Notes under the pieces: generated by a model
Told to the model about the DNA's origin: nothing
What the model saw: only the letters and a program-made list of their open reading frames with translations
Databases searched by the model: none
Made by a program: the position numbers and the translations under genes
Assembly (NCBI GenBank): GCA_030614255.1
Contig: JAUWKI010000004.1
Span: 4 to 64,003 of the forward strand
Origin: Actinomycetes bacterium
GTDB taxonomy: Bacteria > Actinomycetota > Aquicultoria > UBA3085 > Oleimmundimicrobiaceae
Length of the DNA stretch: 64,000 nucleotides
Reading direction: 5' to 3'
Part shown: piece by piece, positions 1 to 64,000 of the stretch
How the letters are laid out: each line of letters starts with the position of its first letter
Numbering within the stretch: the stretch's first letter is position 1

Positions 1-112
1 TCTGCCATCAGCCATCAGCCAAATAGTTTCTTAGTCGGGAGTTTGTTGGTTTTTTCCTTTACCCTCTCAACTTTCTATCAGCCATAAGCTATCTGCCATC
101 AGCCATCAGCCA
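1..112. repeat. Interspersed repeat copy: (CAGCCAT)n heptads plus a TAGTCGG...GTTTGTTGG module
   Basis: tctgccatcagccatcagcc at 1-20 and ctgccatcagccatcagccatcagcc at 85-110. Related to the copies listed below. Confidence 0.6.
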
Positions 113-1171
113 TCAGCCAAAATATTTCTTTCTCAAGACCGAAGAAAGCTCCGAAGTTAATCTGATGCTCTTTTTCGCCAATTCTTCCGGCATCGAACCG
201 GTACCACAATTTGGCGTGATTAAACTTGCCTCAAGGAGTTTTGTTTTATCTATCCCTTTGTCGACCAACAACCCAATTTTCTCTTCAAATCTGTCAAGAA
301 TACCGTCTAAGGTTTTGCTTGCTATCGCATCAGGACTTGGATAAGTAGATGGAACTATCCCCCACGCAAGAATTCCGTCTCTATTTAAAAATTCATTCAG
401 TTCCTTTGGGTAGAGCGCCACACTTTCGGTATGGTCATACGCATCAAAACTTATAATATCAACAGCAGTTTCCATTAAAATGCTCCAGTCGGTGCGACCG
501 CAACAATGAACACCACAAAGGCCTCCGACCGCATGGAAACACTCATTCAAATAGGATATGACTTCATCTTTATTCAATTTTATATAGGCTGAACCGTAAG
601 ACTGAAGATACGGCTCATCAAAGAAGATGACTGTTTTCACATCGGGGGACAACTTCTTAAATTGTCTCTCTTGCCATTTCGCCTTCATCGTGAGCGTCTT
701 TATGATAGCGTCTCTCAAGAAGTCATTGTAGAGAACCGCTTGTTTGTTTTGGTCGGTAACCGTTAAACCAAAGCTAATCGGACCAATTAGTTGACCTTTA
801 AGTAAAATCAAGTTGCTCGGCAGATTTTTTTCCAATATGCCAATCATGGTATGAAATCCTTGAGCATAATCCTTAGATATTCCGAAATAATTTAGATCTT
901 CAGCCAAGAACCTGTCATAGAATTTCTCAAGCTCCCAAGCCAAATTTTCTCTTGCTTCCACATGAATTTTCTTTTTCTCTTCATCTATTCTTACGCCAGG
1001 CATACCCTCCGAAACTTGAACGCACATGTTCTCCTTAAAAGAAAGGTTGGGAAGTTGTGGCCACGCCGGTATCTGTGGAGTATTCTTTAGAACAACTTCA
1101 CAAGCTTCGGTTGCATCTATCTGTGGCATGCTTCCGATTGTCATCGGGAGACAACGCGGTTTAAACTTCAT
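113..1171 (-). CDS. Core-MetE-like methyltransferase (Meth_synt_2 / cobalamin-independent methionine synthase C-terminal-domain family, ~350 aa short form)
   Basis: N-terminal LPMTIGSMPQ closely matches the MetE C-terminal-domain signature LPTTTIGSFPQT. A candidate His/Cys metal motif (GVHCCG) is present. Length fits short core-MetE proteins. The gene sits at the 3' end of the hdrCB operon. Confidence 0.55.
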   Translation of the reverse strand: MKFKPRCLPMTIGSMPQIDATEACEVVLKNTPQIPAWPQLPNLSFKENMCVQVSEGMPGVRIDEEKKKIHVEARENLAWELEKFYDRFLAEDLNYFGISKDYAQGFHTMIGILEKNLPSNLILLKGQLIGPISFGLTVTDQNKQAVLYNDFLRDAIIKTLTMKAKWQERQFKKLSPDVKTVIFFDEPYLQSYGSAYIKLNKDEVISYLNECFHAVGGLCGVHCCGRTDWSILMETAVDIISFDAYDHTESVALYPKELNEFLNRDGILAWGIVPSTYPSPDAIASKTLDGILDRFEEKIGLLVDKGIDKTKLLEASLITPNCGTGSMPEELAKKSIRLTSELSSVLRKKYFG

Positions 1172-2044
1172 CTACAAAATTCCCTTCTTTGTCAGGATTG
1201 GAAAAGGATCGACCATAAGACGCTTTAAGCCAACGTCTTCGGGACTCGCTCCCAAAGCAAGACCCATGAGCTGAGTAAAATATACCACCGGTATATCATA
1301 TTCGACGTTATATTTTTTCTCAATCTCTCCCTGTCTAGCATCAAGATTCGTTTGGCAAAGCGGGCAAGCCACCACAACCAAATCTACACCAAGCTTCTTT
1401 ATCTCCTCTAATAAATCATGACAAAGCTTGATGACAACATCCGTTCGACTAAGAGCAAAGCTTACACCACAACACTCGGTCTTATAGGGCCAATCGAGAC
1501 TTTCTGCACCTAGAGCTTTCACTATGTTGTCAAGACTCTCTGGGTCCTCAACCACATCAAAATCGGCAACTTTTGGTGGCCGAGTAAGCATGCAGCCGTA
1601 ATAACAAGCTATCTTCAGCCCTTTTAACGGCTTCTTTACAGCTTCCTTTATCCTTTTTAAACCAACTTCCTTCGTGAAAAATTCAACGATATTAAAGACT
1701 TCGACTTCACCATCATATTTCTTGCCGACAACACCTTCGGTCTTCGCTTTCAACTTCTCATCTTCCTCAATCTCCCTTATCGCGGTCTTTAGCCGCCAGG
1801 CACAAGCGATACACGGAGCCAGCAACCTCTTAAAACCAGCCTTATGAGTCGATATCAGTGTATGTAGGGGTAAAGCCGTCGCAAGTAGATGCGAGGTGTT
1901 GTGAGCCGACGAGGCACCACAACAAATCCAATCCTCAAGTTCTTCTATGTCAAGATTGAGGATATTGCAAACAGCGTCTATAGATTCTCCAAACTCTTTA
2001 GCTGTTCCGTCATATGAACATCCGGGATACAAACCATACTTCAT
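1172..2044 (-). CDS. hdrB: Heterodisulfide reductase subunit B-like (two CCG domains)
   Basis: Two CCG motifs (WICCGASSAH, TECCGVSF) plus ACPLCQ. Translationally abutted to hdrC. Confidence 0.8.
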   Translation of the reverse strand: MKYGLYPGCSYDGTAKEFGESIDAVCNILNLDIEELEDWICCGASSAHNTSHLLATALPLHTLISTHKAGFKRLLAPCIACAWRLKTAIREIEEDEKLKAKTEGVVGKKYDGEVEVFNIVEFFTKEVGLKRIKEAVKKPLKGLKIACYYGCMLTRPPKVADFDVVEDPESLDNIVKALGAESLDWPYKTECCGVSFALSRTDVVIKLCHDLLEEIKKLGVDLVVVACPLCQTNLDARQGEIEKKYNVEYDIPVVYFTQLMGLALGASPEDVGLKRLMVDPFPILTKKGIL

Positions 2045-2595
2045 TTTGACTCCAACTCTTTCACGTTGTTAAAAATTCTTCGCACCTCGTTTATGTTCTC
2101 CGCCTTGCGAGGCAAGAGACCGAACTTCCCCTTGAAGAACAGATGTAATCCCATCACCATATCCTTCGTGATTTGCTTGGTCTTAAGCTTAATTAGTGCC
2201 ACCAAACCAATTTCGTAGATACGTCCAAACCGTTCCACAAGGGAGAGAAAAGAACTGTTGAAAGCTGCTATTTCAGGCACGGGATTCTCATAACCTTCGC
2301 GCTCTGCAATTATTCGCGCGGCATCGGCTATCTTAACAAAGTCGAGACTCTGTGGGCAACGTGTCATGCATGTTTGGCATGAAAGACAAAGCCATATCGA
2401 CTGGTCTTTCAAGACCAAATCCTTCTGCCCCAACTGCATAGCTCTGATTAGTTGATGTGGCTTATACCTCATTGCGTATGCGGTAGGGCAACCAAGCGCA
2501 CACTTCTTGCATTGATAACACGAATAAACGTCCTCGCCACACTCTTTATTTATTTGTTCCGCGAAAATTGTATTCACTTTCAAAATCTCTCTCAT
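2041..2595 (-). CDS. hdrC: Heterodisulfide reductase subunit C-like, 2x[4Fe-4S]
   Basis: CYQCKKCALGCP and CLSCQTCMTRCP ferredoxin motifs. 4-nt overlap with hdrB. Confidence 0.8.
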   Translation of the reverse strand: MREILKVNTIFAEQINKECGEDVYSCYQCKKCALGCPTAYAMRYKPHQLIRAMQLGQKDLVLKDQSIWLCLSCQTCMTRCPQSLDFVKIADAARIIAEREGYENPVPEIAAFNSSFLSLVERFGRIYEIGLVALIKLKTKQITKDMVMGLHLFFKGKFGLLPRKAENINEVRRIFNNVKELESK

Positions 2596-2608
2596 TGAGA
2601 AACTCCTT

Positions 2609-2752
2609 TAGTCGGGTGTCTGTTAGTCGGTAGTGGAGAGTTTGTTAGTTTGTTGGATGGTTTGTTTGTTTTTCCGACTCTAAGCCCTCCACTCTAAGCT
2701 CTGTACACTCTTCACTTTTAACTATTAGCCATCTGCCATACGCCATCAGCCG
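2609..2752. repeat. Interspersed repeat copy (AGTCGG-TAG module + CCATCTGCCATACGCCATCAGCC module) in the metF-hdrC gap
   Basis: tagtcgggtgtctgttagtcggtag ... gccatctgccatacgccatcagcc. Confidence 0.6.
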
Positions 2753-3672
2753 ATTTTTGGCCTTGGCAAAAGTCCTGCTTTCTCAACTATCTCAGGCACA
2801 ACTTCCTCCCACTCGATAGCCATGACATGCACACCCGCTACACCTTTTATCTCTTTAACCTGGTTGATAACATCTACGCAGATATTTATACCTTCTTCCT
2901 TGGCTCTCTCTTTCCCGACAGCAGTCATCCTATTGATAACTTCGTCGGGAACATCCATGCCGGGCACATTGTTCTTCATATACCTGGCCATACCAACAGA
3001 TTTCAAAGGAGCAACCCCAGCAAGTATGTAAACTTTTTTATCTAAACCGAGCTCCCGAACCAGCTCCATCCATTTGGCAAACTTTTCAACGTTATAAACG
3101 ATTTGCGTCTGAACAAAGTCAATACCGGCGGTCACCTTCTTGGCAAGCATTAGCACCCTCAATTCAACCGGGTCAGCAAAGGGGCTTTCAGCTGCCCCTA
3201 TAAAGAAACGCGGCTCCACCTTTATCTCCTCGCCACATTGAAATACCTTTTCATCCCTCATATCTTTAACCATTTTGATAAGTTGAATCGAGTCAAGGTC
3301 AAAAACATTTTTCGACTGAGGATGGTTGCCAAATTTTTGGTGGTCCCCGGTAAGACAAAGAAGATTTTTTACCCCTAGAGCAGAGGCCCCCAAAAGATCA
3401 CTCTGTATCGCTATCCGATTTCTGTCTCGACAGGTCATCTGAGCTATTGGTTCAAGACCTTTTGAAATCAACATCGCCGCCGTGGCAATTGAAGACATCC
3501 TAACTATCGCCGTTTGGCAGTCGGTTATGTTTACAGCATCGGCACAGCCCTTTAAAATATCAGCTTTCTTGTAAACAACCTCGGCATCGGCACTCTTAGG
3601 GGGACCGAGTTCGGCAGTTACGGCAAATTTTCCGGCACTTAAAATTTTCTCAAGATTGCTTCCCGATTTCAC
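2746..3672 (-). CDS. metF: Methylenetetrahydrofolate reductase
   Basis: AVTAELGPPKS and other MTHFR signature regions. Coupled to metV. Confidence 0.85.
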   Translation of the reverse strand: MKSGSNLEKILSAGKFAVTAELGPPKSADAEVVYKKADILKGCADAVNITDCQTAIVRMSSIATAAMLISKGLEPIAQMTCRDRNRIAIQSDLLGASALGVKNLLCLTGDHQKFGNHPQSKNVFDLDSIQLIKMVKDMRDEKVFQCGEEIKVEPRFFIGAAESPFADPVELRVLMLAKKVTAGIDFVQTQIVYNVEKFAKWMELVRELGLDKKVYILAGVAPLKSVGMARYMKNNVPGMDVPDEVINRMTAVGKERAKEEGINICVDVINQVKEIKGVAGVHVMAIEWEEVVPEIVEKAGLLPRPKIG

Positions 3673-4337
3673 AGTTTCATGTCCTCCCTCACTATTTTTC
3701 TCGGACCACCATCTCGACCTGTTGACCAGTCTTTTGCGGGAGAAATCTTGGTTAAATTATCGAGCTTGCCGAGCACTTTTAATCTATCGTAGATGAGTTG
3801 CCAACCACAATCCACTTCGGGGTCAATTTCACACTTGCCATCTTGAGCGCCGCCGCAAGGACCGTTCAAAAGACTTTTTGAACATCTGACAATGGGACAA
3901 ATGCCACCGGTCTTATCGAGCACACAGTTTCCACACGCCCCACATCTTTCAGACCAAACTCCCTGCTCCTCAGGCAAACCCAAAAAAGTGGTGTTAACTG
4001 CAGGGTATACTACGGCCTCAGGATAACGCTCCACAAGCGTTTGAACGCCAATTCCGCAGGCCATCGAGAGAACTGTGTCAGAAACCTTAATCTTATCTTT
4101 TAACTCATCGACAAATTCCCATTCACACTGGCGAAGAGGCGTATGCTCTTGTATCTCAATCGGTTTTCCTTCTCTGTTCCGCGCCATCCTAATTGCGGAT
4201 GCAAGGATGCTTACTTCTTTATCTCCACCCGCCATACAGATGGCAACACAAGTGCCGCACCCAGCAATAAGAATTTTGTCATGTTCGCCAATCATGTCTA
4301 AAATCTCTTGTATCGGTTTTCTTTCTCCGATAATCAT
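3669..4337 (-). CDS. metV: MetV-like Fe-S / zinc-finger subunit of the MTHFR complex
   Basis: ~220 aa, Cys-rich (AGCGTCVAICMAGG; CGACGNC; CGWQ). Position between mvhD and metF, as in acetogen metFV-hdrABC-mvhD clusters. Confidence 0.65.
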   Translation of the reverse strand: MIIGERKPIQEILDMIGEHDKILIAGCGTCVAICMAGGDKEVSILASAIRMARNREGKPIEIQEHTPLRQCEWEFVDELKDKIKVSDTVLSMACGIGVQTLVERYPEAVVYPAVNTTFLGLPEEQGVWSERCGACGNCVLDKTGGICPIVRCSKSLLNGPCGGAQDGKCEIDPEVDCGWQLIYDRLKVLGKLDNLTKISPAKDWSTGRDGGPRKIVREDMKL

Positions 4338-4753
4338 AACTCTTTCCTCCCGGCGTTGGGTCCTAAATCTTTTAAGTTCTTGTAAAAAACGCGTAGGGTT
4401 CGTGCAAACTTAACCCCGTTAGAGGGTGCTAAAAAGTACATCTGGACTCTCTCTTTTTCGATGCCGATTTCCCTCAAAATTTTACTTATGTAAGTTACTT
4501 TTGCCTCTGTTCTTAAGTTTCCTCTCAAAAACTGGCAGGCTTCCTTGTGACAAGCAAAAATTGCGACACCATCGCCCTCTTCCAGCGCTCTCATTATGTG
4601 GATGGCTTCCACCTTGCCTGAACAAGGGATTTTTATTATGTTTACTCCTTCTGGATAAACAAATTCGGACTCGACCGCCATATCGGCTGATGGTAGCCCC
4701 GAGTGCTCGCAACAGAAAGCGGTTATTTTTGGCTCAAAATCCCTCTTCATCAA
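4334..4753 (-). CDS. mvhD: Methyl-viologen-reducing hydrogenase delta subunit (MvhD)-like electron-transfer protein
   Basis: 139 aa with FCCEHSG...PCSGKV...ACHKEAC cysteine pattern typical of MvhD. 4-nt overlaps on both sides. Confidence 0.75.
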   Translation of the reverse strand: MMKRDFEPKITAFCCEHSGLPSADMAVESEFVYPEGVNIIKIPCSGKVEAIHIMRALEEGDGVAIFACHKEACQFLRGNLRTEAKVTYISKILREIGIEKERVQMYFLAPSNGVKFARTLRVFYKNLKDLGPNAGRKEL

Positions 4754-6375
4754 CCCGCTTCACCTACCACATCATTTAATTGCCCGATGATTTGAGCATT
4801 GGTATAAAGCGGAAGTTCTATGGCCACAACCGGGCATTCGCTTACACATATCCCACATGACTGACAGGCCAGCGGTATCACCTTTGCCGTCTCTTCTTCT
4901 TGGTCAACAACTATTGCTCTATGAGGACATGTTCTAATACAAGTAAGACAAAGAATGCACTTATCCGAATCTATCTTTGCGGATGTTAAATCCAGTTCAA
5001 TTTCTTCCTTTGATAAAAACGAGAAAATCTCTGCTGCCGTTGCTCTCGCTTCCGAGAGTGTTTCATTTATATTTTGTGGTAGACGACAACCTCCAACAAA
5101 AAATATCCCTCGTCTGGATGAAAATGTGGGCAAAAGCTTCACGTTATCGCTCTGGAAAAAGCCCTTAGAATCGAGATCGACCGAGAGCGATTCGGCTAAA
5201 GCATTGGAACCTCTGCCAGGCATTATCTTCTCATTTACAACCAACAAATCGCTTTCAAAAACTAACTTTTCATGGGGGTAATCTTCATTTATCAAAGAAG
5301 TTTTAACAATTTCGTCAGAGAAGGCAATCTTTGGCTTCTTTGTATATTTAAAGAACAAAACACCGGCTTCTTGAGCTTTCTCATACAGCTTCTCTCCGCC
5401 ATCAAATGAAACCTTCAAATCTCTGCATAGACAGATTACGTCCGAGCCAAATTTTTCTTTAACGGCTAAAGCTTGCTTCAAAAGAACTTGTGTCGATATC
5501 TTTAAATCCTCATCAACCAAATCGATTAAAAAGCAGACACGCTGAGGCACATCTTTACTCAAAGATAGTCTGTTTTCCAAATCTTTCTGCCCTATGGCTA
5601 AAGAGCCGGAGCTTTCATCAAGTTCTTGAATAGGCAAAATTAGCTCATTGCCAGTTGCGACAACAACCGCTCCAACTTCAAATATCAATTTTTGTTCGCC
5701 TTCAACTCTAGCCGTAAACCTTCCCACGTGGCCATCCAAATCAACTAAATGCGAGGAATTAATAACCCTTACCTTTTTCTCGTTAACCAGAGCTTCAATT
5801 TTGCTCTTTACAAGACCTTTTAAATTTTCAACCGCAACAGCCCCGCCGCCAAGGTGAGAGGTTTCTTCTATTAAAATTACATCCAAACCACCCTCGGTAA
5901 GAGTAAGCGCTGTTTCGATTCCGGCGATGCCCCCTCCAAGAACGAGAACTTTTTGATTTAACAAAACTTTTTGAGTTCCAATGATCTCCTGCATTTCAAT
6001 CCATTTCGCTGCCTGAGTCACTAAATTAATGGCCTTTTCTGTAGCTTTCTTTTTCTCCTTATAACCAATTGCTTCATTAAGATTGACAAAGTTCACCCAG
6101 TAAGGGCTCAAGCCCACTTTTTTTAAAGAGTTTTTAAAAATTTGTTCTTTTGAGCGGGAATCGCAACCGGCAATCACCACCTTGAGCATCTCGTTATCCT
6201 TTAAATATTTTTCAAAATCGCTCATCGCTTCATTAAAGTGCGAGGCAGGGCTCTCAAAGCAAACGAATCCCAGGCCCTCGAGTTTTGAGCATACTTCACT
6301 GATACTTAAAACGTTCTTAAGCTTACTTTCACAGTCATAAATAAATATGCCTATTTTGGAAACTTCTCTTTTCAT
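4750..6375 (-). CDS. HdrA-like FAD/NAD(P)-binding oxidoreductase with C-terminal 2x[4Fe-4S] ferredoxin domain (second HdrA-like gene)
   Basis: GGGIAGIETA dinucleotide-binding motif. C-terminal CILCLTCIRTCP and CQSCGICVSECP. ATGA overlap with the upstream hdrA-like gene. Confidence 0.65.
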   Translation of the reverse strand: MKREVSKIGIFIYDCESKLKNVLSISEVCSKLEGLGFVCFESPASHFNEAMSDFEKYLKDNEMLKVVIAGCDSRSKEQIFKNSLKKVGLSPYWVNFVNLNEAIGYKEKKKATEKAINLVTQAAKWIEMQEIIGTQKVLLNQKVLVLGGGIAGIETALTLTEGGLDVILIEETSHLGGGAVAVENLKGLVKSKIEALVNEKKVRVINSSHLVDLDGHVGRFTARVEGEQKLIFEVGAVVVATGNELILPIQELDESSGSLAIGQKDLENRLSLSKDVPQRVCFLIDLVDEDLKISTQVLLKQALAVKEKFGSDVICLCRDLKVSFDGGEKLYEKAQEAGVLFFKYTKKPKIAFSDEIVKTSLINEDYPHEKLVFESDLLVVNEKIMPGRGSNALAESLSVDLDSKGFFQSDNVKLLPTFSSRRGIFFVGGCRLPQNINETLSEARATAAEIFSFLSKEEIELDLTSAKIDSDKCILCLTCIRTCPHRAIVVDQEEETAKVIPLACQSCGICVSECPVVAIELPLYTNAQIIGQLNDVVGEAG

Positions 6376-7442
6376 TGCTCCCTCAACATCTTTACAACTT
6401 CCGCCGCTGCCGCTCTTCCATGAGCCATAGACTCCTCAATGTCTTTCGGTCCCTGACAAGCTCCGGCAAGAAAAATACCGGGAGTGTTTGAAAGGTTTGT
6501 GCTTTGCTTTAGTCCTTTAAAAAAGTTGTGCTCATCGAGGTCAACTTTGAAAGTATTGGCTAAAAATTTCACATCATTCTGAGGAGACATCCCAACGGAC
6601 AGAACTATGAGGTCAAATTCGTCTTGAACGACCTCGCCCGTATTGTTATTTAAATTATTTACGCGCATAAAATCTGAATCGGCGTATCCATAAATCTTGG
6701 AGGGTAGATTTCTCACAAATTTTATTCCCATCTCTTCGCAGCTCTCGCGAAGTTTTAAAAAATCTTTTCCGGTGGGCTGAACGTCCATATAAAAAATTGT
6801 GATATCTGATTCAGGAATCTCCGATTTTACAAGCTTTGAAAGTTTTAGCGCATAAGAACAACAGACTTTGGAACAGTATCCCTTGCCAATACTTTCATCC
6901 CTACTCCCAACGCATTGAAAGAAAGTAATTTTTTCCGGAGCTGAACCATCCGTAGGTCGTGAAATTGCTCCGTTTGCGCGGATAGCCCTCTCAAAATCCG
7001 ATGCGGTAATAACGTTCTTGTACTTACCGTATCCATATTCCTTCTTCTCTTCCGCATTAAAAGGCATGAAGCCAGTCGCGATGACAATTGCTCCAATCTT
7101 TAACACCGACTCTTTAAAGAGCGACTCCTCTCCGCCAGCTTGAGAAATTCGCAGTTCAAAATCTCCAGGTTTACCCGAAAAAGACATCACCTCAGAGCCG
7201 GTTAAAACCCTTATCTTAGGATGTTGAGAAGCTTTTAAGACGAGCTCATCGGCAACACATACAAGGCACTTACTGCACTTGTCTGTAGCTTTGCAAGCGA
7301 AACTTGTTGCATGTCCACCCAGCTGAACATCTCTTTCAATTATGTGAACCATAAAACCTATATCGGTCAAAGCCACAGCCGCGCTTATGCCAGCAACACC
7401 ACCGCCGATGATGGCCACTTCTTTTGAGTTCATGTCGCCCAT
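6372..7442 (-). CDS. hdrA: HdrA-like FAD-dependent oxidoreductase (thioredoxin-reductase fold with Cys-rich inserts)
   Basis: IIGGGVAGISAA FAD motif. CKATDKCSKCLVC and CVGSRDESIGKGYCSKVCC cysteine clusters typical of HdrA. Confidence 0.7.
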   Translation of the reverse strand: MGDMNSKEVAIIGGGVAGISAAVALTDIGFMVHIIERDVQLGGHATSFACKATDKCSKCLVCVADELVLKASQHPKIRVLTGSEVMSFSGKPGDFELRISQAGGEESLFKESVLKIGAIVIATGFMPFNAEEKKEYGYGKYKNVITASDFERAIRANGAISRPTDGSAPEKITFFQCVGSRDESIGKGYCSKVCCSYALKLSKLVKSEIPESDITIFYMDVQPTGKDFLKLRESCEEMGIKFVRNLPSKIYGYADSDFMRVNNLNNNTGEVVQDEFDLIVLSVGMSPQNDVKFLANTFKVDLDEHNFFKGLKQSTNLSNTPGIFLAGACQGPKDIEESMAHGRAAAAEVVKMLREQ

Positions 7443-7462
7443 TCCTTTTAGATTTATTGGGA

Positions 7463-8806
7463 TTAAGCGCTCCAGTTTTTAAGATAAGATGGTATGTCCC
7501 CGGCTTCTCGCGGACCAACTTGTATTTCCCAATCGGGAAGTTCTTCTTCCAGCTCGCCACTTATCTGAGCCACATATCCCGGGATTACCATCTTGCGATG
7601 TTTAACTTTGTCGGTAATTCCACAACGCTTCATGAATGGGCCAATATTTTCAGGTATAAACTTACCAGCAGCCCAAGCAGTTAAAACTGATAGTCCCTCC
7701 ACATCCATTATGCAAATCCAGGACGGAATCTTACTCGCCTCCACTTCACCTGAAACGGTGAAGTAAGTTAAGGAAAAGTTTGTAGTAAGAAGCACGGGTG
7801 AATTTTCATCTGGCTCCCCGACGGGATAAATCCCTTCATCAACCTGCATTGGCTTCTGCGGATCGGTATAGATATTTTGGCGTAAAACATATAAGGGAAA
7901 CGCCTTCCATGGTTCAAGATCGCTTACGACAATAACTCCCGCATACTTCATTATGCCAACGCCAGCGGCCACCGCTTCCATGTAAGGATCGTCATACATC
8001 TCGCAAGGAAACGTGATGATTGGGTAACCGAGTGGTTTGTATTTTTTCTTAAGAGCCGCACGTCTTATGAAGGTTGCATCCCTTAAGCTATCCCTTATAT
8101 TCCTTGAGCCAGGGTCTAACACTATATCTTTAATCCCCTTGGCGGTTACTTTTTCCACTAAGTCCGAAAGCATGCTCAGATCTTTGGCAACAACCGCCAG
8201 CGGACAATTACTTTCTTTGGCAAAAGCAGTCATCTGCTCAAAATTGCTCTCATTGGCCGCATAAATAAGTGGCTTAGTTTGAGCACAAACAGAAAGAGCA
8301 GCTTTCATCATCTCAGGATTATCTGTGATTAGCACCAAAGGAAAACCGGTCTCCACGGCTCCCTTAACTAACTCGGTAAACTTAGTCGAATCATTTGAAG
8401 ATGACTTAACAGCCACCAAGTCGGCTCGAAGAAACTGGCCCACCCTTTCAAATTGGGAGTTCTTCAACTGGGCAAATTTTTCATCAATTTTCGCCTTATC
8501 CATTCCATCATCTACAAGAACAGCCAGACCCGGTTGGTGGTAGAAAGTCTTCTCGTGACGAAAGAGCACCGCCTCCTCACCAATTTTAAGAGCTTTATCC
8601 CCAACACCTATGGTCACAAGACGTATGGGTGGGGCCGAAGCCTCGGTTAGCTCAGTCTTTGCTTCCTCTGAAACGTAAGGGCATGCATCCAGCTGCGCTT
8701 GTCCTGCCACAAGTTTCATAGCAAAAGCAAGACAGGTAGGTATCCCGCATTCGCCACAATTTTTTTGAGGTAGTTTTTTGTAAATATCAAGTCCAGTTAA
8801 CGCCAT
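7463..8806 (-). CDS. acsC: Corrinoid iron-sulfur protein large subunit (CFeSP gamma, AcsC/CdhE)
   Basis: N-terminal CGECGIPTCLAFAMKL [4Fe-4S] motif. 447 aa. Adjacent to acsB. Confidence 0.9.
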   Translation of the reverse strand: MALTGLDIYKKLPQKNCGECGIPTCLAFAMKLVAGQAQLDACPYVSEEAKTELTEASAPPIRLVTIGVGDKALKIGEEAVLFRHEKTFYHQPGLAVLVDDGMDKAKIDEKFAQLKNSQFERVGQFLRADLVAVKSSSNDSTKFTELVKGAVETGFPLVLITDNPEMMKAALSVCAQTKPLIYAANESNFEQMTAFAKESNCPLAVVAKDLSMLSDLVEKVTAKGIKDIVLDPGSRNIRDSLRDATFIRRAALKKKYKPLGYPIITFPCEMYDDPYMEAVAAGVGIMKYAGVIVVSDLEPWKAFPLYVLRQNIYTDPQKPMQVDEGIYPVGEPDENSPVLLTTNFSLTYFTVSGEVEASKIPSWICIMDVEGLSVLTAWAAGKFIPENIGPFMKRCGITDKVKHRKMVIPGYVAQISGELEEELPDWEIQVGPREAGDIPSYLKNWSA

Positions 8807-8820
8807 ATAAAAAAATCTCC

Positions 8821-8912
8821 TTTCAGTCGATTTTAGCTACCAGCTATCAGTCGTCAGCTTCCAGGCGATACGCAATACTGCTGGCCCCTGGTGACTGGAT
8901 GCTGGGGGCTGA
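8821..8912. repeat. Interspersed repeat copy (CTACCAGCTATCAGTCGTCAGC variant) in the acsB-acsC gap
   Basis: Heptad-like CAGC-AT-CAG units matching the 1-112 and 2724-2752 modules. Confidence 0.5.
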
Positions 8913-11114
8913 TTAGAACATCGGTGGCATCTCCAAAGCTGGATGACTCACTTTCTGCATATGAGCTATAACCTCTTCTTCAGTAGTTGCCACGGTTTCA
9001 TCAGCTATCTTGTCAACAAAGTCAGAAACGCCCTCTTCTTCCGCACGTTTTTGAAGCTCTGAACGAAGAGTGTCTTTCAACTCTTTGGGCATCCAAACGA
9101 GTCTCTTTAAGCCACCATCGGCGGATATAAACTTCTTGCTGGTAATATACTGGCGACCTATACCGATGAATCCGGGTAGCTGAACACCGCCGCCGACCGT
9201 ACCGGCGAGGGTCGAAAATTTCATCCCGCAAGGAGTCATCTCGGGAAACTCCCTATTTACTATCATTACTCCGTTTGTCATCGGAAGAACCGCGACCACA
9301 CACTCAAAACAACCACACGAGGTCATCGGGTCTTCCATCATAGAATAGGCGTTAAAGCGCTCAAGAGACTGATTGGATTTTGCAAAGACAAACTCATTGA
9401 CATTTTTCCACTGGCCTTTGACCGCATCTATCGTATCGCCTTTTTTAACCGGCTGGTTAGGCCCCGTCGGATTGATTTCATAGGCTGCCTTGCCATCAAG
9501 CCAGTTATACGCCCCACAAAGACCCAGTCTCTCAGGCGTAATTATGCAGACGTGGTTCGGAGCAAAACTCTGACATAAGGTACAGGAATAAAAGGTATCA
9601 ACGTTTTCATCGGTCATACCGCGCACCCTTTCATCTCTGTGACGGTAGGTTTTTCTCGCTTCCTCCATCATCCGGTCAACCTTTTCAAGATCGGTGTAGA
9701 TTGTAACTTGAGCCTTATCCACAATTGCGGGGTAATCCGCGGCAAGTTTTGCGATAAGTATCTTTCCAAAGTGATGAAATTTAAAACCAGCATTCTTTGC
9801 CTTTTTGCTAACTCTTACCCATATGATGTTACGCTGACCCATATGAAATATTCCCTCAGCACCATTAATCATATGGTGAACTTGCCTCTCCAGAACCGAT
9901 TCAAAATCCTCTTGCATCTTTCTGCCAGCAACATCTATCACTACGCCGAGGGGAAGTCTTTCGCCTTCTTTGATATCATCTATATCTTTGCCAACTACCT
10001 CGATTTTGCCATTTTCCACCTCATCCATCTCTTTCATCCTCAAGAATTCGAAGGCGTGTGTCTTTGTTCCACCAAATTCTACGTAGGTATCTTCCCCTCT
10101 AATTCTCTCTCCTTCAAAAGCAGAGCCGTAGGCCACGGGTATATCAATCTTAGTAACCTGAACCTTAAGCCCTCTTACCTCAATTGCTCTTTCCACTAAT
10201 TTATCGTGGGGAATATTTGACACAACATGCTCGTAAGTACAGATTCCTGTTGGAAGAATCTGGGGAATATCAGTATCGGCAATGGTCGGAAAACCATAAT
10301 TTACAGCTCCCACCGCTTGAGCATATTTTTCATCTTCAACTTCGCCCAAAGCCAGAACGAAAGCAAAGATTCTGTTCTTGTTGTAGAGCAACACTTTCCT
10401 AAAATCTCCGGGCTTAACCCCACCGAAAGAAAGCGCAGCCCGAGTTGCAAAACCCGCGGAAAAAACGGTCGCGGTAATATCTTTGCCGAAGGGAACGAGG
10501 CGGGTTTCCCAACCCATCTGGATACCTTCTTCTTTGAGTTGCTCGGCCATGCTTTTTCCATCAGCCGAAGCCGACATGAAGACGTAAATATTTTTCTCCT
10601 GAAGCTCTCGAGCAATCTTTACCGCTATTTCATTTGTGGGAGCTGCTCCAACGCATGCGGCAAAACCGGGCGCTGAGCCATCAACAAATTCGATGCCTCT
10701 TTCTCTCATTATGACGTCATCGGCCGCACCCAACCAAAGATTATCATCAGTTGGTTCCGATGACATTGTATAAGGAGGGGACTCCACATACTTAATTGCC
10801 TCGATAATTTCATCCATAAAGAGCGTTGCCATACCGGCATCCAAAGCAGGAGCCAGATACGGCAGCCAGACTTTCTCCGATGGAACAGAAGGGAGCAAAC
10901 TCTTGGAATATGCCAAAACCTTCTCCATATCACCAAGAGTAGAAACTGCCATTCCGGTAATTCCATAAATTACAGGCAAATAATACCCCGTGTTTGGAAA
11001 CTCCACTTTTTTATCGGGTCCATGTTTCTTTAAAGCTTCTTTAAGATTTTCTTCCGCCCTCTTAGCTATCTTATGGGCGCCCCTTATGGCAGCCGAAGCG
11101 ATAATCTTAGACAA
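8913..11114 (-). CDS. acsB: Acetyl-CoA synthase (CODH/ACS A-cluster subunit)
   Basis: 733 aa. CGCFEC A-cluster motif, plus CTLCQSF and CGAYNW regions. Overlaps the cooS stop by 8 nt. Confidence 0.9.
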   Translation of the reverse strand: MSKIIASAAIRGAHKIAKRAEENLKEALKKHGPDKKVEFPNTGYYLPVIYGITGMAVSTLGDMEKVLAYSKSLLPSVPSEKVWLPYLAPALDAGMATLFMDEIIEAIKYVESPPYTMSSEPTDDNLWLGAADDVIMRERGIEFVDGSAPGFAACVGAAPTNEIAVKIARELQEKNIYVFMSASADGKSMAEQLKEEGIQMGWETRLVPFGKDITATVFSAGFATRAALSFGGVKPGDFRKVLLYNKNRIFAFVLALGEVEDEKYAQAVGAVNYGFPTIADTDIPQILPTGICTYEHVVSNIPHDKLVERAIEVRGLKVQVTKIDIPVAYGSAFEGERIRGEDTYVEFGGTKTHAFEFLRMKEMDEVENGKIEVVGKDIDDIKEGERLPLGVVIDVAGRKMQEDFESVLERQVHHMINGAEGIFHMGQRNIIWVRVSKKAKNAGFKFHHFGKILIAKLAADYPAIVDKAQVTIYTDLEKVDRMMEEARKTYRHRDERVRGMTDENVDTFYSCTLCQSFAPNHVCIITPERLGLCGAYNWLDGKAAYEINPTGPNQPVKKGDTIDAVKGQWKNVNEFVFAKSNQSLERFNAYSMMEDPMTSCGCFECVVAVLPMTNGVMIVNREFPEMTPCGMKFSTLAGTVGGGVQLPGFIGIGRQYITSKKFISADGGLKRLVWMPKELKDTLRSELQKRAEEEGVSDFVDKIADETVATTEEEVIAHMQKVSHPALEMPPMF

Positions 11115-13068
11115 TTTCCAAATCCCTCCTCATTTCCATATCGTAAAGCACTCTTTCTTTCTCGCGATCTATCCCTAAAGCTTTTCTCTTCTTATCTATA
11201 TTTTTAATTAATATCTTAGCCATCTCAACGGGATTGGGCTCGTAAAACCACTTGCCGCCCGTCGTCTCCTCAATCTCTTTAAAAAGATAATCGGACAACA
11301 CCTCGCTATTGGTTGTCGGAAAAGAGACACCAAAACCAACAGGAACTCCACTGGAAACAAAATACTGGCCAATGGCTACGGCTTTCTCGCTCATCCACTC
11401 GGGGGCGCAACCCGCGGCTGGAATTTCATCTAAGTCCTCACCAAGACCGCCCTCTTTAACTATCTCCGAAGCGGCCATGAGGATTCGGCTGTTGTCCACG
11501 CATGAACCGCAATGAAGCACGGGAGGAATACCTACTGCCTCGCAAACCTCTCGCAAACCGGCGCCCGCAAGCTCAGCGGCTTCGGGAATGAGCAATCCTT
11601 CTTTTGCGCAGCTTATCGCGGCGCACCCGGTCACCAGAACAAGCACGTTGTTTGCGATGAGCTCTTTAACCACCGTGGTATGCACGTAATCGTGTTTAAC
11701 CCGAGGGTTGTTACATCCCACAACACCAACAACACCCCTAATTCTGCCGTTAATTATATTATCGTTTAACGGCCTGTAAGAGGCGCGGAACCGTCCACCA
11801 AGCAAATACTTTATGGTCTCATGAGAAAAACCCGCAACAAGCTCGATTACTTCCTTGGGGATATCAACCTTGCCTCTCTTGGAATAATTTTTAATTGCTC
11901 GCCTGACAATGTCTTTTGCCACCTCCGGCGCCTTGTGATGATCAAATTCCATATGTGTGGCACCCAAAATTTTTCCCTTCGCCGAGGTAGTGATTACCTC
12001 AGTGTGATAACATTTAGCCACGGTGGGTAACGACTGCATGATGCATTGAACATCAACAACCATGGCATCGACCGCACCAGTACAGATAGCCAGCTCTTGT
12101 TGGAGAAAGTTACCGGCTACTGGAATACCTTTTCGCATCAAAAGCTCATTTGCCGTGCAACATATGCCGGCAATATTTATGCCCTTGGCGCCCGCCTTTT
12201 TAGCTTCTTTAATCAGCTCGGGGTCCCTCGCCGCCGCGACAATCATCTCAGAAAGTAACGGTTCATGACCGTGAACTATTAGATTAACTTGATTCTCCTT
12301 AAGAACTCCTAAGTTTACCTTTGACCTGACCGGAGTGGGAATACCAAAGAGGATATCCTGTAGTTCTGTCGCCATCATAGAACCGCCCCAACCATCGGCC
12401 AAAGAAGTTCGACAGCCATGAAGCAGGATGTTCTTATAATCCTGATCGACTCCCATGTGGGTTCGATGCATTGTTTCTACTATCTCGCGGTCCACCCCGC
12501 GAGGAGATATGCCTTCTCTTCTCCAGCGCTCCTGCCTCTTCTCCGGAGCTTGTTTTACAAGAGTTGTTTCACCTTGCTGCTTACCCATCTCGGCAAGAGC
12601 TTTCTCGCCCAGCTCCAGAGCTATCTGATTTTTATCCTTACCCTCTATATTGATATCAAAAACTTTAGCCAAAGCATGCAGCTTCGTCTCATTTTTTATC
12701 TCATAACCGGGTGCTTCACCCTTCGCCGTAGCGATAAAGGTAAATATAACCTCTCTTGCATGATCCGAATGCGCGGCCGCGCCGGCGGCTATCATTCGAG
12801 CAAAGTTTCTGGCCGCTACTGTAGAAGCGGTGGCACCGCAGACTCCCGTCCTCGTCTCGGTCACCCTACAAGGACCCATTGAACATATTTTGCAACACGT
12901 TCCGCCCGAGCCAAACGAACAGGACTTTAGAGAGGCAACTCTTTCAAAAGCAGTCTCTGCCCCATCCTTTTTGGCCTTATCTATCATTTTAGCACTTGCC
13001 GTACAGCTGGTTTGTGTGCTTGCCGCAGGGTAAAACTTGCTTTCTCCGTTTTTGCTTTGCTTTTTCAT
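11107..13068 (-). CDS. acsA: Ni-CO dehydrogenase catalytic subunit (CooS/AcsA)
   Basis: CCKICSMGPCR B/D-cluster motif, hybrid-cluster-like C-cluster ligands. 653 aa. Confidence 0.9.
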   Translation of the reverse strand: MKKQSKNGESKFYPAASTQTSCTASAKMIDKAKKDGAETAFERVASLKSCSFGSGGTCCKICSMGPCRVTETRTGVCGATASTVAARNFARMIAAGAAAHSDHAREVIFTFIATAKGEAPGYEIKNETKLHALAKVFDINIEGKDKNQIALELGEKALAEMGKQQGETTLVKQAPEKRQERWRREGISPRGVDREIVETMHRTHMGVDQDYKNILLHGCRTSLADGWGGSMMATELQDILFGIPTPVRSKVNLGVLKENQVNLIVHGHEPLLSEMIVAAARDPELIKEAKKAGAKGINIAGICCTANELLMRKGIPVAGNFLQQELAICTGAVDAMVVDVQCIMQSLPTVAKCYHTEVITTSAKGKILGATHMEFDHHKAPEVAKDIVRRAIKNYSKRGKVDIPKEVIELVAGFSHETIKYLLGGRFRASYRPLNDNIINGRIRGVVGVVGCNNPRVKHDYVHTTVVKELIANNVLVLVTGCAAISCAKEGLLIPEAAELAGAGLREVCEAVGIPPVLHCGSCVDNSRILMAASEIVKEGGLGEDLDEIPAAGCAPEWMSEKAVAIGQYFVSSGVPVGFGVSFPTTNSEVLSDYLFKEIEETTGGKWFYEPNPVEMAKILIKNIDKKRKALGIDREKERVLYDMEMRRDLEIV

Positions 13069-15614
13069 TTGTTGGCTCCTCCTTTTGAAATACTTACGGC
13101 AATGAGCCGGTGTTGCGGACTCTTTAATTTTGAATCTATGCTATCGCTTGCTAGAATACCCCGTTTATCGTGGCAACTGGGCATAAAAAACATCCCCTTG
13201 GGTAAGAAATCAAGTATCTTCGCCGAGGTTGTAACCTTGCCCCGTCTCGACTTAACCGTGACCTCGCAACCATCCTCGATTTTCAAAGACGTAGCATCCT
13301 CTGAGTTGAAAATGACATAATCTCCCGCATTCGGTTCAAGCCTGGATAGTTTGGAATTTTTTGTTCTAATCCCATCATAAAACCCAAATGTTGTTTCTCC
13401 AACAATTAAAGTATAAGGATATTTTTTATCGGGCTCTTCACCAGAAACCTTGGGTTCCACTAAGATAAAGCTATATGTATCTCTTTCGATTTTCTTTGGA
13501 ACGAAAACCAGAGACTTTATTTCCTTGGCAATCTCCTTTTCAGAAGAGTAGCCCATAGTATAATTCATTCTTTTAGACAAAGCGGTTACCGTCTTCCAAT
13601 CAGTTTCGGCCAAAGGTTCAATAACTGCCCTAACCTCTTTCGTTCGATATTCCATATTAACAATGGTTCCATTGCTCTCGGCTAAAGTTATCCCTGGCAA
13701 CACAACATCGGCCAACTTTGCGGTTTCCGTCAAAAAAGTATCTTGGGCCACCAGGAAGTCTAAGGATGAGAGCGACTTGGCCACACTGGAAGAGTTAGGA
13801 AATTGAGTAACCGGATCCGCTCCAACTATATACATCCCAAGAATAGATGAGCCCATTCCGTCCAACATTTCCTTAATAGAAAGTCCGGCCTTTTTAGGAA
13901 GTTTAACTCCCCAAGTCTTCTCAAAATCGTTCCTGGCTTCATCTATTTTTCTTACACCCGGATAAAATTCGGCCAAAGCTCCCATGTAAACCGTGCCCCG
14001 CAGATTAGAAGAGAGGAGGCACGGGAGAACGCTCGCTCTAGTTTTACCTGTTAAAAGAGAGATATTGGCAATCAATTCCATGGTTTGAGGGCTTACCGTC
14101 TCAGCCCCAAAGACTATAACCGTCTTTTTTCCTTCGCCATAGAGCTTTGCGGCTCTCTTTAAAACATCTTTAGAAATTCCCGACTCTTTTTCTACCATTT
14201 CCATCTTTAATTTACCAAGAGACTTCTTTAAATCCTCAAATTTCCCGCATTTCTTGGCAAATTCTTCATCGTAAACTTTACCGTCAAGTAACTCTTTCAA
14301 AAGCCCGCTTAAAATAAACTCGTCGGAGCCGGCCTTTGACTGAATATATATATCGGCTTTCTCGGAAATTTTTGTCCTTCCGGCATCTACAACTACCAGC
14401 TTTGCTCCGCTTGAAAGCGCTCTTTTTACGGCCACACCCACACGAGGATAGGCCACTGTAACATCCGCGTTCACGAGCAAGAGAGTATCGACTTCCTCAA
14501 TATCTTCCATTGAAACAACAGCTCCATCTCCCAGCGCTTCATATAAATCAATCAAAGCGGGGAAACCGAGAAGCCTGGCGGAGCTATCGATGTTGTTCGT
14601 CCCGATACCGGCCCTTAAAAACTTTTGGAATAAGTAAGCAACCTCGTTTGTATTCCCTGCGCCGATAAAGCCGCCAATGCTATTTGCCCCATGAGCTTTC
14701 TTTATATCAAGAAGACGCTCTGCCGCAAACTTAATGGCCTCTTCGTAAGTACTCTCAGTTAAAATTCCGTCCTTTTTAATCAAAGGTTTTATAATTCGCT
14801 TAGGGTTTTCCACAAAATCCCATCCAAATCTACCCTTTGCACAGAGAAAGTCTCCGGGGCTCTCGCCGGTTGTTCTCATAATCTGCCCATCCACGATGCC
14901 AAATACGAGGTCACAACCACAGCCACAATAGGAACAGACCGTTTTGGTCTCTTCCATCTCCCATTCTCGCCCACGAAAACGCCTGTCGACCTCGAGTAAC
15001 GCGCCAACGGGACAAACCGCAAGACAGCTTCCACAAAAATCACAGCCCGATTCCTGCAAGGGCTTATCCAACGGTGTTGCCACCTTGGTAATCATGCCTC
15101 GCTTTATAAAATCTATGATATCCGCCCCCTGCGTTTTGCAGATTCCCACACACCGTCCGCACAAAATACAGAGATTGTAATTCCTCTCTATAAAAGGATT
15201 GCTTTTATCTATCTCATAACCGGGATCTTTCATCGAGAAACTTGTTTTCTCAATGCCAAGCTCGTAAGCGTATTTCTGAAGCTCACAAGCACCGTTTTTA
15301 TCGCAACTCATACAATCGCCAGAGTGATTTGAAAGTATTAGCTCCAGAACAAAACGTCTCGCTTCCCGAACCTTTTCTGTATTGGTATTAATCACCATTC
15401 CATTCTTAACTTTTCGAGTACATGAGGCCACGAGCCCTTTTGCTCCCTCAACTTCGACTAAACAAACCCTACACGAGCCCGTGCTAGGCAGGCATTCACA
15501 GTAACAAAGATGGGGTATGTCAATCCCTGCCATCTTGGCCGCCTGAATAATAAGCGTTCCTTCGGAAACTTTTACTTCTTTTCCATTTATCGTTACGGTG
15601 ACTTGCTCACTCAA
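13065..15614 (-). CDS. NAD-dependent formate dehydrogenase alpha-like / NuoG-like molybdopterin-family protein with degenerate active site
   Basis: N-terminal 2Fe-2S domain. His-ligated [4Fe-4S] (HSGDCMSCDKNGAC). 2x[4Fe-4S] ferredoxin. MopB CSYCGCGC motif. Molybdopterin and dinucleotide-binding domains. The conserved VDCCARVUHGPS motif reads IDSSARLLGFPA, i.e. Sec/Cys to Leu and His to Gly. 4-nt overlap with cooS start. Confidence 0.75.
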   Translation of the reverse strand: MSEQVTVTINGKEVKVSEGTLIIQAAKMAGIDIPHLCYCECLPSTGSCRVCLVEVEGAKGLVASCTRKVKNGMVINTNTEKVREARRFVLELILSNHSGDCMSCDKNGACELQKYAYELGIEKTSFSMKDPGYEIDKSNPFIERNYNLCILCGRCVGICKTQGADIIDFIKRGMITKVATPLDKPLQESGCDFCGSCLAVCPVGALLEVDRRFRGREWEMEETKTVCSYCGCGCDLVFGIVDGQIMRTTGESPGDFLCAKGRFGWDFVENPKRIIKPLIKKDGILTESTYEEAIKFAAERLLDIKKAHGANSIGGFIGAGNTNEVAYLFQKFLRAGIGTNNIDSSARLLGFPALIDLYEALGDGAVVSMEDIEEVDTLLLVNADVTVAYPRVGVAVKRALSSGAKLVVVDAGRTKISEKADIYIQSKAGSDEFILSGLLKELLDGKVYDEEFAKKCGKFEDLKKSLGKLKMEMVEKESGISKDVLKRAAKLYGEGKKTVIVFGAETVSPQTMELIANISLLTGKTRASVLPCLLSSNLRGTVYMGALAEFYPGVRKIDEARNDFEKTWGVKLPKKAGLSIKEMLDGMGSSILGMYIVGADPVTQFPNSSSVAKSLSSLDFLVAQDTFLTETAKLADVVLPGITLAESNGTIVNMEYRTKEVRAVIEPLAETDWKTVTALSKRMNYTMGYSSEKEIAKEIKSLVFVPKKIERDTYSFILVEPKVSGEEPDKKYPYTLIVGETTFGFYDGIRTKNSKLSRLEPNAGDYVIFNSEDATSLKIEDGCEVTVKSRRGKVTTSAKILDFLPKGMFFMPSCHDKRGILASDSIDSKLKSPQHRLIAVSISKGGANK

Positions 15615-15631
15615 TTCCTCTCCTCCTTTGG

Positions 15632-16153
15632 CTATACAATTTCTATTGCACCAACTTCACAAACGGTTAAACATTGCCCGCACTTGGTGCATTTTTTATC
15701 TCTAACGTAATAGGGGTTATTGTCTGAAAGATAGGGAACCAGCTTCTCTCCCACAATTGCATCCTCGGGACAGACTTTTTTGCAAGCATCACACATCACA
15801 CATTTCTCCGGATCTATCCAGTAATTAATGAGAAGTTCACAGGAGTTATGAGAACAGTGACCATCTTTTATGTGCTCTTCATATTCATCTCTAGAAGAAG
15901 TCAAAGAGTCCTGTAAAAAATTTGCCGCGTCCTTGCCAAGCTTACATCGAGCGGTATCAATGATGTTGGAAGATGTTTTTTCTAGAACAACCATATCTCT
16001 CTCTTCACCCTCACTTTTTGTGATTCGTTCCAAGACATCGATTATCCGAGTTGTGCCAAGCATGCAAGGCAAACATTTGCCACACATCTTATCCTTGGCA
16101 AATCCCTTGAAAAATTCGAGCGTTATTAGAACGGAACAACCCTCGCTACTCAT
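15632..16153 (-). CDS. Small Fe-S protein: NuoF C-terminal-type [4Fe-4S] motif plus 2x[4Fe-4S] ferredoxin
   Basis: CGKCLPCMLGT (NADH_4Fe-4S-like) followed by CVMCDACKKVCP and CTKCGQCLTVCE. ATGA overlap with the nuoF-like gene. Confidence 0.55.
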   Translation of the reverse strand: MSSEGCSVLITLEFFKGFAKDKMCGKCLPCMLGTTRIIDVLERITKSEGEERDMVVLEKTSSNIIDTARCKLGKDAANFLQDSLTSSRDEYEEHIKDGHCSHNSCELLINYWIDPEKCVMCDACKKVCPEDAIVGEKLVPYLSDNNPYYVRDKKCTKCGQCLTVCEVGAIEIV

Positions 16154-18066
16154 GTGGCCACCCCCTGCTTGCCGGTAGGCAGGTTGGATGCAGTAGATGC
16201 GGTCTTTCGTTCAAATTCCCTGACGACACAACCGGTCGGGCACACACCAATACAAGCCCCGCATTTTTCGCAATATGACTCATCAATGTAGAATCTACTG
16301 CGCTCTTCCACAACTGCCTCATAAGAACACACTTCCTTACAAAGACCACAGAGAAGACATTCCTCCTCGATTATCCTATATCGACCGAGCGCGACGCACG
16401 CTCCGGCCGGACAATACTTATCCCTGATATGCGCCTCGTACTCATCTCTAAAATATCTGATGGTAGAGAGCACAGGGTTGGGCGCACTTTTGCCCAAACC
16501 ACAAAGGGCTGTTTCTTGAATATGTCTGCTAATACTTTCCAGGCGTTCAATATCTCCCTCTTCGCCCTTCCCCTCAACAATTCTCTCCAAAATCTTGAGC
16601 ATCTCATACGTCCCAATTCTGCAAGGCGGACACTTCCCGCAGGACTCCACCTGAGTGAAAGAGAGAAAATATCTGGAAATTTCTACCATGCAATCGGACT
16701 CATCCATCACGACAAGCCCTCCGGAACCCATCATGGCTCCAACCTCATTTAATGAATCAAAGTCAACGGGCAAATCCAGATATTCTTTTGGAATACAACC
16801 GCCACTAGGCCCTCCTATCTGAACAGCTTTAAACTCTTTGTCTCCTAAAATCCCACCGCCTATATCGTAGACAATTTCTCGAATGGTGATCCCCATCGGG
16901 ACTTCGATTAGCCCCGTGTTTTTAACCTTCCCGGTAAGAGCAAATATTTTTGTTCCCGGGGAGCTCTTCGTGCCAATGGAGGTATACCATTTAGCCCCCT
17001 TGACCAATATCGGAGGAATATTCGCAAGGGTCTCGACGTTATTTAAGACCGTCGGCTTACCCCAGAGACCCTTCTCCACCGAACGAGGAGGTGTCGTTCG
17101 AGGCATGCCCCTCTTGCCTTCAACAGAAAACATCAGCGCGGTGGATTCTCCACATATAAAAGCACCCGCTCCACGTTTTATTTCCAAATCGAAATCAAAA
17201 CCACTTCCGAGTATGTTCTCACCCAAAAGACCAAGTTCCCTTGCTTGGTTAATAGCTATCGTTAGATTCTTAACCGCCAAGGGATATTCTTGTCTTACAT
17301 ATATAAACCCCTCTTTGCAATTGCCCAGAGCATAGGCTCCTATTATCATGCCTTCGATGACAGAATGAGGGTCACCTTCCAAAACGCTTCTATCCATGAA
17401 AGCACCAGGGTCACCTTCGTCGCCGTTGCAAACGATGTACTTCACGTCGCTCTCTGTTTTTCGGCCTCCCTCCCACTTTCTTCCCGTCGGGAAACCCGCT
17501 CCACCTCGACCCCTCAGGTTGGATTTCTTAATCTTTTCTATAACTTCATCGGGAGCCATATCATTTAGCACCTTTGCCAGCGCTCCATAACCACCAACCG
17601 TGATATAATCATCCATACTGGTGGGATCAATATGGCCACAATTTCTTAAAACTATGCGCTGTTGTTTGCCGTAAAATAGAATTTCTTCCTCCTTAACAGC
17701 AAGTTCTCCGGTGATGGGGTCAACCACCTGTAGTCGGTCGATAACCTTGCCACGATTTACGGTGAGATCAATTATTTTTGCTGTATCGAACGGATCGACC
17801 TTTTGATAAAAGACATCCAACGGCTCTACGATTACAATGGGACCCTTCTCGCACAAACCCTGACAGCCCGTAGGCCTTATCTCAAAATCAATGCCTTGTT
17901 TTATAGCTTCCGCTTTAAAAGCTTCCACAACCTCTTGCGCACCGGAAGCGCGACACCCAGTCCCACTACAGACTCGAATTATTTTCTTTTTTTGTTTAGC
18001 CCGTTCACTACATATCTTCTCTCTTAAGACACCTAGCTCTTTAGTCTTTTTGAGTCTACTCATCAT
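16150..18066 (-). CDS. NuoF-like NAD(P)H-binding flavoprotein (HydB/HndC/FdhB type) with N-terminal thioredoxin-like 2Fe-2S domain and C-terminal ferredoxin domains
   Basis: GRGGAGFPTGRKWE FMN/NADH motif. ESCGKCPPCRIG [4Fe-4S]. Two C-terminal CxxCxxCxxxCP motifs. Confidence 0.85.
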   Translation of the reverse strand: MMSRLKKTKELGVLREKICSERAKQKKKIIRVCSGTGCRASGAQEVVEAFKAEAIKQGIDFEIRPTGCQGLCEKGPIVIVEPLDVFYQKVDPFDTAKIIDLTVNRGKVIDRLQVVDPITGELAVKEEEILFYGKQQRIVLRNCGHIDPTSMDDYITVGGYGALAKVLNDMAPDEVIEKIKKSNLRGRGGAGFPTGRKWEGGRKTESDVKYIVCNGDEGDPGAFMDRSVLEGDPHSVIEGMIIGAYALGNCKEGFIYVRQEYPLAVKNLTIAINQARELGLLGENILGSGFDFDLEIKRGAGAFICGESTALMFSVEGKRGMPRTTPPRSVEKGLWGKPTVLNNVETLANIPPILVKGAKWYTSIGTKSSPGTKIFALTGKVKNTGLIEVPMGITIREIVYDIGGGILGDKEFKAVQIGGPSGGCIPKEYLDLPVDFDSLNEVGAMMGSGGLVVMDESDCMVEISRYFLSFTQVESCGKCPPCRIGTYEMLKILERIVEGKGEEGDIERLESISRHIQETALCGLGKSAPNPVLSTIRYFRDEYEAHIRDKYCPAGACVALGRYRIIEEECLLCGLCKEVCSYEAVVEERSRFYIDESYCEKCGACIGVCPTGCVVREFERKTASTASNLPTGKQGVAT

Positions 18067-18571
18067 CCTCTTCCCCTTTATTTTTAAGGGTAGCGATTAT
18101 CTTTTTTGGATTTCTTTCCTTTGAAACATTCTCGTTTACCACCACAACGGGGGCAAGTGCGCAACACCCCACACAACTCACTGTTTCAAGCGTGAACTCA
18201 AAGTCATCGGTCGTTTCACCGGCTTCTATGCCAAGCTCTTCTTCCAGCCCATCAAGAATTACTTTTGAACCACGAACGTGACAGGCAGTACCCGTGCAAA
18301 CTTTAATTACGTTTTTGCCTCGAGGAGTGAAATAAAAGTGTGCATAAAATGAAGCGACTCCGTAAACATGGGCTAGGGGGAGATCAAGTTTCTCGGCAAT
18401 AATCCTGAATGCTTCTTCAGGCAAAAAACTAAATTCCTTTTGAATATCCTGAAGGGCGTGCACAAGCACTCCCCTTTTGCCCTCATGCTTTTCCAGCAAC
18501 TCAAAAATACGGTTGGCATCTATTTGAATCTTCGTCTCCTCTTTTTTTGTACCGCAAACGCAATTAGACAT
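18056..18571 (-). CDS. NuoE-like thioredoxin-fold [2Fe-2S] protein (HydC/HndA/FdhG type)
   Basis: CTGTACHVRGS ... SCVGCCALAP 2Fe-2S ligands. 171 aa. Confidence 0.85.
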   Translation of the reverse strand: MSNCVCGTKKEETKIQIDANRIFELLEKHEGKRGVLVHALQDIQKEFSFLPEEAFRIIAEKLDLPLAHVYGVASFYAHFYFTPRGKNVIKVCTGTACHVRGSKVILDGLEEELGIEAGETTDDFEFTLETVSCVGCCALAPVVVVNENVSKERNPKKIIATLKNKGEEDDE

Positions 18572-18586
18572 TACGCTTCCTCCAAA

Positions 18587-19525
18587 CTAGCCCATTAACT
18601 CATCAATGAACCTTTTTGTTAATTTAACAGCTTCAGGATGCCTCATAACTAAGATATCGCCCCCAGCTATTAACATGCTAACCGCGGTCATAAACTCCCA
18701 GAGAATCCCCCTCTTTTCGGGATCTCCCCAGTTTGAATCATCTTCTGTTTTCACTTCTTTGGTTTTCCAAACTTCTCTGCCAAAATCGCATAACGTCGGC
18801 ATTTGAGTCATCTCATCATTCTGTTGAAGAGCTGCGAGTCTTAATCTCTCGATGATTGAGTAGACATACTCCAATCCATAACCTAAGGCCGCACCGCTTG
18901 GGTCCATCACCAATCTATCAGCGTCCAAGCCTAGCTGAGTCATCAATATATTTAACTGCTTGGCCATATTTACATCAATTGGGGAAAGCCCTGAAACATT
19001 GTGTTTGTAACCAATGGCCGCAGCCGTTATTGATTTGTAGTTGTCTTCCTGAGATGGGCCCAATATAACTCTCTGCCCTTCTGCAACCTCGGCAACTTTC
19101 TTTAAAACCTCTCCGTCACTCTCAACGTTACCGCTTCCATAGACACATACCGGAACAGATACTACTTCCAGAATCGCCTTGGCCATCTCGGCAGCTTTTG
19201 CGGGATCCTTATTCTCGCCATTTGGATCGGTGCTAACAAGCCGCAATAAAATCATATCCGCCCCATACTCATCCTGGCACTTTTTGGCCCAAGCAACGGG
19301 GTCATTCAATACATCCTTGAATGGTTTAAGAACAGCACCTGGCCAATTATCTGGAGCTATATCATAAACCTCCATAGCTATAACCGGTCTTCTTGGCATC
19401 TCACCTTCAAAAAAGTGAAATGGAAGTGTGGCCTCTCCGCCGACCACAACCTGGTTGCTTTCTTTACCCACAGCAACCTCGCGAACCTTTCCTTGATATG
19501 TATCCACTGGTGCCTGAAATGCCAT
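18587..19525 (-). CDS. acsD: Corrinoid iron-sulfur protein small subunit (CFeSP delta, AcsD/CdhD)
   Basis: VVVGGEATLPFHFFEG region typical of AcsD TIM-barrel subunit. 312 aa. Confidence 0.85.
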   Translation of the reverse strand: MAFQAPVDTYQGKVREVAVGKESNQVVVGGEATLPFHFFEGEMPRRPVIAMEVYDIAPDNWPGAVLKPFKDVLNDPVAWAKKCQDEYGADMILLRLVSTDPNGENKDPAKAAEMAKAILEVVSVPVCVYGSGNVESDGEVLKKVAEVAEGQRVILGPSQEDNYKSITAAAIGYKHNVSGLSPIDVNMAKQLNILMTQLGLDADRLVMDPSGAALGYGLEYVYSIIERLRLAALQQNDEMTQMPTLCDFGREVWKTKEVKTEDDSNWGDPEKRGILWEFMTAVSMLIAGGDILVMRHPEAVKLTKRFIDELMG

Positions 19526-19575
19526 TTTGTATCTCCTTCCAAAACCAAATTTTTTCCTTATATCTCTCTACAACT

Positions 19576-20424
19576 TTATGCCTGCATTCTAGCTGCTTTA
19601 ATCGTATTTTTTAAGAGCATCGTTATGGTCATCGGGCCAACTCCACCGGGGACGGGAGTAATGGCCGAAGCCTTCACGCTCACGCTTTCAAAATCAACAT
19701 CTCCCGCAAGCTTCCCGTTCTCAAGCCGATTTACCCCGACATCGATTACAACAGCGCCTTCTTTTATCATCTCGCCTTTAATCATTTTCGGTTTGCCCAC
19801 TGCGGCCACCAGCACGTCTGCTCTTTTGGTGTGGAAACTTAAGTCTTTGGTCTTTGAATGGCAGATGGTAACTGTCGCGCTCTTCGATAACAACATGAGT
19901 GAAATCGGTTTTCCAACAATGTTGCTCCTTCCAACAACCACAGCTTCTTTCCCCTTCAAATCTATTCCCGCACGCTCAAGTAAGATCATTATTCCGTGCG
20001 GCGTACAAGGAAGAAATGTCTCTTCTCCTATAACTAGCTTTCCGATATTTTCCGGATGAAAACCATCCACATCTTTAGCAGGATTTATGGCATAAAGGAC
20101 CTTTTTTTCATTAATTTGCTTGGGCAAAGGGAGTTGCGCCAATATTCCATTTATCTTGTCGTCCACATTTAATTTATTGACCAAAACCAGCAATTCTTCC
20201 TCGGAAACATCCGCGGGCAAAACGTATTTCTCCGAGTAAATGCCAGTTTGAGCACAGCCTTTCTCTTTTTGCCCAACATAAACTTTAGAAGCAGGATCAT
20301 CTCCGACAATAACAACCGCCAACCCCGGCACGATACCTTCTTTCTTTAGCTGTGCTACCTCTTCTGTCATCTCTTGACGAAGCGAGGCAGCAATTGCCTT
20401 CCCATCAATAATCTTTGCTGACAT
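19576..20424 (-). CDS. folD: Bifunctional methylene-THF dehydrogenase / methenyl-THF cyclohydrolase
   Basis: KIIDGKAIA ... PGLAVVIVGDDPAS ... DVDGFHP motifs. 282 aa. Confidence 0.9.
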   Translation of the reverse strand: MSAKIIDGKAIAASLRQEMTEEVAQLKKEGIVPGLAVVIVGDDPASKVYVGQKEKGCAQTGIYSEKYVLPADVSEEELLVLVNKLNVDDKINGILAQLPLPKQINEKKVLYAINPAKDVDGFHPENIGKLVIGEETFLPCTPHGIMILLERAGIDLKGKEAVVVGRSNIVGKPISLMLLSKSATVTICHSKTKDLSFHTKRADVLVAAVGKPKMIKGEMIKEGAVVIDVGVNRLENGKLAGDVDFESVSVKASAITPVPGGVGPMTITMLLKNTIKAARMQA

Positions 20425-20443
20425 CTATTTACTCCTTTCGAGT

Positions 20444-21214
20444 TTAAAGATTAAGCTTCTCAATGAGCCCAGAAATTGCTCGAAAAGCACAAGAGTCACC
20501 GGGCAATTCCAAAATCGGTCTTTTCTTCAAATCCATCTCTAAAATCTGCTCGTCTAATGGAAGGGTCCCCAGAAGATTAAGGTTCAACTTATCTATCTCC
20601 TCCTTTAAAATGGGACTCAGCCCTTCTTTGGGAACACGATTTATTATCAAATATGTTTCTTCGACTTTAAGCTCAAGCTCTTTGACTAAATCTCTAATTC
20701 TGGCGGCTGCCCAAATGCCTCGAGGGCTTGTATCCGATATTAATAAAAGACGCTCCACCCCATAAGTCGTTCTCCTACTTAAATGTTCCATTCCGGCTTC
20801 ATTGTCCATAATCACATAACGATAATTTTTCGCCAGTATGTCCATATATCTCCGTAAAATATTATTTACATAACAGTAGCAACCGGGCCCTTCGGGCCTA
20901 CCCATGGTCAACAAATCAAATCCTGATGCCTCAACCAAAATTTCTTGGATTTTAAGCTCCAGATAAGCATCTTTGGACATCCCGGACGGGATTGAGCTAA
21001 CGTTCTTGGTTATCTCTTCTCTTACCCCACCGATGGAATCTACCACCTTAACACCTAAAACTTCATTCAAATTGGAGTTAGCATCAGCGTCCACCGCAAG
21101 AATCGGAGTCATTTTCTTTTCAAGTAAGTATTTAATTATCAAGGCACTTATGGTCGTCTTTCCTGTACCGCCCTTGCCCGCAACCGCTATCGTAAAAGCC
21201 ATCAAGTTCACCAC
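20444..21214 (-). CDS. cooC: CODH/ACS nickel-insertion ATPase (CooC/AcsF family)
   Basis: IAVAGKGGTGKTT deviant Walker A. 256 aa. Between RACo and folD. Confidence 0.85.
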   Translation of the reverse strand: MVNLMAFTIAVAGKGGTGKTTISALIIKYLLEKKMTPILAVDADANSNLNEVLGVKVVDSIGGVREEITKNVSSIPSGMSKDAYLELKIQEILVEASGFDLLTMGRPEGPGCYCYVNNILRRYMDILAKNYRYVIMDNEAGMEHLSRRTTYGVERLLLISDTSPRGIWAAARIRDLVKELELKVEETYLIINRVPKEGLSPILKEEIDKLNLNLLGTLPLDEQILEMDLKKRPILELPGDSCAFRAISGLIEKLNL

Positions 21215-21217
21215 TTG

Positions 21218-23137
21218 TTACTTATTTTTCAACTCTCTCATCACCGTCGGAAACAGCTCTACATTCGTGTGAGGCAAAAATAAAGCCGAAATATATTTAT
21301 CCATAAACTTAGCATCGGCGCTTAACTCCACATAAGCCATCTTCTCGGCCACCTCTTCCGCCTCCAATAAAATTTCTTTCGACAATGAACCGAGGCTTGC
21401 CCCTGCAAGAGAACCGTTGCCTACAAACTTCACCTTCTCAAACGGACATTCAGGCAAAAGACCTATTATTTGAACCCGTTCAATTTCAAGATAGTTGCCA
21501 AAGGCGCCGGCAATAAAAATCTCTTCAATATCTGATACATTTACGCTGGCGTTCTCTAATAAAACACTTATCCCGGCGAAAACAGCCGCTTTTGCTCTTA
21601 TTAAATTATCAATATCTACTTCTGTAACTACTATGTCCTTGCCATTAGCGGTTTCATTAGCCCATACTAAAACATACTCGGGACAATGCTTCCCTTTTCT
21701 AACTCTCGGACAATCAATGTTCATATTTATTTTGCCCCTCTGATCCACCACCTTGTTTAAGAACATCTCGGCTAAAACATCAATGAGACCGGACCCGCAA
21801 ATACCGGCGGGCTTTGTTTGCCCAATAGTTAAAATCATTGGTTCATAAGTATCCTTGTCAATACGAATCTGCTCGATAGCCCCCTTAGTCGCTCTCATGC
21901 CATGTTTGACACCGCCTCCCTCAAAAGCAGGGCCAGCCGAACAAGAGCAAGCAAGCAACCAATCAGCATTCCCCAAAACAATCTCCCCGTTAGTCCCAAC
22001 ATCTATAAATAACGTTAGCTTATTTGAACGAGACATCCCCGAGGCAATAACGCCAGCGACCACATCCCCACCAATATAACTGGCAACACAAGGGAAACAA
22101 TAAGCATAGACCTCTTCAAGAATATTCATCCCGAAGTCTTTCGTTTTAATCCAGGGAAAATTCGTCGCAGTAGGAACATAGGGAGCTTCTCTTATATATT
22201 TGGGGCTTAATCCAAAAAGCAGGTGAGTCATAATTGTATTGCCGGCTAGAATTAAACAAGAAATATCGGAAAGTTCAATTCCTGCTTTACTCACCAACTT
22301 CGCTATAAGCTCGCTTATCGTGTTTACAATCAACGATTGCAATTTAACAAGCCCGTCTTTTTTACAAGAAAAGATCATCCTTGAAATTACATCTGCTCCA
22401 CAGCTGGCTTGAGCGTTATAATCGGAACCCTGGGCCACAGCCACTCGCTCGCTTAAATTTATTAAACGGGCACCGACGGTGGTTGTCCCAATATCTACAG
22501 CTACAACATAGTTTTTCCCAGTGGTATCCCCGGCTTCAACTTTGACAATCTTAGCATGGGAATCAGACTCAACTAAAGTTACCGTGACTCGCCAACTTGC
22601 CTCCCTGAGAACCCGAGCCATATACTTTGAGACCGAGAGATCGATATCCATTTTCTCTTTTAAACCGTGAGTTTTGCTTAGAGTGCGCTTTATTCTTCGC
22701 AAATCGTCCGCATTATCATCTAAGGTAGGCGGAGACATCTCAATATAAAGTTTTTGAACTTGGGGGCGCTTCTTCCAACTCGAGAGATGCTCTTCCCAAC
22801 TCCGCGCAGATAACATGTGTGAGGTGGGAGCTTTTTCTCTTTCGATAAATTCCCCCAAGCGAGATTCAGGCGGAATCTTTACCTCCAAATCGCTCTTAAC
22901 TGTCGAGAGACAGGCAAGCACATAGCCCTGCTCAATTTCTTCAGTTGTCAATCTGCTAGTCGATCGCTGCTCAACGATACCCTTCTCTATAATCATCCGA
23001 CATTTTCCACAGGTTCCATCTCCACCACAGGAAGCGCTTATGCAAACCTCAGCAGCCATTGCGGCACGCAAGAGATTTTCTCCTTCTTCCACTTCAACTT
23101 GCCTATTATCCGGATAGAAGGTTACTTTACACTTCAT
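21218..23137 (-). CDS. Reductive activator of corrinoid iron-sulfur protein (RACo-like; 2Fe-2S ferredoxin + ASKHA ATPase)
   Basis: N-terminal plant-type 2Fe-2S (CISASCGGDGTCGKC). ~640 aa. Confidence 0.75.
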   Translation of the reverse strand: MKCKVTFYPDNRQVEVEEGENLLRAAMAAEVCISASCGGDGTCGKCRMIIEKGIVEQRSTSRLTTEEIEQGYVLACLSTVKSDLEVKIPPESRLGEFIEREKAPTSHMLSARSWEEHLSSWKKRPQVQKLYIEMSPPTLDDNADDLRRIKRTLSKTHGLKEKMDIDLSVSKYMARVLREASWRVTVTLVESDSHAKIVKVEAGDTTGKNYVVAVDIGTTTVGARLINLSERVAVAQGSDYNAQASCGADVISRMIFSCKKDGLVKLQSLIVNTISELIAKLVSKAGIELSDISCLILAGNTIMTHLLFGLSPKYIREAPYVPTATNFPWIKTKDFGMNILEEVYAYCFPCVASYIGGDVVAGVIASGMSRSNKLTLFIDVGTNGEIVLGNADWLLACSCSAGPAFEGGGVKHGMRATKGAIEQIRIDKDTYEPMILTIGQTKPAGICGSGLIDVLAEMFLNKVVDQRGKINMNIDCPRVRKGKHCPEYVLVWANETANGKDIVVTEVDIDNLIRAKAAVFAGISVLLENASVNVSDIEEIFIAGAFGNYLEIERVQIIGLLPECPFEKVKFVGNGSLAGASLGSLSKEILLEAEEVAEKMAYVELSADAKFMDKYISALFLPHTNVELFPTVMRELKNK

Positions 23138-23155
23138 TTAAACACCCTTTTCCTT

Positions 23156-24850
23156 CTAGAATAAACCAACTATTTTGCCGTTCTCATCGATATCAATTTT
23201 TGTTCCAGCGGGCACAGAAGGGAGCCCCGGCATCGTCCTCATATCACCACACAACGGATACAAGAAACCAGCACCAACCGATGGACGAATATCCCGGACA
23301 GGTAAACGAAAGTTGCGCGGCCTTCCTTTTAACATGGGATCATGAGATAGCGAAAGGTGTGTTTTAGCCATACAAATTGGGAACTTGTCCCATCCATATT
23401 CGGCATATAGTTTAATTTTCTTTTCTGCAACAGGAGAAAAATCGACTCCATCCGCACCATATATTTTAGTTGCAATAGTTTCAATCTTCTCTTTAATTGA
23501 GACATCGTCAGGATAAAGAAACTTAAAGTTCGATGGCTTTTCACAAGCTTTTGCAACCGCTCCCGCAAGCTCTTTTCCGCCCTCTCCACCTTTAGCCCAA
23601 ACTTCACTTTTAACAGCATCCTCGGCCCCGGCAGTTACCGCTCGCTCGCGTATCAAATTTATTTCTTTCTCAGTATCAGTTACAAATTTATTGACAGCGA
23701 CAACTATCGGCACCCCAAAATTCTTTAAATTCTCGATGTGTGCTTCTAAATTCTCAATACCCTTGGAGAGAGAGTCCAAATCTTCTCTGATTAGAGCCGG
23801 GTCAAGCGGCCTTCCGGCAACTACCGTAAATCTGCCGCTGTGCATTTTGAGCGCCCGAACTGTAGCAACAACTACCACGCAGTTCGGCTTTAAGCCACTT
23901 ATACGACACTTGATATTCATAAATTTTTCAGCTCCGCAATCAGCCCCAAAGCCGCTTTCTGTGACCACGTAATCTGCAAGTTTTAAAGCAATTTTATCAG
24001 CAATTATTGAGTTGTTGCCATGAGCAATGTTGGCAAAAGGTCCAGCATGCACAAGACACGGAGTATTTTCTGTCGTTTGAATAAGGGTTGGTTTTATTGC
24101 ATCTTTCATTAGAACGGCCATTGCACCGGCACACTTTAGCTCCTCGGCCGTCACGGGTTTGCCATCGTGAGTGAAGGCAACAACTATCCTGCCTAAGCGC
24201 TCCCGTAAATCCTTCAAGTCGCTCGCAAGAGCCAAAATCGCCATTACTTCAGAAGCAACGGAAATGTCGAAACCGGCCTCTCTTGGGATACCATTGACTT
24301 TACCGCCCAATCCGATAACTATGTTGCGCAAAGCTCTGTCGCTTATATCAACAACTCTGTTCCAACTAACGGTGTTCGGGTCGATATTTAGCTTGTTCCC
24401 CTTAAGAATATGATTATCAATAAAAGCAGCAAGCAAATTGTTGGCGAGACTTACAGCATGAACATCGCCCGTAAAATGCAAATTGAAATCTTCCATAGGC
24501 AAAACTTGAGAATAACCACCGCCAGCCGCTCCGCCTTTTATGCCAAAGACGGGACCCAGAGAGGGTTGCCTTATGCATGTCATTACTTTCTTGCCAATCG
24601 CATTTAACCCAAGAGAAAGCCCAATTGTTGTTACCGTCTTGCCTTCACCTAACGGGGTTGGTGTAATGGCAGTAACATCAATATATTTACCATTAGGCTT
24701 ATTTTTTAATCTGCTCAAAACACCCAGATCTATTTTAGCTTTATACTTACCATATAGCTCAATTTCGTCTTCTGTTAAACCAAGATTGTTGGCAATTTTC
24801 TCAATTGGCCAAAGTTTCGCTTCTTGTGCAATTTCCAAATCGCTCTTCAC
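23156..24850 (-). CDS. fhs: Formate--tetrahydrofolate ligase
   Basis: PTPLGEGKTVTTIGL motif. ORF track begins at 24874 with a weak TTG start; an in-frame GTG at 24848-24850 has a strong AAAGGGGGA RBS and is the more likely start. Confidence 0.9.
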   Translation of the reverse strand: MKSDLEIAQEAKLWPIEKIANNLGLTEDEIELYGKYKAKIDLGVLSRLKNKPNGKYIDVTAITPTPLGEGKTVTTIGLSLGLNAIGKKVMTCIRQPSLGPVFGIKGGAAGGGYSQVLPMEDFNLHFTGDVHAVSLANNLLAAFIDNHILKGNKLNIDPNTVSWNRVVDISDRALRNIVIGLGGKVNGIPREAGFDISVASEVMAILALASDLKDLRERLGRIVVAFTHDGKPVTAEELKCAGAMAVLMKDAIKPTLIQTTENTPCLVHAGPFANIAHGNNSIIADKIALKLADYVVTESGFGADCGAEKFMNIKCRISGLKPNCVVVVATVRALKMHSGRFTVVAGRPLDPALIREDLDSLSKGIENLEAHIENLKNFGVPIVVAVNKFVTDTEKEINLIRERAVTAGAEDAVKSEVWAKGGEGGKELAGAVAKACEKPSNFKFLYPDDVSIKEKIETIATKIYGADGVDFSPVAEKKIKLYAEYGWDKFPICMAKTHLSLSHDPMLKGRPRNFRLPVRDIRPSVGAGFLYPLCGDMRTMPGLPSVPAGTKIDIDENGKIVGLF

Positions 24851-25000
24851 AATAAATCCCCCTTTAATTGGCAAACAAAAGTAACTATAGATGAGATTAT
24901 TTTAGTTTGACCTCTTAAAAATAACAACCACTTTGCCCTCAACGATACAAATTTGAAGGTAAGTGGCCAAATAATGCATTCACTGGTATGGATTTTAAAC

Positions 25001-25744
25001 TTACATACCCAAAATTGATTTTAGCTCCGAAGCTTTTCTTCGACTGACCGGAACTTCAATTTCTCCCGAAAGACGCAAGATAAAACTTCCATGAAACATC
25101 GGTATAATTTCTTTAGCTTTATGTATATTGACAAGATAACTTCGGTGAGTTCTAAAGAAGCCCCTACTCAAGAGACGGGATTCCAATTCCTTCAAATTGG
25201 AAGAGGCAGGATAAACACCGCCCGTCGCGTGAACAAAAATTCGCTCATTCTGAGCATGTATATAAGCAATATCATTGATTGGCAGTAGAATCATTTTCCC
25301 TTTCTCTTGCACGGGCAAGAGATCCACTCCCGTCTTCTCCCCCTTGACCTTCTTCTTGTGCCCGAGTCTTTTGGGGTCCGCTTTATATCGAGAAACTTTC
25401 TCTATGGTTTGAACAAGACGCTTCTCCTCAAATGGTTTAACCAGATAATCGAGGGCATCGAGCTCAAATGCTTTTACCGCATATTCTCCATAAGCGGTAA
25501 CGAAGACAACCGCTGGCGATGAAGGAAGCTCCTTAATGATTTCGGCTACTTGCAGACCAGTTAACCCCTGCATCTGAATATCCAGGAAGACCACATCATA
25601 ACTTAATGCTTTTATGAGCTCGATTGCTTCATCCGCGTTTGTAGCTTCGCCAACCACCTCGACATTGCTTATCTCTTGCAGCATATATCTGAGCTCTGAG
25701 CGAGCAGGCACCTCATCGTCAACTATTAATGCTTTAATTTTCAT
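25001..25744 (-). CDS. LytTR-family two-component response regulator
   Basis: Receiver domain (LIVDDE..D) and C-terminal LytTR DNA-binding domain. Overlaps the kinase gene stop. Confidence 0.85.
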   Translation of the reverse strand: MKIKALIVDDEVPARSELRYMLQEISNVEVVGEATNADEAIELIKALSYDVVFLDIQMQGLTGLQVAEIIKELPSSPAVVFVTAYGEYAVKAFELDALDYLVKPFEEKRLVQTIEKVSRYKADPKRLGHKKKVKGEKTGVDLLPVQEKGKMILLPINDIAYIHAQNERIFVHATGGVYPASSNLKELESRLLSRGFFRTHRSYLVNIHKAKEIIPMFHGSFILRLSGEIEVPVSRRKASELKSILGM

Positions 25745-27059
25745 TTTTCCCTCCCATTATGGGAATGCGCATCGTAACCTTAGTACCTTTATTCTCTGCG
25801 CTGATTACTTCCAATGCATACTCTTCGCCGTAGAGATTTTTTAGCCTTTCATTTACATTACTTAAACCTATCCCCATCCCCTTACCAAACCCCGGAGATA
25901 GAACTCTACTCAAATCTTCCTCGCTAATACCTTTACCATTATCGCATACTTGAACCGTCATCTCTGAATTATGAATTTTCGCCACTACCCTTATTTTGAT
26001 ATGCCCCTCCGATGTTCCTCCGTGTTTAATCGCATTTTCAACTAGGGGCTGTATAATTAGGGCCGGCATCTTAATCCCCAGGGCTTCTTTGTCTACATCT
26101 TCCAACACCTGGAGATTCTTTCCAAACCTAGCCTTTTCGAAAAACAAATACGAGTCAACGTAATCGATCTCTTCCTCCAAGGTAACCAAGTCCGATTCCC
26201 GTTTAAGTGATTGTCTAAAAAAATCAGCAAATTGGATTATGAGCCGTCTGGCTTTTTTGGAGTCGGTTCTACATAAACTAGCAATAGTGTTTAGGGTGTT
26301 GAAAAGAAAATGCGGGTTTATTTGAGCCTGTAACGCCTTAAGTTCAGCATTACAAGCAAGTTTCTCTTGCCTGTCGATTTCCGAGAGCTCAAGCTGGGTA
26401 CTCAATAGTTTGGCCAATCCTTCAGCAAGTGTTATTCTGCTCTCGGTCAATTCTTCTTTATCAGGATAATAAAATTTTAAAGTGCCAACCGCCTTGCCGC
26501 TCACCTCCAAAGGAACGACTATGGCTGCTCTTAAGGGGCAATCGGAAACGGGGCAACCTATCTCTTCTTTGCTCTCCAAGATTCTTACTTCGTTGTGTTC
26601 CAGAGCTTCTTTGGTTGCCTCCGTTAAAATCGGCCCACCTGTCTTGTGGTGATCCTCCCCTACGCCGGAGAAAGCCAATACCACTGTCAGATCCGTAAGT
26701 GCCACGGCCATCGAGTCGGTTTTTCCCCTCAATATTGCCACAACTTCGCTTCCCGATTCTTCATTAAGACCTGTTCGAAGATACGGCAAAGTAGCATTTG
26801 CTATCTCAAAAACCTGATGTGAGTATATAGCTTTAAAATGCTCGGACTCGCCTTTCTCTACCCATGTCTTCAAAACCACGAATATCACAAGTGCCACAAA
26901 CGGCCCTAATAAAATCAAGCCCCATCCTTCAGAGATTGCTCCGAAACGAGACAGTATCCATCCAAAGACCATGGTGATAAATCCTACGAACATGCTCATC
27001 AGTATCATCTGACGTTTAAATTTATCCGCCCCAAGATGCTCTTTATGTTTAATAACCAT
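25734..27059 (-). CDS. Sensor histidine kinase (LytS/YehU-type His_kinase + HATPase, with TM segments and GAF-like domain)
   Basis: NPHFLFNTLN H-box of the LytS family. C-terminal ATPase G-boxes. Two N-terminal TM helices. Confidence 0.8.
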   Translation of the reverse strand: MVIKHKEHLGADKFKRQMILMSMFVGFITMVFGWILSRFGAISEGWGLILLGPFVALVIFVVLKTWVEKGESEHFKAIYSHQVFEIANATLPYLRTGLNEESGSEVVAILRGKTDSMAVALTDLTVVLAFSGVGEDHHKTGGPILTEATKEALEHNEVRILESKEEIGCPVSDCPLRAAIVVPLEVSGKAVGTLKFYYPDKEELTESRITLAEGLAKLLSTQLELSEIDRQEKLACNAELKALQAQINPHFLFNTLNTIASLCRTDSKKARRLIIQFADFFRQSLKRESDLVTLEEEIDYVDSYLFFEKARFGKNLQVLEDVDKEALGIKMPALIIQPLVENAIKHGGTSEGHIKIRVVAKIHNSEMTVQVCDNGKGISEEDLSRVLSPGFGKGMGIGLSNVNERLKNLYGEEYALEVISAENKGTKVTMRIPIMGGKNEN

Positions 27060-27134
27060 ATTTTATCCTCAAGTATTAAATACCATTATTATACAATATT
27101 TAATATCTACGTGCCGGGGGATACGTTTTGAAAA

Positions 27135-27344
27135 TTGCACTCTTTGCAAGCTTTTTTGGGAGGAGTGGTTGCATCGGTAATTGGGATGTTGGTGGCAATC
27201 ACGTTGAATTTTGGAAAGCTAAATTTGGTAGACCTTAAAACATATACACTTTTTGGTGGCTCACTCATAGCCCTCGTTTACTTCGACATAGAATCAGTAT
27301 ACGTCATCCTTATAAGCTGTATAATCTCGCTTATTATTTTCTAA
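27135..27344 (+). CDS. Hypothetical small two-TM membrane protein
   Basis: 69-aa hydrophobic ORF, the only plus-strand ORF in this region. Weak call. Confidence 0.25.
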   Translation: MHSLQAFLGGVVASVIGMLVAITLNFGKLNLVDLKTYTLFGGSLIALVYFDIESVYVILISCIISLIIF

Positions 27345-27350
27345 CAACTA

Positions 27351-29129
27351 TCAAATATCCTTCGCGATACACGTTCTGTTACGTCCGCCTTTTTTGGCTT
27401 GATACATAGCTTGATCCGCCATATCAAATAATAACAAGGGGTCATTCGTCTCCCGGGAAAAAGCAGCGACTCCGAGACTTAAAGTTATGGGAATACGTTT
27501 TTGCCCAAAAATGAATTTGAATTCTTCGGTCTTGTGACGCAACTTTTCCGCAACTGCAAAAGCTTCCGTCTTTCTAATCTGTGGCAAAATTATCGCAAAT
27601 TCATCTCCTCCTTGACGAGCAGAAATATCGGCTTCACGTAAATTATCACATAATATTTTTGCCACCAATTTTAGGACTTCGTCTCCTCTTACGTGTCCAT
27701 AGGTATCATTTATTAGCTTAAACCGGTCGACATCGAAGACTATAATGGATAACTCCGAGCTATAACGCTGGGCTCTCTTTATCTCTTTCTCAAGCGTGCG
27801 AGTAAACCCATAATGATTGAGCAACTCTGTAATTGCATCTATCATGGATATCTTTTCCGCTTTTTCTTTTACTTGAGCCATGAGCTTCTTCTGATGAGGA
27901 AAACATGCGCTCCAATTGGTCATTCCTCGGTGTATAGCACTTGCGTTTTCATCACATGTTCCGTACCCACAAACACCACAATTAAGCTCGTCCTCAAGCG
28001 TAAAAATATCCGCCTCCACCAACAACCCTTTTAGCTCCTCTTTTGTGGGAGAAGCCGTGGAAATTGCTTTGTTGGCGAAAGTTCTTCTCAGCTCTATTTT
28101 GGGTAAGTTAGGAAATATCTCGGAAGAGCTGGGCCACCCAATCTTCTTTCTCTCTTTTCTGTAGCTTCGCTGTATTTGATTCTTTAAGAGATATAAACTT
28201 CTCCCATCGGCCAAACCGTTTCTCATTGCAGGGCCATCGATGCAACCCTTACAGCTTAAAGCATCCACAAAATGCGCTCGAACCTCGTTTTTGCTTAAGG
28301 CTTCCGCTAGAGTTTGAGTTTCCCACGTACTTCTAGTTATCCTAAGTTTACGGTTAATGGTGCTCGTTTTCGCCATAAATTGCCGAGGCAATCCCCCTGG
28401 CAAAGAATCCGCGCGCAAAACACGCTCAACCGGCTCCATTCTTGCCTCGGATAATAATTTGAGGTCAATCTCGTTTTCCTCAAACATCTTTTTTAACTCA
28501 GAGAAGGTTATTACCGTATCGATAGCATCCATGATGGGTCCGTCCATCGCCTCGGCCTTCTGGGCAACACACGATGTCACATAGACAGTGTAAGCTCCTT
28601 CATATAGCGCTTTACAAAGGCGTCCCTGTGCAACCATTGGTGACACAACAGGCACGAGACAGGGGATAAGATCAGGAAAGTACTTTTCTACTAAGTTTGT
28701 GACGACGGGACAAGTGGAGCGAATTATCGGAAAATCTTCATCTTGGCTCAGAATTTTCATATATTCAGCAGCTACAAGTTCCTCCCCTAGAATAGTGCCT
28801 TCGATAGCATCAAACCCTAGCCTTATGAGACCAGCCGTAATTTCAGTGGAACCGAACGGATGAAAAGCTGCAAGGTATTCGGGAGACAAAATTGCAATGG
28901 CCTTCTTTTTTTTATTAACAAGACTGTACACCTTCTGAGTGTCGTCCTTATACGTCAACGCTCCTTGAGAACAAGCTATTATACATTCGCCGCAATATAC
29001 GCATGCTTCGTCCAAAACCTCGACACAATTACCGTTTAACTTTATGCTCTTAACAGGGCATGAACGGATACAACTATAGCATTCCTTGCATTTGTCGGGG
29101 TGGTTTTCTATGGCTTTTATGGGTTCCAT
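27351..29129 (-). CDS. Sensory [FeFe]-hydrogenase-like (H-cluster domain) protein fused to GGDEF diguanylate cyclase
   Basis: N-terminal 2x[4Fe-4S]. Fe_hyd_lg_C-like region retains H-cluster Cys ligands (STCP, SCVAQKAE, SCKGC-GP) but has TCP where catalytic enzymes have TSCCP. Extra Cys cluster CGVCGYGTC. C-terminal GGDEF with RxxD I-site. Confidence 0.7.
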   Translation of the reverse strand: MEPIKAIENHPDKCKECYSCIRSCPVKSIKLNGNCVEVLDEACVYCGECIIACSQGALTYKDDTQKVYSLVNKKKKAIAILSPEYLAAFHPFGSTEITAGLIRLGFDAIEGTILGEELVAAEYMKILSQDEDFPIIRSTCPVVTNLVEKYFPDLIPCLVPVVSPMVAQGRLCKALYEGAYTVYVTSCVAQKAEAMDGPIMDAIDTVITFSELKKMFEENEIDLKLLSEARMEPVERVLRADSLPGGLPRQFMAKTSTINRKLRITRSTWETQTLAEALSKNEVRAHFVDALSCKGCIDGPAMRNGLADGRSLYLLKNQIQRSYRKERKKIGWPSSSEIFPNLPKIELRRTFANKAISTASPTKEELKGLLVEADIFTLEDELNCGVCGYGTCDENASAIHRGMTNWSACFPHQKKLMAQVKEKAEKISMIDAITELLNHYGFTRTLEKEIKRAQRYSSELSIIVFDVDRFKLINDTYGHVRGDEVLKLVAKILCDNLREADISARQGGDEFAIILPQIRKTEAFAVAEKLRHKTEEFKFIFGQKRIPITLSLGVAAFSRETNDPLLLFDMADQAMYQAKKGGRNRTCIAKDI

Positions 29130-29231
29130 AATGTTTCCTTAATAATTTTCACCATCTCTACATAAACGAATTTCACAGCATTATGGTGAGTCCAAAAAAA
29201 ATATCAATGTTTCTAAAAAACTTCTGAAGTC

Positions 29232-29738
29232 CTAACCCTCCGTTAAGTTATAAGCCTCGGCGCATGCTGCTTCCTTCAAATCCGAAGCTCTCATTTTAAG
29301 AACAGTATTTAGCTCGCCCGCGCTAGTATAAATGACATTTTGCATATTTAACTCCTCATCCATAATCGTACGTATCGAGACTTTGTGAGCAACTGGCGGC
29401 GTTGCCCCGAGCATATAGCCCGTAATATCTACAAGTTCTTGAGGAGTTGCAAGTCTTAGACTTGAAGCCTCAACAGCTCTCTTTAGCTTCTTGTAACAAA
29501 CTCTCTTTTTAGCGGATAAGAGCACCAACAATGGCCCGCCATCAATTATAAAAAGAACGGACTTGATGACCGCAGAGGGAGAAAGATTCAGTATTTCCGA
29601 CATCCTCTCAGCAGATGATGTCGGGCATGAAAGAGGGATAACTTCATGAGGAATATTCTTCTCACCAAGAACATTGTGAACATCTACAACCGTCTTCATA
29701 TGTTCCCTTTCAACCGCAAAGACGCTCCTTGAAACCAA
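29232..29738 (-). CDS. YbaK/ProX-family aminoacyl-tRNA deacylase-like protein
   Basis: TGYMLGATPP matches the YbaK TGYxxGGxSP region. 168 aa. Confidence 0.5.
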   Translation of the reverse strand: MVSRSVFAVEREHMKTVVDVHNVLGEKNIPHEVIPLSCPTSSAERMSEILNLSPSAVIKSVLFIIDGGPLLVLLSAKKRVCYKKLKRAVEASSLRLATPQELVDITGYMLGATPPVAHKVSIRTIMDEELNMQNVIYTSAGELNTVLKMRASDLKEAACAEAYNLTEG

Positions 29739-29799
29739 TCTCAGTATACCATCGAAGAAATGGTCTGGAAATAACCCATGATAAAAATAGCTTCTGACC

Positions 29800-30118
29800 T
29801 CTAGCCATCAGCCAAATAGCTTGACCTTACGACCTCGATAGCCGATAGCTCAAACCATTTACCATCAGTCCAAAACTAGCTAATTATTCAAAGTTGGTTG
29901 GATAGTTTTTTCCATATGCCATAAGCTACCAGGAAAATTAAAAACTTTTTATTGATTTTGGTTTTCAAAACCCAAGTGGGTTGCTCATGAGGCGACTGTG
30001 CGGCCGACCGTTAAACCTGCCCGCCAATGCCTAACGGCATAATAGGCGTAGGCAGGCGGGTGAATGAGACTTGAATACCTGCGGCACCGTGCCTACCAGC
30101 AGGCAGACCGGTAGGCAG
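29800..30118. repeat. Interspersed repeat cluster: CAGCCATCAGCC module, hairpin module B (CCTGCCCGCCAATGCCTAACGGCATAATAGGCGTAGGCAGGCGGG), module C (CACCGTGCCTACCAGCAGGCAGACCGGTAGGCAG)
   Basis: Module B at 30016-30060 and module C at 30085-30118. Both recur elsewhere in the window. Confidence 0.65.
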
Positions 30119-30151
30119 ATTAGTTAAGCTGGCAATTTAAAACACTAATTC

Positions 30152-30616
30152 TCAGCGAGCAAAGCGAAGGGCTTCTTTGATTGCATCAGAGGGATCTCTT
30201 ACAAGAATAATTGACTCGATGGGCTTCCCTTTTTTGCTCAGTTCCCAGGTGTCTATCCCCACGACAGGCTTTTTCATCTTTAGGGCGAGCCCTATTTCCG
30301 AAAGAGTACCGAACTCTCCCCCAACAGCTATAACTACATCTGAAGTGCCAACCACAAGCGCATTGCGTGCCTCAGCCATCCCTGTTGGAATAGCGACATC
30401 AATGAAAGGATTCGCATATTTTCTGGTCTTAGAGGGTAAAATGCCAACCGTTAAACCCCCTGCATCTTTAGCCCCCTTGCAAGCAGCCTCCATTACCCCG
30501 CCTAGTCCTCCACAAACAAGAATTGCGCCGCTCTTAGCTATATTCCCCCCAACCTCATAGGCAATCTTAGCCACCTCGCCATCGCACTGCCCCGAACCGA
30601 TAACACCGATATACAT
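30152..30616 (-). CDS. TIGR00725/LOG-like Rossmann-fold protein
   Basis: GGxGxMEA and VGGEFGTLSE motifs of the LOG/DprA-like fold. 154 aa. Confidence 0.55.
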   Translation of the reverse strand: MYIGVIGSGQCDGEVAKIAYEVGGNIAKSGAILVCGGLGGVMEAACKGAKDAGGLTVGILPSKTRKYANPFIDVAIPTGMAEARNALVVGTSDVVIAVGGEFGTLSEIGLALKMKKPVVGIDTWELSKKGKPIESIILVRDPSDAIKEALRFAR

Positions 30617-30653
30617 TTCAAGCCTCCCATCACCTTCCGCGCTCTATAAATAA

Positions 30654-31562
30654 TTAATCGGTAGTCCCTGGATGATTATGTGGTAAATGTTCTCTATACG
30701 GGTTAACGTGTACCAATACATCGGCAACGTTGTTCATTCTTTTTATTATTCTTCGTCTTACTTCAACCGCTATATCATGCCCCTTAGCAACAGTAATTTT
30801 TGGGTCAGCTTCAATTTTTATGTCCACAAGTAAAAATTGGCCGGCGTAACGCGCTTTAACCTCGTGCACATGCTCAACCCCTTCAATCTCCTCGGCAATC
30901 AAAGTAATCTCTCTTAAAATTGGCTCCTCGGGTAAGGTATCCATAAGCTGATGAGAAGCATTTAGTAATATAAAATAACCAATTCTAATTATAAAAAAGG
31001 AGACAAGACCTGCAGCAATGGGGTCAAAAATAGGATAACCTAATCTTGCGGCAGTTACACCAACTATAACCGAAAAAGAGGCCAAAACATCTGAGCGATG
31101 GTCTCGCGCCTTTGCCATCACAGCGGGGCTGTTTGTCTCCCTGCCTACCTTGTAAACATAACGAAACATCCCCTCTTTAACTAAGACGGTTAAAAGGGCA
31201 GCAAACAGCGCTATTAATTCAGGTTTTACATACGAGCGGGTGAAAATCGAGCGGCTCGCTGAAAAAAAGATAAAAGCGCCGGTCCCCATGATAAACAGAC
31301 CAACGAGAAACGCGGAAATCGCCTCCGCTTTACCATGACCATAGGGATGATTTGTATCAATTGGTTTTTTGGCAATCCTCAAGCTAAATATGGTCACAAT
31401 ATCCGTAACAACATCCGCAAGCGAATTCACCGCATCCGCTACAACTGCTTGGCTTTTGCCAACGATTCCGGCAAATAACTTTATGAAAGCCAACCCCAAA
31501 TTACCACAGATACCTAGGCGAGCAGCTCGTTCAGCTATAAGGAATCTTTCGCTGTGTTCCAT
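30654..31562 (-). CDS. Cation diffusion facilitator family metal efflux transporter
   Basis: Six-TM CDF pattern and C-terminal cytoplasmic domain. 302 aa. Confidence 0.85.
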   Translation of the reverse strand: MEHSERFLIAERAARLGICGNLGLAFIKLFAGIVGKSQAVVADAVNSLADVVTDIVTIFSLRIAKKPIDTNHPYGHGKAEAISAFLVGLFIMGTGAFIFFSASRSIFTRSYVKPELIALFAALLTVLVKEGMFRYVYKVGRETNSPAVMAKARDHRSDVLASFSVIVGVTAARLGYPIFDPIAAGLVSFFIIRIGYFILLNASHQLMDTLPEEPILREITLIAEEIEGVEHVHEVKARYAGQFLLVDIKIEADPKITVAKGHDIAVEVRRRIIKRMNNVADVLVHVNPYREHLPHNHPGTTD

Positions 31563-31583
31563 ATAAATCAGGCCCCAAAGAGA

Positions 31584-32600
31584 CTAAAGGAGTTTACGTT
31601 CTATTAAAACTTCTGCAATCTGAACAGCATTCAGGGCAGCTCCCTTGCGCAGATTGTCTGACACAATCCAAAGGTTGAGTCCATTTTTAATCGATTCATC
31701 CTCACGGATACGCCCAACGTAACACGCATCCTTACCGGCAGCAAAAATTGGGGTTGGATAAGCATACTTTTCAGGTTCATCGATAACCTCAATACCCGGA
31801 GCATTTTTTAATATTTTTTTTGCCTCCGCAGAAGTAATTTTCTTTTCGGTCTCAATATTTACCGCCTCGGCATGGGATATTAAAATGGGGACTCTAACAC
31901 ACGTTGCCGATATGCCAATTTCCGAATCCCCCATAATCTTTCGAGTCTCGTTTACCATCTTCATCTCTTCTTTGGTGTAATCATTTTTCAAAAAAATATC
32001 GATATGGGGAAGCACATTGAAGGCTATCTGATGAGGATAAACATCTGCCTTTACTTTGTTCTCTCCCGAAAGTACCTTTTTTGACTGAGTCAAAAGCTCC
32101 TCGATAGCATTCTTGCCCGTACCCGATACAGCTTGATACGTTGAGACAACTATTCGCTTAATTCTGGACCTATTATAAAGGGGTTTAAGCACGACGACCA
32201 TCTGTATTGTAGAACAGTTCGGATTAGCAATGATTCCATTGTGAGCGCCCACATCATCCGGATTTACCTCCGGGACCACTAAAGGAACTTCTTTATCCAT
32301 TCGAAAAGCGCTACTGTTGTCTATAACAATCGCTCCTGCTTTTACAGCATGAGAAGCGAATTTCTTGCTTATGGCGCCTCCTGCCGAAAATAAAGCGATG
32401 TCAATCCCTTTGAAAGAATCCTCAGCTAACTCTTCAACCGTTACGCCCATTCTTTTAAAAGTTAGGCGACGTCCCGCAGACCTAGCTGAGGCAAGCAATT
32501 TAAGCTTTTTTACAGGGAACTTCCTCTGTTCAAGCACTCTGCGCATCTCCTCGCCCACTGCACCGGTCGCTCCAACTATCGCCACATTATATTCTTTCAC
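31584..32600 (-). CDS. asd: Aspartate-semialdehyde dehydrogenase
   Basis: VAIVGATGAVG NAD motif. Active-site Cys region. Confidence 0.9.
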   Translation of the reverse strand: MKEYNVAIVGATGAVGEEMRRVLEQRKFPVKKLKLLASARSAGRRLTFKRMGVTVEELAEDSFKGIDIALFSAGGAISKKFASHAVKAGAIVIDNSSAFRMDKEVPLVVPEVNPDDVGAHNGIIANPNCSTIQMVVVLKPLYNRSRIKRIVVSTYQAVSGTGKNAIEELLTQSKKVLSGENKVKADVYPHQIAFNVLPHIDIFLKNDYTKEEMKMVNETRKIMGDSEIGISATCVRVPILISHAEAVNIETEKKITSAEAKKILKNAPGIEVIDEPEKYAYPTPIFAAGKDACYVGRIREDESIKNGLNLWIVSDNLRKGAALNAVQIAEVLIERKLL

Positions 32601-32753
32601 TCTCTCTTGCCTCCGGTTTAGTTATTAGCCCTTTTTAAATTAAAAAGTTTTCAGATATTGGTATTATATAAATCTTTTAAGACATTTTTAATTTAAAATT
32701 CTAGTTTTTATTTTTTCATTCTCCATTTTTCATTTAATTATACTCTCTACTCA

Positions 32754-33977
32754 TTACCCTTTATTGCTGCCCAGGCCAAACTTCTCATGCAGAGCTTTTA
32801 CGGCCGACTCCACATCTTTCTCACTGATAACACACGATATCTTAATCGAAGATGTGCTTATCATCTCAATGTTTATATTGTTCTCGGCCAAAACCGAGAA
32901 CATATCAGCAGCAACTCCAGGGTGTGTTTTCATACCAGCCCCAATTAAGGAAATTTTCGCTATTCCTTCATCACATGTTGAGCCTCTCGCTTTAAGCTCG
33001 ACAGTTATTTTATCAACTACATCTTTCGCCCTGTCTAAATCATCTTTTACAACAGTAAAGGATATGTCCGCGCAACCCTTTTCGCTAACATTTTGAATAA
33101 TCATATCGACGTTTACATTGGCATCTGCTAAAGTCCTAAAAACTTTCGCAGCAATGCCCGGCCTGTCGGGAACGCCCAAAATTGTAATTTTAGCTTCATC
33201 AACATCGTGTGTAACTCCGCTTATTATGGCTTTCTCCATGATTTTACCTGCCTCCTCAATTAATGTGCCGGGCTCATCCGAAAAGCTCGAGCGGACATGT
33301 ATAGCTACACCGTGATTTCGACCAAACTCTACGGATCTTGCCTGCAAAACTTTTGCTCCGGTTGCCGCCATCTCCAGCATTTCATCAAAAGATATCTCGG
33401 CAATCTTGGAAGCACTCGGGGCAATGTGCGGATCAGCAGTATAGACTCCATCAACATCAGTATATATCTCACAGATATCCGCTTTAAGTTTTGCCGCAAG
33501 AGCAACAGCCGTAGTATCTGAACCACCCCGACCCAAAGTAGTTATATCATTATCTCCAGTTACTCCTTGAAAACCGGCAACGATAACTATTTTGCCCTCT
33601 TCAATTGCACTTAAAATGCGCTCAGAGTGAATGTCTAAGATTTTTGCCTTGGTGTGAACCGCATCGGTAACAATACCAACCTGCTGCCCGGTAAAAGAAA
33701 TAGCCTCGTGCCCCAAAGAGTGAATGGCCATACTTAGAAGCGCGACCGACACCTGCTCCCCCGTCGCCAAAAGCATATCAAGCTCCCTCTCGGGGGGCAA
33801 AGAGGTCATCTTGTAAGCCATTTCCAAAAGATTATCAGTAGTATCTCCCAAAGCAGATACGACAACAACCACGGAATTACCCTGGTTTTTGGTTTTAACT
33901 ATACGTTTGGCTACATCTTTTATCCGCTCGATATCAGCAACCGAGCTTCCACCATATTTCTGAACAATTATGCCCAA
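32754..33977 (-). CDS. lysC: Aspartate kinase (with C-terminal ACT domains)
   Basis: VQKYGGSSV kinase signature. Tandem ACT domains. Confidence 0.9.
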
Positions 33978-34184
33978 AGAACAACCTCACTTAAAGATTT
34001 ATCCTATTCTAACAACTTGTAAGGGGCAAAACAACTTTACTTAATTACTTAATCGGAAGATTAAAAAAGTGTGGCAATCGGCAACAAGCTTAAGCCTCTC
34101 GCTTAAATCGCCAAAGCTAACCAAGAGAAAATTATTTAAAAGAGATCCACTAGCCGATTGTCTGTAAACATTTTACGGTCAACC

Positions 34185-34212
34185 ATTATCGTATTAACGT
34201 TAATACGATAAT
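34185..34212. promoter_or_regulatory. 28-bp perfect palindrome ATTATCGTATTAACGTTAATACGATAAT between the por operon and lysC
   Basis: Verified base by base. ~210 bp upstream of the lysC start. Confidence 0.4.
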
Positions 34213-34332
34213 ATCCTGGTTAATTGGTATGTTTTAACAACGGTCAGCGTAAAAGTACTCTCTGGTAAGAATTCTTTCTCTTACAATTTAAACATAATTT
34301 AATTACTCAGCAAAATTTGTCTTTTGAATAAG

Positions 34333-34366
34333 AAAACCCCCGTCCTAAGGAACGAGGGTTTTGTTT
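34333..34366. terminator. Bidirectional rho-independent terminator hairpin (AAAACCC...GGGTTTT) downstream of porB
   Basis: GC stem with flanking A-run and T-run. Sits 25 bp after the porB stop (minus strand). Confidence 0.55.
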
Positions 34367-34388
34367 AATATTTTTATGTAACAATATC

Positions 34389-35309
34389 TTATGCTTCTCC
34401 GCAAAGCTTAAGAAGTCTTTCCCAGTCTTTATCTACTTTAGCCTGAAGTTCCTCGATAATATGCTCATTTTCCGGTTTAAAGAGATGCTTAAATCTCCCT
34501 TGGGTCTTGAGCCACTCGGCCAAAGGTTTTTTCTCCTTAGGTTTATAATTTAACTTCCACTCGCCATCCTCAACTTCGTAGAGAGGCCAGAAGCATGTTT
34601 CGACGGCAAGTTTTGCTATTCTAAGAGCCTGGTCAGAAGGATGCCGCCACCCACGTGGACAAGGAGCGATTACATTTAAGAAAGCCGGCCCTTTAATATC
34701 AAAAGCTTTTGTTGATTTCTTCACCAAGTCCTTCCAAGAAGAAGGAGAGGATTGGGCTACGTAAGGAATATCATGAGCAGCGATACAAGCGGTTAAATTC
34801 TTACGGTTTTGCTTCTTACCTGGTTCAGCTTTTCCCACTTGGGAAGTAGTGGTCCACGCGCCCCTTGGAGTCGAACTCGAACGCTGAATTCCGGTGTTCA
34901 TATAAGCCTCATTGTCATAACAGACATAAACCATATCGTGCCCGCGTTCCATCGCTCCCGAAAGAGACTGAAATCCGATATCATAAGTTCCTCCGTCGCC
35001 ACCAAAAGCAACGAACTTTATTTCCTTATCCAACTTTCCTTGACGCTTTAAAGATTGATAAGCCGCCTCTACCCCACTTATTGTCGCTCCAACATTCTCA
35101 AAAGCAGAATGTATGTATGGCGTATCCCATGCGGTTGAGGGATATATCGTAGTTGAGACCTCAAGACATCCTGTGGAGCAACCAACAACCACGGGTTTAT
35201 CTGTTCCCATAAGAATTTGTCTAACCACAATTGGTGCCCCGCAACCGGCACAGAGCCTATGCCCGGAGGTGAGTCTTTCTTTCTTTTCCGTCAAATCTTT
35301 TATCTTCAT
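34389..35309 (-). CDS. porB: Pyruvate/2-oxoacid:ferredoxin oxidoreductase beta subunit (TPP-binding)
   Basis: GHRLCAGCG and GGDGG TPP-binding motifs. Confidence 0.85.
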   Translation of the reverse strand: MKIKDLTEKKERLTSGHRLCAGCGAPIVVRQILMGTDKPVVVGCSTGCLEVSTTIYPSTAWDTPYIHSAFENVGATISGVEAAYQSLKRQGKLDKEIKFVAFGGDGGTYDIGFQSLSGAMERGHDMVYVCYDNEAYMNTGIQRSSSTPRGAWTTTSQVGKAEPGKKQNRKNLTACIAAHDIPYVAQSSPSSWKDLVKKSTKAFDIKGPAFLNVIAPCPRGWRHPSDQALRIAKLAVETCFWPLYEVEDGEWKLNYKPKEKKPLAEWLKTQGRFKHLFKPENEHIIEELQAKVDKDWERLLKLCGEA

Positions 35310-36517
35310 ACCAGCACCTCCACTTCTTTAAGCCCAAGATAACCTAAGGTTTTCTTAATTTTACCGGTTTTTGCAACAGTCATTAGCTCTTCAAATGCCT
35401 TTCGCGCTTCGTGCAAGGTATAGTCTCTACCTCCAAGACCATAAATAAAGTTAATCACCTTTGGTCTCGTCTCCAAATTAAAGAGAGCAGTTTGAACTTC
35501 GCTGAAGAGCGGTCCGACAAAACCAGAAGATAGCGCCCGGTCAAGAACGGCTACAGCTTTCAAATGTTTTAAAGCTTCAGCAAGTTCTTTGGCGGGGAAG
35601 GGTCTAAACACCCTGAGCTTAAGCAGCCCTACCGGAAGACCCTCGGCTCGAAGCTCATTTATCACATGCTTGGTGGTGCCAGCCGAAGAATTTAGAGTAA
35701 CGATAGCAATCTCCGCATCGTCTAACAGATACTCCTCGAAGAATCCGTATTTCCTGCCAGAAATTTTGGCAAAATCCTCAGCTGCTTCTAAGATGACATC
35801 CCGCGCTCTTTCCATTGCATCGGCCTGGTTTTTCTTATGCTCCATAAAATAGCCCCCAAGGCCATCAAATGGTCCATAGGTTACCGGATTATCTACATCT
35901 AGAAGCGGTAAAAAGGGTTTTCTTTCTCCCACAAAACTTTTGACTTTTCGGTCCTCAATAAACTCGGCTTTCTCGATTCCATGGCTGATGATAAAACCAT
36001 CAAGATTCACCATCACAGGAAGCAGCACTTTCTTGTTTTCGGCAATGCGTACCGCCTGAATGGTATTATCGTAGGCCTCCTGAGCATTCTCGGAATAAAG
36101 TTGTATCCATCCCGTATCTCTTGCACCCATACTGTCGCTGTGATCGCAGTGGATGTTAATGGGAGCGCTTAAAGCCCTGTTAACATTGGGCATAATAATT
36201 GGAAGACGTGAGCCTGCCGCGATATAGAGCATCTCATGCATCAGAGCCAACCCTTGAGAAGAAGTTGCCGTCATAACACGAGCTCCCGCAGCAGAGGCAC
36301 CAATGCAGGCACTCATGGAAGAATGTTCGCTCTCCACGGTCACATACTCAGAGTCAACCGCACCATCCGCAACAAACTGCGAAAAATCTTGAACAATAGC
36401 CGTTTGTGGGGTTATGGGATAAGCGACCAAAACATCGGGGTTTATCTGCTTCATAGCTTCAGCCACAGCACCATTTCCTGTTGTGGCCACAACTCTTTTT
36501 TTACTTATATTCTTCAT
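35306..36517 (-). CDS. porA: Pyruvate/2-oxoacid:ferredoxin oxidoreductase alpha subunit
   Basis: 403 aa POR alpha domain. Overlaps porB start. Confidence 0.85.
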   Translation of the reverse strand: MKNISKKRVVATTGNGAVAEAMKQINPDVLVAYPITPQTAIVQDFSQFVADGAVDSEYVTVESEHSSMSACIGASAAGARVMTATSSQGLALMHEMLYIAAGSRLPIIMPNVNRALSAPINIHCDHSDSMGARDTGWIQLYSENAQEAYDNTIQAVRIAENKKVLLPVMVNLDGFIISHGIEKAEFIEDRKVKSFVGERKPFLPLLDVDNPVTYGPFDGLGGYFMEHKKNQADAMERARDVILEAAEDFAKISGRKYGFFEEYLLDDAEIAIVTLNSSAGTTKHVINELRAEGLPVGLLKLRVFRPFPAKELAEALKHLKAVAVLDRALSSGFVGPLFSEVQTALFNLETRPKVINFIYGLGGRDYTLHEARKAFEELMTVAKTGKIKKTLGYLGLKEVEVLV

Positions 36518-36793
36518 CTAACCTCCCACCATCTCAATGACCTCAAAGGGACATTCGGCAACACAAATACCACATCCTTTGCAATAATCCATATCTATGC
36601 CCCTCACTTTACCGTCTTTTACCAAAACCGCACCCTCAGGGCACGATATCCAACAAATCAAACACTGCTTACACTTCTCTTCATCCCACTTGGGAGTAGC
36701 GGAGCGCCATCCACCTGTTTTGTACTCCCTCGCTGTGCCACCTTTGGGGATAATTGCGCCTGGCATAAGCTTATTCGCTCGCCAATCCTTCAT
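36518..36793 (-). CDS. porD: Pyruvate/2-oxoacid:ferredoxin oxidoreductase delta subunit (2x[4Fe-4S])
   Basis: CKQCLICWISCP and CKGCGICVAECP. Confidence 0.8.
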   Translation of the reverse strand: MKDWRANKLMPGAIIPKGGTAREYKTGGWRSATPKWDEEKCKQCLICWISCPEGAVLVKDGKVRGIDMDYCKGCGICVAECPFEVIEMVGG

Positions 36794-37362
36794 TCCCCCC
36801 TCACCTCCTTATAAGCACGCTTGATTGCTTCCACGTTTCCTTTAAGAATCTGTTGGCTAAACTTTTTGCTAAAAGACTCTGTAAAATAATCGGTGGTGTC
36901 ACCTAAAGACACTAAACCGGTAACTTTTACCAAGGCGCCGATCATGGGGGTGTTTGGGATTGGTTTACCCAATGTATCTAACGCTATCGAAGTTGCATCA
37001 ACAGTATAGACCTTCCCTTTTTTTGTACCCAATTTTTTTCGCACATCTGCAGGATCGTCGAGAGTATTTATTAAAATCACGCCATCTTTTGATAAACCCT
37101 TAGCGACTTCGACAATGTCTAATAAGGTCTCATCCAGAACTACGACTATGTTAGGATTTTCTACAGGACAATAAATGCTGATTGGTGCGGAAGATATTCT
37201 CGTAAATGCCTGGATAGGGGCTCCCATTCTCTCTGGACCATACTCCGGAAACGCCTGGATATTTTTCCCGCCAGCAAGCGCCGTCCCCGCCAAAAACTTG
37301 GCGGCCGTAACTGCTCCTTGGCCACCGCGGCCATGCCACCGAACCTCGATGCATTTCTCCAT
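36790..37362 (-). CDS. porG: Pyruvate/2-oxoacid:ferredoxin oxidoreductase gamma subunit
   Basis: GRGGQG motif. 190 aa. Confidence 0.8.
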   Translation of the reverse strand: MEKCIEVRWHGRGGQGAVTAAKFLAGTALAGGKNIQAFPEYGPERMGAPIQAFTRISSAPISIYCPVENPNIVVVLDETLLDIVEVAKGLSKDGVILINTLDDPADVRKKLGTKKGKVYTVDATSIALDTLGKPIPNTPMIGALVKVTGLVSLGDTTDYFTESFSKKFSQQILKGNVEAIKRAYKEVRGE

Positions 37363-37502
37363 TTCCTCACCCCTTCACTTTTCTACCTTTTGCTTTCCCA
37401 AATACAATAAAAAAATATACTCCAAATAAAGTGTAAAAACCGCTAATTTTCAATAAGCGGTCGATTTATTACGGCCAACGGTTAAATTTTAGCCACCTTG
37501 GT

Positions 37503-38099
37503 TCACATCTCTCTTCTCCCTTCCAATGCCTTGCCTAAAGTAACCTCATCCGCATACTCTAAGTCTCCCCCAACCGGCAAACCACTGGCTATTCTTGTAA
37601 CTTTCACCCCAAGAGGCTTAACCAGTTTAGCAAGGTACATGGCCGTGGCTTCACCCTCAATATTGGGATTTGTAGCAATTACTATCTCTTTAACTTTTTC
37701 ATCCTTCAAACGATCCAACAGCTCACGTATTTTTAAGTCATCGGGGCCAATGCCATCAATGGGTGAGATTGCTCCCCCTAAAACATGATAACGCCCCTTG
37801 AAACTACTTGTTTTCTCAATAGCAATAATGTCACGTGGCTCTTCAACCACGCAAATCAATGAATCATCCCGATCAAAATCGCAACACAGTTCGCACATAT
37901 CACCCTCGGTTATGTTGAAGCAAACGTTGCAAAACCCAATTTTATCTTTGACATTCATGATGGCATCGGCCAAATCTTTAGCATTCTCGGGAGAGATTTT
38001 TAAAAGATAAAAAGCCAACCTTTGAGCAGATTTTGGTCCAATGCCCGGAAGTTTTGTTAATTCATCAATCAAAATTGCAACTGGCGCCGCATAATACAC
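37503..38099 (-). CDS. recR: Recombination protein RecR
   Basis: [14 protein letters not shown] HhH motif, C4 zinc finger, Toprim. Confidence 0.9.
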
Positions 38100-38290
38100 A
38101 AAATCACTCCTTTGACCATTAACAATTTACATAAATCAGACTTCAGACACTAGGCTTCAGTTGCTTTGAAATTAATGGTCTTATTCTTAATCTCTACTTA
38201 ATTACTACCTAATCACAACTTAATCTCCTGTACATTTCCAACTTGCTTCTTAATCCTTACCGCTTAATCCTTTACCCTTTACCCTCTACT

Positions 38291-38449
38291 AATCAGTCGG
38301 TAGTCTCTTGGTGGGAAGTCGGTAGTTTGTCGGCCAGATTGCTGGTCTTATTACAACACTCCATACCCTGTTTGCCATCTGCCATAAGCCATCCGCCCCG
38401 CCACCTGCCCGCCAATGCCTAACGGCATCATAGGCGTAGGTAGGCGGGG
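38291..38449. repeat. Composite repeat element D-A-B (AGTCGGTAG module, GCCATCTGCCATAAGCC module, CCTGCCCGCC...GGCGGG hairpin module)
   Basis: Near-identical to the inverted copy at 60876-61018. Confidence 0.7.
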
Positions 38450-38478
38450 AGGCGAGCAAGCATCTGTCATTTACAATA

Positions 38479-38787
38479 TTATGTCAAGCCCGGTATACCC
38501 ATGCCACCCGCAACACTGTTAAGTCTTTGTGAAGCCAAGTCTCTGCTCTGCTCAAGAGCTTCATTGGCCGCGGCAAGAACCAAGTCTTGAAGCATTTCTA
38601 CATCGTCAGAATCTACAACGCTTGGATCGATTTTTACTTCAAGCAATTCTTGCTTTCCGTTCACTACAACCCTGACAACTCCCCCTCCGGCACTCGCTTC
38701 CACTTGCTTCTCGGCTAGCTCTTCCTGAATTTTGGCCATCTCTTGCTGCATTTTTTTGGCCTGCTTCATCAGCTTACCCATATCCAT
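38479..38787 (-). CDS. ybaB: YbaB/EbfC nucleoid-associated protein
   Basis: 102 aa. MQQEMAKIQEEL pattern. Confidence 0.85.
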   Translation of the reverse strand: MDMGKLMKQAKKMQQEMAKIQEELAEKQVEASAGGGVVRVVVNGKQELLEVKIDPSVVDSDDVEMLQDLVLAAANEALEQSRDLASQRLNSVAGGMGIPGLT

Positions 38788-38841
38788 AAATTCATCTCTC
38801 CTTTATCGATTAAAAACCTCTATTAACAAACTATCGTGTTC

Positions 38842-40632
38842 TCATTCTTTACCAAGATCGCTTTCCTCTGTGATTTCCGCATCGAAGTCTCTCTGCACAA
38901 GCTCGATGATATTTTCGCTATCGAGTACTTTATCGTCTTCTTTTTCTGCCTCCGCCTGAATTGGTTCCCCACCCGTATCCAAAACACAATTTATTCTAAT
39001 CTTAAATCCTAAAACCTCTTCTAAGGATTCCCTCACAAGTTCAAGGTTTTGGACTTTTTCAATCTCGCTTTTATGAAAACCTGCTTTCTGATTGAACTTG
39101 AGAGTCAATTTTGAGTCCTCAATCCCGACCGGTTGGCACTCAAGCAAGAGGGCGTAGGTGGATATCTTCTTCTTCTTAACTTTGTCTAAAATTATGGGCC
39201 AGGCACGTTTTACTCTGTCGGAATCCGTCGAACCACCAGCCGTATCTAATTTCTGACGCTTGATTTCTTTATCTTCTTTCTTCTCTTTTGCGTCCTTTGA
39301 TTTTAAATCAACATCGTCTGATTTTCCGCTCCTTTTCTTCTCCGCATCCTCTGATTTCTTATGTTCGTTCTGGCTTTTAATATGTGTATGCTCAATTTTT
39401 TTCTTTTCCTTAATTGAGACCGGCTCCACAGTTTTTTCTACATTTGAACTCTCTGTTCTCATCTTAACAGTTTTAATTTCTTGCCCTTCAACTAACCCTT
39501 CAATCTTCTCAACCCTGCGGGACAACCCCTCCATAGATAGGTCTGTTTCCGGCCTTGTAAGTTTTACTAAAGTCATCTCCAGCACAAGTCTTGCATCAGG
39601 ATTCCAGCGCATTTGACCGTGAGCTATGCTTAAGACATCTAGAAATCGCATAAGTTCAGTGTTCTGGAAACGAGTAGCTTGAGCTTCCATCTTGGCAAAA
39701 ACCTCTGGCGTTGCATTGATTATTTCGCTTGCCATTTCGGAGTTTTTGATTACAAAAAGAGCCCGAACATATTCGATTAAATCCTTAGCAAACTGCTTGG
39801 GGTCCCTGCCACTTACAACCAACTTCTCGATACACTCGAAAGCGGAGGCGACATCCTCTTTGCCTAAAATTTCCACAACATCGAAAAGAAGTTCCCTATC
39901 AGACATTCCCAATAGAGTAATTACATCTTGGGCTTTTATATTCTTTCCTGTAAAAGAGGCCAGTTGGTCCAGGGTACCTAGAGCATCCCGCAAACTGCCC
40001 TGAGCATGTCTAGCAATTAACGGCAGGGCCGTTTCCTCTACCTTGATGTCCTCAGTTTTAGCTACAAATAACAACCTTGTTACCATGTCGGATGTTAGAA
40101 TTCGCTTAAAATCAAATCGCTGACAGCGAGATAAAATGGTAGGCAAAACTTTGTGTGGCTCGGTTGTGGCTAAAACGAAGATTACGTGAGAAGGAGGCTC
40201 CTCCAGTGTTTTAAGAAGTGCGTTGAATGCTTCAGGAGTAAGCATATGCACTTCATCTATTATGTAGACCTTCATGTGCCCTTCGGTGGGCGAGAAATGA
40301 ACTTTTTCTCTAAGATCGCGAATCTCATCAATCCCGCGGTTAGAAGCAGCATCTATCTCGAGGACATCGAGAAAGCTTCCGTTATTAATCTGGTTACAAG
40401 CATCACATTTATTACAAGGGGTCGGGGTGGGAGCATCTTTGCAATTAACCACCTTCGCTAAAATCTTGGCCACACTAGTCTTTCCGGTTCCTCTCGGGCC
40501 ACAAAAAAGATAGGCATGAGATATTTTGCTCTGCTTAACTGCATTAGAAAGCGTGTGTGTGATGTGCTCCTGGCCAACCACTTCCTCAAGTGTTTGAGGT
40601 CGATATTTTCTATAAAGAGAGATATAAGCCAC
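38842..40632 (-). CDS. dnaX: DNA polymerase III subunits gamma/tau
   Basis: YRPQTLEEVVGQ, GPRGTGKTS Walker A, zinc module CNKCDAC. Confidence 0.9.
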   Translation of the reverse strand: MAYISLYRKYRPQTLEEVVGQEHITHTLSNAVKQSKISHAYLFCGPRGTGKTSVAKILAKVVNCKDAPTPTPCNKCDACNQINNGSFLDVLEIDAASNRGIDEIRDLREKVHFSPTEGHMKVYIIDEVHMLTPEAFNALLKTLEEPPSHVIFVLATTEPHKVLPTILSRCQRFDFKRILTSDMVTRLLFVAKTEDIKVEETALPLIARHAQGSLRDALGTLDQLASFTGKNIKAQDVITLLGMSDRELLFDVVEILGKEDVASAFECIEKLVVSGRDPKQFAKDLIEYVRALFVIKNSEMASEIINATPEVFAKMEAQATRFQNTELMRFLDVLSIAHGQMRWNPDARLVLEMTLVKLTRPETDLSMEGLSRRVEKIEGLVEGQEIKTVKMRTESSNVEKTVEPVSIKEKKKIEHTHIKSQNEHKKSEDAEKKRSGKSDDVDLKSKDAKEKKEDKEIKRQKLDTAGGSTDSDRVKRAWPIILDKVKKKKISTYALLLECQPVGIEDSKLTLKFNQKAGFHKSEIEKVQNLELVRESLEEVLGFKIRINCVLDTGGEPIQAEAEKEDDKVLDSENIIELVQRDFDAEITEESDLGKE

Positions 40633-40720
40633 CTAGATTTTTACACCACCTAAAAGAGGATACTTTAACAAAAGATAGCATAAACAAACCAAAAATTCAT
40701 CCACCACTCAAAGCAAAAAA

Positions 40721-41926
40721 TTACTTAGGCGGCATAAAAAGGATAAATAAAATTGCCGCCGATAAAGCCATCACACCACCGTAAATGAAAGGCGCCGACG
40801 GTCCGATGTATGTCCAAAGTAAGCCCGCAATCAAGCTGGCTGCAAATGTTACCAACCCAACCGCTGTATGATAAAGACCCAGTGCAGTGCCCCTTTTTTC
40901 CGGTTGCGCCATGTCAGTTACCAGGGCCCTGCTTACACCCTCTGTAGCTGCGATATACACACCATATACGGCAAAAAGCGGCCAGATATAGCTGGACTTA
41001 GATATAAAAGCGAGGGCAAAATAAACGCCGGAAAACACCAAAAAACCGCCGACCATAAGTCTCTTTCTTCCCACTCTGTCCGAAAGCACGCCTGCTGGAG
41101 TTGAAAAAGCTGCGTAAACCACATTGTAGAGGACATAGGCCAAAACAACCAAGGTAGCCGAAAGCCCCAGATTCTTTGCTCTAAGAATCAGAAAAGCGTC
41201 GCTGGAGTTGCCGAGCCCAAAAACAACTATGATTAAAAGGAGCGTTTTAAAATTCTTGTCAAAGCCGGCCAAGCTTAAACGCGGCGCTTCTTTCGAGCCA
41301 GAAACATGCTTTTTTTTCTCTTTCACAAAGAAAAAGAGAAGAGCAACACCTAAGACAGCCGGAAAGAAAGAAAGCAAAAAAATCAATCGATATTGTTCCT
41401 TTAAGACCACCATCAAAACCAAAGCAATTAGGGGGCCAATGACCGCACCAGTTGAATCCATCGCCCTGTGAAGACCAAACGCTTTCCCCCGATTGGCGGA
41501 GTCTGTCTCATCGGCAATTAGAGCATCCCTCGCCGAGGTTCTAACCCCTTTCCCCAAACGGTCTATAAAGCGAGCCATTAAAACCGTGGGCCAGACGAAG
41601 GCCACCCCTAAAAGAAGTTTTCCTAAGGCGGAAAGAGAATACCCTCCCAATACAAATGGTTTTCTTCTCTCAAGCTTATCCGAAAGCCAGCCGGAAAAAG
41701 TTTTTAAAATGCTCGCGGTGCTCTCCGCAAAGCCTTCAATTAAGCCGACAATTGCAACTGGCGCCCCCAAAACGCTGGTCAAGAAAATAGGAACAAGAGG
41801 ATATATCATCTCGCTGCTTATATCCGTAAAGAGGCTGACTAACCCTAGAACAAAGACATTCTTTTTTATGCCGGGAATTAAAAAATCTCTTTCTTTGTTC
41901 TCCACTTCAACTCCCCAATCACGCAT
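40721..41926 (-). CDS. MFS transporter
   Basis: 12-TM pattern. GKxxDRxGRK-like loop motifs. Confidence 0.8.
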   Translation of the reverse strand: MRDWGVEVENKERDFLIPGIKKNVFVLGLVSLFTDISSEMIYPLVPIFLTSVLGAPVAIVGLIEGFAESTASILKTFSGWLSDKLERRKPFVLGGYSLSALGKLLLGVAFVWPTVLMARFIDRLGKGVRTSARDALIADETDSANRGKAFGLHRAMDSTGAVIGPLIALVLMVVLKEQYRLIFLLSFFPAVLGVALLFFFVKEKKKHVSGSKEAPRLSLAGFDKNFKTLLLIIVVFGLGNSSDAFLILRAKNLGLSATLVVLAYVLYNVVYAAFSTPAGVLSDRVGRKRLMVGGFLVFSGVYFALAFISKSSYIWPLFAVYGVYIAATEGVSRALVTDMAQPEKRGTALGLYHTAVGLVTFAASLIAGLLWTYIGPSAPFIYGGVMALSAAILFILFMPPK

Positions 41927-42241
41927 TTAAAAAATTCTGACGAAGCAGTATCGTTGAATAAAACATTGTAATCTTTTTAAAATTATGCTATTAATTTGTC
42001 TAGCTTATTATAGAGCAACCCGAAGGTTGTAGCTTTGTAAATTAGAACTTTTTCCGAAATTAGGCCACGAAGGTCTTAACCAGCTCAAAAGCTGGATGAG
42101 ATTTTTGTGGTCTTTTTTATTTGGTAACAATTATCGAAAACTGTTTTGTTTACCAAGGAGGTGAAAATCAAAAAGCTAAATTCGGACTTAAGCTTGCAAT
42201 GTTGTTAATATAAATAAAAATCTGAAAGGAGCGCAATCTAC

Positions 42242-43942
42242 GTGAAATATAAAAAAAGATTGGTAAAAATAATCGGCATTATACTTTCTGTGGCTTTCAT
42301 CATGCCCCTTCTGAGCGGCTGTTCGGAAAAGAAGGATGTCGCAAAATTAGAATCGGTTCTATTTACCAGAACGGGAGCAGTTCTTGTTTTAAGCGAAGCG
42401 CGCGATGTCTCAGAAGTTAAAGTAGCCGACAAAAAGGTTGATTTCACTCAGCCAAACACAATGACCATACTGGCCTCCTTCGAATGGGAACCAAGTAAGA
42501 AATGCGCCATCACGATAAAATCAGAGGAAGGAGTAATAAATGAGGAGACCGTGTCCCCAAAGAAACCTTCCGCCTATAAGCTTGGGGAAGCAAAACTTGG
42601 CTCCTTAGAAAAATTTCCCCAGGTAGAAAGCTGGAAAGATGTTCCTTCCGAGGAAACAATCATTTCACCGGATGGAAAATATATCGCGATGGCAAGTTTC
42701 GACGGGAAGTTCTACGTCTTCGACAACGCCGGAAAGAAGCTCTGGAACTACCAGGTTCCCGACGGAGTCGGCAAAAAGGTTGCTTTCTCTGGCAACGGCG
42801 AGATACTTCTCGCTGGCGAAGCAAGCGCCGATGGTTATCTTTATGCTTTCAACACCAAAACCGGTGAAGAGATTTGGAAATATAAAGTATCAGATGACGT
42901 GGGAACGAGCACCGACAGCTACTGGTACTACCGCCCCATGATTTATAGTCTGACCGTTTCAGGAGATACGGCTTTCGCCGCGGGACAACTGAAACAAAAA
43001 GAAAAAAAGATGGTGGAAGACAAAGAAGTAACCGTTTACAAAACCAAGTGCTTCATCTACGCGTTTGATGTGGAATCCGGCAAAACAAAGTGGCGGTTCC
43101 CAGAAGACGAACCCATGGATACAGGCGTACCGAAGGTGGTAGCCACCCCGGATGGAAACAAGGTGATGTTCGTCAATCAGAGCTGGAACTACGGCGCTGT
43201 TCAGGAAAAATATCCTGATGGCACAATCCGTCTCTTAAACGGAGAAACCGGAAAGGAAATGGCCGCCTACAAGGTCGATGCCCTGGAGCCATACTTTAAA
43301 TTCGTGGGAATTTGGGATGGTATCTGCATCTCTCCAGACGGCAATCATTTCACGGCCATGGCAGGAGATGGAAGAGGATTTCTCTTCGACTTAACTAAAG
43401 CGAAAGAGACCAGCGAGCTCAGGCTCGTGTGGATGAAGGAAATTTCCAAGATTCAGGAGGTAAGCGGGGTTCCCATTTATGCCTATGGCAACGGCACCCA
43501 TGTGGACAATGAGGGCAACGCCGTCTTTGCCACCAGCGTCACTTACTCCGCGGATAAGACAAAATGTTCCGGTACACCGCCTGCGGTTCATCCGGACGCC
43601 ACAACCATATTTGCCTATTCCAATGAAGGGAAACTTCAGTGGAAATGGAAAGCCGAGGGGAAAATCGGTTGTCCGCTATTCTCTCAAGATAATCGATACA
43701 TGGTGGTTGGAGTGGCTCATGACTGGGTAAGTCAAAACAAAGACATGGCCGGCGTGCAGTGCTTCGACCTAACAAAAGAAGGCAACGCTAGCGACAAATT
43801 GTGCTGGTTCTATCCCGTGGAGGGCATCTGCGCCATTGCCACAATTTCAAACAACGGAGAGAGCATCGCCGCAATTGAAGCGCCAATTCAAATGGAAGAT
43901 AAGAGTATAAGTGGAAATCACAAAATCCATTTCGTTAGGTAG
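42242..43942 (+). CDS. PQQ-like beta-propeller repeat lipoprotein
   Basis: Lipobox LLSGC after signal peptide. Repeated G..Y.FD...G..LW motifs typical of PQQ/BamB-like propellers. GTG start with AAAGGAG RBS. Confidence 0.6.
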   Translation: MKYKKRLVKIIGIILSVAFIMPLLSGCSEKKDVAKLESVLFTRTGAVLVLSEARDVSEVKVADKKVDFTQPNTMTILASFEWEPSKKCAITIKSEEGVINEETVSPKKPSAYKLGEAKLGSLEKFPQVESWKDVPSEETIISPDGKYIAMASFDGKFYVFDNAGKKLWNYQVPDGVGKKVAFSGNGEILLAGEASADGYLYAFNTKTGEEIWKYKVSDDVGTSTDSYWYYRPMIYSLTVSGDTAFAAGQLKQKEKKMVEDKEVTVYKTKCFIYAFDVESGKTKWRFPEDEPMDTGVPKVVATPDGNKVMFVNQSWNYGAVQEKYPDGTIRLLNGETGKEMAAYKVDALEPYFKFVGIWDGICISPDGNHFTAMAGDGRGFLFDLTKAKETSELRLVWMKEISKIQEVSGVPIYAYGNGTHVDNEGNAVFATSVTYSADKTKCSGTPPAVHPDATTIFAYSNEGKLQWKWKAEGKIGCPLFSQDNRYMVVGVAHDWVSQNKDMAGVQCFDLTKEGNASDKLCWFYPVEGICAIATISNNGESIAAIEAPIQMEDKSISGNHKIHFVR

Positions 43943-43954
43943 TGCGACCCATTT

Positions 43955-44005
43955 TGAGAGAAGAGGAACCATCATATCCATTTCCTCTTCTCTCGATTTC
44001 TTTTA
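43955..44005 (+). terminator. Rho-independent terminator after the propeller lipoprotein gene
   Basis: 13-bp perfect stem GAGAGAAGAGGAA/TTCCTCTTCTCTC followed by a T-rich tract. Confidence 0.6.
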
Positions 44006-44026
44006 ATGTGAAAAGGTTGGAGGCTT

Positions 44027-45943
44027 GTGAGAAAACTCAAAATAATTCTCATTTTAGTTCTGGTTGTCTTTTTATTTTCGGGTTGCCAGGGTAAAGGGGA
44101 GAAAGATTTAAAAATAAAAACTGTTGAGTTTGGACACCATAGGGCCGTAATTGAGCTTTCAAGAGAAACCCCAATATCCTCGGTGAGCGTTTTTGACCAG
44201 GATGGATCGCTCATAACCACAGTCACCATTGGTTCAGAAGTTTCAAAACAAGCCATCCTCTTTTTTGATTGGGAGGAGGCTCGGCCTTACTTATTCCAAA
44301 TCAATCTCAAGAACGGAAATATGATAGAAAAAGAGGTAAAATCTCCGGCCAAGCCGACCTCCGTTGCTAAATTCTGTATTCAGGCCCCCTACGGAATGAG
44401 AGAAAGCGACGAGAGGAGCCTTGTTGCCAAAGGAAGCAAAGTCACGGCCACCGTTTTTTTAGAAAGTTACTCCGGCAATCCTCTGCAAGCAAGCGTAAAA
44501 CTGACTTTGCCAAAAGAGTTCAAGCTGGTTCGAACACCTTCAATTTTTAAGGCAAAAGAGACGAGAGAAGGTCACATCCTTACGGCCGAATGCAAACTGG
44601 TAACAGAATTTGACAATTTCAACGAATTGCTGGAATTTGAGGTGCTGTCCACTCTCGCCGAAGACATCTACAAAATCGAGGGAGAAGCCACCGTTGAAGA
44701 AATAATAAACGGCGAGCGCAAGGTCACGCAGTTCCAAAAAGAAAAAGAACTGCGCGTAATCTCTTTAAAAGAGGCGAAGAACCTGGCTCATATAGCTGGA
44801 ATCAAAGTACCCACCAATGACGAGGGAGATTTTGATTCTCGTAAGAAAGAAAATACCCTGGCCCTAAGCGTAGATGGTAACAATTTCTTAAAAAGAATCC
44901 TTGGAACCGGCAACAAAGAGATTGATTACCTCGAGCACCCCCTTGCCTTTGCCACCACCACGGTCAGGAATGAAAATCAAGATAACGTGGTCTTTCTTGT
45001 AACATCCAAAGTGCTGGACCCCAAGACAAAAAAGATAGCCCAGGCCTTTCGGGTTCCTCCCAACAAAAGCGGTGGCACAGGAGTGAGTTACGCCGTAGTT
45101 TCGGTGCCCGGGAAATCGGAAGCAAAAGCAACCCTTCCTATTTATGTCAATGAAGCTGAGGTCTTGGGGGGTAAATATATTTTGGAGAGCGAAATTAAAA
45201 TATTCGGGACAGACAAAGCCATCTCTAAAAAACAAAAAGAGATCGATGTCATCACCAGAAACCCAGTCCCCGGGCTCATCACCCTCGCCGCTTTTTTAAT
45301 CACGGTGATAGGGCTTGGATATCTTGCAATTTGTCAAAAGGCATTTTTTAAAGGATTTAAGACCAAATGGCTGGTAATAATAGCTCTTTTTGGCACGGCC
45401 ACTTTCATTACGGTCAATGTGCCCGGCACCCTCCTTTGGGACTTCCTCCATGTCATCCTGGGCCCCTTTAGCTTCTTAATCACGGGAATCTTTTATGAAA
45501 TTATTCTTTACGCTCTCATCATGTCTCTTGTGGTCCTCATTCCCAGGCCGGGAGTGGTGACCCTCGCTTTGGGTGTAAGTTTTCTTTTAGGAGGAGTGGT
45601 GCTCGGCAATTTTAGCCCCGTCACCCTCATGTGGAAAGCATCTCTGATTTTTTTGCTCGAGACCACCCTATATCTCTTTGGCGTGACCAGGAAAAACGGC
45701 ATTCTGACGGATATCGGCGCGGAAAAGAGATGGCGCGTTCTCGCCACGGCGGGAATTGCCTGCGCGTTGGCTGATACCCTTTCCGTTTACATAAATTTCG
45801 GCACCACGATATTTTTATACAGACTTTACTACGCGACCTGGTACATTCATACTTATGCGGTAATCGATGGCTTCTTATACACCCTGGTGGGCGCCTTGGT
45901 GGGAACAAGATTAGGATTCAGTTTAAGAAAAATTATAGAATAG
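44027..45943 (+). CDS. Lipoprotein with ~400-aa extracytoplasmic domain fused to a C-terminal ~6-TM domain (candidate substrate-capture S-component of the downstream ECF transporter)
   Basis: Lipobox FSGC. C-terminal ~230 aa strongly hydrophobic with about 6 helices. Immediately upstream of the EcfA/EcfT genes. Confidence 0.45.
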   Translation: MRKLKIILILVLVVFLFSGCQGKGEKDLKIKTVEFGHHRAVIELSRETPISSVSVFDQDGSLITTVTIGSEVSKQAILFFDWEEARPYLFQINLKNGNMIEKEVKSPAKPTSVAKFCIQAPYGMRESDERSLVAKGSKVTATVFLESYSGNPLQASVKLTLPKEFKLVRTPSIFKAKETREGHILTAECKLVTEFDNFNELLEFEVLSTLAEDIYKIEGEATVEEIINGERKVTQFQKEKELRVISLKEAKNLAHIAGIKVPTNDEGDFDSRKKENTLALSVDGNNFLKRILGTGNKEIDYLEHPLAFATTTVRNENQDNVVFLVTSKVLDPKTKKIAQAFRVPPNKSGGTGVSYAVVSVPGKSEAKATLPIYVNEAEVLGGKYILESEIKIFGTDKAISKKQKEIDVITRNPVPGLITLAAFLITVIGLGYLAICQKAFFKGFKTKWLVIIALFGTATFITVNVPGTLLWDFLHVILGPFSFLITGIFYEIILYALIMSLVVLIPRPGVVTLALGVSFLLGGVVLGNFSPVTLMWKASLIFLLETTLYLFGVTRKNGILTDIGAEKRWRVLATAGIACALADTLSVYINFGTTIFLYRLYYATWYIHTYAVIDGFLYTLVGALVGTRLGFSLRKIIE

Positions 45944-45952
45944 GTGTTTTAA

Positions 45953-47647
45953 ATGAGAGGTTCTTTATCCATTGACAATTTAAAATTCACATACACAGGC
46001 AGAGAAAAACCGACCATCAAAGGAATTAACTTGAGCGTTCAGCCAGGGGAGTTCGTGCTGCTTACAGGCCCCACAGGTTGTGGCAAGAGTACTTTGCTTA
46101 AAACCTTAAACGGCATCATCCCTCATCAATCAGGAGGGAAGATGGAGGGAACCGTTAAAGTAAACGGCTTGGATACCAATACCGCCGAGATGCAAGACAT
46201 TTGTAAACAAGTGGGCATGGTCTTCCAAAGCCCGGACGACCAGCTCTTTTCAACCGTCATCGAGGACGAAGTGGCCTTCGGCCTGGAAAATCTGTGCCTT
46301 GGTAAAAACGAAATAGATAGAGGCATCGACTTGGCTCTTCGGAAAGTGGGTATGAAAAACCTGCGTCAAGCTCAGATAGGCACTCTTTCGGGAGGACAAA
46401 AGCAAAGGGTGGCCATAGCATCGGTTCTGGCCATGGAGCCCCGCATCCTCGCTTTAGATGAACCCCTAAGCCAATTGGACCCCGTGGGAGCCAAAGAAGT
46501 TTTAGATGTCATAAAGCGGCTCAATGTAGAGCAAAACATCACGGTGATTTTAGTCGAGCACAGGATTCACGAGATAGCGCATATGGCCTCTCGCATCCTC
46601 GTGATGGATGAAGGGAAATTGGTTCTCGATAAGCCCACAGGAAAAGCCTTTGCCAAGCTCGAGATATTCGAAAAACTGGGCCTGAGGGTCCCTGAGCCCA
46701 TTAAACTCTTCTGCGCTCTCGGTTTCTCGGAAAGACCGTTGACAAACAAGCAAGCGATAGAGACGGTGCAAGATAGGATTGAAAACGGCTTCCTCAAAAA
46801 AATAACGAGCGTTAACCGCGATAGACTTCCCCGGAGGCTGGGAAATGAGGTCGTCTCAGCAAAAGATGTTTCTTTCTCTTATTCGAAGAAGGGAGAGTGT
46901 GTTCTTAAAAATATCGACCTAAGCATCAGGGAAGGTGAAGTAGTGGCCCTCATGGGAAGCAACGGCTCCGGCAAAACCACCCTTCTTCTTCACTTGGCGG
47001 CCATACTTAAACCGTCTTCGGGAAGGATTGAGGTATTTAACGCGGATACTTGCAAAATTAGCCCCTACTCTTTAGCAAGCCAAGTAGGGGTGGTATTCCA
47101 AAATCCGGACCTTATGCTTCTTTCTGATACCGTTTGGGGTGAAGCGATGTTTGGTCCCCAGAATCTCCACCTGGAAAAGGCGGATGAGCTAGCCAGGCAA
47201 TCTTTGGAGGCAATGTCCATCGGGAAGTTAATGACCGACTCCCCCCTTGCTTTAAGCCGGGGCCAAAGGCTTCGGACTGCCGTGGCCTCCATCATTTCGA
47301 TGCAACCGAAGTTAATTCTCTTAGACGAACCCACCACAGGACAAGACAGGATCCACATTGAAGAGATGATGGCCTACTTGATCCCAAAGGACGGGGGAAA
47401 GACCGTCGTCTTTTGCACCCACGATGTCCAAACGGCGATACGATACGCCGATACCATCTTGGTTATGGATAAGGGAGTTATAGCTCAGGGTTCGCCGGAA
47501 AGTGTCTTTGAACAGGAAGACATCTTACGCCGAGCAAACTTAAGCGCCCCCGACTCTTACCACATCGCCAAAAAACTGGGCCTTGAGTCAATCTTTATGG
47601 TAGAAGAACTGGAGGATACGCTCAAATGTTTAATACTGCCTCACTGA
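45953..47647 (+). CDS. ECF-type (CbiO-like) transporter ATPase, duplicated A1-A2 fusion
   Basis: Two Walker A motifs (GPTGCGKST, GSNGSGKTT) and two ABC signatures (LSGGQKQR, LSRGQRLR). Confidence 0.85.
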   Translation: MRGSLSIDNLKFTYTGREKPTIKGINLSVQPGEFVLLTGPTGCGKSTLLKTLNGIIPHQSGGKMEGTVKVNGLDTNTAEMQDICKQVGMVFQSPDDQLFSTVIEDEVAFGLENLCLGKNEIDRGIDLALRKVGMKNLRQAQIGTLSGGQKQRVAIASVLAMEPRILALDEPLSQLDPVGAKEVLDVIKRLNVEQNITVILVEHRIHEIAHMASRILVMDEGKLVLDKPTGKAFAKLEIFEKLGLRVPEPIKLFCALGFSERPLTNKQAIETVQDRIENGFLKKITSVNRDRLPRRLGNEVVSAKDVSFSYSKKGECVLKNIDLSIREGEVVALMGSNGSGKTTLLLHLAAILKPSSGRIEVFNADTCKISPYSLASQVGVVFQNPDLMLLSDTVWGEAMFGPQNLHLEKADELARQSLEAMSIGKLMTDSPLALSRGQRLRTAVASIISMQPKLILLDEPTTGQDRIHIEEMMAYLIPKDGGKTVVFCTHDVQTAIRYADTILVMDKGVIAQGSPESVFEQEDILRRANLSAPDSYHIAKKLGLESIFMVEELEDTLKCLILPH

Positions 47648-48519
47648 TCCAACCATCCATAAAAAAAACGTTCATCCATCGAATCGACCCCCGGGCAAAG
47701 ATAACTTTCTTGCTCTGCGCGTCGATTCTTGCGGTTAGTCTCGACAAACCGAAATCGCTCTTTATCCTATTTATGGTCGCCATTTCATCTTGCATATTCG
47801 CCAAACTGCCTTGGGACAAGGTAGGGTTGCTGGCTATCTTCGTGATTTTGGGAATGTGGGGGACGATGTTCAGTCAAGCCCTGTTCTACGCGGGACACCC
47901 CCGAACAATAATTTTCGTCCTCATCTCCTCAAAGACACCTATTTTGGGAGCCATAACCGATGGACTTTACGTCTACCGGGAGGGCTTCATCCACGGCGCC
48001 GTTCAAGCGCTGCGTTTCTCTTCGATGATTTGCCTGGGATTGCTCACATGCTGGACCACCGAGCCCCGTGATTTGCTTACAGGGTTGGTGAAGTTAAAAA
48101 TCCCTTACAATTTCGCTTTCATGACGATAACCGCTTTAAGGTTCATACCTACGGTGCTTACCGAGACCAAGACGGTGATTGCTGTGGAAAGACTGAAAGG
48201 TTTTAAACCCACCAAGGTGGGAATATTCTCTTCGCTTAAAACGGCGGTCTCCACCTTGCGCCCCATCTTGGCAAACTCCGTCCGCCGGGCAAGCACCCTG
48301 GCACTATCCATAGAGAGTAGAGCGTTTAACCCAACGGCTCCCCGAAGCCACTTGAGAGACCTCCGATATAAATTCAGCGATTTTCTAATTACGGGAGGGG
48401 CAATCTCGGGAAGTTTGGCGGTAGCCACGATTAAAATAATGTATTTGCTTTATATAAACGAGATATTTTATTCATCTTCTTTAAGACATATATATCAGTT
48501 GGCGGGAAAGGTCCTGTAA
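47626..48519 (+). CDS. ECF transporter transmembrane T component (EcfT/CbiQ family)
   Basis: Multi-TM protein overlapping the ATPase stop. CbiQ-like length and topology. Confidence 0.7.
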   Translation: MFNTASLIQPSIKKTFIHRIDPRAKITFLLCASILAVSLDKPKSLFILFMVAISSCIFAKLPWDKVGLLAIFVILGMWGTMFSQALFYAGHPRTIIFVLISSKTPILGAITDGLYVYREGFIHGAVQALRFSSMICLGLLTCWTTEPRDLLTGLVKLKIPYNFAFMTITALRFIPTVLTETKTVIAVERLKGFKPTKVGIFSSLKTAVSTLRPILANSVRRASTLALSIESRAFNPTAPRSHLRDLRYKFSDFLITGGAISGSLAVATIKIMYLLYINEIFYSSSLRHIYQLAGKVL

Positions 48520-48546
48520 AAAATAATTTGAAAGGAGAATGAGAAA

Positions 48547-50907
48547 ATGATAAAAGTGGGCTCCATCATGTGGGGAAGCCACGTTTCCACACTCGTTCAA
48601 GCAAGCAAGGAGCTCGATTTCGTACAGCTTGAGCTCCGTTCCATGCGCGACTTAGAGGATGAGCTGGTACAAGAGAAGTTTCTGGAGTATCTGCGACAAG
48701 AGGCGGATGTCCTTCTTCTCTATCCGTCCGCAAACGAAGTCTGGAGCGAGATGCTCCCCGAAATTGAAAAAATTAGAAAGGCCGTACCCACCGTCTCCTT
48801 CGGTCACGACCCCTCTTTCTGGAGTCTCTCTACCGTAGATCCCGAGACGGTGGCCACGGCCTATAAATATCTGGTAACCGACGGCTTGGAAAACATGAAA
48901 AGCCTGCTATCCTATATTGCCCGCGAGGTTCTCGATATCGAGATGGAGGTCGAGCCGCTTAAGGAAACGCCATGGCAGGGAATATATCATCCCAACGCCT
49001 CATCGCACTTTGACAACCCTGAAGATTACCTCAAATGGCACAAAAAATTCGACCCCTCCTGCCCCACCGCGGGTATCCTCTTTTATCGCTCTTACTGGAT
49101 AAACGGAAACCTCGAAGTAGAAAACGCTCTTATCCGCGCATTTGAGGATAGGAAAATTAACGTTGTGCCGGTCTTCTCCCACGGCTTTAAAGAAAATGAG
49201 CTGGGGGCCAAAGGAAATGACGTGGCGATCCCCGCTCTACTAACAAGGGATGGCGAGCCAATCGTCGACATCCTGCTCAATTTGCAATCTTTCTTTCTGG
49301 TAACCCTGCCGGAAGGCTCCGATGTCGGCTGCGCTGAGGCGGGTGTAGAACTACTTAAAAAACTGGATGTCCCGGTCATCGACCCCTTGGTTTCCTACCG
49401 CAAAACCGAAGAGGAGTGGAGAGCCGATGTTCAAGGTCTTGCCGAAAACATAGTCTGGTCGGTGGCCATGCCGGAATTTGATGGAATAATTGAGCCGCTG
49501 GTAATCGGGGTTCAAACAAGAGCAAGCGACGAGGAAACCGGGGTTACCCTCGAACGATACATGCCCATCCCGGAGCGGGTCAATCACATCGTTGAGCGGG
49601 CCAAGAAATGGATTCGCCTCCGAAGGAAACCGCCTCAAGAACGAAAGGTCGTCTTCGTTCTGCACAATAATCCATGCGCTGGTGTGGAGGCCACTGTGGG
49701 CAGCGGAGCAAACTTAGATACCTTGGAAAGCGTAGCTAAAACCATGCAAAAGATGAAGGAGCAAGGATACAAGGTCGAAAAAAACCCGTCTGAGGGGAAG
49801 AAGTTAATCGAGACCATCATGGAAAGAAAAGCCATCTCCGAATTCAGATGGACCCCTGTGGAAGAGATTGTAGCAAAAGGCGGGGCACACACCCTCCTTC
49901 CCTTGGAAAAATATCTGGTGTGGTGGAACAAGTTGCCGGAAAATGTGAGAGAGAAGATGGTCTCCACCTGGGGGGAACCGCCCGGCGAAGGGATGGTCCA
50001 CGAAGGAAAAATTGTGCTCACGGGGGTAGAATATGGAAATGTCATGGTTTGTGTCCAACCCAAACGGGGATGCTATGGGGCACGCTGCGACGGACAGGTC
50101 TGCAAGATACTCCACGATCCCGACTGTCCCCCCACTCACCAATACCTGGCCACTTACAGATATCTGGAGGATATCTGGGGAGCCGATGCCGTAGTGCACG
50201 TGGGAACCCACGGCAATTTGGAGTTTTTGCCCGGAAAGGCAGTGGGGCTTTCCGATTCTTGCTATCCCGACATAGGAATCGGCACCCTCCCCCATCTCTA
50301 CATATACAACGCCGACAATCCACCGGAGGGGACCATCGCCAAGCGAAGAAGTTACGCCACGCTGATCGACCACATGCAGACGGTGATGACCGAAAGCGGT
50401 CTCTATGAAAGTTTAAAGGAGTTGGAGGGATATCTGGCCGAATATAACCAGGCTAAAATCTCCAATCCGGCCCATGCTCACGCCCTGGAGCATCTCATCG
50501 TGGACAAAATAAAGGAGTCCAAATTAGAGAAAGAGATAGGGATCGAGGAAAAAGATATTCATGGAGAAGAATCCCTCGACAAAACCGTCAAACGGGCCCA
50601 CGAAGTTTTAACTCGCCTGAGAGAGACCCAAATTCAAGACGGCATGCACATCTTCGGGGAGCTCCCTCAAAGCGACGCCCGAGTAGAGTTCATAAACTCC
50701 ATTCTTCGTTACGACTCGGATGAAGAATTCTCTTTCCGGAAGACAATCTTTGAGCTCATGGACTTAAACTACAATTACGCCTTGAACAACCCCGCCGAAT
50801 ATTACGATGACTTCGGTAAAACCTATGGGGAGCTGCTCGAAGAGGCCCAAGGATACTCAAAGGAGTTCATTAGGGAGTTTCTCGCACACGAAGAGGAGGT
50901 AAATTAA
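48547..50907 (+). CDS. cobN: CobN-like chelatase, N-terminal portion (786 aa)
   Basis: CobN/Mg-chelatase H family motifs (HVGTHGNLEFLPGK, YIYNADNPPEG). Ends at an in-frame TAA. Confidence 0.8.
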   Translation: MIKVGSIMWGSHVSTLVQASKELDFVQLELRSMRDLEDELVQEKFLEYLRQEADVLLLYPSANEVWSEMLPEIEKIRKAVPTVSFGHDPSFWSLSTVDPETVATAYKYLVTDGLENMKSLLSYIAREVLDIEMEVEPLKETPWQGIYHPNASSHFDNPEDYLKWHKKFDPSCPTAGILFYRSYWINGNLEVENALIRAFEDRKINVVPVFSHGFKENELGAKGNDVAIPALLTRDGEPIVDILLNLQSFFLVTLPEGSDVGCAEAGVELLKKLDVPVIDPLVSYRKTEEEWRADVQGLAENIVWSVAMPEFDGIIEPLVIGVQTRASDEETGVTLERYMPIPERVNHIVERAKKWIRLRRKPPQERKVVFVLHNNPCAGVEATVGSGANLDTLESVAKTMQKMKEQGYKVEKNPSEGKKLIETIMERKAISEFRWTPVEEIVAKGGAHTLLPLEKYLVWWNKLPENVREKMVSTWGEPPGEGMVHEGKIVLTGVEYGNVMVCVQPKRGCYGARCDGQVCKILHDPDCPPTHQYLATYRYLEDIWGADAVVHVGTHGNLEFLPGKAVGLSDSCYPDIGIGTLPHLYIYNADNPPEGTIAKRRSYATLIDHMQTVMTESGLYESLKELEGYLAEYNQAKISNPAHAHALEHLIVDKIKESKLEKEIGIEEKDIHGEESLDKTVKRAHEVLTRLRETQIQDGMHIFGELPQSDARVEFINSILRYDSDEEFSFRKTIFELMDLNYNYALNNPAEYYDDFGKTYGELLEEAQGYSKEFIREFLAHEEEVN

Positions 50908-52458
50908 GTGGAAATAAAATTGGATCAGCGGTTAAAGGAGTTTGAAAACCTCGCCACAAACATCATGGGCGACAGATTCATAAATCCCGAAGCACTCGAA
51001 AAACTCTCGGTTCTAAAGTCGAAAGTTTTGGACATCTCCGCCAGGATTGAGGCCTCAAAGGAAATCGAAAGCCTGCTTCACGGACTCTCCGGCGGCTACA
51101 TCGAAAGCGGGCCCTCGGGACTTATCACCCGAGGGAGGGCAGACATCCTTCCCACCGGAAGAAATTTTTACTCTCTCGACCCTTATAAGGTTCCCACCAA
51201 GGCCGCTTGGAGGGTGGGAAGAAGCCTTGCAAACGGTTTAATTGAAAAATATGTGGCAGACACGGAAGAGATGCCCGAGAACTGCGGCATGGTGCTCTTC
51301 TGCACCGATATTATGTGGTCAGATGGCGAGGAAGTATCGCAGATTCTCTATCTTTTGGGCGTGGAGCCGAAATGGTTGAGCAACGGCCGGGTGAAGGGTT
51401 TTCGGATAATCCCTTTGGAAGAGCTCGGCCGGCCCAGAATAGACGTGACCATCCGTATCGGGGGCATAACACGAGATTGCTTCCCCAATATCATGGAGTA
51501 TCTGGACGAGGCAATAACGGCGGTTGCCTCCCTGGATGAACCCTTGGAGCTCAACTTCGTCCGCAAACACGCCCTCGAGCAACTCGACGGCTCTTTGGAC
51601 CCGCAAGCGTGGAGAGAGGCCACTTCCCGCATCTTCGGCAGTCGCCCGGGAACCTACGGCTCCGGCGTAAATCTTGCCGTCTACGCCAGCGCGTGGAAAG
51701 AGGAAGAGGACCTGGCAGATGTCTTTACTTATTGGAGCGGCTACGCCTACGGCAAGGAGATGTTTGGTAAAGAATCCCATGAAACCTTCTTCAAACAGCT
51801 CAAGTCGGTTGATTTGACTTATAATAAGACGGTAACCGACGAATATGATTTATTCGGCTGTTGCTGCTATTTCTCCTATCAAGGAGGACTGACGGCAGCG
51901 GCTAAAAATGCCTCGGGGAAAGAGGTAAAAACCTACTATGGCGACACAAGAAACCCGGCCAAGATCGAAGTAAGGGATTTGGCCGATGAAATTAGGCGCG
52001 TAGTGCGGACAAAGCTTCTCAACCCAAAATGGATCGAGGGAATGAAGCGTCACGGCTACAAAGGAGCCGGTGATATCTCCAAAAGAATAGGTAGGGTCTA
52101 CGGATGGGAAGCGACCACCGAACAGGTCGACGATTGGATATTCGACGAAATCGCCGAAACATTCGTATTAAATGAAGAGAACCGAAAGTTCTTCGAGGAA
52201 AATAACCCCTGGGCCCTGGAAGAAGTGGGTCGAAGGCTTTTGGAGGCCGAACAAAGGGACCTATGGGATGCCAATCCAGAGGTCTTGCAACAATTAAAAC
52301 AAGCTTATCTCGAAATAGAGGGTTGGATGGAAGAAAAAACCGGTGACGTCCAAGGCGAATTTCAAGGAGGAGCGGTGGATGTAATTACGATGGATGAGGT
52401 CGAAGACTGGGGAGAAAAGATGAAGAAGTTAAAGAAAAAATTGCATGGTGGAGGATAA
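50908..52458 (+). CDS. cobN: CobN-like chelatase, C-terminal portion (516 aa), same frame as the upstream ORF
   Basis: CobN C-terminal motifs (ADILPTGRNFYSLDP). GTG start 8 nt after a GGAGG RBS, directly after the TAA. Confidence 0.8.
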   Translation: MEIKLDQRLKEFENLATNIMGDRFINPEALEKLSVLKSKVLDISARIEASKEIESLLHGLSGGYIESGPSGLITRGRADILPTGRNFYSLDPYKVPTKAAWRVGRSLANGLIEKYVADTEEMPENCGMVLFCTDIMWSDGEEVSQILYLLGVEPKWLSNGRVKGFRIIPLEELGRPRIDVTIRIGGITRDCFPNIMEYLDEAITAVASLDEPLELNFVRKHALEQLDGSLDPQAWREATSRIFGSRPGTYGSGVNLAVYASAWKEEEDLADVFTYWSGYAYGKEMFGKESHETFFKQLKSVDLTYNKTVTDEYDLFGCCCYFSYQGGLTAAAKNASGKEVKTYYGDTRNPAKIEVRDLADEIRRVVRTKLLNPKWIEGMKRHGYKGAGDISKRIGRVYGWEATTEQVDDWIFDEIAETFVLNEENRKFFEENNPWALEEVGRRLLEAEQRDLWDANPEVLQQLKQAYLEIEGWMEEKTGDVQGEFQGGAVDVITMDEVEDWGEKMKKLKKKLHGGG

Positions 52459-52464
52459 GCTCAA

Positions 52465-53463
52465 TTGGATAAAATAATTGAAGCAAGAGAACTAACAAAA
52501 TACTATGATGGCAATCTGGCGGTAGATGATATCAACCTCGAAATCCCAAGAGGTGAAGCTTTTGGTTTACTCGGGCCCAACGGCGCGGGAAAGACCACCA
52601 CGGTGCTCATGCTCACCACCCTGCTCAAACAAAGCGGGGGGAAAGCATCAGTCTGTGGATTCGATATAGCAAAAGAGGCTCGCGGAGTAAGAAAACATAT
52701 AAGTTACGTGCCTCAAGGATTGGCCGTAGATGATGCTCTCACGGCGCGGGAAAGCCTGGAGCTCTTCGGCTCCCTTTACGGCATACCCCCCGCCAAACGA
52801 AAACAAAGGATGGATTACTTCCTCGAGTTCTTCGAACTTTCCATGGTTGCAGATAATCCCGCTGCCACTTACTCTGGCGGAATGAAGAGGAAGCTGGAGT
52901 TAGCTCAAGCCCTCATCCATCAACCGGAAGTCGTCTTCCTGGACGAGCCCACCATCGGTCTAGACGTCACCGCCCGCCATAAGATATGGGAATTCATCCT
53001 CAGACTAAAAGAAGAAAAGAAGGTTACCTTCTTTATCACCACCCATTACATGGACGAAGCGGCGGTGCTTTGCGACAGGGTGGCCATAATCACCAAGGGA
53101 AAAATCGTTTGCTCGGGCTCCCCAAGCACGTTATCCAGTCAAATTGGAGGAGATGTAATTAGAATACGTATAGAGAAAGAGGACGTGGAGAAAGCTTCTG
53201 AAGCGCTGGAAGGAATGGAGAAAATTAAAAGTAAAAAATGCATTAAAACGGAATTGGAACTAATAGTGGAAGAGGGCGACAAGTTCTTGCCTGAGGTCAT
53301 GCAAGTTTTAACTTCAAAGGAAATCACCATCAACTCGGTTTTGATGAAGCAAGCCGGCTTGGACGAGGTGTTCATTAAATACACGGATGATACCGAAGAG
53401 AGCCCAAGCCCCAAAGAGGCCAGAAAACACAAAAAAATTATAAGAAAGCTAATGAGAGGGTGA
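52465..53463 (+). CDS. ABC transporter ATP-binding protein (ABC-2/DrrA-like)
   Basis: GPNGAGKTT, YSGGMKRKL, Walker B VVFLDEPT. Confidence 0.85.
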   Translation: MDKIIEARELTKYYDGNLAVDDINLEIPRGEAFGLLGPNGAGKTTTVLMLTTLLKQSGGKASVCGFDIAKEARGVRKHISYVPQGLAVDDALTARESLELFGSLYGIPPAKRKQRMDYFLEFFELSMVADNPAATYSGGMKRKLELAQALIHQPEVVFLDEPTIGLDVTARHKIWEFILRLKEEKKVTFFITTHYMDEAAVLCDRVAIITKGKIVCSGSPSTLSSQIGGDVIRIRIEKEDVEKASEALEGMEKIKSKKCIKTELELIVEEGDKFLPEVMQVLTSKEITINSVLMKQAGLDEVFIKYTDDTEESPSPKEARKHKKIIRKLMRG

Positions 53464-54209
53464 TGTTGTTGTTTAATGCCTTCATAAAAATCTGTAAACG
53501 CGATATCAAGATATTATTTAGACTCAAAATAAACTTAATTGCCTCAATAGTCGGCCCCGTCGCCTGGTTGGCGGTGCTCGGCTCTTTGCCCATGTCAACA
53601 AATTCAGGAAGGTATTTGGATTATGTAACTCCCGGCATAATGGTGATGTCCGTCATGATGCCCTCACTTCAAAGCGGCTTGCTCACCTCGGCCGACAAAA
53701 TCTATGGTTATTTAAAGAAGATATTCGCAACCCCCACTCCGCGGCCGGTGATAGTCATGGGCAAAATTACGGCGGCCATGAGCAAGGGAATGATTCATCT
53801 CTCGGCCGTCCTTGCCACCGCGTGGATTCTCGGCGCGAGAATGGAAGGTGGTCTTGCTGGTCTTCTACTGGTATTTGGATGCGCCCTCTTCTTTGCCATG
53901 GGCCTCTCGGCCCTTTCAATATTTATCGCCTTCAAGGTGGCCGATTTGCACGGTTTCGGTGCAATTATAAGCTTAGTTAGCTTGCCGCTTTTCTTGGCCA
54001 GTTCGGCCCTGATGCCTTTGGACAAGATGCCGGCATGGTTGCGATGTGTGGCATCAATAAATCCGGTCACTTACATCATCGACATCTCAAGAAAAATAAT
54101 GCTCACCGGGAACATATCGGGCTGCGGTTTGATCTTATTGATTCTGATATCATTGGCCTTGAGTATGATAATCTTATGTATGCGCACCTTTGAAAAAGGT
54201 TTTGAGTAA
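53460..54209 (+). CDS. ABC-2 family transporter permease
   Basis: Six-TM hydrophobic protein overlapping the ATPase stop. Confidence 0.7.
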   Translation: MMLLFNAFIKICKRDIKILFRLKINLIASIVGPVAWLAVLGSLPMSTNSGRYLDYVTPGIMVMSVMMPSLQSGLLTSADKIYGYLKKIFATPTPRPVIVMGKITAAMSKGMIHLSAVLATAWILGARMEGGLAGLLLVFGCALFFAMGLSALSIFIAFKVADLHGFGAIISLVSLPLFLASSALMPLDKMPAWLRCVASINPVTYIIDISRKIMLTGNISGCGLILLILISLALSMIILCMRTFEKGFE

Positions 54210-54229
54210 ATAAACGAGGAGGACAATAA

Positions 54230-56245
54230 ATGAGTTGTTTAGCTGGTAAAGTATATTCCTTCACCGCAATTGTGGGACAGGACAAGATGAAAAAGGCCCT
54301 GATTTTAAATGTCATCAACCCCAAGCTCGGCGGGGTACTCATCAAGGGCCAAAAAGGAACTGCCAAATCAACCGCCGTTCGCGCTCTTGCCGACCTTTTG
54401 CCCGAAATAGAAGTGGTCGAGGGCTGCCCCTTTGGCTGTAATCCTCACACTGAAGCAGAAATGTGTCCCCACTGTCTTGAAAAAAAGCTAATTGAAGACA
54501 AACTGCCCCTCTCCCACCGGAAAATGAAGGTGGTTACCCTCCCCATCAATGCCACGGAGGATAGAGTAGTAGGAACGTTGGACATAGAGCGCGCGATAAA
54601 ACATGGCGAAAAACGTTTTGAGCCGGGGATTCTGGCGGATTCCCACCGCGGCTTCCTTTATGTTGACGAGGTGAACTTGCTCGATGACCACATAGTTGAC
54701 ATTCTGCTGGACTCCGCCGCGATGGGAGTCAACACCGTCGAGAGAGAGGGGATCTCCTTCTCACACCCCGCCCACTTTATACTGGTGGGAACGATGAACC
54801 CCGAAGAAGGAGATTTAAGGCCACAACTTTTGGACAGGTTCGCACTCTGTGTCGAAGTCGAGGGCATAAGCGATACAAAAGAAAGGGTGGAGATAATTAA
54901 GAGGCGAATGAGCTATGAAAACGACCCTCATTCCTTCGGCCATCGCTGGGAAGACACTCAAGAAAATTTGCGCCGTCAAGTCCTGGCCGCCGAAGCACTC
55001 CTGCCTAAGACAGAGATATCCGACGATATGCTGCACTTAATAGCCGAAATCTGCGTGGGGATGGACGTGCACGGACACAGAGCCGACATCGTGATGATGA
55101 AGACGGCTAAAACTATCGCCGCCTTTCATCAAAGAAGGGAAGTAACCGAGAAAGATGTGAAAGAAGCTGCTGAGCTCGCCCTGCCTCACAGGATGAAGAG
55201 AAAGCCGTTCGAGGAGCAAAAACTGGACCAAGAAAAGTTGGAGCAAACCATCGAAAAACATAAGAAAAATCGGAGCGAACCCGAGCAAGCCGAGCAAGAA
55301 CAGAAAGAACCTCAAGAATCATCACACCGTGCCTACCGACAGGCAGGAAATCAGGATGACCAAAAGGAGGCTCCGGATAATTCGTCTTCAAAAACCTTTG
55401 ATGTCGGAACCCCCTTTAAAACAAGGGATATCAAGATGCCAAAAGACAAGCTTCCTCGCACGGGTGGCGGAAGGAGGGCAAAGAGCGTTACGGGCTCGAA
55501 GTCCGGCAAATATGTTCGGAGCACCATCCCCAAAGACAAGACAACGGACATCGCCCTCGACGCAACCATAAGAGCCGCCGCCATCAGACCGTGCCTACCG
55601 GCAGGCAGGAACGGAAAAAATGAGACCGGAAAGACTGGTTTAAAAATTGAAAAACCCGATTTACGCCAGAAGGTAAGAGAAAAGAAGGTCGGCGCATCCA
55701 TCCTCTTTGTGGTCGACGCCAGCGGCTCCATGGGCGCGAAAGAGAGGATGGTGGTGGCCAAAGGAGCTGTGCTTTCGCTCCTAATCGACGCCTATCAAAG
55801 ACGGGATAAGGTCGGGCTCATAGCTTTCAGGAGAAAGAGCGCGGAGCTCTTGCTTCCATTAACAGACAGCGCTGAAACCGCCCAAAGTTATCTCAGAGAG
55901 CTTCCAACGGGAGGAAAAACCCCTTTGTCCCATGGGCTAACCCTCACGCTTGAGACATTCAATAAAGAAAGGGCCAAAAACAAAAAGGTCCTTCCTCTTA
56001 TGGTTTTAATAACCGACGGGAAAGCCAACGTTTCTTTGAGCGAGAAAAATGCAGTTGAAGAAGCCGGGGAAATCGCGGAAAAATTTGCCGAAGCAAAAAT
56101 AAAAAGCTTGATTATCGACACAGAAAACGACTTCTTGAACCTGGGGCTCGCCAAAGAAATAGCGAACGCCTGTGATGGCGAATATATAAAGCTGGAGGAG
56201 CTTGAAGCGGAGAAATTGGCTCATATGGTTAAGGAAATAAACTAG
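54230..56245 (+). CDS. ChlI/ChlD-like chelatase subunit (AAA+ ATPase fused to vWA/MIDAS domain)
   Basis: N-terminal AAA+ (GQKGTAKST). Acidic/Pro-rich linker. C-terminal vWA with DASGSM MIDAS. Confidence 0.8.
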
Positions 56246-56273
56246 CTAAAAATCAACGAGTGGGCAATGGGGG

Positions 56274-57143
56274 TCAGGTCTTGTTTTTTGACATTTCTTC
56301 TTCTTTTGTGATTCTGCTTATCGTCGAATAGTGCATCTTGAGATGATTGGCAATTTCTTTCTGGCTGTAGCCATATTGCTCTGTTGCCTCCACTATCTTC
56401 TTATTTCTCATCTGTTTATTCTCCAATATTCTTTTCTTAAACAAACTTTCAAGACTTGGTCTGCCAACATATCTTTGGTGCTTAGGAATATCCTTTATTT
56501 TTTCCTGTCCTTTTAAATAACTTTTAAATTCCTCAACAAAATCATTATCGCCAAGCAGGATTTGTCCTTTTGCCTTTATCCAAATTGATTCTTCTTCTAT
56601 TCCTGCCTTAACAAACTCTCTGTATCTTTTCCTTGCCGGTTTTATCTTTGGGCCAAATTGAGCTAAAACCCAGTTTGTTGTGAGGCAGGGATGAGGTTTT
56701 TCCAAGCCGGCAGTAGCACGATAACTGCCATATCTCCATTCTTCGGGGTCTTTAACCAGCTTTGCTCTTATGGGGTTTAAGACCACGTATCTGCAGACCT
56801 CAAGAAGATGGCTTTCTTTCTGGATGAGTATGGCTTTGTATCTTCCTTGAAAGATGTGACCCACCCTGTGATGCTTTTTATTGAAGGTCTGTGTGTATAC
56901 CCCGTTTAGTTGTCTCATGCCCTTGGAGAGATTTCCATCGGGAGTTTCGATAATTAGATGGTAGTGGTTATTCATCAGACAATAAGCGTGGCAGATAAAA
57001 TTGTATTTCTTGTTTACACTTTTGAGAACGTTTAGAAAGATTTCTTGGTCTTTTTCATCATAAAATATGGGCTTCTTTTCATTGCCTCTTGATGTTATGT
57101 GATATATAGCTCCGCTGTATTCTATCCTTAAAGGTCTTGCCAT
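56274..57143 (-). mobile_element. RAYT/IS200-like Y1 transposase (HuH) with C-terminal HTH domain, flanked by imperfect inverted repeats
   Basis: NHYHLII HuH motif and RYVVLNP Tyr region. Inverted repeats GGGGTCAGGTCTT...GACAT at 56270-56294 and 57173-57197. Confidence 0.7.
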
Positions 57144-57228
57144 GAAATACTTGTAACATATCTAATGATTTAATGTCAAGATTAAAGACCTGACCCCTTT
57201 TGCTTTTGTGCTTTTGCAAACTCTGATA

Positions 57229-58434
57229 TTACTCATACCTTAAGGCTTCAATCGGGTCTAGCTTTGAGGCCTTAAAGGCAGGATAGACTCCAAAAAATAT
57301 GCCAACGGCAAATGAAAAAAAGAAAGCCAGAACGATAGACCAGAAAGTGATGCTGCTTGGCAAGAACTGCCCAAGCACCACTGAGCCGACGGCCCCGAAA
57401 ATGATTCCGAGCGCGCCACCCACAACACTTAATGTTATGGCCTCAATAACAAATTGAGACAGGATATCAAACGTCCTGGCACCAACGGCCTTACGAATGC
57501 CAATCTCCCTTGTCCGCTCCGTCACCGAAACAAGCATTATGTTCATAATCCCTATGCCGCCAACGAGAAGAGAAATGCCCGCGATACCTCCCAACATCAG
57601 AGTGAGCGTTCCCATCATCGACTGAAAAGTTGCCAAAAGCTCATCTTGCGCAAGAATAGTAAAGTCGTTCTCCTCAAGCTTTTTTAATAGCACCCGTTCT
57701 GTCTCTTTTACGGCCAAATCCATATCTTCTTGTCTCTCAGCTTGAACCAAAATTAAACTAACGTTTTTCGTACCTAAAATCCTTTGGGCAACGGTTACGG
57801 GAATAAAAACTTGATTATCCATGTCTATTCCCATGCCTCCCGCACCTTTTTTGCTCATGACTCCGATTACAGTAAACTTCTGCCCGCTGATGGTAATCTT
57901 CTCCCCAATGGGATCACGAAAGCCAAAGAAGTCTTCCGCAACAGTTTGACCTATCGTGCAGACCCTCTTTAAACCTTCGACATCGGTTTCGGCAAAAAAT
58001 CTTCCCTTTTCCACAGGAGAGTTTCTTGCAATAGGATATTCTGGCGTCGTGCCCATCAAATCGGCCGTCCTCGAAAGGTTACCGAATTTAACGGAGACCA
58101 CCCCACTTATAGTCGGAAGCACATCTTTAACGTGTTGAGCCCCGTTTTTAATATCTTCAACATGCTCAAGCTCAAGTTTGTTGGTCGTCCCCATTGGACC
58201 GCCCGAGTGCCCACTACCGGGCTCCATTTCAATTTTTCCCGGCATGACCATAGCTATATTTGAACCAAGCCCCATAATTTGGCTGGAGATATCCGCCTGA
58301 ACACCGCTTCCAATTGAAACTAAAAGTATGACAGCCGAGACACCTATAATCATACCCAACATTGTTAACGCTGAGCGCATCTTGTTGGCCAATAAGCTAT
58401 TTATTGCGACTCTAAAACTCTCAAGAATGTTCAT
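57229..58434 (-). CDS. MacB/FtsX-family ABC transporter permease
   Basis: MacB periplasmic core plus FtsX C-terminal TMs. The ORF track extends to 58509 but overlaps the ATPase gene by 89 nt; internal Met (MNILESF) is the likelier start. Confidence 0.75.
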
Positions 58435-59167
58435 TATTCTCTTCCTTCTCGGCAATTTCAGCCAGAATCTCTTTGGCTTTTTTTCTGTTGGAAACCGCTC
58501 TATCGGCAACTATCTTTCCGTCCAAAATCTGAATGATTCTTTGAGCATGTTCAGCAACATAGAGCTCGTGAGTAACCAAAATTACCGTTCTTCCTTCGTC
58601 ATGTAATTTTTGCAAAATCGCCATTACCTCAGCTCCAGATTTTGAATCGAGGTTCCCTGTGGGCTCATCAGCTAAAATGATTGAGGGATCATTTACCAAC
58701 GCGCGAGCAATTGCAACCCTCTGTTGTTGCCCGCCGGAAAGCTGCGTTGGTCTATGGTAAAGCCGATCACCGAGCCCAACCGCCTCCAATACCTCTTTGG
58801 CTTTCTTTGTGCGCTCCTTCAAACCGATGCCCGCATATACCATAGGAAGCTCAACGTTGGCAATCGCTGTAGCCCTGGGAAGTAAGTTGAAAAACTGAAA
58901 CACGAAGCCAATCTTTTTGTTTCTAAGCACAGCAAGCTCATTTTCGCTTAAATCAATCGTATCCTGACCTTCAATTTTAACGTCACCGGTGGTAGGTTTG
59001 TCGAGACAACCAATTAAATGCATGAGCGTGGACTTTCCCGAACCCGACGGGCCCATTATAGACACAGATTCCCCTGCTTTTATAGAGAATGAAATTCCCC
59101 TAAGCGCAGGAACTTCCACATCCTCAATTTTGTAGATTTTTTTCAAATCTTTAGTTTCTATCAACAT
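58421..59167 (-). CDS. ABC transporter ATP-binding protein (MacB/LolD type)
   Basis: [35 protein letters not shown]. Confidence 0.85.
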
Positions 59168-59212
59168 CTTGGGCCACTACCTTTACCTACAAAATCTTAC
59201 AAATGGTCCGCA

Positions 59213-60292
59213 TCAGTTCGTATCTTTATCCGTCTTTACCTTGTCACCATCTTTTAATTTTTCGGTTCCCGAGATGATAACCTCATCACCGATTTTTATA
59301 TCTCTTCTTATCTCAACATGCGTATCGTCGGAAAGACCCACTTCAACTTCCCGCTCCTCGACAACGTTATCCTTTAAAACAAAAACTACATCTTTCCCGT
59401 CTCTTTCCAACACCGCCTCTATCGGCACCGTGACAACATTATCTTTTGTGGTCTCTATAACATCTGCACTACCATTCATGCCAATTTTTAAATCGAGAGG
59501 CGTCGATTCAAGCTCAATCTCAACGGGGAAAACTGTAGCACCCGTGGCCGTAACTGAGGATATGGAGCCAATCTTAACTACCTTCCCTCCAACAAGTTCG
59601 TTTGGATACGCGTCTATTACAACCTCGGCCTCTTGCCCCATTTCTATCCTTCCGACATCGGTTTCATCCACATTTGCAACAAAATTCATCTTGCTTAAAT
59701 CAGCTACGGTAAAAAGGACTTGCCCTTGTTGGACAGCACTTCCAATAATCAATTCGCCACCCTGTCCCATCGTTCCCGAAGTCGATGTCGAGTAGATAAG
59801 AATTCCATCTATTGGAGCTGTTATTTTTACATTCGCAAGGTTCTTTTTGGCAATCTCATAAGCCATCTCGGCTTGCTCAACCTGAGCTTCGGCCGCATCT
59901 AACTCCTCGTCAGAGGTTCGTGGAATCGAATCCAGTTTTTCCAAATTTGCCTTGGCGGAAAGATGCGCTGCATATGCCTGCTTCTCCGCAAAATTTAATT
60001 GCTCCTCATCTAATTCGAGAATCATATCATCCTTTTTTACTTTGGAGCCATCCTTGGCAAGAAGTGCTTTAATTGTGCCACTTACATTCGCCGTCACTTC
60101 TTCTTGATTTCTCGCTTCGAGTTCCCCTGATGCGGAAACAACAATAGAGATGGTGCCCTTCGTTGCTTTTGCCACCTCTACCTCAGTCACACCATTTCTA
60201 AGGAAGAAAAATCCAACCAGTCCAATTAAAATTAAAGCAATCAAAACAGAAATAATCACCCAAGTCTTTTTCTTCATATTAATCCTCCCCAT
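59213..60292 (-). CDS. Efflux periplasmic adaptor protein (HlyD/MacA family)
   Basis: N-terminal TM anchor, coiled-coil and beta-barrel/lipoyl-like segments. Overlaps the marR stop. Confidence 0.8.
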   Translation of the reverse strand: MGRINMKKKTWVIISVLIALILIGLVGFFFLRNGVTEVEVAKATKGTISIVVSASGELEARNQEEVTANVSGTIKALLAKDGSKVKKDDMILELDEEQLNFAEKQAYAAHLSAKANLEKLDSIPRTSDEELDAAEAQVEQAEMAYEIAKKNLANVKITAPIDGILIYSTSTSGTMGQGGELIIGSAVQQGQVLFTVADLSKMNFVANVDETDVGRIEMGQEAEVVIDAYPNELVGGKVVKIGSISSVTATGATVFPVEIELESTPLDLKIGMNGSADVIETTKDNVVTVPIEAVLERDGKDVVFVLKDNVVEEREVEVGLSDDTHVEIRRDIKIGDEVIISGTEKLKDGDKVKTDKDTN

Positions 60293-60743
60293 GATTTCTT
60301 AAACCGGCTACAATAGCAGGCGATATCCTCTGACAAATTGCAAATAAATCCTCAAAATCTTCATCATTAATTTTTTCAAGCAAAGACACAAGTCTTTCTC
60401 GCCGCTTCTCCTGCACCTTTACAATGACACTCTTCCCTTTGTCGGTTAGATAAACGCGGACAACTCTTCTGTCTTTTTCATCCCGCTGGCGTTTAAGATA
60501 GCCGTCGCGAACGAGTCGGTCGACTATGCCCGTTGCCGTTCCAAAGTTTAAAGAGAGCAGCTCCGCAAGCTCGCTCATCTTACGGCTACCTTTTGCATCA
60601 ATCATCATCATGACAAAAAACTGAGGCATGGTTAGCCCCACCTCAGTAGCCAAGATTTTTTCTTTTCCCCTAAAATCGTGAAAGAAATTCGTTAAAAAAG
60701 TGTCTAGTTTTTCTGCATAAATTTCAGCTCTTTTTCTATCCAT
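60279..60743 (-). CDS. MarR-family transcriptional regulator
   Basis: 154-aa winged-helix MarR pattern. First gene of the efflux operon. Confidence 0.85.
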   Translation of the reverse strand: MDRKRAEIYAEKLDTFLTNFFHDFRGKEKILATEVGLTMPQFFVMMMIDAKGSRKMSELAELLSLNFGTATGIVDRLVRDGYLKRQRDEKDRRVVRVYLTDKGKSVIVKVQEKRRERLVSLLEKINDEDFEDLFAICQRISPAIVAGLRNHGED

Positions 60744-60875
60744 TTTCCCTCATTTATTTGAATTGCAAATATTTTGTATTCCAAAGTATATCTCTTCGAA
60801 GAGGTAGCGTCAAGGGGAAGTGTCCAGCCTCCAGAGAACCAGTTGAAGTAAAGTTTTAATAGAAGATTGCTTGTG

Positions 60876-61153
60876 CCTGCCCGCCTCTGGCGGGGCTGAT
60901 AGCGTATGGCAGATAGCAGATGGTGAATGGAATACAGAGTATAGAATGTGGAATATAGTAAAATCAGTAATTTGGCCGGCAAACTACCGACTTCCCACTA
61001 AGAGACTACCGACTGATTGGTAATGGGTATAGTTAAATGAAAAATGGAGAATGAAAAAATAAAAATGTCTTTAAGGATTTTTGTAAGACCAGCAATCTAG
61101 AAAACTTTTTCATTTTTCTATGTAGTTCTACCTGCCCACTGATAGGCACGGTG
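60876..61153. repeat. Composite repeat element B-A-D in inverted orientation, plus module C (inverted) at 61131-61153
   Basis: Reverse complement of 60974-61018 is CCAATCAGTCGGTAGTCTCTTAGTGGGAAGTCGGTAGTTTGCCGGCC, matching 38291-38336. Confidence 0.7.
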
Positions 61154-61205
61154 TTTTTAGTTTTTATTTTATGCCGGCAACTGGAAGCTGGTGGCTGAGA
61201 GATAG

Positions 61206-61475
61206 ATGACCGTGCACCCGCCTTCGACATTAAACTACAAGCGAAATCCCGACAGTTAACTCCAGTCAGGTGAACCTGCGGCACCCGGTAGTTCTTGCTT
61301 ACCGCTGCTTCCTTCCGGACCTGACGGGGTTCACAAGCTGCCGTCGCACAGGACCCAACCTTCAATGCCACTTATCAAAATTCCGTTCTCATAGCCAATG
61401 CCTCCGGAGGGAATTCAGTCCCGCTATAGCGGATTGCGGGTACAGGGCACCGCTAACTCCCCACTTAGCACGGTC
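61206..61475 (-). ncRNA. ffs: Signal recognition particle RNA, long (Bacillus/archaeal type with Alu domain)
   Basis: Minus-strand sequence contains CAGGTCCGGAAGGAAGCAGC (domain IV). The 5' region GGTGCCCTGTACCCGCAATCCGC aligns with the B. subtilis scRNA Alu domain. Ends GACCGTGC/GCACGGTC pair. Confidence 0.75.
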
Positions 61476-61508
61476 AAAGAAATTATAACATCTTTTGTTT
61501 TTATAATT

Positions 61509-61602
<94 letters not shown>

Positions 61603-61758
61603 CGACCCCTCCCAAAAACAGCTAATAGTTTATAGTTTCCAGTCATAAATTTCGAGTATCCACAGGATTAGAAGTGAATGGTAAAAACTGCTTTTATTTC
61701 TTGCTTTTCACTCTTTGCTCTCATCTACCGACTGTCGACTCCTCACTACCAACTAAAT

Positions 61759-61852
61759 TGGCGGAGAGGGAGGGATTCGAACCCTCGTCCCGCCGTAAGG
61801 CAGGAAACGGTTTTCGAGACCGCCGCACTCGGCCAGACTATGCGACCTCTCC
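61759..61852 (-). tRNA. tRNA-Ser (anticodon CGA), CCA encoded, long variable arm
   Basis: 94 nt. Acceptor GGAGAGG/CCTCTCC. Anticodon loop CTCGAAA. T-loop GGTTCGAATCC. Confidence 0.85.
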
Positions 61853-61862
61853 AAGGGCTATT

Positions 61863-62309
61863 TTAGCGTCTTTTCCTGAAAAAGTCTTGCAAGAGTTTGC
61901 GGCATTCTTCTTCGCAAACTCCAGAGATTACGGTGGTTTGATGATTCAATCGCGCGTCATTTGTAATGTTGTAAAGAGTGCCTGCCGCGCCGGCTTTTAT
62001 GTCAGGCGCTCCATAAATCAACTCATCCACCCGTGCCTGAAAAATAGCTCCCGCGCACATTGGGCAAGGTTCTTTGGTAACAAAGAGCTTACAATCCGAA
62101 AGCCGCCAACTTCCTAAATGCTTTGCCGCCCGCTGGATAGCTAAAATTTCGGCATGGGCCGTGGGATCTTGTCTCTTTTCGCATTCGTTGCGCGCTTTCG
62201 CAATAATATCGCCCTTAAAAACAACAATGGCGCTTACCGGCACCTCATCTTCAGAAGCTGCTTTTTTCGCTTCTCCTATGGCAATTTCCATGTATTCTTC
62301 ATCCGTCAT
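61863..62309 (-). CDS. tadA: tRNA-specific adenosine deaminase
   Basis: HAE...PCPMCAGA CDA zinc motifs. 148 aa. Confidence 0.9.
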   Translation of the reverse strand: MTDEEYMEIAIGEAKKAASEDEVPVSAIVVFKGDIIAKARNECEKRQDPTAHAEILAIQRAAKHLGSWRLSDCKLFVTKEPCPMCAGAIFQARVDELIYGAPDIKAGAAGTLYNITNDARLNHQTTVISGVCEEECRKLLQDFFRKRR

Positions 62310-62448
62310 ATTTCAACCCAACTAAATTTTGCCAGCCCTAAAAAACTCGCGAATTTCCCTAACACTTCCGCATTCGATAAATCTGTTTTTTGCTCCCGAC
62401 TCCTCACTGCTAACTATCAACTATTTGCTTTGCAAATTTATTGGTGCG

Positions 62449-62500
62449 CCTGACAGGAGTCGAACCTGCAACCTTTGGATCCGTAGTCCGTTCAGATAGC
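62449..62500 (-). other. tRNA-like 3' fragment (T-arm + acceptor 3' strand + ACCA) without a matching 5' half
   Basis: Minus-strand GCAGGTTCGACTCCTGTCAGGCGCACCA. No complementary GCGCCTG 5' acceptor or D/anticodon arms could be found upstream. Confidence 0.4.
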
Positions 62501-63212
62501 TCACGGTTAAATCAGTTAGAGCCAACCACCCGTTTTAAGTGCGAAAATTAAAACAAGCTTCCCGAACAAATGTTTGGAAAATGGCTAAATCTGAAAATTT
62601 TGTTACTTTTTTGGTGCTATCAGATATCAATTTCCAAAGTTCAAACGCGCTAAAATATAGTAGCAGAATTCGAGCATAAAAAAAAGAAGCTCTGGGGAGA
62701 CTGAAGAAAATCCTTACTTAGAGATTTTGTTACTATGATGTTACCCCTAACGCCTGCCATCACCAGTGGGCGGGGCTAACTGGACTATCTTCGAACTTTT
62801 AAGCGAGCATATTTCCAATAATCCGATAGATGAGAAGGTGCTGGATTTTTTGCTTGAGGTGGCGTAAAAATAAGGATTTACAGGATTTTGAAGTATCAGT
62901 TTCCTTTACAAAATACTCCCCGAGAGCTTCTTCCTTATTTAAAGACTGAACATAAAACTCCAGCTAAACGGATTAATGAGAGCACTTTAAAGCAGTCTTT
63001 AGAGGCGGATTAATGGTTTAGTATGGGGAAATTAAAGAAAAAAACGAACTACTGTGCTTTAATTCTTTTCTTACTCATTCTCTGTGGTTGTTTATTCGAA
63101 AAAACAGCGTTTGGATCTTTGTATCCAAGTGCTGTTCATTTCAAAAAGTGTGCTATGCTCTGTTTGAAAAACTGTGAATAGACACAAATATTTTAACATT
63201 CTTCTCGTTCCT

Positions 63213-63536
63213 TTAAGACAAATCAAGATGAGTTTTAATTGCCTCACCTATTTTTAGCATATCTTCAGACGAAAGAACTCCAAATCGACCGGTCAAGCGC
63301 TTTTTACTTACAGTCGCCAACTGATCCGCCATTGCTTTGCTTTTTGTCTTATTCACGATAACGTAAGCTTCACTGGGATAGCAACGCTCAATATTGCTGG
63401 TTACCGGAACAACCTGGACACGATTGAGAAATTTATTTGCTGCGTTATTACTCACTATAACGGCTGGGCGTTTCTTTTGAATCTCTCCCCCTATTGATGG
63501 CTCAAAATTGACCCACCAGACTTCACCACGCTTCAT
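63213..63536 (-). CDS. mazF: MazF/PemK-family endoribonuclease toxin
   Basis: 107 aa. GEVWWVNF...KRPAVIVS...VPVTS signature. Confidence 0.8.
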   Translation of the reverse strand: MKRGEVWWVNFEPSIGGEIQKKRPAVIVSNNAANKFLNRVQVVPVTSNIERCYPSEAYVIVNKTKSKAMADQLATVSKKRLTGRFGVLSSEDMLKIGEAIKTHLDLS

Positions 63537-63753
63537 TGTAACTATCTCCGAAAGTGGCTTCCGCCCATCCTAATGCCTCTTTTTCTCGCCCTACATCTTT
63601 TGACATTTGCTTGTAAGCTAATCCAAGATTTTCTTTTATTACGTATGGACGAACTAAGCCCTCAATAAATTTACCGATTTTCCCTCGCCCTATCCGTGCG
63701 TGGAGACCTTCATAAACTTTTTCATCAATTGTAATTGTAAGCTTCTTTTGCAT
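63523..63753 (-). CDS. Putative cognate antitoxin (RHH-like N-terminus)
   Basis: 76 aa. Overlaps toxin start by 14 nt. N-terminal LTITIDEKVYEGL beta-strand/helix pattern. Confidence 0.45.
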   Translation of the reverse strand: MQKKLTITIDEKVYEGLHARIGRGKIGKFIEGLVRPYVIKENLGLAYKQMSKDVGREKEALGWAEATFGDSYNEAW

Positions 63754-63816
63754 GACCTTAAGACTCCTTTCATTTTTATACGTACATTATACGTATAATC
63801 TTAGTTGATGTCAAGA
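63753..63816 (-). promoter_or_regulatory. Sigma70-type promoter and palindromic operator of the toxin-antitoxin operon
   Basis: On the minus strand: TTGACA (63809-63814), 17-nt spacer, TATAAT (63786-63791). Overlapping inverted repeat TATACGTA-CAT-TACGTATA. AAAGGAG RBS before the ATG. Confidence 0.5.
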
Positions 63817-64000
63817 TTTACAACAGCTGAAAAGAGGGGAAATAAATTTGAAAAAATTTTAGAGTAAAGATATTGTGAAATTAAATGGTCTATCTTCTTT
63901 CAACTTTAGAGGGAAATTGATAAAAGTTGTTGAAAATTAACAACGATCTGTTTGTAAAAGAAGCTTGATAGCTTAGTTTGTGTTAAGGATATAGTTTACA

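Follow-up and report, generated by a model that had tools for sequence, protein, structure and literature searches.

A mosaic, heptad-based intergenic repeat with nested hairpin units in a Candidatus Oleimmundimicrobium-like actinomycete

What kind of element occupies positions 38291-38449, in the gap between a RecR gene (37503-38099) and a YbaB gene (38479-38787)? The question concerns a stretch of 64,000 nucleotides (hereafter the window), in which an initial annotation placed at this site, between ybaB and recR, a composite of about 160 bp built from modules D, A and B. Modules D, A and B do lie at 38291-38449 and the flanking genes do encode YbaB and RecR. The unit is longer than flagged, however: TTACCCN heptads lead up to D, a conserved E block also belongs to it, and B is nested inside an S-like hairpin. 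The layout of this copy (copy 1) is as follows.

38257-38290, plus strand: TTACCCN heptad array, upstream flank of copy 1 (TRF period 7 at 38257-38289)
38291-38329, plus strand: D core, AATCAGTCGGTAGTCTCTTGGTGGGAAGTCGGTAGTTTG, with two AGTCGGTAGT decamers 22 bp apart
38330-38355, plus strand: E block, TCGGCCAGATTGCTGGTCTTATTACA, conserved directly after D
38356-38397, plus strand: CTCCATA-type heptads followed by module A (repeat comparison, lag-7 periodicity)
38391-38402 and 38449-38461, plus strand: degenerate S arms that enclose B
38403-38448, plus strand: module B, a 46-nt imperfect hairpin (DNA fold -16.2 kcal/mol, z -2.6), of which 38404-38448 is the 45-nt unit between the S arms

Heptads of the TTACCCN kind precede every D copy. 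The consensus core of D over the full copies is AATCAGTCGGTAGTCTCTTRGTGGGRAGTCGGTAGTTTG and the E block of their common layout is YYGGYCAGATTGCTGGTYTTAYYAYA; an nhmmer profile of D-E scores 81.8 bits at the E block of copy 1. Every full copy has the same module order, namely TTACCCN, D, E, CTCCATA/CTCTAAG and GCCATCW heptads, often closed by an S hairpin, and the longer order of heptads reads TTTTTCA, TTACCCN, AGTCGGT (the D core), GTTTGNN/E, CTCCATA or CTCTAAG, and GCCATCW (A). Module A had already been recognized as heptads, and these are of the form GCCATCW (38374-38397); what had been missed is that the composites are 7-nt periodic along their whole length, with a lag-7 identity of 0.44-0.56 versus 0.27 in shuffled sequence (z 5.4-7.4). 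For the stretch 38180-38400 the lag-7 autocorrelation is 0.44 versus 0.27 in shuffles (z 5.8), and the controls, five other gaps and one coding stretch, gave z values of -0.8 to 1.3. Conservation is uneven, at 96-100% in D-E and about 60-75% in the rest of the composite.

An inverted second copy of the composite had been proposed between the marR operon and ffs. This copy (copy 2) lies on the minus strand between the large SRP RNA gene ffs (61210-61473) and a MarR-family gene (60279-60743). D at 38291-38336 (plus strand) matches 61018-60973 (minus strand) at 44 of 46 positions (blastn-short, E 2.6e-16), the inverted arms of the two copies extend over 77 nt at 86% in the repeat search, and a gapped search aligned the composites over 154 nt at 75% identity (E 3e-24). 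The proposal thus stands for D and for the composite, and fails for B: module B is absent from copy 2, which carries instead a 23-nt S hairpin sharing only its stem sequence with B, and the true second B is found at 30015-30060.

60876-60898, minus strand: S hairpin closing copy 2 on its distal side, CCTGCCCGCC-TCT-GGCGGGG
60899-60979, minus strand: A heptads, CTCCATA-type heptads and a diverged E block (period 14 at 60894-60923; lag-7 z 6.6)
60980-61018, minus strand: D core of copy 2, 38 of 39 positions identical to copy 1, with ACTACCGACT twice, 22 bp apart
61019-61153, minus strand: extension of copy 2, with TTACCC heptads, F, G and a P-like 21-mer
61033-61065, minus strand: F, made of TTTTTCA heptads, which matches 32705-32743 at 97%
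61061-61105, minus strand: G, the block beyond F
61131-61151, minus strand: P-like 21-mer, a hairpin unit

The S 23-mer of copy 2 also occurs after the ybaB stop codon in L013 and L018 and after the selB stop codon in L006 (L numbers denote the sequences used for comparison).

Partial copies, suspected earlier in at least four other gaps, were found in at least five when the 23 intergenic gaps of the window were compared all against all (1-112, 2596-2745, 29739-30151, 32601-32753 and 61613-61758). Heptads of module A matched at 1-21, 77-119, 2728-2751 and 60888-60923, and the gap 29739-30151 contains A heptads, B and P. The module order at 2602-2763 is the same as that at 1-130.

1-130, plus strand: partial copy with GCCATCA heptads, AGTCGGG-GTTTGTT, TTTACCC and GCCATCW (lag-7 z 7.4)
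2602-2763, plus strand: partial copy with AGTCGGT, GTTTGTT, CTCTAAG and GCCATCW (E 0.005; lag-7 z 5.4)
32659-32750, plus strand: F and G modules only (repeat and gap comparison)
61720-61758, minus strand: D-like AGTYGGTAGT heptads directly after tRNA-Ser(cga) (lag-7 z 4.6)

The exact 9-mer AGTCGGTAG occurs six times in the window, always in intergenic DNA; with one mismatch allowed there are 16 matches versus 6.2 expected, a number reached by none of 100 shuffles. Because these shuffles and the E-values exclude low complexity as the source of the similarity between copies, the observation is real and not a product of chance, and the copies amount to more than short low-complexity matches.

Several simpler identities were considered and rejected. 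A small protein was discarded, as copy 1 is spanned by ORFs of 56-59 aa whose frame is not conserved, and heptad counts vary; there is no conserved peptide because L006 and L008 carry frame-breaking insertions of 20-21 nt. A structured RNA was likewise rejected. The D core, folded as DNA, scored no better than shuffles (z -0.3), the same was true of D-E, and the E and A modules did not fold either; at the gathering score, the only Rfam matches in the window were ffs and two tRNA-Ser genes, and in both composite gaps nothing had an E-value below 0.08. The 9-mer AGTCGGTAG resembles a tRNA D-loop, yet ARAGORN returned only the two tRNA-Ser genes, and a tRNA-derived element was set aside. A phage origin was also rejected, D and B having no match in the viral contigs of IMG/VR.

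The three smaller units, S (23 nt), P (21 nt) and B (45 nt), all fold into hairpins, as had been anticipated for B. The copies of B and P in the window outside the two composites are listed below.

30015-30060, plus strand: second copy of B, 44 of 46 positions identical to the B of copy 1 and standing alone (fold z -4.2)
30087-30107, plus strand: P-like unit adjoining B
55327-55347, plus strand: P unit 1, an in-frame 21-nt insertion, absent in the conspecific L020 and L021, whose flanks are otherwise identical
55589-55609, plus strand: P unit 2, in another frame, absent in L022, L023 and all other homologues aligned

Comparison with relatives shows these units present and absent at the same sites. 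In L012 the 45-nt B sits within the S loop of CCTGCCCGCC-TCT-GGCGGGGCA, between TC and T; in L013, whose RecR is identical to that of L012 and whose spacer is almost identical, the hairpin is intact and lacks B. The B of the window occupies the same position as in L012, and its borders carry no direct repeats able to delete exactly 45 nt. Units P 1 and P 2 lie within a cobaltochelatase-like gene (54230-56245), where a 30-mer occurs twice and is read in different frames. According to protein and DNA alignments, P in this gene is an exact 21-nt insertion, CCGTGCCTACCG(A/G)CAGGCAGG, which adds seven codons each time; the flanks of the two sites are unrelated, the empty sites reading CATCACA^AAATC for the first and CATCAGA^AATGG for the second, and a heptad-like sequence, ATCA(C/G)A, adjoins P. 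None of the three clean filled/empty sites (two for P, one for B) has the target-site duplication that was to be looked for. About 14 P-like and five S-like copies are present in roughly 240 kb of DNA from the lineage, and in L008 one D core is split by another 21-nt hairpin. A P-like sequence, KPCLPTG, is also found in the DnaX linker of L014, where the linker alignment is unreliable and an insertion cannot be assigned.

The search for a cognate RAYT or IS, also suggested earlier, did return a RAYT gene, and one flanked by repeats of a different kind.

56264-57203, minus strand: RAYT-family gene region; the gene (56274-57143) encodes 289 aa and the region has its own 32-nt inverted repeats

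The product matches the Pfam family Y1_Tnp (2.8e-14) and the NCBIfam model NF047646 (REP-associated tyrosine transposase) with 99.8 bits against a cut-off of 80, and scores only 17 bits with the IS200 model. Of the relatives with a solved structure, E. coli TnpA-REP is the best match, and the HUH and catalytic tyrosine motifs align between the two. The gene is intact, and only one genomic context was recovered for it. On either side lies an arm of a 32-nt inverted repeat, GGGGTCAGGTCTT...TTGACATT, which has no relation to modules D, A, B, S or P and is confined to this place in the window; L014 carries, at a different locus, an internally deleted, decayed miniature with the ends of the RAYT unit. 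As the cognate enzyme the gene was therefore rejected, its flanking repeats being unrelated to the modules and restricted to this site and the miniature of L014. RAYT-type enzymes move hairpin DNA without target duplication (PMC2817692, PMC3333891). To judge from its sequence, the genome encodes an enzyme of this hairpin-moving kind, a candidate mobilizing enzyme for the modules.

The composites themselves differ in place and content among relatives. D-E is present at unrelated sites elsewhere, in the argG-argH gap of L008, between selB and tRNA-Sec in L006, and in two copies in L011; the D of the window is identical to that of the argG-argH gap (L008 12117-12079) at all 39 positions, although identity in RecR is only 84%. 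We rejected the L006 composite as an orthologue of copy 2 at the ffs locus, as Rfam showed that it adjoins tRNA-Sec and selB. The ybaB-recR spacer measures 379 nt in the window and, in a relative represented by two strains, 475 and 434 nt; it is reduced to 84 nt with two heptads remaining in L014 and to 183 nt with only half a D in L016, and in L018 its 227 nt are composed of S, F, G and P and lack D. In the ffs-marR gap D-E-A-S is missing from L016, L027 and L029. The TTACCC heptads of L016 and L029 pass straight into the conserved marR promoter there, and L027, whose MarR is 92% identical, retains only the skeleton TTG, TTTTACTATA, AGCAAT. The corresponding gap of L031 holds the composite that is found at ybaB-recR in L016. 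The gap 29739-30151, with 413 nt in the window, is 89-112 nt long and free of modules in four relatives. In all, varied combinations of D, E, A, S, B, F, G and P are found in at least 10 gaps, all between co-directional genes, and heptad number varies at strain level; the family is thus interspersed and modular, as first described, its modules being combined differently across loci and genomes. At both loci, contigs assembled from short reads of the same species in other samples stop within D or A, which is what a multi-copy repeat would be expected to cause. Among the relatives compared, D itself gave no clean junction between filled and empty sites, and its apparent mobility could reflect ectopic recombination or gene conversion between gaps.

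The ybaB-recR spacer of the window is 96.8% identical to that of L012 over 372 columns, at a place where ybaB is 80.6% and recR 80.2% identical between the two and other gaps in the zone are 60-88% identical. Genes further upstream are 92-95% identical, and the genomes of the window and of L012 are therefore mosaics. The spacer island may have survived from the clonal frame, possibly protected because divergent donors had no homologous spacer, or it may reflect recent transfer or constraint.

Orientation relative to genes follows a rule. Nine loci adjoin protein-coding genes, and at every one of them the composite lies antisense (sign test, p about 0.004): its hairpin comes 10-15 nt past the stop codon of the upstream gene, and the mRNA contains the purine-rich strand. 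Behind ffs and tRNA-Ser, in five genomes, it is sense. An orientation linked to replication was rejected, as copy 2 is inverted though its neighbouring genes run the same way. GC skew follows the gene strand, and the orientation rule therefore tracks transcription and not replication. We infer that selection acts at the transcript level; the pyrimidine-rich strand (CTCC, TACCC) could, for example, pair with ribosome-binding sites. Next to protein genes S probably serves as a 3'-end or stability hairpin. It has no U-tract, and the consensus scan does not support a role as terminator.

As to its distribution, the repeat family is lineage-specific, in Candidatus Oleimmundimicrobium-like Actinomycetota of the class Ca. 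Aquicultoria. The window comes from the metagenome of an uncultured organism and covers almost the whole of ENA contig ERZ4220937 NODE_81. Its RecR shares 84% identity with the protein of a Ca. Oleimmundimicrobium sp., and a Wood-Ljungdahl gene cluster makes up the first 25 kb of the window. Among the GTDB representatives scanned, the exact D 19-mer GTGGGAAGTCGGTAGTTTG was found in two species representatives only, Candidatus Oleimmundimicrobium americanum UBA3085 and the Actinomycetota MAG SpSt-1170, both in class Ca. Aquicultoria, order Subteraquimicrobiales, and a 23-base pattern of the D core was found in four JGI metagenome contigs. The profile search recovered two full copies of D-E in the 64-kb window and about eight in some 240 kb of lineage DNA, much of which had been selected for carrying D. 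The literature searched contained no mention of Oleimmundimicrobium, and we came upon no publication that describes repeats in this acetogen-like lineage.

Among known systems the closest are arrays of heptamers (STRR) accompanied by small dispersed repeats (SDR), which were reportedly described in cyanobacteria by Elhai et al. in 2008 (Genome Res 18:1484). STRRs are tandem heptanucleotides in intergenic DNA, and SDRs are reported to be hairpins of 21-27 nt that are inserted precisely, with no target duplication, are often nested and may also be intragenic. The window has the same features: intergenic tandem heptanucleotide arrays, evident from TRF (period 7) and the lag-7 z values, and hairpins in the range of 21-27 nt with precise presence/absence, often nested, such as P, which is exactly 21 nt long, the 21-mer of L008 and B inside S. 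It is set apart from these systems by its host, an anaerobic member of the Actinomycetota, and by heptads in a fixed order around D-E, and we know of no rule of orientation relative to genes described for SDRs. The BOX elements of Streptococcus pneumoniae have the structure boxA-boxB(n)-boxC with modules of 45-59 bp, and the whole element folds into a stable stem-loop. They too are modular, intergenic and not autonomously mobile, with variable internal units between conserved ends; they have no sequence relation to the present family, which has heptads in place of 45-59-bp modules and an unfolded D-E. Rickettsia palindromic elements (RPE), of about 100-150 bp, are in-frame insertions in protein genes, and P in the cobaltochelatase linker is similarly selfish palindromic DNA tolerated in frame; P is, however, only 21 bp long, and taxonomy and sequences are unrelated.

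The REP and BIME repeats of Enterobacteria and Pseudomonas, with their RAYTs (PMC2817692, PMC3733652, PMC3333891), were named in the initial annotation. The family resembles them as a mosaic of short motifs with imperfect GC-rich palindromes that is located in gaps of co-directional genes, shortly after coding regions, with occasional intragenic copies and a RAYT-family gene in the genome. The hairpins of S, P and B fit the 20-40-bp imperfect palindrome of a REP, and the combinatorial mosaic of motifs between co-directional genes is that of a BIME. A hallmark of REPs is a tag, GTAG or CGTC, left unpaired on one side (PMC3733652). No such tag was found at the flanks of any S copy (...GCTAT/CAGCCCCGCC...GGCAGG/CACAAG and similar), and in P, B and D the motif GTAG is internal only, not an unpaired terminal tag. 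In REP systems the REPs themselves, inverted relative to each other, border their cognate RAYT gene (PMC2817692), whereas the RAYT of the window is flanked by an unrelated 32-nt inverted repeat. BIMEs are clusters of REPs that alternate in orientation, with conserved linker motifs between them; such alternating inverted pairs are missing as well, each composite having one terminal hairpin or one nested hairpin, and most of the composite is non-palindromic heptad DNA. REPs number tens to hundreds per genome; the five S-like and about 14 P-like copies counted here come from roughly 240 kb of lineage DNA. In the way it works the family is akin to BIMEs and closer still to the cyanobacterial STRR/SDR, and it is neither a MITE nor a strict REP/BIME. 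Of the first description, the modular, BIME-like mosaic holds and the MITE-like reading does not.

An origin of the MITE type, likewise suggested at first, would make the family a deletion derivative of an IS with terminal inverted repeats, a DDE transposase and target-site duplications. A size of 150-280 bp, intergenic location and multiple copies fit this, and L014 does harbour a true miniature derivative of the RAYT unit, though one unrelated to D, A and B. A repeat search with 6-nt seeds, however, found no terminal inverted repeats in either copy, no clean junction shows a target duplication, the window contains no DDE transposase, conservation is patchy (near-invariant D-E beside a diverged remainder) where a MITE would be uniform, and modules also occur separately; we hold this origin to be very improbable. 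The same applies with equal force to a locus-specific cis-regulatory leader or attenuator, acting on recR in copy 1 and on the marR operon in copy 2, of which we think there is scarcely any prospect. Both copies do lie upstream of a gene start, and the near-identity of the spacer to that of L012 beside flanking genes of about 80% could be read as constraint, but the orientations at the two loci are opposite, the element is found at unrelated loci in other genomes and is missing from orthologous gaps of equally related ones, and the marR promoter, with an operator-like palindrome, is conserved downstream of the element and independently of it. The stretch D-E-heptads-A-S could also be a small transcription unit, and the family a set of regulated small-RNA or antisense-RNA genes. 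On this reading the AGTCGGTAGT decamers, with their spacer of 12 bp, would form the putative operator of a LytTR-type response regulator, a -10-like TAYYAT would follow about 25 bp downstream, and a C/U-rich heptad RNA of about 100 nt would end at S. The decamers are 22 bp apart, start to start, in both copies, as two direct repeats of 9-10 bp with a spacer of 12-13 bp should be at a LytTR site, and the LytTR regulators AgrA, ComE and YpdB bind direct repeats with the same start-to-start geometry. A LytTR site should stand directly ahead of the -35 box of the promoter that it controls. A LytTR response regulator (25001-25744) and a LytS-type kinase are encoded at 25001-27059, TACTAT or TACCAT stands at a fixed distance after D in copy 2, L006, L008 and L011, a strong hairpin closes the unit, and D-E is its most conserved part, as an operator with a core promoter might be. 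The -10-like motif is nevertheless found in most copies and not in copy 1, which like L012 and L013 has TATTAC lacking the final T; the consensus scan reports no promoter inside either copy, L006 has an insertion of 20 nt between D and E, Rfam returned no match, S has no U-tract, and the supposed transcript is the least conserved part and subject to heptad slippage, the opposite of most small RNAs. D-like repeats that would indicate autoregulation were sought upstream of the LytTR two-component operon itself, and no direct repeat was found there. We regard this explanation as unlikely.

It is also conceivable that no transposition took place at all, the gaps filling with heptads by slippage, similarity between loci spreading as gaps, also those of related strains, exchange sequence through gene conversion or ectopic homologous recombination, and hairpins appearing and vanishing through palindrome-mediated replication errors. 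The strong 7-nt periodicity, the change of heptad number between strains, the mosaic genomes with 92-95% identity beside about 80%, the swapping of composites between the ybaB-recR and ffs-marR gaps across genomes and the want of a linked transposase for the modules all agree with this. What speaks against it is that two independent, near-identical and exact 21-nt insertions of P in non-repetitive coding sequence, in different frames and with unrelated flanks, are poorly explained by slippage or local palindrome errors, that the borders of B offer no direct repeats for an exact 45-nt deletion, and that D is identical at loci whose flanks have no homology to support recombination. We regard this explanation, too, as unlikely.

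The explanation that we consider probable is that 38291-38449 is one copy of a mosaic, non-coding intergenic repeat shaped by three processes. Heptad arrays grow and shrink by slippage, as the length variation between strains shows. GC-rich palindromic units (S, P and B) are seamlessly present in some sequences and absent from others, with no target duplication, and may move through single-strand 'peel and paste' by an HUH/Y1 enzyme such as the RAYT of the window. The D-E core of 65-75 nt, near-invariant across unrelated loci and genomes, would be maintained through recognition by a sequence-specific protein, either a mobilizing enzyme or a host DNA-binding factor. Whole composites are gained, lost and swapped between gaps of co-directional genes and, next to protein genes, are tolerated in one orientation only. 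A bolder version, which we offer tentatively and rate as rather unlikely, makes the family an actinobacterial counterpart of the very small mobile repeats of cyanobacteria, with D-E as a portable operator/promoter of the LytTR type. Units of as little as 21 nt (three heptads, or seven codons) would then be moved scarlessly by a RAYT-like HUH enzyme, with insertion even in frame into protein genes; if this is true, the element is a mobile regulatory cassette and not inert filler.

The kind of element is already known. What is new is the combination, in an anaerobic actinomycete, of strict 7-nt periodicity, modules in a fixed order, a long core that is invariant and not palindromic, nested seamless units of 21 and 45 nt and the orientation rule. 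For annotation, short 'hypothetical ORFs' in such gaps and inserts of seven residues, such as RPCLPAG, are to be regarded as repeat artefacts, and the family accounts for the breaks at particular gaps in metagenome assemblies from this lineage. The filled and empty sites for 21-nt and 45-nt hairpins at strain level, one pair of them inside an essential-looking gene, are material for asking how very small repeats, such as those described in cyanobacteria, move, and the near-invariant D-E marks a putative sequence-specific DNA-binding activity worth seeking.

The smallest hairpin unit of the mosaic intergenic repeat, the P unit (21 nt, GC-rich), is also found inside a coding gene, and similar 21-mers occur in two further coding regions, one of them in L014, a contig of a related genome:

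55327-55347: P unit in the cobaltochelatase-like gene 54230-56245
55589-55609: P unit in the same cobaltochelatase-like gene
16164-16184: P-like 21-mer at the 3' end of a NuoF-like gene
L014 9099-9119: P-like 21-mer in the dnaX linker, encoding KPCLPTG in DnaX

Both 21-nt insertions in the cobaltochelatase-like protein fall in a disordered linker and are read in different frames, each adding exactly seven residues (HRAYRQA and RPCLPAG); a conspecific strain and the next relative have empty sites. The NuoF-like and dnaX cases may or may not be insertions, since alignment of the linkers is unreliable.

Outside genes, the 413-nt gap at 29739-30151 contains A modules (GCCATCW heptads), the 45-nt hairpin unit B and overlapping P-like units, whereas its counterparts in four related genomes measure just 89-112 nt and are devoid of repeats. 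The downstream promoter (TGGTATAMT) is conserved.

Cores resembling D, the conserved core of the repeat, are split by other small hairpins at one shared point, immediately 5' of GGGAGT, and an insertion is also present between D and the next block, E:

L008 8094-8114: hairpin in a D-like core, the 21-mer CCCCGTCAGGACCGGGCAAGC
L016 1222-1271: 50-nt hairpin in a D-like core, its end likewise GGGCAAGC
L006 ~6640-6660: 20-nt insertion between D and E

At L011 3640-3690 and 3865-3900 and at L031 ~9750-9810 a further hairpin repeat, GAGATTGCCAC...TCGCAATGAC, lies interspersed among the heptad modules; it resembles a repeat known from many anaerobe metagenomes.

The non-coding ybaB-recR spacer, in which one full copy of the mosaic repeat resides, is 96.8% identical between window positions 38100-38478 and L012 9526-10000, including one perfect stretch of ~130 nt, as against only ~80% DNA identity in the flanking ybaB and recR. 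Because genes further upstream are 92-95% identical, the two genomes are considered mosaics.

The RAYT-family (REP-associated tyrosine transposase) gene of the unit 56264-57203 encodes a protein of 289 aa, extended at its C-terminus by an HTH, and has 32-nt inverted repeats on either side. In a relative, a different locus (L014 6208-6380) holds a decayed miniature that shares these ends but retains only the first ~33 codons.

D contains two 10-bp direct repeats separated by a 12-bp spacer, a geometry that matches LytTR binding sites, and the window encodes a system of this type:

25001-27059: LytTR response regulator, and a GAF-domain histidine kinase of the LytS type

No D-type direct repeat was found in the region upstream of this operon. 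Two perfect palindromes were observed elsewhere: a 28-nt one, ATTATCGTATTAACGTTAATACGATAAT (34185-34212), which looks operator-like and precedes the pyruvate:ferredoxin oxidoreductase genes, within their 411-nt upstream gap, and a 14-nt one, ATTATACGTATAAT (63786-63799), which lies upstream of the PemK/MazF toxin pair at 63213-63753 and through which the toxin-antitoxin operon probably regulates itself.

The CobN-type chelatase (48547-52458) is divided at a TAA codon into two adjacent ORFs of 786 and 516 aa. Since the second ORF has its own ribosome-binding site, GAGGAGG, ahead of its GTG start, the split appears genuine rather than a frameshift. The window also carries a complete-looking Wood-Ljungdahl cluster:

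113-24874: CODH/ACS subunits, corrinoid protein, RACo, formate-THF ligase, FolD, MTHFR and an Hdr/Mvh-like set

This cluster fits the acetogenic lifestyle proposed for the actinobacterial class of the host.

Follow-up and report, generated by a model that had tools for sequence, protein, structure and literature searches.

Several described systems come close to the locus analyzed here. Replacement flexible genomic islands carry different cargo in the same slot, between sharp edges and among recombination-mosaic core genes, and integrase islands at tRNA, tmRNA or ffs genes occupy the 3' end of the RNA gene, show foreign composition and vary in content among relatives. On a smaller scale, REP/RAYT systems comprise a RAYT gene flanked by inverted palindrome-bearing arms, and the BIMEs of E. 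coli are modular repeats that fill intergenic spacers. With regard to cargo, one counterpart is found in the Group I ECF transporters (CbiMNQO/NikMNQO), in which a CbiQ-family T component, ATPases and an S component are encoded in one operon by metal-cofactor genes. Another is the hmu heme-uptake operon of the Bacteroidota, in which the dechelatase HmuS, a large subunit of the CobN superfamily, is encoded by uptake components and surface lipoproteins (PMC12583661).

The window, by which we mean the whole 64-kb stretch of DNA analyzed, belongs to an uncultured Actinomycetota lineage of the class Aquicultoria whose genus-level relative is Candidatus Oleimmundimicrobium and which is not a relative of Bacillus. 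An initial annotation had reported that the order tadA-ffs-dnaX-ybaB-recR is kept, in the same orientation, around a block of about 20 kb, and the genes, RNAs and repeats that it named were all found at the coordinates it gave. It had further regarded the whole block as an accessory island created by insertion or rearrangement. An island is indeed present, but recent import is confined to about 14-15 kb in the middle of the block, where an operon for a metal chelatase and transporters lies. Our preferred reading, to which we assign a probability of roughly 0.8, distinguishes three layers: an ancestral separation of ffs and dnaX with marR-macAB and an MFS gene as residents, a variable slot between macB and MFS, and a young, horizontally acquired operon. 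The island is an ordinary kind of genome variation that carries rare cargo.

The genes that frame the locus all lie on the minus strand. On one side, recR (37503-38099, outside the island), ybaB (38479-38787) and dnaX (38842-40632), recognized through their Pfam domains, form conserved anchors; on the other, the conserved anchor tadA (61863-62309) is accompanied by genes for tRNA-Ser(CGA) (61759-61852), tRNA-Ser(GGA) (61519-61612) and the large SRP RNA (ffs, 61210-61473, 201.7 bits), in an order shared with lineages L013/14, L015, L016 and L104. Inward of ffs, Pfam identifies marR (60279-60743) and the genes for an MFP (59213-60292), a MacB-system ABC ATPase (58421-59167) and a MacB permease (57229 to about 58434-58509), likewise on the minus strand, the macB stop being the ffs-side edge of the slot. 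The dnaX-side edge is formed by an MFS transporter gene (40721-41926, minus strand) directly upstream of dnaX, the true start of which is likely at 41905, yielding a protein of 394 aa. Genes marR, MFP, ABC and macB recur, in unchanged order and at the corresponding position, in L012, L013/14 and L101, where the proteins are 78-96% identical, and the MFS protein is 88-90% identical at the same position in L001/L101, L010, L012 and L013/14; both the marR-MacAB genes by ffs and the MFS gene by dnaX are thus kept in lineages without the CobN operon. Because their composition is also host-like (GC3 of 0.41-0.48 for marR to macB in the window and of 0.468 for MFS), we consider them old residents.

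The distance between ffs and dnaX points in the same direction. Across the seven other lineages of the clade that were read, it ranges from 2.8 kb to over 10 kb: it amounts to 2.8-9.7 kb, with other genes in between, in L013/14, L101, L015, L016 and L104, the gaps of 2.8-3.4 kb in the last three being filled by unrelated genes, and in L012 other genes occupy more than 10 kb before dnaX, in a stretch that ends short of ffs. In no sampled lineage of the clade does ffs abut dnaX, the ffs of L010 and L012 lying outside the stretch read. Comparison with relatives, the check that had been suggested, therefore fails the strong version of the original claim: ffs and dnaX were already apart, and no intact junction between them was broken. 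Between macB and MFS, on the other hand, gene content differs from lineage to lineage. The order is tadA, two tRNA-Ser, ffs, marR, MFP, ABC, macB, two ArsP genes, MFS and dnaX in L013/14; macB, MatE, two ArsP genes, MFS, two reversed genes and dnaX in L012; and ffs, marR through macB, an integrase, cargo, a RAYT relic, MFS and dnaX in L101, where a tyrosine recombinase and two FMN reductases share the slot with several unknown genes and the relic. The sister species L010 has the same operon as the window, adjoining MFS-dnaX, and the window holds, in addition to these nine genes, an intact REP-flanked RAYT gene; no ArsP remnant is left in it. The slot hence shows four different cargos across five related lineages, and the CobN operon, present in L010, is absent from four of five genus-level lineages (L012, L013/14 and L101). 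The homology shared with island-free relatives breaks off precisely at positions 57229, the macB stop, and 41905, the MFS start. In this genus-level clade of the Candidatus Oleimmundimicrobiaceae, the ancestral order would have been tadA, tRNA-Ser, tRNA-Ser, ffs, marR-MFP-macAB, the slot, MFS, dnaX, ybaB, recR and por, with marR-macAB and MFS inherited vertically, and the slot, from macB stop to MFS start, would be a replacement hotspot with lineage-specific cargo.

These observations bear directly on the proposal that the entire 20 kb, from MFS through MarR, constitutes one insertion or rearrangement that split an adjacent ffs-dnaX pair and was marked by inverted composite repeats. Such an event would account for the canonical tadA-ffs-dnaX-ybaB-recR order around the block and for the significant inverted repeat near both of its ends, but it is extremely unlikely given that marR-macAB and MFS, with their host-like GC3, hold these positions in L012, L013/14 and L101, that the clade sample, where the stretch read includes ffs, contains no case of ffs beside dnaX, and that the repeats themselves behave differently from insertion marks. 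The repeat is real: positions 38277-38353 and 60956-61032 are 86% complementary over 77 nt, with a 36-nt core expected 0.00 times by chance, and two further modules in the same order extend it to a composite of about 170 nt. One copy lies on the ffs side, in the spacer between ffs and marR (60744-61209; composite repeat at about 60870-61160), and its twin occupies the ybaB-recR spacer (38100-38478; module A at 38277-38353, B at 38368-38397 and C at 38403-38448). Since the twin sits between ybaB and recR, the stretch enclosed by the pair contains not the block alone but ybaB and dnaX too. Moreover, single modules occur at five other intergenic sites of the window (1-130, 2700-2763, 30015-30110, 32659-32750 and 61020-61091) and in spacers of L010, L012 and L013, and the ffs-marR spacer of L013/14 holds partly orthologous modules. 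As with the E. coli BIMEs, separate modular repeats here fill several intergenic spacers; they form a dispersed, genus-wide mosaic family that does not mark the island ends, and the repeat pair does not count as evidence of the insertion. The ybaB-recR spacer is 96.8% identical to that of L010, the bordering ybaB and recR genes being about 80% identical. Two independent assemblies break at this spacer.

The presence of repeats that break assemblies (38.1-38.5 kb) in a contig of metagenomic origin also raises the suspicion of a chimera joined at repeats. We regard such an artefact as scarcely credible, for contigs from two further sequencing runs reproduce the junction between MFS and operon, as does an NCBI metagenome-assembled genome of a different species, and the macB-RAYT-chlID junction contains no dispersed repeat.

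The imported block extends from 41927 to about 56263 (some 14.3 kb, or 15.3 kb if the RAYT gene is counted) and is made up of the spacer next to MFS (41927-42241), which presumably carries the operon promoter, and of a nine-gene operon on the plus strand (42242-56245). All 41 other ORFs of the window are on the minus strand, making the operon the sole head-on block in 64 kb. Its nine genes have a GC3 of 0.559 ± 0.030 versus 0.427 ± 0.030 for the 41 other genes (Mann-Whitney p = 3.8e-6), its GC content is 0.47-0.51 versus 0.42-0.46 elsewhere, and the GC skew flips. The composition check proposed for 40.7-60.8 kb consequently yields a divided answer, the operon being atypical in GC3 and the MarR-MacAB and MFS genes host-like. 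In L010 the operon genes have a GC3 of 0.51-0.59 and the flanks 0.33-0.42, so that the operon stays near 0.55 in two hosts with GC3 values of their own of 0.43 and 0.36. Sequence divergence between the window and L010 is equally discordant. Nucleotide identity is 74-83% in the core flanks (80% for recR), 84.7% in MFS, 97.1% in the MFS-operon spacer and 89-96% in the operon, with a sharp step at about 41900, the 84.7% of the MFS gene holding to within about 100 nt of the edge. Synonymous divergence (dS) reaches 1.10-1.58 in the flanks (recR 1.32, ybaB 1.58, dnaX 1.18) and 0.66 in MFS, but 0.135-0.22 in four operon genes (0.15 for the beta-propeller lipoprotein); the N-terminal CobN gene, at 0.45, is more divergent, and the operon itself is therefore mosaic. 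Atypical composition, patchy presence at a syntenic locus and divergence discordant with the flanking core genes coincide here, and by these sequence features the operon, which runs head-on to replication and has retained a donor-like GC3, is horizontally acquired and young. On the dS scale, the copies in the window and in L010 would share a common ancestor about 3-10 times more recent than that of the host genomes.

Vertical inheritance could in principle explain why the operon occupies the same position in two lineages with all nine genes intact: it would then be ancestral to the genus, lost and replaced in L012, L013/14 and L101, and kept similar to L010 by strong constraint. We judge this very unlikely. 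It would require three independent losses with replacement, and constraint does not readily reconcile a dS of 0.14-0.22 with the 1.1-1.6 of the flanks, a non-coding spacer that is 97% identical, a GC3 near 0.55 in both hosts and a head-on orientation found nowhere else in the window. Recombination among the lineages is frequent, porA/porB pairing the window with L012 (91-92%) and L010 with L013 (94-96%), whereas dnaX pairs the window with L010.

The chlID stop, which closes the operon, is separated by 18 nt from the first of two inverted REP-like arms (56264-56295 and 57172-57203; 32 nt, 81% complementary) associated with a RAYT gene (56274-57143, minus strand). The 289-aa product passes the NCBIfam RAYT model NF047646 (REP_Tyr_transpos, 99.8 bits against a cutoff of 80) and matches Pfam Y1_Tnp (53.7 bits against 23), and both the HUH motif (HYH) and the Tyr-NP motif (RYVVLNP) can be read directly from its sequence. 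The element thus resembles known REP/RAYT systems in its protein and in its inverted, palindrome-bearing arms, and departs from them in a C-terminal extension of about 150 aa and in the arm motif GGGGTCAGGTCTT, which within the 64 kb is not dispersed but occurs only at the RAYT gene (and once in L001), the dispersed mosaic modules being a different sequence family. A truncated RAYT homologue with the same arm lies upstream of MFS in L001/L101, where the operon is missing, and the GC3 of the intact gene (0.403) is host-like. From just this GC3 value and the L101 relic, the RAYT gene probably predates the operon in the slot, and we infer the macB-side end of the young tract from the same two indications.

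An intact RAYT gene with inverted arms abutting the operon naturally suggests that RAYT transposition mobilized the block, or else that the block was inverted between the mosaic repeats at 38.3 and 61.0 kb, and IS elements do target REPs. Nonetheless, the L101 relic sits in the slot without any operon, the RAYT gene has host-like GC3, the REP arm is found in 64 kb only at RAYT and not at the far operon end, and RAYTs are not known as carriers of cargo. As to inversion, none is visible, since dnaX and ybaB have their canonical orientation between the two large inverted repeats; nor is any rearrangement of the anchor genes. Mobilization of either kind is accordingly improbable, and we retain the reading of a young operon in a variable slot that probably already contained the RAYT gene.

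As for the manner of entry, no integrase, Phage_integrase or recombinase domain was detected in any ORF between 40.7 and 60.7 kb, the window showed neither an att site nor a duplicated target site, and the 3' ends of ffs and tRNA-Ser do not recur as direct repeats within 36-64 kb. The locus shares with integrase islands its foreign composition, the proximity of tRNA-Ser and ffs and a content that varies among relatives, but the insertion point lies about 4 kb from ffs instead of at an RNA gene 3' end; with no integrase, no att-like duplication and an edge at the macB stop, an integrase-type island at tRNA or ffs was rejected. The locus also resembles replacement flexible genomic islands: the same slot holds different cargo between edges set sharply by a stop and a start codon, the window copy lacks a mobility gene, and the surrounding core genes are recombination-mosaic. 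Two differences are that L101 carries a tyrosine recombinase in the slot and that the young tract stops short of the MFS flank. Simple transfer by flank homology should have carried part of the flank along and fits poorly with the abrupt change in identity where MFS starts. Probably, the operon either inserted beside the hairpins of REP/RAYT or was taken up by a recombinase like that of L101, and it would then have spread between lineages, with the anchor genes themselves left unrearranged.

All nine operon genes are intact and on the plus strand. The first encodes a 566-aa lipoprotein (42242-43942; lipobox LSGC; GC3 0.533) with a PQQ_2-like beta-propeller recognized by Pfam, and the second a 638-aa lipoprotein (44027-45943; lipobox FSGC) whose extracytoplasmic ectodomain, a beta-sandwich of about 400 aa, is followed by a C-terminal membrane domain with some six helices. 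The latter protein has no match in Pfam or NCBIfam, and its family comprises only 4 clusters among 5.8 billion proteins. For a model of residues 405-638 built from a 4-sequence alignment (pLDDT 74.8), the top PDB match is the ECF S component 5edl (Foldseek E 6e-3, TM 0.50/0.57), and TmRibU gives TM scores of 0.42/0.55; the modelled C-terminus thus resembles an ECF S component. Next come a fused A1-A2 ECF ATPase (45953-47647; TIGR04520, 452 bits against a cutoff of 315) and a CbiQ T component (47626-48519; Pfam CbiQ, 94 bits against 25) that falls below the cutoff of the equivalog TIGR02454 (60 against 111.8), so that the T component and two A components of an ECF transporter are present. CobN is encoded in two parts, a 786-aa N-terminal ORF (48547-50907; positions 1-657 of the 1090 of Pfam CobN-Mg_chel) and a 516-aa C-terminal ORF (50908-52458; positions 661-1089), which together match the family over its full length (1-1089 of 1090). 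On NF004646 they cover positions 2-774 and 781-1276 with 970 and 860 bits, the whole-protein cutoff being 1468. Their junction reads GAGGAGGTAAATTAAGTG, that is, a stop codon, a Shine-Dalgarno sequence and GTG; CobN C-halves of about 490-525 aa are frequent among anaerobes, and L017 and L018 contain split pairs. The operon continues with the ATPase of a DrrAB-like ABC-2 exporter (52465-53463; TIGR01188, 332.5 bits against a cutoff of 312) and an ABC-2 permease (53460-54209; Pfam ABC2_membrane), a pair that also accompanies CobN in L017, L018 and L019. It ends with a fusion of ChlI/ChlD AAA+ and VWA domains, the chelatase motor subunit (54230-56245; TIGR02442, 843 bits against a cutoff of 779; Pfam AAA_lid_2, VWA_2 and Mg_chelatase), which provides an AAA+/VWA partner beside CobN. 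The core of split CobN, ABC-2 and ChlI/D recurs beside importers in L017 and L018, and L019 presents, near a CbiZ gene, the order propeller, 638-aa homologue, CbiQ, fused ATPase, CobN and ChlD/ChlI.

Assigning a function to this assembly calls for caution, as most CobN-superfamily members of anaerobes are not reliably annotatable (PMC12583661). A role as the cobaltochelatase of the aerobic cobalamin pathway, acting on hydrogenobyrinic acid a,c-diamide, finds no support in the gene context: no other cob/cbi biosynthesis genes are found in the operon or its flanks, no riboswitch was found in the MFS-operon spacer and there is no cobalamin riboswitch in the operon. Like hmu, the operon sets a CobN-superfamily large subunit by uptake components and surface lipoproteins and has no other cobalamin-biosynthesis genes. 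Unlike in hmu, its large subunit matches CobN models rather than a tested HmuS and is split in two; an ECF transporter takes the place of TonB/HmuR; and a ChlI/D AAA+ motor is encoded, whereas HmuS activity needs no ATP (PMC12583661). With the Group I ECF transporters it shares a CbiQ-family T component, ATPases and a putative S component in one operon by metal-cofactor genes, but it lacks CbiM/N, its two ATPases are fused, and the putative S component, which falls into no assigned family, is joined to the lipoprotein ectodomain of some 400 aa. The ECF transporter, with this putative fused S component, would import a metal or a metallo-tetrapyrrole/corrinoid, assisted by the beta-propeller lipoprotein; the split CobN-type class I chelatase, driven by the ChlI/D AAA+ motor, would then process the putative substrate, and the DrrAB-like ABC-2 pump would export the product or excess substrate.

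Two more speculative ideas, which we hold to be unlikely, are that the macB-MFS junction by REP/RAYT is a dedicated capture site and that its cargo is an undescribed uptake-and-(de)chelation machine. Were the first true, REP hairpins or a slot tyrosine recombinase like that of L101 would repeatedly take up entire foreign operons at this site and leave no att scars. Were the second true, the machine would consist of an ECF transporter with an S component-lipoprotein fusion, a beta-propeller lipoprotein, a split CobN with ChlI/D and an ABC-2 exporter, and anaerobic Actinomycetota and Methanosarcinales archaea would exchange it among themselves as a means of salvaging a corrinoid or metalloporphyrin.

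The gene and RNA map of the 40721-60743 block and its anchors drawn in the initial annotation was right, and every feature was found again in place. On the - strand lie the conserved anchors recR (37503-38099), ybaB (38479-38787) and dnaX (38842-40632), followed by an MFS transporter gene (40721-41926). A tightly packed operon of nine genes on the + strand (42242-56245) stands between the latter and a gene for a REP-associated tyrosine transposase (RAYT) of 289 aa (56274-57143), beyond which come the marR-MFP-ABC-macB operon (57229-60743), the SRP RNA gene ffs, of the large type (61210-61473, 201.7 bits), tRNA-Ser(GGA), tRNA-Ser(CGA) and tadA (61863-62309), all of them, like the RAYT gene, on the - strand. 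A MazF/PemK-type toxin gene (63213-63536) is located just past tadA. The linkage of dnaX, ybaB and recR is documented (PMC9610160, PMC2720974).

The window corresponds to NODE_81 of ENA ERZ4220937, a contig assembled from a metagenome. The closest named DnaX homologue belongs to a Candidatus Oleimmundimicrobium sp. MAG (79% identity), and farther matches carry the names Subteraquimicrobiales, Hakubella and Aquicultor. Together with the taxonomy look-up, these names therefore place the lineage in the Actinomycetota, class Ca. Aquicultoria, and rule out a Bacillus-like Firmicute as the host. Typical Actinobacteria have a small, 4.5S-type SRP RNA; the large (Bacillus-type, Alu-domain) form was detected in the window and in five of the related loci (L013, L015, L016, L101 and L104), with 172-217 bits against RF01854.

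The locus was compared, oriented from tadA to dnaX, in seven other lineages. A DnaX scan of a genome collection returned a single close relative, L001, the contig of which stops 5 kb upstream of dnaX, and the gene contexts of the remaining relatives were rebuilt via protein look-ups; a metagenome scan with MacB yielded only homologues at 38-49%, none of them a clade member, and was swamped by generic ABC-permease motifs. In the genus-level relatives L013/L014 (DnaX 66%), the order reads tadA, a 23S rRNA intervening sequence protein gene, tRNA-Ser(CGA), tRNA-Ser(GGA), ffs, marR, MFP, ABC, macB, two ArsP genes, MFS, dnaX, ybaB, recR and por. Another, L012 (DnaX 68%), presents marR through macB, MatE, two ArsP genes, MFS and two reversed genes ahead of dnaX, and in L101, of the L001 lineage (DnaX 68%), ffs and marR through macB are followed by a tyrosine recombinase gene in reverse orientation, four small genes that are unknown, a pair of FMN reductase genes, a decayed RAYT copy of about 31 codons with a GGGGTCAGGTCTT arm, MFS and dnaX. 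The operon of the window is present in the sister species L010 (Ca. Oleimmundimicrobium sp., DnaX 79%), divergent from MFS-dnaX. Three further lineages of the class (L015, L016 and L104, with DnaX at 53%, 51% and 47%) retain the order tadA, tRNA-Ser, ffs, dnaX, with unrelated genes inside an ffs-dnaX gap of 2.8-3.4 kb and extra insertions among the tRNAs.

In Bacillus, ffs lies directly upstream of dnaX, a rule that fails in this class: ffs directly adjoining dnaX was seen in none of its sampled lineages. The proposal that the block interrupts an adjacent ffs-dnaX pair is hence not borne out by the synteny comparison named as its test, in which the ffs-dnaX gaps of relatives hold different genes. 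From tadA to dnaX, the whole interval has long been variable between anchors that stay fixed. Within it, the marR-macAB genes and MFS show 78-96% protein identity across the genus-level clade, with a host-like GC3 of 0.41-0.48, and are conserved residents of that clade. Nucleotide homology with the relatives stops exactly at 57229 (the macB stop) and at 41905 (the MFS start), and the variable element at genus level is the interval between these two points, in which no remnants of ArsP, MatE or other cargo of this slot were found in the window.

Several features of the relatives' loci are worth recording. In L101, the gene for a 272-aa tyrosine recombinase (Phage_integrase, 4155-4973) lies directly against the stop codon of macB in the corresponding slot, and is followed by the unknown genes, with GC3 of 0.31-0.34, and then by the FMN reductases, with GC3 of 0.58-0.60, so that at least two foreign layers are present in that slot. 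The 23S rRNA intervening sequence protein gene of L013 (2411-2770) and L014 (756-1115), which encodes 119 aa of a four-helix-bundle family, lies between tadA and tRNA-Ser(CGA), neighbours that only 10 nt separate in the window. The beta subunit of pyruvate:ferredoxin oxidoreductase (TPP_enzyme_C) in L015 (15078-16979) measures 633 aa, its orthologues elsewhere having 306 aa, and contains an intein with an Intein_splicing match and a faint LAGLIDADG match.

The nine genes of the operon have a GC3 of 0.50-0.61 (mean 0.559), against 0.38-0.51 (mean 0.427, n=41) in the other ORFs of the window (Mann-Whitney p = 3.8e-6). The L010 copy retains a GC3 of 0.51-0.59, with flanks at 0.33-0.42. The - strand is G-rich and presumably leading, GC skew running from -0.1 to -0.28 throughout 1-64000; outside the operon, this strand carries every one of the 41 ORFs of at least 100 aa, which leaves the operon as the sole head-on block in 64 kb. 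Such uniform alignment of genes with the presumed leading strand is extreme.

Between the window and L010, nucleotide identity is 74-83% over 12 kb of core genes. MFS reaches 84.7%, the MFS-operon spacer leaps to 97.1%, and values of 89-96% persist through the operon. Likewise, dS against L010 amounts to 1.10-1.58 for porB, porA, porG, recR, ybaB and dnaX and to 0.66 for MFS; in the operon it falls to 0.135-0.22 for the first four genes, with 0.45 for the readable part of CobN_N, the first of two CobN ORFs. The common ancestor of the operon copies is therefore several-fold younger than that of the two genomes. The operon is foreign and young, its junction with MFS is not an assembly artefact, and either it was transferred between the window and L010 lineages or each of them took it from a common source. 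The reading of the whole 20 kb as an accessory island thus holds for the inserted operon but not for marR-macAB and MFS, which are conserved residents; composition divides along the same line, the operon standing apart from the rest of the window and the residents remaining host-like.

No integrase was found among the window ORFs, no att-like repeats or target-site duplications at the operon ends or elsewhere in the window, and no megablast match of 41927-57228 in PLSDB; promoter and terminator scans of both edges returned sites no commoner than in shuffled sequence. Homologous recombination among these lineages is plausible and, judging from the mosaicism of core genes, may be frequent: porA and porB of the window (34389-37362) are closest to those of L012 (91-92%) and those of L010 to L013 (94-96%), a grouping in conflict with dnaX, by which the window goes with L010, and L012 with L013. 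The sharp edge at the MFS start, however, argues against a simple exchange through flanking homology on the MFS side. REPs tend to attract insertions, and this pull and the recombinase that L101 carries in this slot are leads only as to the route of entry.

The RAYT scores 99.8 bits on its curated model, above the cutoff of 80, and both the HUH and the Tyr motif are present. Its gene is bordered by inverted arms and has a host-like GC3 of 0.403. A decayed homologue with the same arm occupies the same slot in L101, which lacks the operon, and both observations lead us to infer that the RAYT is older in the slot than the operon. The operon would then have entered between RAYT and MFS in the window, and the recombinase-borne cargo between macB and RAYT in L101.

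A different repeat family had been put forward as marking the insertion. The inverted repeat it was based on (38277-38353 and 60956-61032; 77 nt, 86% complementary, with a core expected 0.00 times by chance) is real, and forms part of a composite about 170 nt long with three modules in the same order in both copies, one in the ybaB-recR and the other in the ffs-marR spacer. It is not an insertion scar, because the pair encloses ybaB and dnaX besides the 20-kb block and the anchors have kept their orientation. Modules of the composite turn up in five more spacers of the window and also between genes in L010, L012 and L013/14, where the ybaB-recR and ffs-marR spacers are among the sites. The ybaB-recR spacer (38100-38478, against 12153-12627 in L010) is 96.8% identical between the two genomes, with the flanking ybaB and recR at about 80%, possibly through recent spread, concerted evolution of mosaic repeats or constraint on a non-coding element; the 88-nt MFS-dnaX spacer (40633-40720) is about 96% identical. 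Within the operon, the linker region of the ChlI/D gene contains two 30-nt repeats (55320-55349 and 55582-55611), 93% alike and 262 nt apart, which are read in different frames (SHRAYRQAG and IRPCLPAGR) and so are repeats of DNA, not of protein; they weakly resemble (67-79%) hairpin modules of host intergenic repeats (30080-30109 and 61131-61154).

The operon encodes a beta-propeller lipoprotein, a 638-aa lipoprotein, a fused double ECF ATPase, the T component CbiQ, CobN as two ORFs, a DrrAB-like ABC-2 ATPase and permease, and a ChlI/ChlD-type AAA+/VWA fusion. The abutting CobN genes (786 and 516 aa) meet at 50890-50925 in GAGGAGGTAAAT-TAA-GTG, where GGAGG, N6, TAA and GTG form a Shine-Dalgarno sequence, a stop and a start. 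Anaerobic bacteria and archaea widely encode C-terminal CobN halves of about 490-525 aa, and two other loci (L017 and L018) have both halves as a split pair. A nonsense mutation or pseudogene is ruled out by the Shine-Dalgarno sequence and GTG at the stop and by the widespread split homologues; CobN is genuinely encoded by two genes. One Actinomycetota MAG and one TonB-bearing bacterium share the core of split CobN, ABC-2 exporter and ChlI/D, there adjoining FecCD/Peripla_BP_2-type importers.

The 638-aa lipoprotein (44027-45943) is without family assignment and extremely rare: no more than four clusters were found among 5.8 billion proteins, the three besides its own at 37-42% identity. One homologue, in L019, follows a propeller gene and precedes CbiQ, a fused ATPase, an unsplit CobN, ChlD and ChlI, in a cassette that has a CbiZ gene and another CobN cassette as neighbours; two clusters come from Methanosarcinales MAGs, and in L020, the one of these whose gene context was covered, a propeller gene again stands beside the homologue. 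The contig of one nearest relative carries an SLH-domain gene. The protein joins a beta-sandwich ectodomain of about 400 aa to a membrane domain of six helices; modelled alone, this C-terminal domain (pLDDT 74.8) has as its best PDB match the ECF S component 5edl (E 6e-3, TM 0.50/0.57). An N-terminal domain of about 110 aa is common to both lipoproteins. The best-supported prediction of cargo function is that a metal or metallated tetrapyrrole/corrinoid would be captured at the surface and imported by the ECF transporter, that the class I chelatase would insert or remove metal at the expense of ATP, and that the ABC-2 pump would export. Protein-family searches identified no other cob genes in the operon, and riboswitch or other RNA matches in its leader were at chance level.

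The operon locus is a flexible genomic island of a known kind: the architecture is textbook, with a conserved backbone (tadA, tRNA-Ser and ffs on one side, dnaX, ybaB and recR on the other) around a variable region in which one slot took a young foreign operon. To a specialist, this should hold little surprise, and the cargo and the class-wide absence of ffs-dnaX adjacency a moderate one. The locus provides a clean, dated case of operon-scale transfer in a little-studied, uncultured and deep-branching actinobacterial class, and its cargo is the more useful lead. Recent work on HmuS stresses that annotation fails for most CobN-superfamily homologues of anaerobes and archaea (PMC12583661). The cassette links one such hard-to-annotate protein to an unusual and apparently complete ECF importer and to two surface lipoproteins, and these binding proteins and transporter offer handles for finding the CobN substrate.

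Follow-up and report, generated by a model that had tools for sequence, protein, structure and literature searches.

A conserved gene island encoding surface lipoproteins, an ECF-type importer and a putative class I chelatase, proposed to serve nickel or cobalt acquisition

Nine consecutive genes in the window, the whole 64-kb stretch of DNA that was analysed, form an island that is very probably a conserved functional unit and that probably serves the acquisition of nickel or cobalt under metal-responsive control. For its chemistry, the import of a metal chelate followed by ATP-driven stripping of the metal is preferred, at a probability of roughly 0.4. The island would act as one co-regulated unit, switched on when a scarce transition metal, most likely nickel, possibly nickel or cobalt, runs short. 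The imported substrate would be metal held in a macrocycle or another strong chelate rather than a free ion, and the CobN-ChlID chelatase would move this metal with ATP, preferably out of the imported ligand, in a reversal of chelation comparable to the action of HmuS on haem iron. The ABC-2 pump would expel or recycle the metal-free ligand, and CODH/ACS and hydrogenases would receive the nickel set free. For an orphan enzyme family, the island thus suggests a function that can be put to experiment.

Layout, importer and recurrence of the island

The nine open reading frames lie in a row at 42242-56245, all on the + strand, and the gene inventory and single-strand operon layout of the preliminary description were reproduced to the coordinate:

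42242..43942, + strand: g1, surface lipoprotein (lipobox LLSGC) with a PQQ_2 beta-propeller (Pfam, E 2.5e-18)
44027..45943, + strand: g2, lipoprotein (lipobox LFSGC) with a C-terminal membrane domain
45953..47647, + strand: g3, EcfA1A2 fusion ATPase (TIGR04520, 452 bits, cut-off 315; TIGR04521, 430, cut-off 330)
47626..48519, + strand: g4, EcfT of the CbiQ family, transmembrane coupling component (PF02361, E 1.3e-26)
48547..50907, + strand: g5, CobN N-terminal part, 786 aa (PF02514 profile positions 1-657)
50908..52458, + strand: g6, CobN C-terminal part, 516 aa (PF02514 profile positions 661-1089)
52465..53463, + strand: g7, DrrA-type ABC ATPase of an ABC-2 transporter (TIGR01188, 332.5, cut-off 312.45)
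53460..54209, + strand: g8, ABC-2 permease (PF01061, ABC2_membrane, E 1.2e-26)
54230..56245, + strand: g9, ChlI-ChlD fusion (TIGR02442, 843, cut-off 779; AAA_lid_2 and VWA_2 domains)
56274..57143, - strand: IS200-like Y1 transposase (PF01797, E 2.8e-14) at the downstream island edge, context and not a component

The gaps between genes from g2 to g9 range from -22 to +27 nt and are compatible with one operon. The host is an anaerobic member of the Actinomycetota, closely related to Candidatus Oleimmundimicrobium sp. Wood-Ljungdahl genes, including those of CFeSP, are present in the window, and the class I pairing of CobN with ChlID alongside them in a strict anaerobe stands as first described. 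The proximity of CODH/ACS genes, previously considered suggestive, is instead weak evidence, because over 20 kb separates these genes from the island, with dnaX, recR, PFOR and asd in between, and because the island is on the opposite strand, has a higher G+C content (0.49-0.51, against 0.42-0.45 in the flanks) and has the IS200-type transposase at its edge.

The gene set is present at six of the seven examined loci that have a g2-family gene, and it recurs in distantly related anaerobic bacteria, Bacillota MAGs among them, and in methanogens. The propeller, a g2-like protein, EcfT, EcfAA, CobN and ChlD/ChlI are encoded together in HGW-Firmicutes-8 and in one SRA assembly, a single cluster of Methanococcoides vulcani holds orthologues of all nine genes, and the same gene order surrounds a more remote g2-family gene. 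In a TonB-bearing bacterium, exbB-exbD-tonB is followed by genes for a propeller, an S-component, EcfAA, EcfT, CobN, a TonB-dependent receptor and ChlID. Methanospirillum, Methanoregulaceae and ANME-1 likewise have the core of cobN, an ABC ATPase, an ABC-2 permease and chlID. The linkage of cobN and chlID to ecfAT, a question raised by the preliminary description, is kept across genomes, and the recurrence of one syntenic set in unrelated lineages is more than would be expected by chance. No description of this organisation was found in the literature searched, consistent with the earlier view that it is not a described system.

The surface lipoprotein g1 and g2, an S-component with extracellular domains of its own, constitute, together with EcfT and EcfA1A2, a dedicated ECF-type importer. 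The g1 protein consists of an N-terminal domain of ~90 aa, common to g2 (E 2e-10), and a PQQ-like beta-propeller, with propeller orthologues at five related loci (L004, L015, L020, L141 and L142). For g2, no match was found in Pfam or NCBIfam. This protein has extracellular beta-sandwich domains, one extra TM helix and a six-helix domain at residues ~446-637, which is predicted, from a structure model of modest confidence (pLDDT 62.7, pTM 0.39), to be an ECF S-component fold, the missing part of the importer. The g2-type S-components make up a new family of 421 representatives, with lipid-anchored extracellular beta-sandwich domains fused to the membrane part. CbiM, NikM and CbiN are all absent from the island importer, and the former assignment to a Cbi/Nik-like ECF transporter was not retained.

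TonB-dependent receptors, BtuF/FecB-type binding proteins and large surface proteins typify the uptake of chelates, not of free ions. At the loci of close CobN relatives, the ECF module is replaced by chelate-type ABC importers (Peripla_BP_2/FecCD) and surface-anchor domains, and CobN, ChlI/D and ABC-2 are kept where the importer type is swapped. The chelate-type importers at related loci indicate a complexed substrate. B12 operons commonly place a chelatase next to the importer of the matching metal, and a chelate substrate therefore does not follow from synteny alone. An ordinary ATP-dependent cobaltochelatase is a live, if less probable, alternative: CobN and ChlID, the latter replacing CobST, would serve B12 synthesis by inserting Co2+ into a corrin precursor, in an anaerobe without CbiK/CbiX, and the ECF module would import cobalt. 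The host needs a corrinoid for the CFeSP encoded in the window, and cobalt importers are common within cbi operons (PMC7689651), but here the importer has neither CbiM nor CbiN, and the ABC-2 pump and surface propellers would be left without a role.

A leader motif embedded in a terminator

Four cis elements were located upstream of g1 and between g1 and g2:

42008..42040, + strand: upstream leader hairpin (folding), holding the stem-loop CAACC-CGAA-GGUUG, which resembles the motif hairpin
42057..42122, + strand: leader attenuator, the motif GGCC-ACGAA-GGUC plus an intrinsic terminator
42121..42156, no strand: imperfect inverted repeat TTGGTAAC-N19-GTTTACCAA, read from the sequence, between the terminator and the g1 ribosome-binding site
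43954..43996 (approximate), + strand: hairpin between g1 and g2 (15-bp stem, U-rich tail; dG -21.9, z -4.7)

The sole terminator had been placed after the first gene, whereas a much stronger one is found upstream of g1 at 42063-42116 (dG -34.2 kcal/mol, z -9.4, by folding), with the 3' arm UUUGUGGUC followed by UUUUUU. The 5' half of GGCC-ACGAA-GGUC doubles as the 5' arm of this terminator: a conserved small hairpin competes with the intrinsic terminator for one 5' strand. Upstream hairpins with AYGAA loops are likewise seen in 15 of 91 related leaders. The hairpin between g1 and g2 looks like a partial terminator, through which g1 would be expressed above the genes that follow it. The inverted repeat may be an operator; its half-sites are similar to those of NikR (GTAACAC/GTGTTAC, PMC545781), but the spacing and the match are poor.

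The element GRCC-AYGRA-GGUY is a previously uncatalogued, terminator-embedded RNA element, and no family of Rfam 15 matches the leader motif. A search for a B12 or NiCo riboswitch, suggested earlier for 41927-42241 and 43943-44026, gave none in these intervals, elsewhere in the window or at seven related loci. The window contains the motif pattern once, where chance would give 0.00 matches. The model R1 gives this leader, a member of its training set, a score of 51 bits, and in L141, which was outside that set, it gives two motif matches of 37 and 32 bits. The motif is also located 5' of cobN operons in L004, L015, L016, L017 and L019, and in one MAG with such an operon it stands upstream of a NikB/DppB-like permease gene as well. 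At least 120 stretches match GRCC-AYGRA-GGUY in a metagenome scan, most motif instances having been gathered with a pattern that fixes much of the sequence. Among the matches listed, the first two downstream genes encode CbiM (7), CooT (7), Peripla_BP_2 (6), OprB (6), FecCD (5), TonB-receptor Plug (5), DUF4198 (4), SBP_bac_5 (3), CbiQ (3) and HypB (2). The motif-linked HypB scores above the NCBIfam cut-off, and the best match of the motif-linked binding proteins is NikA. The matches typically lie 5' of CbiM/NikM, CooT, HypB, NikA-like and chelate-transporter genes, so that in many organisms the element stands ahead of genes for nickel import and for the maturation of nickel enzymes.

The regulatory evidence on the metal, for which the preliminary description named both cobalt and nickel, now leans toward nickel. 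Cobalt keeps a place as a candidate because the motif gene set includes CbiM, BtuF/BtuC-like and TonB-receptor genes and because some motif loci adjoin cobalamin riboswitches. For an ordinary cobaltochelatase, both the sharing of the motif with the nickel genes HypB, CooT and NikA-like and the absence of a cobalamin riboswitch from all cobN operons examined are unfavourable. The nickel-regulon-type leader also agrees with a high-affinity ATP-driven nickel chelatase, an unlikely alternative in which imported Ni2+ would be inserted into a tetrapyrrole under nickel shortage. The target would be sirohydrochlorin for F430 in archaea, backing the class II enzyme CfbA, and a nickel tetrapyrrole or carrier of unknown kind in bacteria. 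This idea was put forward in 2011 for Methanothermobacter (PMC3087415), and it is in line with the induction of methanogen CobN1 by nickel limitation: in Methanothermobacter marburgensis, proteomics detected a CobN homologue at a high level only under that limitation (PMC12350162), a result that equally supports the preferred reading of the island.

The split chelatase and the direction of metal transfer

Judged from their domains, CobN (g5 and g6) and ChlID (g9) form a putative cytoplasmic, ATP-driven class I chelatase, of which g9 is the predicted motor subunit with ChlI-like AAA+ and ChlD-like vWA parts. The g7 and g8 proteins are a DrrAB-type ABC-2 transporter, and a g7-type ATPase adjoins cobN in many loci. 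The CobN-like protein of the preliminary description is present, but not as one open reading frame: cobN is divided into two same-frame ORFs by a TAA at 50905-50907 and a GTG restart at 50908, and the halves score 970 and 860 bits with NF004646 (cobaltochelatase CobN), against a whole-protein cut-off of 1468. The same split occurs in a second, non-identical assembly (L002), so it is not a read error.

The split could reflect recent inactivation, which would count against stripping. Extended to the whole cluster, this alternative describes a decaying, horizontally acquired island, idle in its host, with a chelatase inactivated by the stop inside cobN. The in-frame TAA, the adjoining IS200 transposase, the G+C content unlike that of the flanks and the unsplit state of cobN in 119 of 119 full-length relatives examined are consistent with decay. 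Such decay is nevertheless scarcely probable: the break falls within a host-specific inter-domain insertion (position 781), a consensus GGAGG stands 8 nt 5' of the restart GTG, the two halves are undamaged, without additional stops or frameshifts, the split is retained in two diverged assemblies, and the remaining genes are all intact.

By sequence comparison, the island CobN belongs to a large, cysteine-rich clade of strict anaerobes and archaea. The g5 part has HxGTHG, the motif of the superfamily, together with the invariant C377, C509, C514, C519 and C572, and g6 has a clade-specific Cys-Cys-Cys at merged residues 1104-1106, which is nearly invariant among 120 sequences of the clade. In the active-site register of PMC12583661, this triplet occupies the site of Ser-Asp-Asp in aerobic CobN and of the metal-ligand His-1209 in HmuS, and a Tyr replaces a His of aerobic CobN. 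The clade is thus without the His and Asp motif of aerobic CobN, which argues against an ordinary cobaltochelatase, as does the finding that cbi/cob biosynthesis genes adjoin the cluster in almost none of ~12 loci. Several CobN paralogues are present per locus or genome, and scavenging of varied substrates fits this better than one biosynthetic step. On the other side, NCBIfam labels both halves cobaltochelatase CobN, g9 scores above the threshold of TIGR02442 ('putative cobaltochelatase'), one related locus has CbiZ in the vicinity of a paralogous CobN cluster, and a cobaltochelatase of this kind has been proposed for Thermacetogenium phaeum, which is without a class II cobalt chelatase (PMC3551663), and likewise for Chlorobium.

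Users of F430 are well represented in the clade (ANME-1, Methanoperedens, Methanosarcinales and Methanospirillum), which, together with the Cys-Cys-Cys active site, is in favour of nickel insertion. Thiolates are suited to nickel, and the Cys-Cys-Cys site counts for the preferred reading as well. An AAA+ motor is a hallmark of metal insertion, not removal, and the ChlID motor likewise implies insertion. The clade is, however, equally common in non-F430 bacteria (Ammonifex, Desulfofundulus, Thermoanaerobacter kivui, Desulforudis and this actinobacterium), in which no nickel tetrapyrrole is known. A nickel chelatase would also leave the chelate-type importers and the ABC-2 pump unexplained, and the F430 nickel chelatase is already established as CfbA (PMC8179277).

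For the preferred reading, chelate import with metal stripping, the de-chelatase HmuS is a superfamily precedent that supports removal (PMC12583661), with the reservation that HmuS does not depend on ATP or on ChlID. The homology to HmuS also brings in a Gram-positive or archaeal counterpart of hmu, in which haem would be imported and its iron removed. A resemblance to hmuSTUV is seen in Thermoanaerobacter kivui and Ammonifex, at loci where MotA/ExbB and DUF2149 accompany a short CobN-like gene, and CobN-like proteins of Methanosarcina barkeri vary with iron and sulfur source (PMC10846266). Such a counterpart is very unlikely, given that, among the solved relatives, HmuS shows the lowest similarity to g5/g6 (167 and 206 bits, compared with 265 and 374 for ChlH and CobN), that the HmuS motif LSLDHxxEFMGG is not conserved, that no membrane-anchor segment was seen on reading the CobN translation, that HmuS works without ATP and ChlID, and that the motif-controlled genes concern nickel/cobalt, not iron. 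As to ligand export in the preferred reading, ABC-2 systems are not always exporters; NosDFY is a mechanotransducer.

Comparison with known systems

The island chelatase resembles CobNST and ChlH/ChlI/ChlD in that its large subunit matches PF02514 end to end with HxGTHG conserved, about equally similar to solved ChlH and CobN, and in that its partner has AAA+ and vWA domains (TIGR02442). It differs from CobNST in belonging to a separate strict-anaerobe and archaeal clade with invariant cysteines, Cys-Cys-Cys for Ser-Asp-Asp and Tyr for His, and from both systems in that CobN is split into two polypeptides, lies outside cob/cbi or chlorophyll genes, is always transporter-linked and is encoded behind a nickel-regulon-type leader. 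The hmu operon of Bacteroidota (PMC12583661) likewise encodes a CobN-superfamily protein with a metal-macrocycle uptake system, with TonB-dependent parts in diderm versions, and offers the precedent for removal. In contrast to the island protein, HmuS is membrane-anchored, ATP- and ChlID-independent and NADH-dependent, with its own haem-binding head; its His/Glu motif is absent from the island CobN, the similarity is lower, and the regulatory context of the island is nickel/cobalt, not iron or haem.

The group I ECF systems CbiMNQO and NikMNQO (with accessory NikK and NikL) share with the island a dedicated EcfT (CbiQ family) and EcfA beside their own S-component, extracytoplasmic accessory proteins and a metal-uptake context. 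The island S-component, however, is not CbiM/NikM and is without the MHxxDG N-terminus, and the island has fused ATPases, a beta-propeller partner and an S-component carried on a lipid-anchored beta-sandwich stack. Finally, the leader resembles ANTAR dual-hairpin sites, LicT/SacY RAT and guanidine-II (mini-ykkC) in having a short conserved hairpin whose 5' strand also belongs to an intrinsic terminator, often with a second look-alike hairpin upstream, and its A-Y-G-R-A loop recalls the tandem ACGR hairpins of guanidine-II. Unlike these elements, the island motif has a pentaloop whose position 2 may also be U, matches no Rfam model and is associated with genes of nickel/cobalt uptake rather than of nitrogen, sugar or guanidine.

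Gene content and setting of the island

Nine consecutive open reading frames, all on the + strand, were found at 42242-56245 by ORF reading and family scans, confirming the gene inventory and one-strand layout of the preliminary description:

Genes of the island (42242-56245, +)
g1: lipoprotein with a PQQ-like beta-propeller (family scan)
g2: lipoprotein of 638 aa (family scan, no match)
g3: EcfA1-EcfA2 fused ATPase (TIGR04520 and TIGR04521, both above cut-off)
g4: EcfT, CbiQ family (PF02361)
g5 and g6: jointly span the CobN/ChlH profile end to end (PF02514)
g7 and g8: DrrA-type ATPase and ABC-2 permease (TIGR01188, 332.5 against a cut-off of 312.45; PF01061, E 1.2e-26)
g9: ChlI-ChlD fusion (passes TIGR02442)

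Distances between the genes from g2 to g9 range from -22 to +27 nt. The CobN gene, previously read as single, consists of two ORFs in the same frame, separated at 50893-50910 by TAA and an adjacent GTG restart with GGAGG 8 nt upstream. Their products cover PF02514 from position 1 to 657 (g5, E 1.7e-210) and from 661 to 1089 of 1090 (g6, E 2.8e-189). Selenocysteine or pyrrolysine recoding was rejected because the internal stop is TAA, to which neither applies. The gene is unsplit in all 119 full-length relatives examined, and the break lies inside an insertion that 117 of them lack; the same split is present in a second, slightly diverged assembly. That the island is decaying is considered highly improbable.

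The island runs opposite to the local gene direction and has a G+C content of 0.49-0.51 against 0.42-0.45 in its flanks, a rise of ~5-7 points within 46000-56000. An IS200-like transposase gene (56274-57143, -) directly follows its end. The transposase, the raised G+C and the nearest relatives of g2, which are from Methanosarcinales MAGs and a Bacillota MAG, suggest that the island was acquired horizontally. The window makes up almost all of a metagenome contig of 64 kb. Elsewhere in it are Wood-Ljungdahl genes (FTHFS, RACo, CooC-like, FolD, a CFeSP subunit, CODH and formate dehydrogenase), at a distance of over 20 kb and separated from the island by dnaX, recR, PFOR and asd. Their proximity had been called suggestive; given the distance, the intervening housekeeping genes and the signs of mobility, it is judged incidental, and a functional link with CODH/ACS on this ground was set aside. 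A further gene of the window (27351-29129, -), adjoining a LytTR two-component pair, combines an Fe-only hydrogenase large-subunit-like domain, an Fe-S motif and a C-terminal GGDEF diguanylate cyclase in one protein, a domain composition that may indicate a redox or H2 sensor.

EcfA ATPases and EcfT of an ECF transporter are present in g3 and g4, and an S-component with the six-helix fold is predicted in the membrane domain of g2. A lipoprotein with a C-terminal domain of ~6 TM helices had been described here; the membrane domain is retained, and its identity is now predicted to be S-component-like. No match to g2 was found in Pfam, NCBIfam or PDB sequences, and a word-indexed search returned homologues in four clusters only. 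The small family thus implied was overturned by an exhaustive profile search, which gave 421 representatives, mostly of 500-700 aa, so that fusion to an extracellular domain is the norm in the family. Conservation within g2 is highest in the membrane domain. Judged by its predicted fold, g2 is the importer's missing S-component, of a new family with a built-in extracellular domain. One protein of its 90% cluster carries the name of Candidatus Oleimmundimicrobium sp., an anaerobe belonging to Actinomycetota. The ~90 aa immediately after the lipobox form a domain that is homologous between g1 and g2 (42242-42580 and 44027-44370, +; 34% identity, E 2e-10), which may serve as a docking or stalk module.

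A leader attenuator and its distribution

The terminator after the first gene had been reported as the only one in the island. A stronger one is present in the leader of g1:

42063-42116, +: leader terminator, with 5' arm GGCCACGAAGGUC
42121-42156: inverted repeat TTGGTAAC-N19-GTTTACCAA, downstream of the terminator and ahead of the g1 ribosome-binding site

Folding of the terminator gives a dG of -34 and a z of -9.4, indicating a very stable structure. Thirteen nucleotides of its 5' arm (GRCC-AYGRA-GGUY) are predicted to be able to fold into a small hairpin incompatible with the terminator. This hairpin, overlapping an intrinsic terminator, is referred to as the leader motif. The segment 42063-42116 fits its pattern with one substitution, G for A at position 2, which recurs in four of the compared loci (L023, L037, L064 and L075). 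The B12 or NiCo riboswitch anticipated in the leader or the g1-g2 spacer is absent: no cobalamin (RF00174) or NiCo (czcD) riboswitch reached the Rfam gathering score in the whole window, nothing relevant appeared at E up to 10 in 41800-44200, which includes both regions, and seven related loci also gave no riboswitch match. A leader peptide was rejected because the apparent ATG of the short ORF at the motif is ACG in several members, and the ORF is therefore unconserved. A guanidine-II (mini-ykkC) or ANTAR site was likewise discarded, the pentaloop AYGRA accepting U at position 2 and no Rfam match being found. A NikR operator is doubtful: the inverted repeat at 42121-42156 has NikR-like half-sites with the wrong spacing and is a poor match to the NikR consensus, GTGTTAC-N13/14-GTAACAC or its reversed form (PMC545781).

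Sites of the leader motif (L-numbers, other loci compared)
Window: 42057-42122
L004 (HGW-Firmicutes-8): 7848-8008
L005: 20534-20701
L016: 2679-2753
L019: 9924-9965
L141 (TonB-type island): 6237-6298 and 8193-8251
L021-L140: metagenome stretches with the motif

The motif, often in tandem, precedes cobN operons in HGW-Firmicutes-8, L015, L016, Ammonifex and Desulforudis, and in HGW-Firmicutes-8 also a NikB/DppB-like permease. A covariance model built from 66 instances, with L141 left out of training, detected two copies in L141, before exbB and before the propeller gene (37 and 32 bits). The terminator stem covaries, one pair being UA in 32, CG in 31, UG in 3 and unpaired in 0 instances; the small hairpin is 97.7% paired, much of it being fixed by the search pattern. 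A strict-pattern scan of metagenome contigs yielded at least 120 stretches with the motif. Among the matches listed, 115 first and second genes behind 72 distinct instances were tallied, the most frequent families being CbiM 7, CooT 7, OprB 6, Peripla_BP_2 6, FecCD 5, TonB-receptor Plug 5, BPD_transp_1_N 5, DUF4198 4, SBP_bac_5 3, FmdE 3, CbiQ 3, PDGLE 3 and CobW/HypB 2. In this same set of listed matches, HypB passes its curated cut-off, NikA is the best match of the family-5 binding proteins, and the long CbiM proteins are CbiM-N fusions. Some motif loci adjoin cobalamin-riboswitch operons; in none does the motif lie inside the riboswitch. No description of the motif was found in the literature searched, and it is not in Rfam 15. 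It is a candidate for a new class of metal-responsive cis-regulatory RNA, a nickel or Ni/Co attenuator.

Genes of the CooT family (63-79 aa, starting MCE(A/S)NAY), which rank with the most frequent immediately behind the motif, follow it in L038, L050, L085, L089, L092, L099 and L115. CooT binds nickel through Cys2, and its family has long been annotated as a predicted RNA-binding protein. CooT could be an autoregulated trans factor of the attenuator; no CooT homologue was detected in the window and the first 20 loci. A conserved promoter-like element, GCAGGAAT-N11-TGTAGAAT, lies 36-80 nt before the motif in 10 or more of the 89 distinct leaders (L059, L061, L071, L077, L085, L092, L102, L113 and L130 among them) and has 16 matches in 1.6 Mb (both strands of ~0.8 Mb of loci). 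Since a standard -35/-10 pair requires a longer spacer than N11, the first box, GCAGGAAT, may be a regulator site.

Conservation of the gene set and the CobN active site

The joint occurrence of cobN, chlID and ecfAT is conserved across genomes. HGW-Firmicutes-8 carries the propeller, a g2-like protein, EcfT, EcfAA, an unsplit CobN (1301 aa, 67% identity), ChlD and ChlI, with a second cluster just upstream (CobN, ChlID, ABC ATPase, ABC-2 permease and ChlI). The same layout is found in an SRA assembly, where an SLH protein and an ABC-2 pair follow ChlI. In Methanococcoides vulcani, a cultured methanogen, a single cluster holds orthologues of each of the nine window genes (29-57% identity). In the TonB-bearing bacterium of L141, exbB-exbD-tonB is followed by the propeller, S-component, EcfAA, EcfT, CobN, a TonB-dependent receptor and ChlID, and the locus of a distant g2-family member has the order propeller, S-component, EcfT, EcfAA, CobN, ChlI, ChlD. 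One more g2-family member shows no linkage, but its contig stops 260 nt downstream. Close CobN relatives have Peripla_BP_2/FecCD/ABC importers with cell-wall anchor domains instead of the ECF module; the chelatase and ABC-2 genes are retained where the module is swapped (Ammonifex, Thermoanaerobacter kivui, Desulforudis audaxviator and L016). A core of cobN, ABC ATPase, ABC-2 permease and chlID is retained in Methanospirillum, Methanoregulaceae and ANME-1. These neighbourhoods come from individual loci, as a genome-collection scan with the closest CobN returned 10 loci, too few for statistics.

Three neighbouring features were recorded. Between the two CobN clusters of HGW-Firmicutes-8 (L004 5579-7505) lie CN_hydrolase and CbiZ, an adenosylcobinamide amidohydrolase of corrinoid salvage and the only cob/cbi-related gene near any cluster seen. 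A 98-aa fragment of the LarC-type Ni_insertion family (L141 5800-6096) is found immediately before the attenuator and the exbB-tonB-CobN island. In Thermoanaerobacter kivui (L018 15335-17404) and Ammonifex degensii (L017 19854-22154), a short CobN-like gene (385-446 aa) is followed by MotA/ExbB and DUF2149 genes and adjoins a full-length CobN. This arrangement resembles hmuS-hmuTUV, which is odd for cells without an outer membrane, as these Bacillota are assumed to be.

The merged CobN (g5 and g6 read as one protein) has more than 1100 relatives at E < 1e-100. Those at 55-67% identity occur in Bacillota, Desulfobacterota, Kuenenia, ANME and methanogens, and the named ones are called cobaltochelatase. 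Among solved structures, ChlH and CobN lie at about the same distance from it, and HmuS is more remote. Across 120 clade members there is little or no variation at C377, C509, C514, C519, C572 and the triplet C1104-C1106, Cys-Cys-Cys being kept in 114-120:

about 49675, +: C377
about 50050-50103, +: residues 502-519, with C509, C514 and C519
about 50260, +: C572
about 51859-51867, +: Cys-Cys-Cys (residues 1104-1106)

The residue pattern suggests that C-x4-C-x4-C, together with C377 or C572, could hold an Fe-S cluster or a second metal. The ATP-dependent class I architecture of CobN with ChlID is upheld by the full-length PF02514 match and by g9 exceeding the TIGR02442 cut-off. This ChlI/ChlD-type partner, substituting for the CobS and CobT that are not found, would suit a conventional cobaltochelatase. 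In the active site, however, solved chains of aerobic CobN read E-H-D-(L/I)-x-D-S-D-D-Y and the window protein E-Y-D-L-F-G-C-C-C-Y, with Cys-Cys-Cys for Ser-Asp-Asp and Tyr for the His of the E-H-D segment. Moreover, no cob or cbi gene is present among 29 annotated ORFs of the window (a set that leaves aside those of 1-11100 and some others), the window and seven related loci gave no riboswitch, and CbiZ occurs in one related locus only. A conventional cobaltochelatase thus appears somewhat doubtful.

HmuS carries the motif LSLDHxxEFMGG with His-1209, which binds a cation in the active-site cleft, and Glu-1212, and a haem site of Met-79 and His-254 (PMC12583661). The window CobN has LFGCCCYFSYQGG in place of this motif, and in the register of that study, with no gap assumed, its Cys-Cys-Cys triplet would align with Leu-Asp-His. 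The match to HmuS is limited to g5 residues 267-642, leaving the HmuS head domain without alignment. HmuS is membrane-anchored, whereas inspection of the g5 and g6 translations by eye gave no sign of hydrophobic helices at the termini. By motif, anchoring and similarity, the window CobN is rejected as an HmuS member. The Pfam scan of the island gave no HmuY, HmuT, HmuU or HmuV homologue, and a haem or iron system is very unlikely.

Proposed function and relation to known systems

The island is a conserved operon-like unit. It encodes a dedicated ECF importer with a new S-component, a class I chelatase from the cysteine-rich clade of anaerobes and an ABC-2 transporter, and its attenuator is common to nickel, and possibly cobalt, uptake genes and nickel-enzyme maturation genes. 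The unit would serve nickel acquisition during shortage. Its imported substrate would be a complexed metal, given the interchangeable chelate-type and TonB-dependent importers, the elaborate surface proteins and the multiple CobN paralogues. CobN-ChlID would transfer the metal using ATP, and the ABC-2 pump (g7 and g8) would take away the ligand. By analogy with HmuS, CobN-ChlID is proposed to act in the direction of removal; this preferred reading is held at a probability of about 0.4. Insertion is the reaction with which the AAA+ motor is classically associated, and chelatases are often found beside importers of their metal. The preliminary observation is confirmed with corrections, and its interpretation is partly supported.

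The function of CobN-like proteins was considered unclear in the 2025 HmuS study (PMC12583661). They had earlier been guessed to be stand-in cobalt chelatases (PMC3551663) or nickel chelatases for F430 (PMC3087415), and a Methanothermobacter marburgensis CobN homologue is produced at a high level only under nickel limitation (PMC12350162). Such proteins abound in strict anaerobes and archaea, where several copies are often present, and their routine annotation is cobaltochelatase. The F430 nickel-chelatase role has since been assigned to CfbA, and an ATP-driven nickel chelatase is unlikely here. An extension of the removal reading, that anaerobes and methanogens pirate an environmental nickel macrocycle or nickelophore (e.g. 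an F430-derived corphinoid) by a route not yet described, is doubtful. It would involve surface capture, import through the new ECF S-component class or through BtuCD-type or TonB-dependent systems, ATP-driven stripping by the cysteine-lined CobN-ChlID, export of the empty ligand and a new nickel-responsive attenuator, whose sensor, either a protein (CooT, for instance) or the RNA, would also be new.

The island links a large CobN clade to conserved transport machinery, a cysteine-lined active site and a regulatory element of the nickel-gene type. A long-standing orphan family thereby gains a specific function hypothesis that is testable in cultured Methanococcoides vulcani, Ammonifex degensii and Desulforudis audaxviator. 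Because CODH/ACS, hydrogenases and methyl-coenzyme M reductase are limited by nickel, a new way of acquiring it would matter for acetogenesis, methanogenesis and the anaerobic oxidation of methane. The leader motif and the g2 family are each of separate value.

CbiMNQO and NikMNQO systems have CbiM or NikM with a metal-binding N-terminus plus CbiN, NikN, NikK or NikL. The island is without these, and Pfam and NCBIfam scans of its proteins gave no CbiM, PDGLE or DUF4198 match, so that the importer is not of the Cbi/Nik-like type previously assigned to it. ThiT, BioY and PanT are the S-components listed in connection with g2. ANTAR and RAT sites are protein-binding hairpins that overlap terminators, as the leader motif does, but the motif fits neither; its loop recalls the ACGR loop of guanidine-II, which it also does not fit. 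The components of the island all come from known protein superfamilies; its new features are the family of the S-component, the conserved set in which the parts are combined, the active site particular to the clade and the RNA of the leader.

Follow-up and report, generated by a model that had tools for sequence, protein, structure and literature searches.

The window analysed here, a stretch of 64,000 nt from an organism placed close to Candidatus Oleimmundimicrobium (Actinomycetota, Candidatus Aquicultoria), carries a putative cobaltochelatase gene with CobN genes upstream of it. The ORF at 54230-56245 encodes a product of 671 aa of the fused ChlI/ChlD type. The whole protein scores 843 bits against the NCBIfam model TIGR02442 (cut-off 779), and Pfam recognizes AAA_lid_2, Mg_chelatase and VWA domains. 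Two copies of a short repeat lie inside the gene, and an element with a Y1 (HUH) transposase adjoins it:

54230..56245, + strand: host gene, putative cobaltochelatase, with ChlI-type AAA+ module, linker and ChlD-type vWA domain (TIGR02442, Pfam)
55320..55349, + strand: first arm of a 30-nt direct repeat (repeat family D4), comprising copy 1 and its flanks CATCA.A and AA
55327..55347, + strand: copy 1 of the 21-nt element (CCGTGCCTACCGACAGGCAGG), opposite which contigs L110, L111, L112 and L113 align with a gap of exactly 21 nt
55582..55611, + strand: second arm of the 30-nt direct repeat, comprising copy 2 and its flanks (repeat comparison and DNA alignment)
55589..55609, + strand: copy 2 of the 21-nt element (CCGTGCCTACCGGCAGGCAGG), shared by the window with L110 and L111, missing from L112 and L113
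56264..57203, - strand: TIRYT-type Y1 (HUH) transposase element with 32-nt terminal inverted repeats (Pfam Y1_Tnp and HTH; NCBIfam NF047646)
56274-57143, - strand: the TIRYT Y1 gene itself
56264-56295 and 57172-57203: terminal inverted repeats of the TIRYT element, containing GGGGTCAG

The two copies and the unit they share

A sequence-only reading of the window had located a 22-nt motif at 55326-55347 (ACCGTGCCTACCGACAGGCAGG) and 55588-55609 (ACCGTGCCTACCGGCAGGCAGG), both on the + strand, and a direct search found it at exactly these positions. With up to three mismatches the motif matches the window four times, against 0 matches expected from dinucleotide-preserving shuffles. The length, in contrast, had to be corrected, as the inserted unit spans 21 nt (55327-55347 and 55589-55609) and the leading A belongs to the target. 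The consensus of the inserted unit is CCGTGCCTACCG[G/A]CAGGCAGG, and a single loop base, G13A, separates copy 1 from copy 2. The starts of the two motifs lie 262 nt apart, which equals 1 modulo 3, and the copies are therefore read in different frames. Copy 1 turns Q366 into HRAYRQAG (a net gain of seven residues), while copy 2 adds PCLPAGR (residues 454-460) between the R and the N of a degenerate AAPxQ motif. These readings agree with the earlier statement that the copies are related at the nucleotide and not at the protein level. Protein-level duplication as the origin of the copies was ruled out by their difference in frame and by the 241 nt between them, which are not repeated.

The copies share 30 nt, beyond the unit itself, because their target sites resemble each other (CATCA[C/G]A^AA, where the caret marks the insertion point), and the resulting direct-repeat arms are identical at 28 of 30 nt. 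Elsewhere in the window CATCA.AAA occurs only twice, with both strands counted; the resemblance of the two target sites within the cobaltochelatase gene exceeds chance. Such near-identical sites would fit a local target preference, but also homology-guided copying with copy 2 as the source.

Both copies had been assigned to the linker between the AAA+ and vWA domains. This applies to copy 1, which lies in an acidic hypervariable linker, whereas copy 2 directly follows the conserved DATxRAAA helix and sits inside an otherwise conserved AAPxQ motif, which reads AAP[HFYN]^Q in homologues and AAIR^N in this genus. In an AlphaFold2 model of the host protein computed with 34 sequences as input, residues 350-486, which contain both inserts (366-373 and 454-460), have a pLDDT below 50, and both insertions thus lie where the protein tolerates extra residues.

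The 21-nt unit is made up of an imperfect palindrome of 20 nt and one additional C at its 5' end. Folded as single-stranded DNA, it forms a 5-bp stem (TGCCT/AGGCA) around a 6-nt loop (ACCGGC) with an energy of -3.8 kcal/mol, which is not better than that of shuffled sequence (z = -0.8); a stable hairpin as the defining feature of the element was ruled out on these grounds. The unit begins CCGTG or CCCTG and has no CCA tail, and GTAG occurs within it on the reverse strand only (CCGGTAGGCA), in stem and loop, and in A9 variants only. Its length equals exactly 7 codons, and five of the six frames contain no stop (PCLPAGR, RAYRQAG and VPTGRQ forward, LPAGRH and CLPVGT in reverse, with TAG in the remaining reverse frame), which is how the element survives inside genes. 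Rfam matches no known RNA family to the motif region, the window yielding only the SRP RNA and two tRNAs.

Three further, degenerate copies bring the total to five short imperfect palindromes of this kind in 64 kb, against 0 expected by shuffles:

16150-18066, - strand: NuoF-like ORF hosting a degenerate copy
16164..16184, - strand: degenerate intragenic copy with 3 mismatches (ACCTGCCTACCGGCAAGCAGG), read as NLPTGKQG in the C-terminal tail of the NuoF-like ORF
30087..30107, + strand: degenerate intergenic copy with 2 mismatches, within a mosaic repeat cluster
61131..61151, - strand: degenerate intergenic copy with 4 mismatches, which follows the SRP RNA gene at a distance of about 57 nt

The intergenic copies that the sequence-only reading had cited are thus degenerate ones. 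An exact-match look-up found no strain variants of the NuoF-like protein.

Filled and empty sites in relatives

The DNA encoding the closest homologues was retrieved and aligned with the window. Two ENA contigs, L110 and L111, are identical to the window at 1994 of 1995 nt across the gene, and the 21 nt of copy 1, neither more nor less, are absent from both. At the empty site they read CATCACA|AAATCAGG (in short form CATCACA|AAATC), with no target duplication. Contigs L112 and L113, which belong to a sister species within Candidatus Oleimmundimicrobium at 88% identity, are without both copies, and the empty site of copy 2 in these contigs reads CATCAGA|AATGG, again with no target duplication. 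Over the 12 kb shared with L112, no indel other than the two 21-nt insertions exceeds 9 nt; besides these there are a tandem duplication of 9 nt within the same linker and, elsewhere, an indel of 6 nt. At the protein level, the columns of PCLPAGR are filled in only one of 120 homologues, the 99%-identical P0001, and empty in the other 119. The two-copy allele is present on four public contigs, one of which, from an independent Logan assembly, is identical to the window over 8067 nt. The source data for the filled allele include SRR14865926 and ERZ4220937, and those for the empty allele ERZ23499000 and ERZ26661670.

Since a gap of exactly 21 nt separates each filled site from its empty counterpart, the alignments show both copies to be precise insertions of one 21-nt unit without target duplication. 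Judging from the aligned contigs, copy 1 is a very recent insertion that is polymorphic within the population, and copy 2 is, on the same comparison, an older insertion, but one specific to this species. This corroborates the earlier proposal of a repeat element inserted in-frame into a tolerant linker, given the exact gaps in relatives and the position of both inserts in the segment of low pLDDT. That proposal had suggested aligning orthologues for lineage-specific insertions, checking strains for length polymorphism, and looking for distant orthologues with the same peptides at conserved positions as evidence to the contrary. The first comparison found copy 2 without counterpart in nearly all homologues and both copies missing from the sister species, the second found the strains without copy 1, and no such distant orthologue appeared among the 120 homologues.

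Presence and absence give no direction by themselves, and palindromes are prone to deletion, so that the segments might instead be ancestral in the linker and have been precisely deleted in relatives. We regard this as very improbable. Copy 2 is missing in the outgroup (L112 and L113) and in 119 of 120 homologues, the outgroup also lacks copy 1, each missing segment is exactly the 21-nt unit that is seen at unrelated sites in other phyla, and there are no flanking direct repeats to promote so precise a loss.

It has also to be considered that the copies are selected functional sites, either as a protein-binding site or regulatory RNA hairpin, or as a deletion switch in which recombination between the 30-nt repeats removes 262 nt. 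The latter has some appeal, since 262 is not a multiple of 3 and recombination across the 28/30 direct repeat would cause a frameshift and truncate the protein just past the AAA+ module, leaving a ChlI-like AAA+ protein only; the deleted allele, however, was not seen among 8 contigs. Against a functional site stand the absence of copy 1 from otherwise identical strains, the occurrence of the 21-nt unit in unrelated genes, frames and orientations, the weakness of the hairpin and the lack of an Rfam family at the region. Taken as a whole, a selected role of either kind seems to us very unlikely. Overall, we consider it probable, with some reserve, that the locus records precise and recent insertions of a mini-palindrome, CCGTGCCTACCGGCAGGCAGG, which would spread at the DNA level without target duplication.

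Distribution of the family across bacteria

We scanned a collection with one genome per prokaryotic species for the pattern CCGTGCCTACCNNCAGGCAG. The scan returned at least 109 loci with at least 86 exact 21-mers, whereas chance predicts about 0.3 exact copies for 596 Gb. Among the 113 pattern matches listed, 86 have GG at the free middle positions and are thus the exact 21-mer, where an even spread over the 16 dinucleotides was expected. The exact copies among the matches listed come from more than ten phyla and have mutually unrelated flanks. Hosts listed are Patescibacteria (many classes), Chloroflexota, Bacteroidota/Ignavibacteria, Planctomycetota, Acidobacteriota, Nitrospirota, Actinomycetota, Proteobacteria, Margulisiibacteriota, WOR-3 and others; tiny CPR genomes and phages also carry the element. 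Besides long-read MFD assemblies, some of which were submitted as whole-chromosome records, the sources include the isolate Flavipsychrobacter stenotrophus RB1R16 and a genome from a single cell.

Since metagenome assemblies supply most of the contigs, an assembly or sequencing artefact might be suspected, or failing that a chance match. We find this hardly credible. An assembly artefact at the cobaltochelatase gene is excluded because the independent Logan assembly is identical over its 8067 nt, shuffles of the window give no matches by chance, the element recurs in the long-read, single-cell and isolate genomes named above, and in conserved genes it always occupies a whole number of codons.

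The last point is seen most clearly where conserved proteins can be compared. In one UvrA from Parcubacteria, the element corresponds to an exact 7-residue gap against solved UvrA structures (VKYGN-LPAGRHG-KNIA vs VRY-------KGKNIA), and an actinobacterial IscS with the element shows a 7-residue gap against E. coli IscS. Other hosts found by inspection are PheT, IleRS, a ribonucleotide reductase, GpmI and HsdR, as well as a phage replication protein. In Ignavibacteria the element lies in the C-terminal sorting domains of T9SS substrates, where the same locus holds paralogues with and without the insert.

Of the 86 exact copies listed, 55 (64%) fall in ORFs with a minimum length of 150 aa, where random placement at the same loci would put 69.5 +/- 4.1; the depletion from coding sequence is only mild. 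The copies occur in both orientations and use every open frame. Frame use among the intragenic copies listed is skewed (AVPTGRQ 22, LPAGRHG 15, CLPVGT 8, RAYRQAG 7, PCLPAGR 3) and runs away from the Cys-containing readings, a pattern that selection on the encoded peptide would produce.

The wider family, whose consensus is CCNTGCCTRCCGGCAGGCAGG, extends over many bacterial phyla and some phages. A metagenome scan with the degenerate pattern CCNTGCCTNCCGGNAGGCAGG, in which positions 3, 9 and 14 were varied, gave 136 matches listed, with 69 of the form C3G9 (the perfect palindrome), 42 of the form C3A9 and none of the window form G3A9, which is thus a minor family member. Because G3A9 is such a minor variant, at 0 of the 136 matches listed, the cross-phylum recurrence of the exact form may come from repeated mutation within a cloud of variants and not from transfer between genomes. 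IMG/VR contributed 28 loci of the family and 3 copies of the exact 21-mer, while cultured plasmids and isolated phages gave weak partial matches only. Family members are arranged as single copies, inverted dimers, tandem arrays with a 21-nt period (loci L019 and L140) and copies nested at the apex of another.

Routes of movement and comparison with known elements

The Y1 gene that adjoins the cobaltochelatase gene passes the NCBI model for a 'REP-associated tyrosine transposase'. Its terminal repeat GGGGTCAG fits the subclass 2.1 TIRYT consensus GGGG[AT][CG]A[CG], a C-terminal HTH is also present, and TIRYT of subclass 2.1 have been reported not to be REP-associated (PMC6006769). As a mobiliser this transposase was rejected, since its ends are unrelated to the 21-mer and Y1 genes are not enriched near copies elsewhere (one weak match in 747 kb); the TIRYT gene is probably unrelated to the 21-nt element. 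An all-against-all ORF comparison over the loci listed (n = 109) found no common neighbour gene, only generic families. A longer autonomous element bounded by half-palindromes was likewise rejected, as isolated half-sites pair only as nested or dimeric copies of about 40 nt or at chance distances. With copies lacking an associated transposase and the element present in tiny CPR genomes, a dedicated neighbouring enzyme is unlikely. A sequence-specific process, on the other hand, is likely because one asymmetric 21-nt sequence is conserved across phyla.

The flanks hold further clues. Among the exact copies listed, position -1 is G in 57 of 82 (70%) and position +1 is C in 44 of 82 (54%), the latter rising to 43 of 49 (88%) for C3A9 copies listed. 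In 7 of the 82 listed, against 1.7 expected, the sequences on either side can pair into a stem of 6 bp or more that encloses the element, and the right flank starts with CAG in about 10 of the 82 (by our reading of the flanks), against about 1.3 expected. Across genomes the preference thus covers one flanking base only, whereas both sites within the cobaltochelatase gene read CATCA.A^.

We propose, with low confidence, that new copies might be made at the DNA level without target duplication, by one of two routes. A sequence-specific enzyme supplied in trans could work on DNA in single-stranded or hairpin form, much as HUH 'peel and paste' enzymes do, or the unit could be copied during replication, primed by short flank homology. 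Copy 1 would most likely have used a site that resembled the site of copy 2 (CATCA.A^AA). We lean weakly towards a single-strand, hairpin-directed, duplication-free route, with template switching during replication as its main rival.

The rival would need no transposase. Copy 2, 262 nt away, would have served as the template for copy 1, in a template switch or in gene conversion over a short tract, during replication and primed by CATCA.A on the left and AA on the right, the family would spread within genomes by replication accidents, and tandem arrays would arise by slippage. It can draw on the shared and otherwise rare CATCA[C/G]A^AA sites, on the proximity and common orientation of the copies, on the lack of a target duplication, and on the 109 loci listed without an associated transposase together with the presence of the element in tiny CPR genomes and phages. 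Several Ignavibacteria T9SS tail paralogues, in addition, share the insert site (..A^G..), and their right flank CAGG matches the element's own end; the excess of CAG noted above also counts in favour. However, copy 1 carries G13A although the strains differ by just 0.05-0.3%, the flanks are mostly unrelated in other genomes, and passive copying does not account for the retention, across phyla, of a single sequence with a fixed 21-nt unit and an asymmetric extra C. We therefore judge this account the less probable of the two, though a serious contender. Against our main explanation it counts that homology-guided local copying fits the likeness of the target sites at least as well as transposition does, that G13A is not directly predicted by the enzyme route or by the copying route, that the hairpin of the single unit is weak, and that the search around the listed copies turned up no mobilising enzyme.

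A broader reading may be advanced, tentatively and at somewhat less than even likelihood. In this reading CCNTGCCTRCCGGCAGGCAGG, a palindrome family of 20/21 nt, would be an undescribed and still-active mobile element of most bacterial phyla, colonising essential genes (UvrA, IscS, tRNA synthetases and the chelatase, from CPR to Actinomycetota, and phages) and moved without target duplication, either by a non-adjacent, sequence-specific activity, possibly a conserved host function, or by transposase-free replication.

The filled/empty pair matters in its own right, as a difference of exactly 21 nt between strains with 99.95% identity over the gene represents an event caught in the act, which fixes the unit, its ends and the absence of a duplication. 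It touches on the open question of whether and how single REP-like hairpins still move. Seven-residue additions to conserved enzymes in many phyla constitute a widespread, unannotated source of protein length variation, and the element can mislead alignments and phylogenies built from metagenome-assembled genomes. The exact copy in cultured F. stenotrophus RB1R16 makes the mechanism open to experimental testing.

Among known elements, the GTAG and CGTC REPs come close, being palindromic repeats of 20-40 nt that occur as singles, inverted dimers and clusters and are in some cases read through in genes. Intragenic REPs, including those in uvrA and tRNA synthetase genes, have been documented (Di Nocera et al. 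2013, PMC3733652). According to the same study, CGTC REPs occur in several phyla with no dedicated transposase and include the short RPE-4 and RPE-6, and how REPs that lack their own transposase move was raised there as a question (PMC3733652). The 21-nt element nevertheless has no unpaired terminal GTAG, and the sole Y1 gene in the window is flanked by the 32-nt GGGGTCAG repeats and not by the 21-mer, so that the window contains no REPtron of the kind formed by GTAG REPs and RAYT. It also lacks the features of CGTC REPs, namely a terminal CGTC, a stem of 8-9 bp starting with AT, a loop of 4-5 nt and a CCA tail. While REPs are mostly extragenic, about two-thirds of the exact copies listed lie inside ORFs, and the unit is fixed at 21 nt.

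Rickettsia palindromic elements (RPE), the analogy drawn in the sequence-only reading, are likewise selfish palindromic repeats that sit in-frame in protein-coding genes and are translated. The analogy is apt for this behaviour, the insertion of a palindromic repeat that is read through in genes, but does not extend to family membership. The 21-nt element is found across phyla, here in a host of the Actinomycetota, and is set apart by host and size and not by sequence comparison. RPE-1 measures roughly 100-150 nt and is known from Rickettsia only.

MITEs such as Correia/NEMIS and Nezha share the non-autonomous, multi-copy habit and at times lie in-frame in genes. They differ in having terminal inverted repeats around an internal segment and in duplicating their target, whereas the half-palindromes of the 21-nt element abut and its insertion leaves no duplication. 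The 'peel and paste' elements of the IS200/IS605 family and PATEs resemble it in the lack of a target duplication, in an imperfect hairpin that distinguishes the strands and in a preference for flanking bases; such elements, however, depend on a pair of distinct subterminal hairpins and on a target of 4-5 nt, and the 21-nt element has no associated TnpA gene. The GC clusters and 'byp' elements of yeast mitochondria are palindromes too, likewise tiny and rich in GC, and they also enter coding sequences, by an as yet unexplained route. They are organellar and eukaryotic, and byp elements are skipped by the ribosome, whereas for the 21-nt element the open frames and the exact length of seven codons imply that it would be read through.

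A search of the text of open papers yielded no description of the 21-nt sequence or its peptides. Small palindromic repeats that insert in genes are already known, and the 21-nt element lacks the defining features of the named families compared here; what is new is a documented recent insertion together with a seven-codon unit spread through the genes of many phyla.

Copies of the element within coding sequences

The window holds a third intragenic copy of the 21-mer, in addition to the two in the gene of the putative cobaltochelatase (ChlI/ChlD fusion). It is degenerate and encodes NLPTGKQG within the final 11 residues of a NuoF-like protein.

16164-16184, minus strand: degenerate element copy in the NuoF-like gene

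Among the public loci fetched for comparison, the element recurs at a single site of Type IX secretion C-terminal sorting domains, reading YFYQLKA-[V/M]PTGRQ-AG... (L067, L074 and L225, from Ignavibacteria, and L008, L022 and L073). Sorting-domain paralogues free of the insert are present in the same locus as element-bearing ones, and paralogues within one genome hold differing variants of the element. The sequences flanking the element have diverged, yet the element itself is nucleotide-identical.

In viral and planctomycete contigs, the 21-nt unit is arrayed head-to-tail in 2 to about 10 copies.

L140, 3915-4124: head-to-tail array, with no listed ORF assigned to its position
L019, 2229-2311: head-to-tail array within an ORF
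L116, 4717-4758: head-to-tail array within an ORF

The latter two are translated as heptapeptide repeats, e.g., AVPTGRQ.

The chelatase gene and its surroundings

The acidic linker of the chelatase, which carries the first of the two element insertions, also contains a 9-nt tandem duplication that is missing in L112, the contig of an 88%-identical sister species; changes in length are concentrated in this linker. Upstream, the cobN coding sequence is divided between two directly adjoining ORFs whose junction, GAGGAGGTAAATTAA|GTG, places a start codon immediately after a stop codon, with a Shine-Dalgarno-like GAGGAGG close upstream.

48547-52458: split cobN (786 and 516 aa)
55281-55289: tandem duplication (CCGAGCAAG)
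56264-57203: gene for a 289-aa Y1 transposase of the TIRYT type (C-terminal HTH), with 32-nt terminal inverted repeats
61210-61473, minus strand: gene for a bacterial large SRP RNA (201.7 bits against Rfam RF01854)
61516-61852: two tRNA genes inside a 240-nt tandem repeat

The transposase element lies 18 nt downstream of the chelatase stop codon, and restriction-modification genes occupy the corresponding place in L112. The contigs L110 and L111, near-identical to the window across the chelatase gene, both end within this element, suggesting that it is multi-copy. L262, a public contig with an identical chelatase allele, has one extra 240-nt unit of the tRNA repeat, whose copy number is therefore variable.

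Intergenic mosaic clusters and recurrent hairpins

Several repeat types, including (GCCATCA)n heptamer arrays, make up the intergenic mosaic clusters of the window.

1-130, 2700-2763, 29803-30120, 38277-38448 and 60894-61154: mosaic clusters
38277-38353 and 60956-61032: 77-nt repeat with two CGGTAG motifs
30015-30060 and 38403-38448: strong 46-nt hairpin (folding z = -4.2)

The half-sites of the 21-mer are similar to the arms of the 46-nt hairpin. Further short GC-rich hairpin motifs are common to unrelated genomes (seen in L013, L127, L128 and L066), and their loops sometimes contain an inserted 21-mer. One such motif is CCCTCTCC...GGAGAGGG; another, GTCATTCCCGCGAAGGCGGGAATC, is of the CGTC-REP type.
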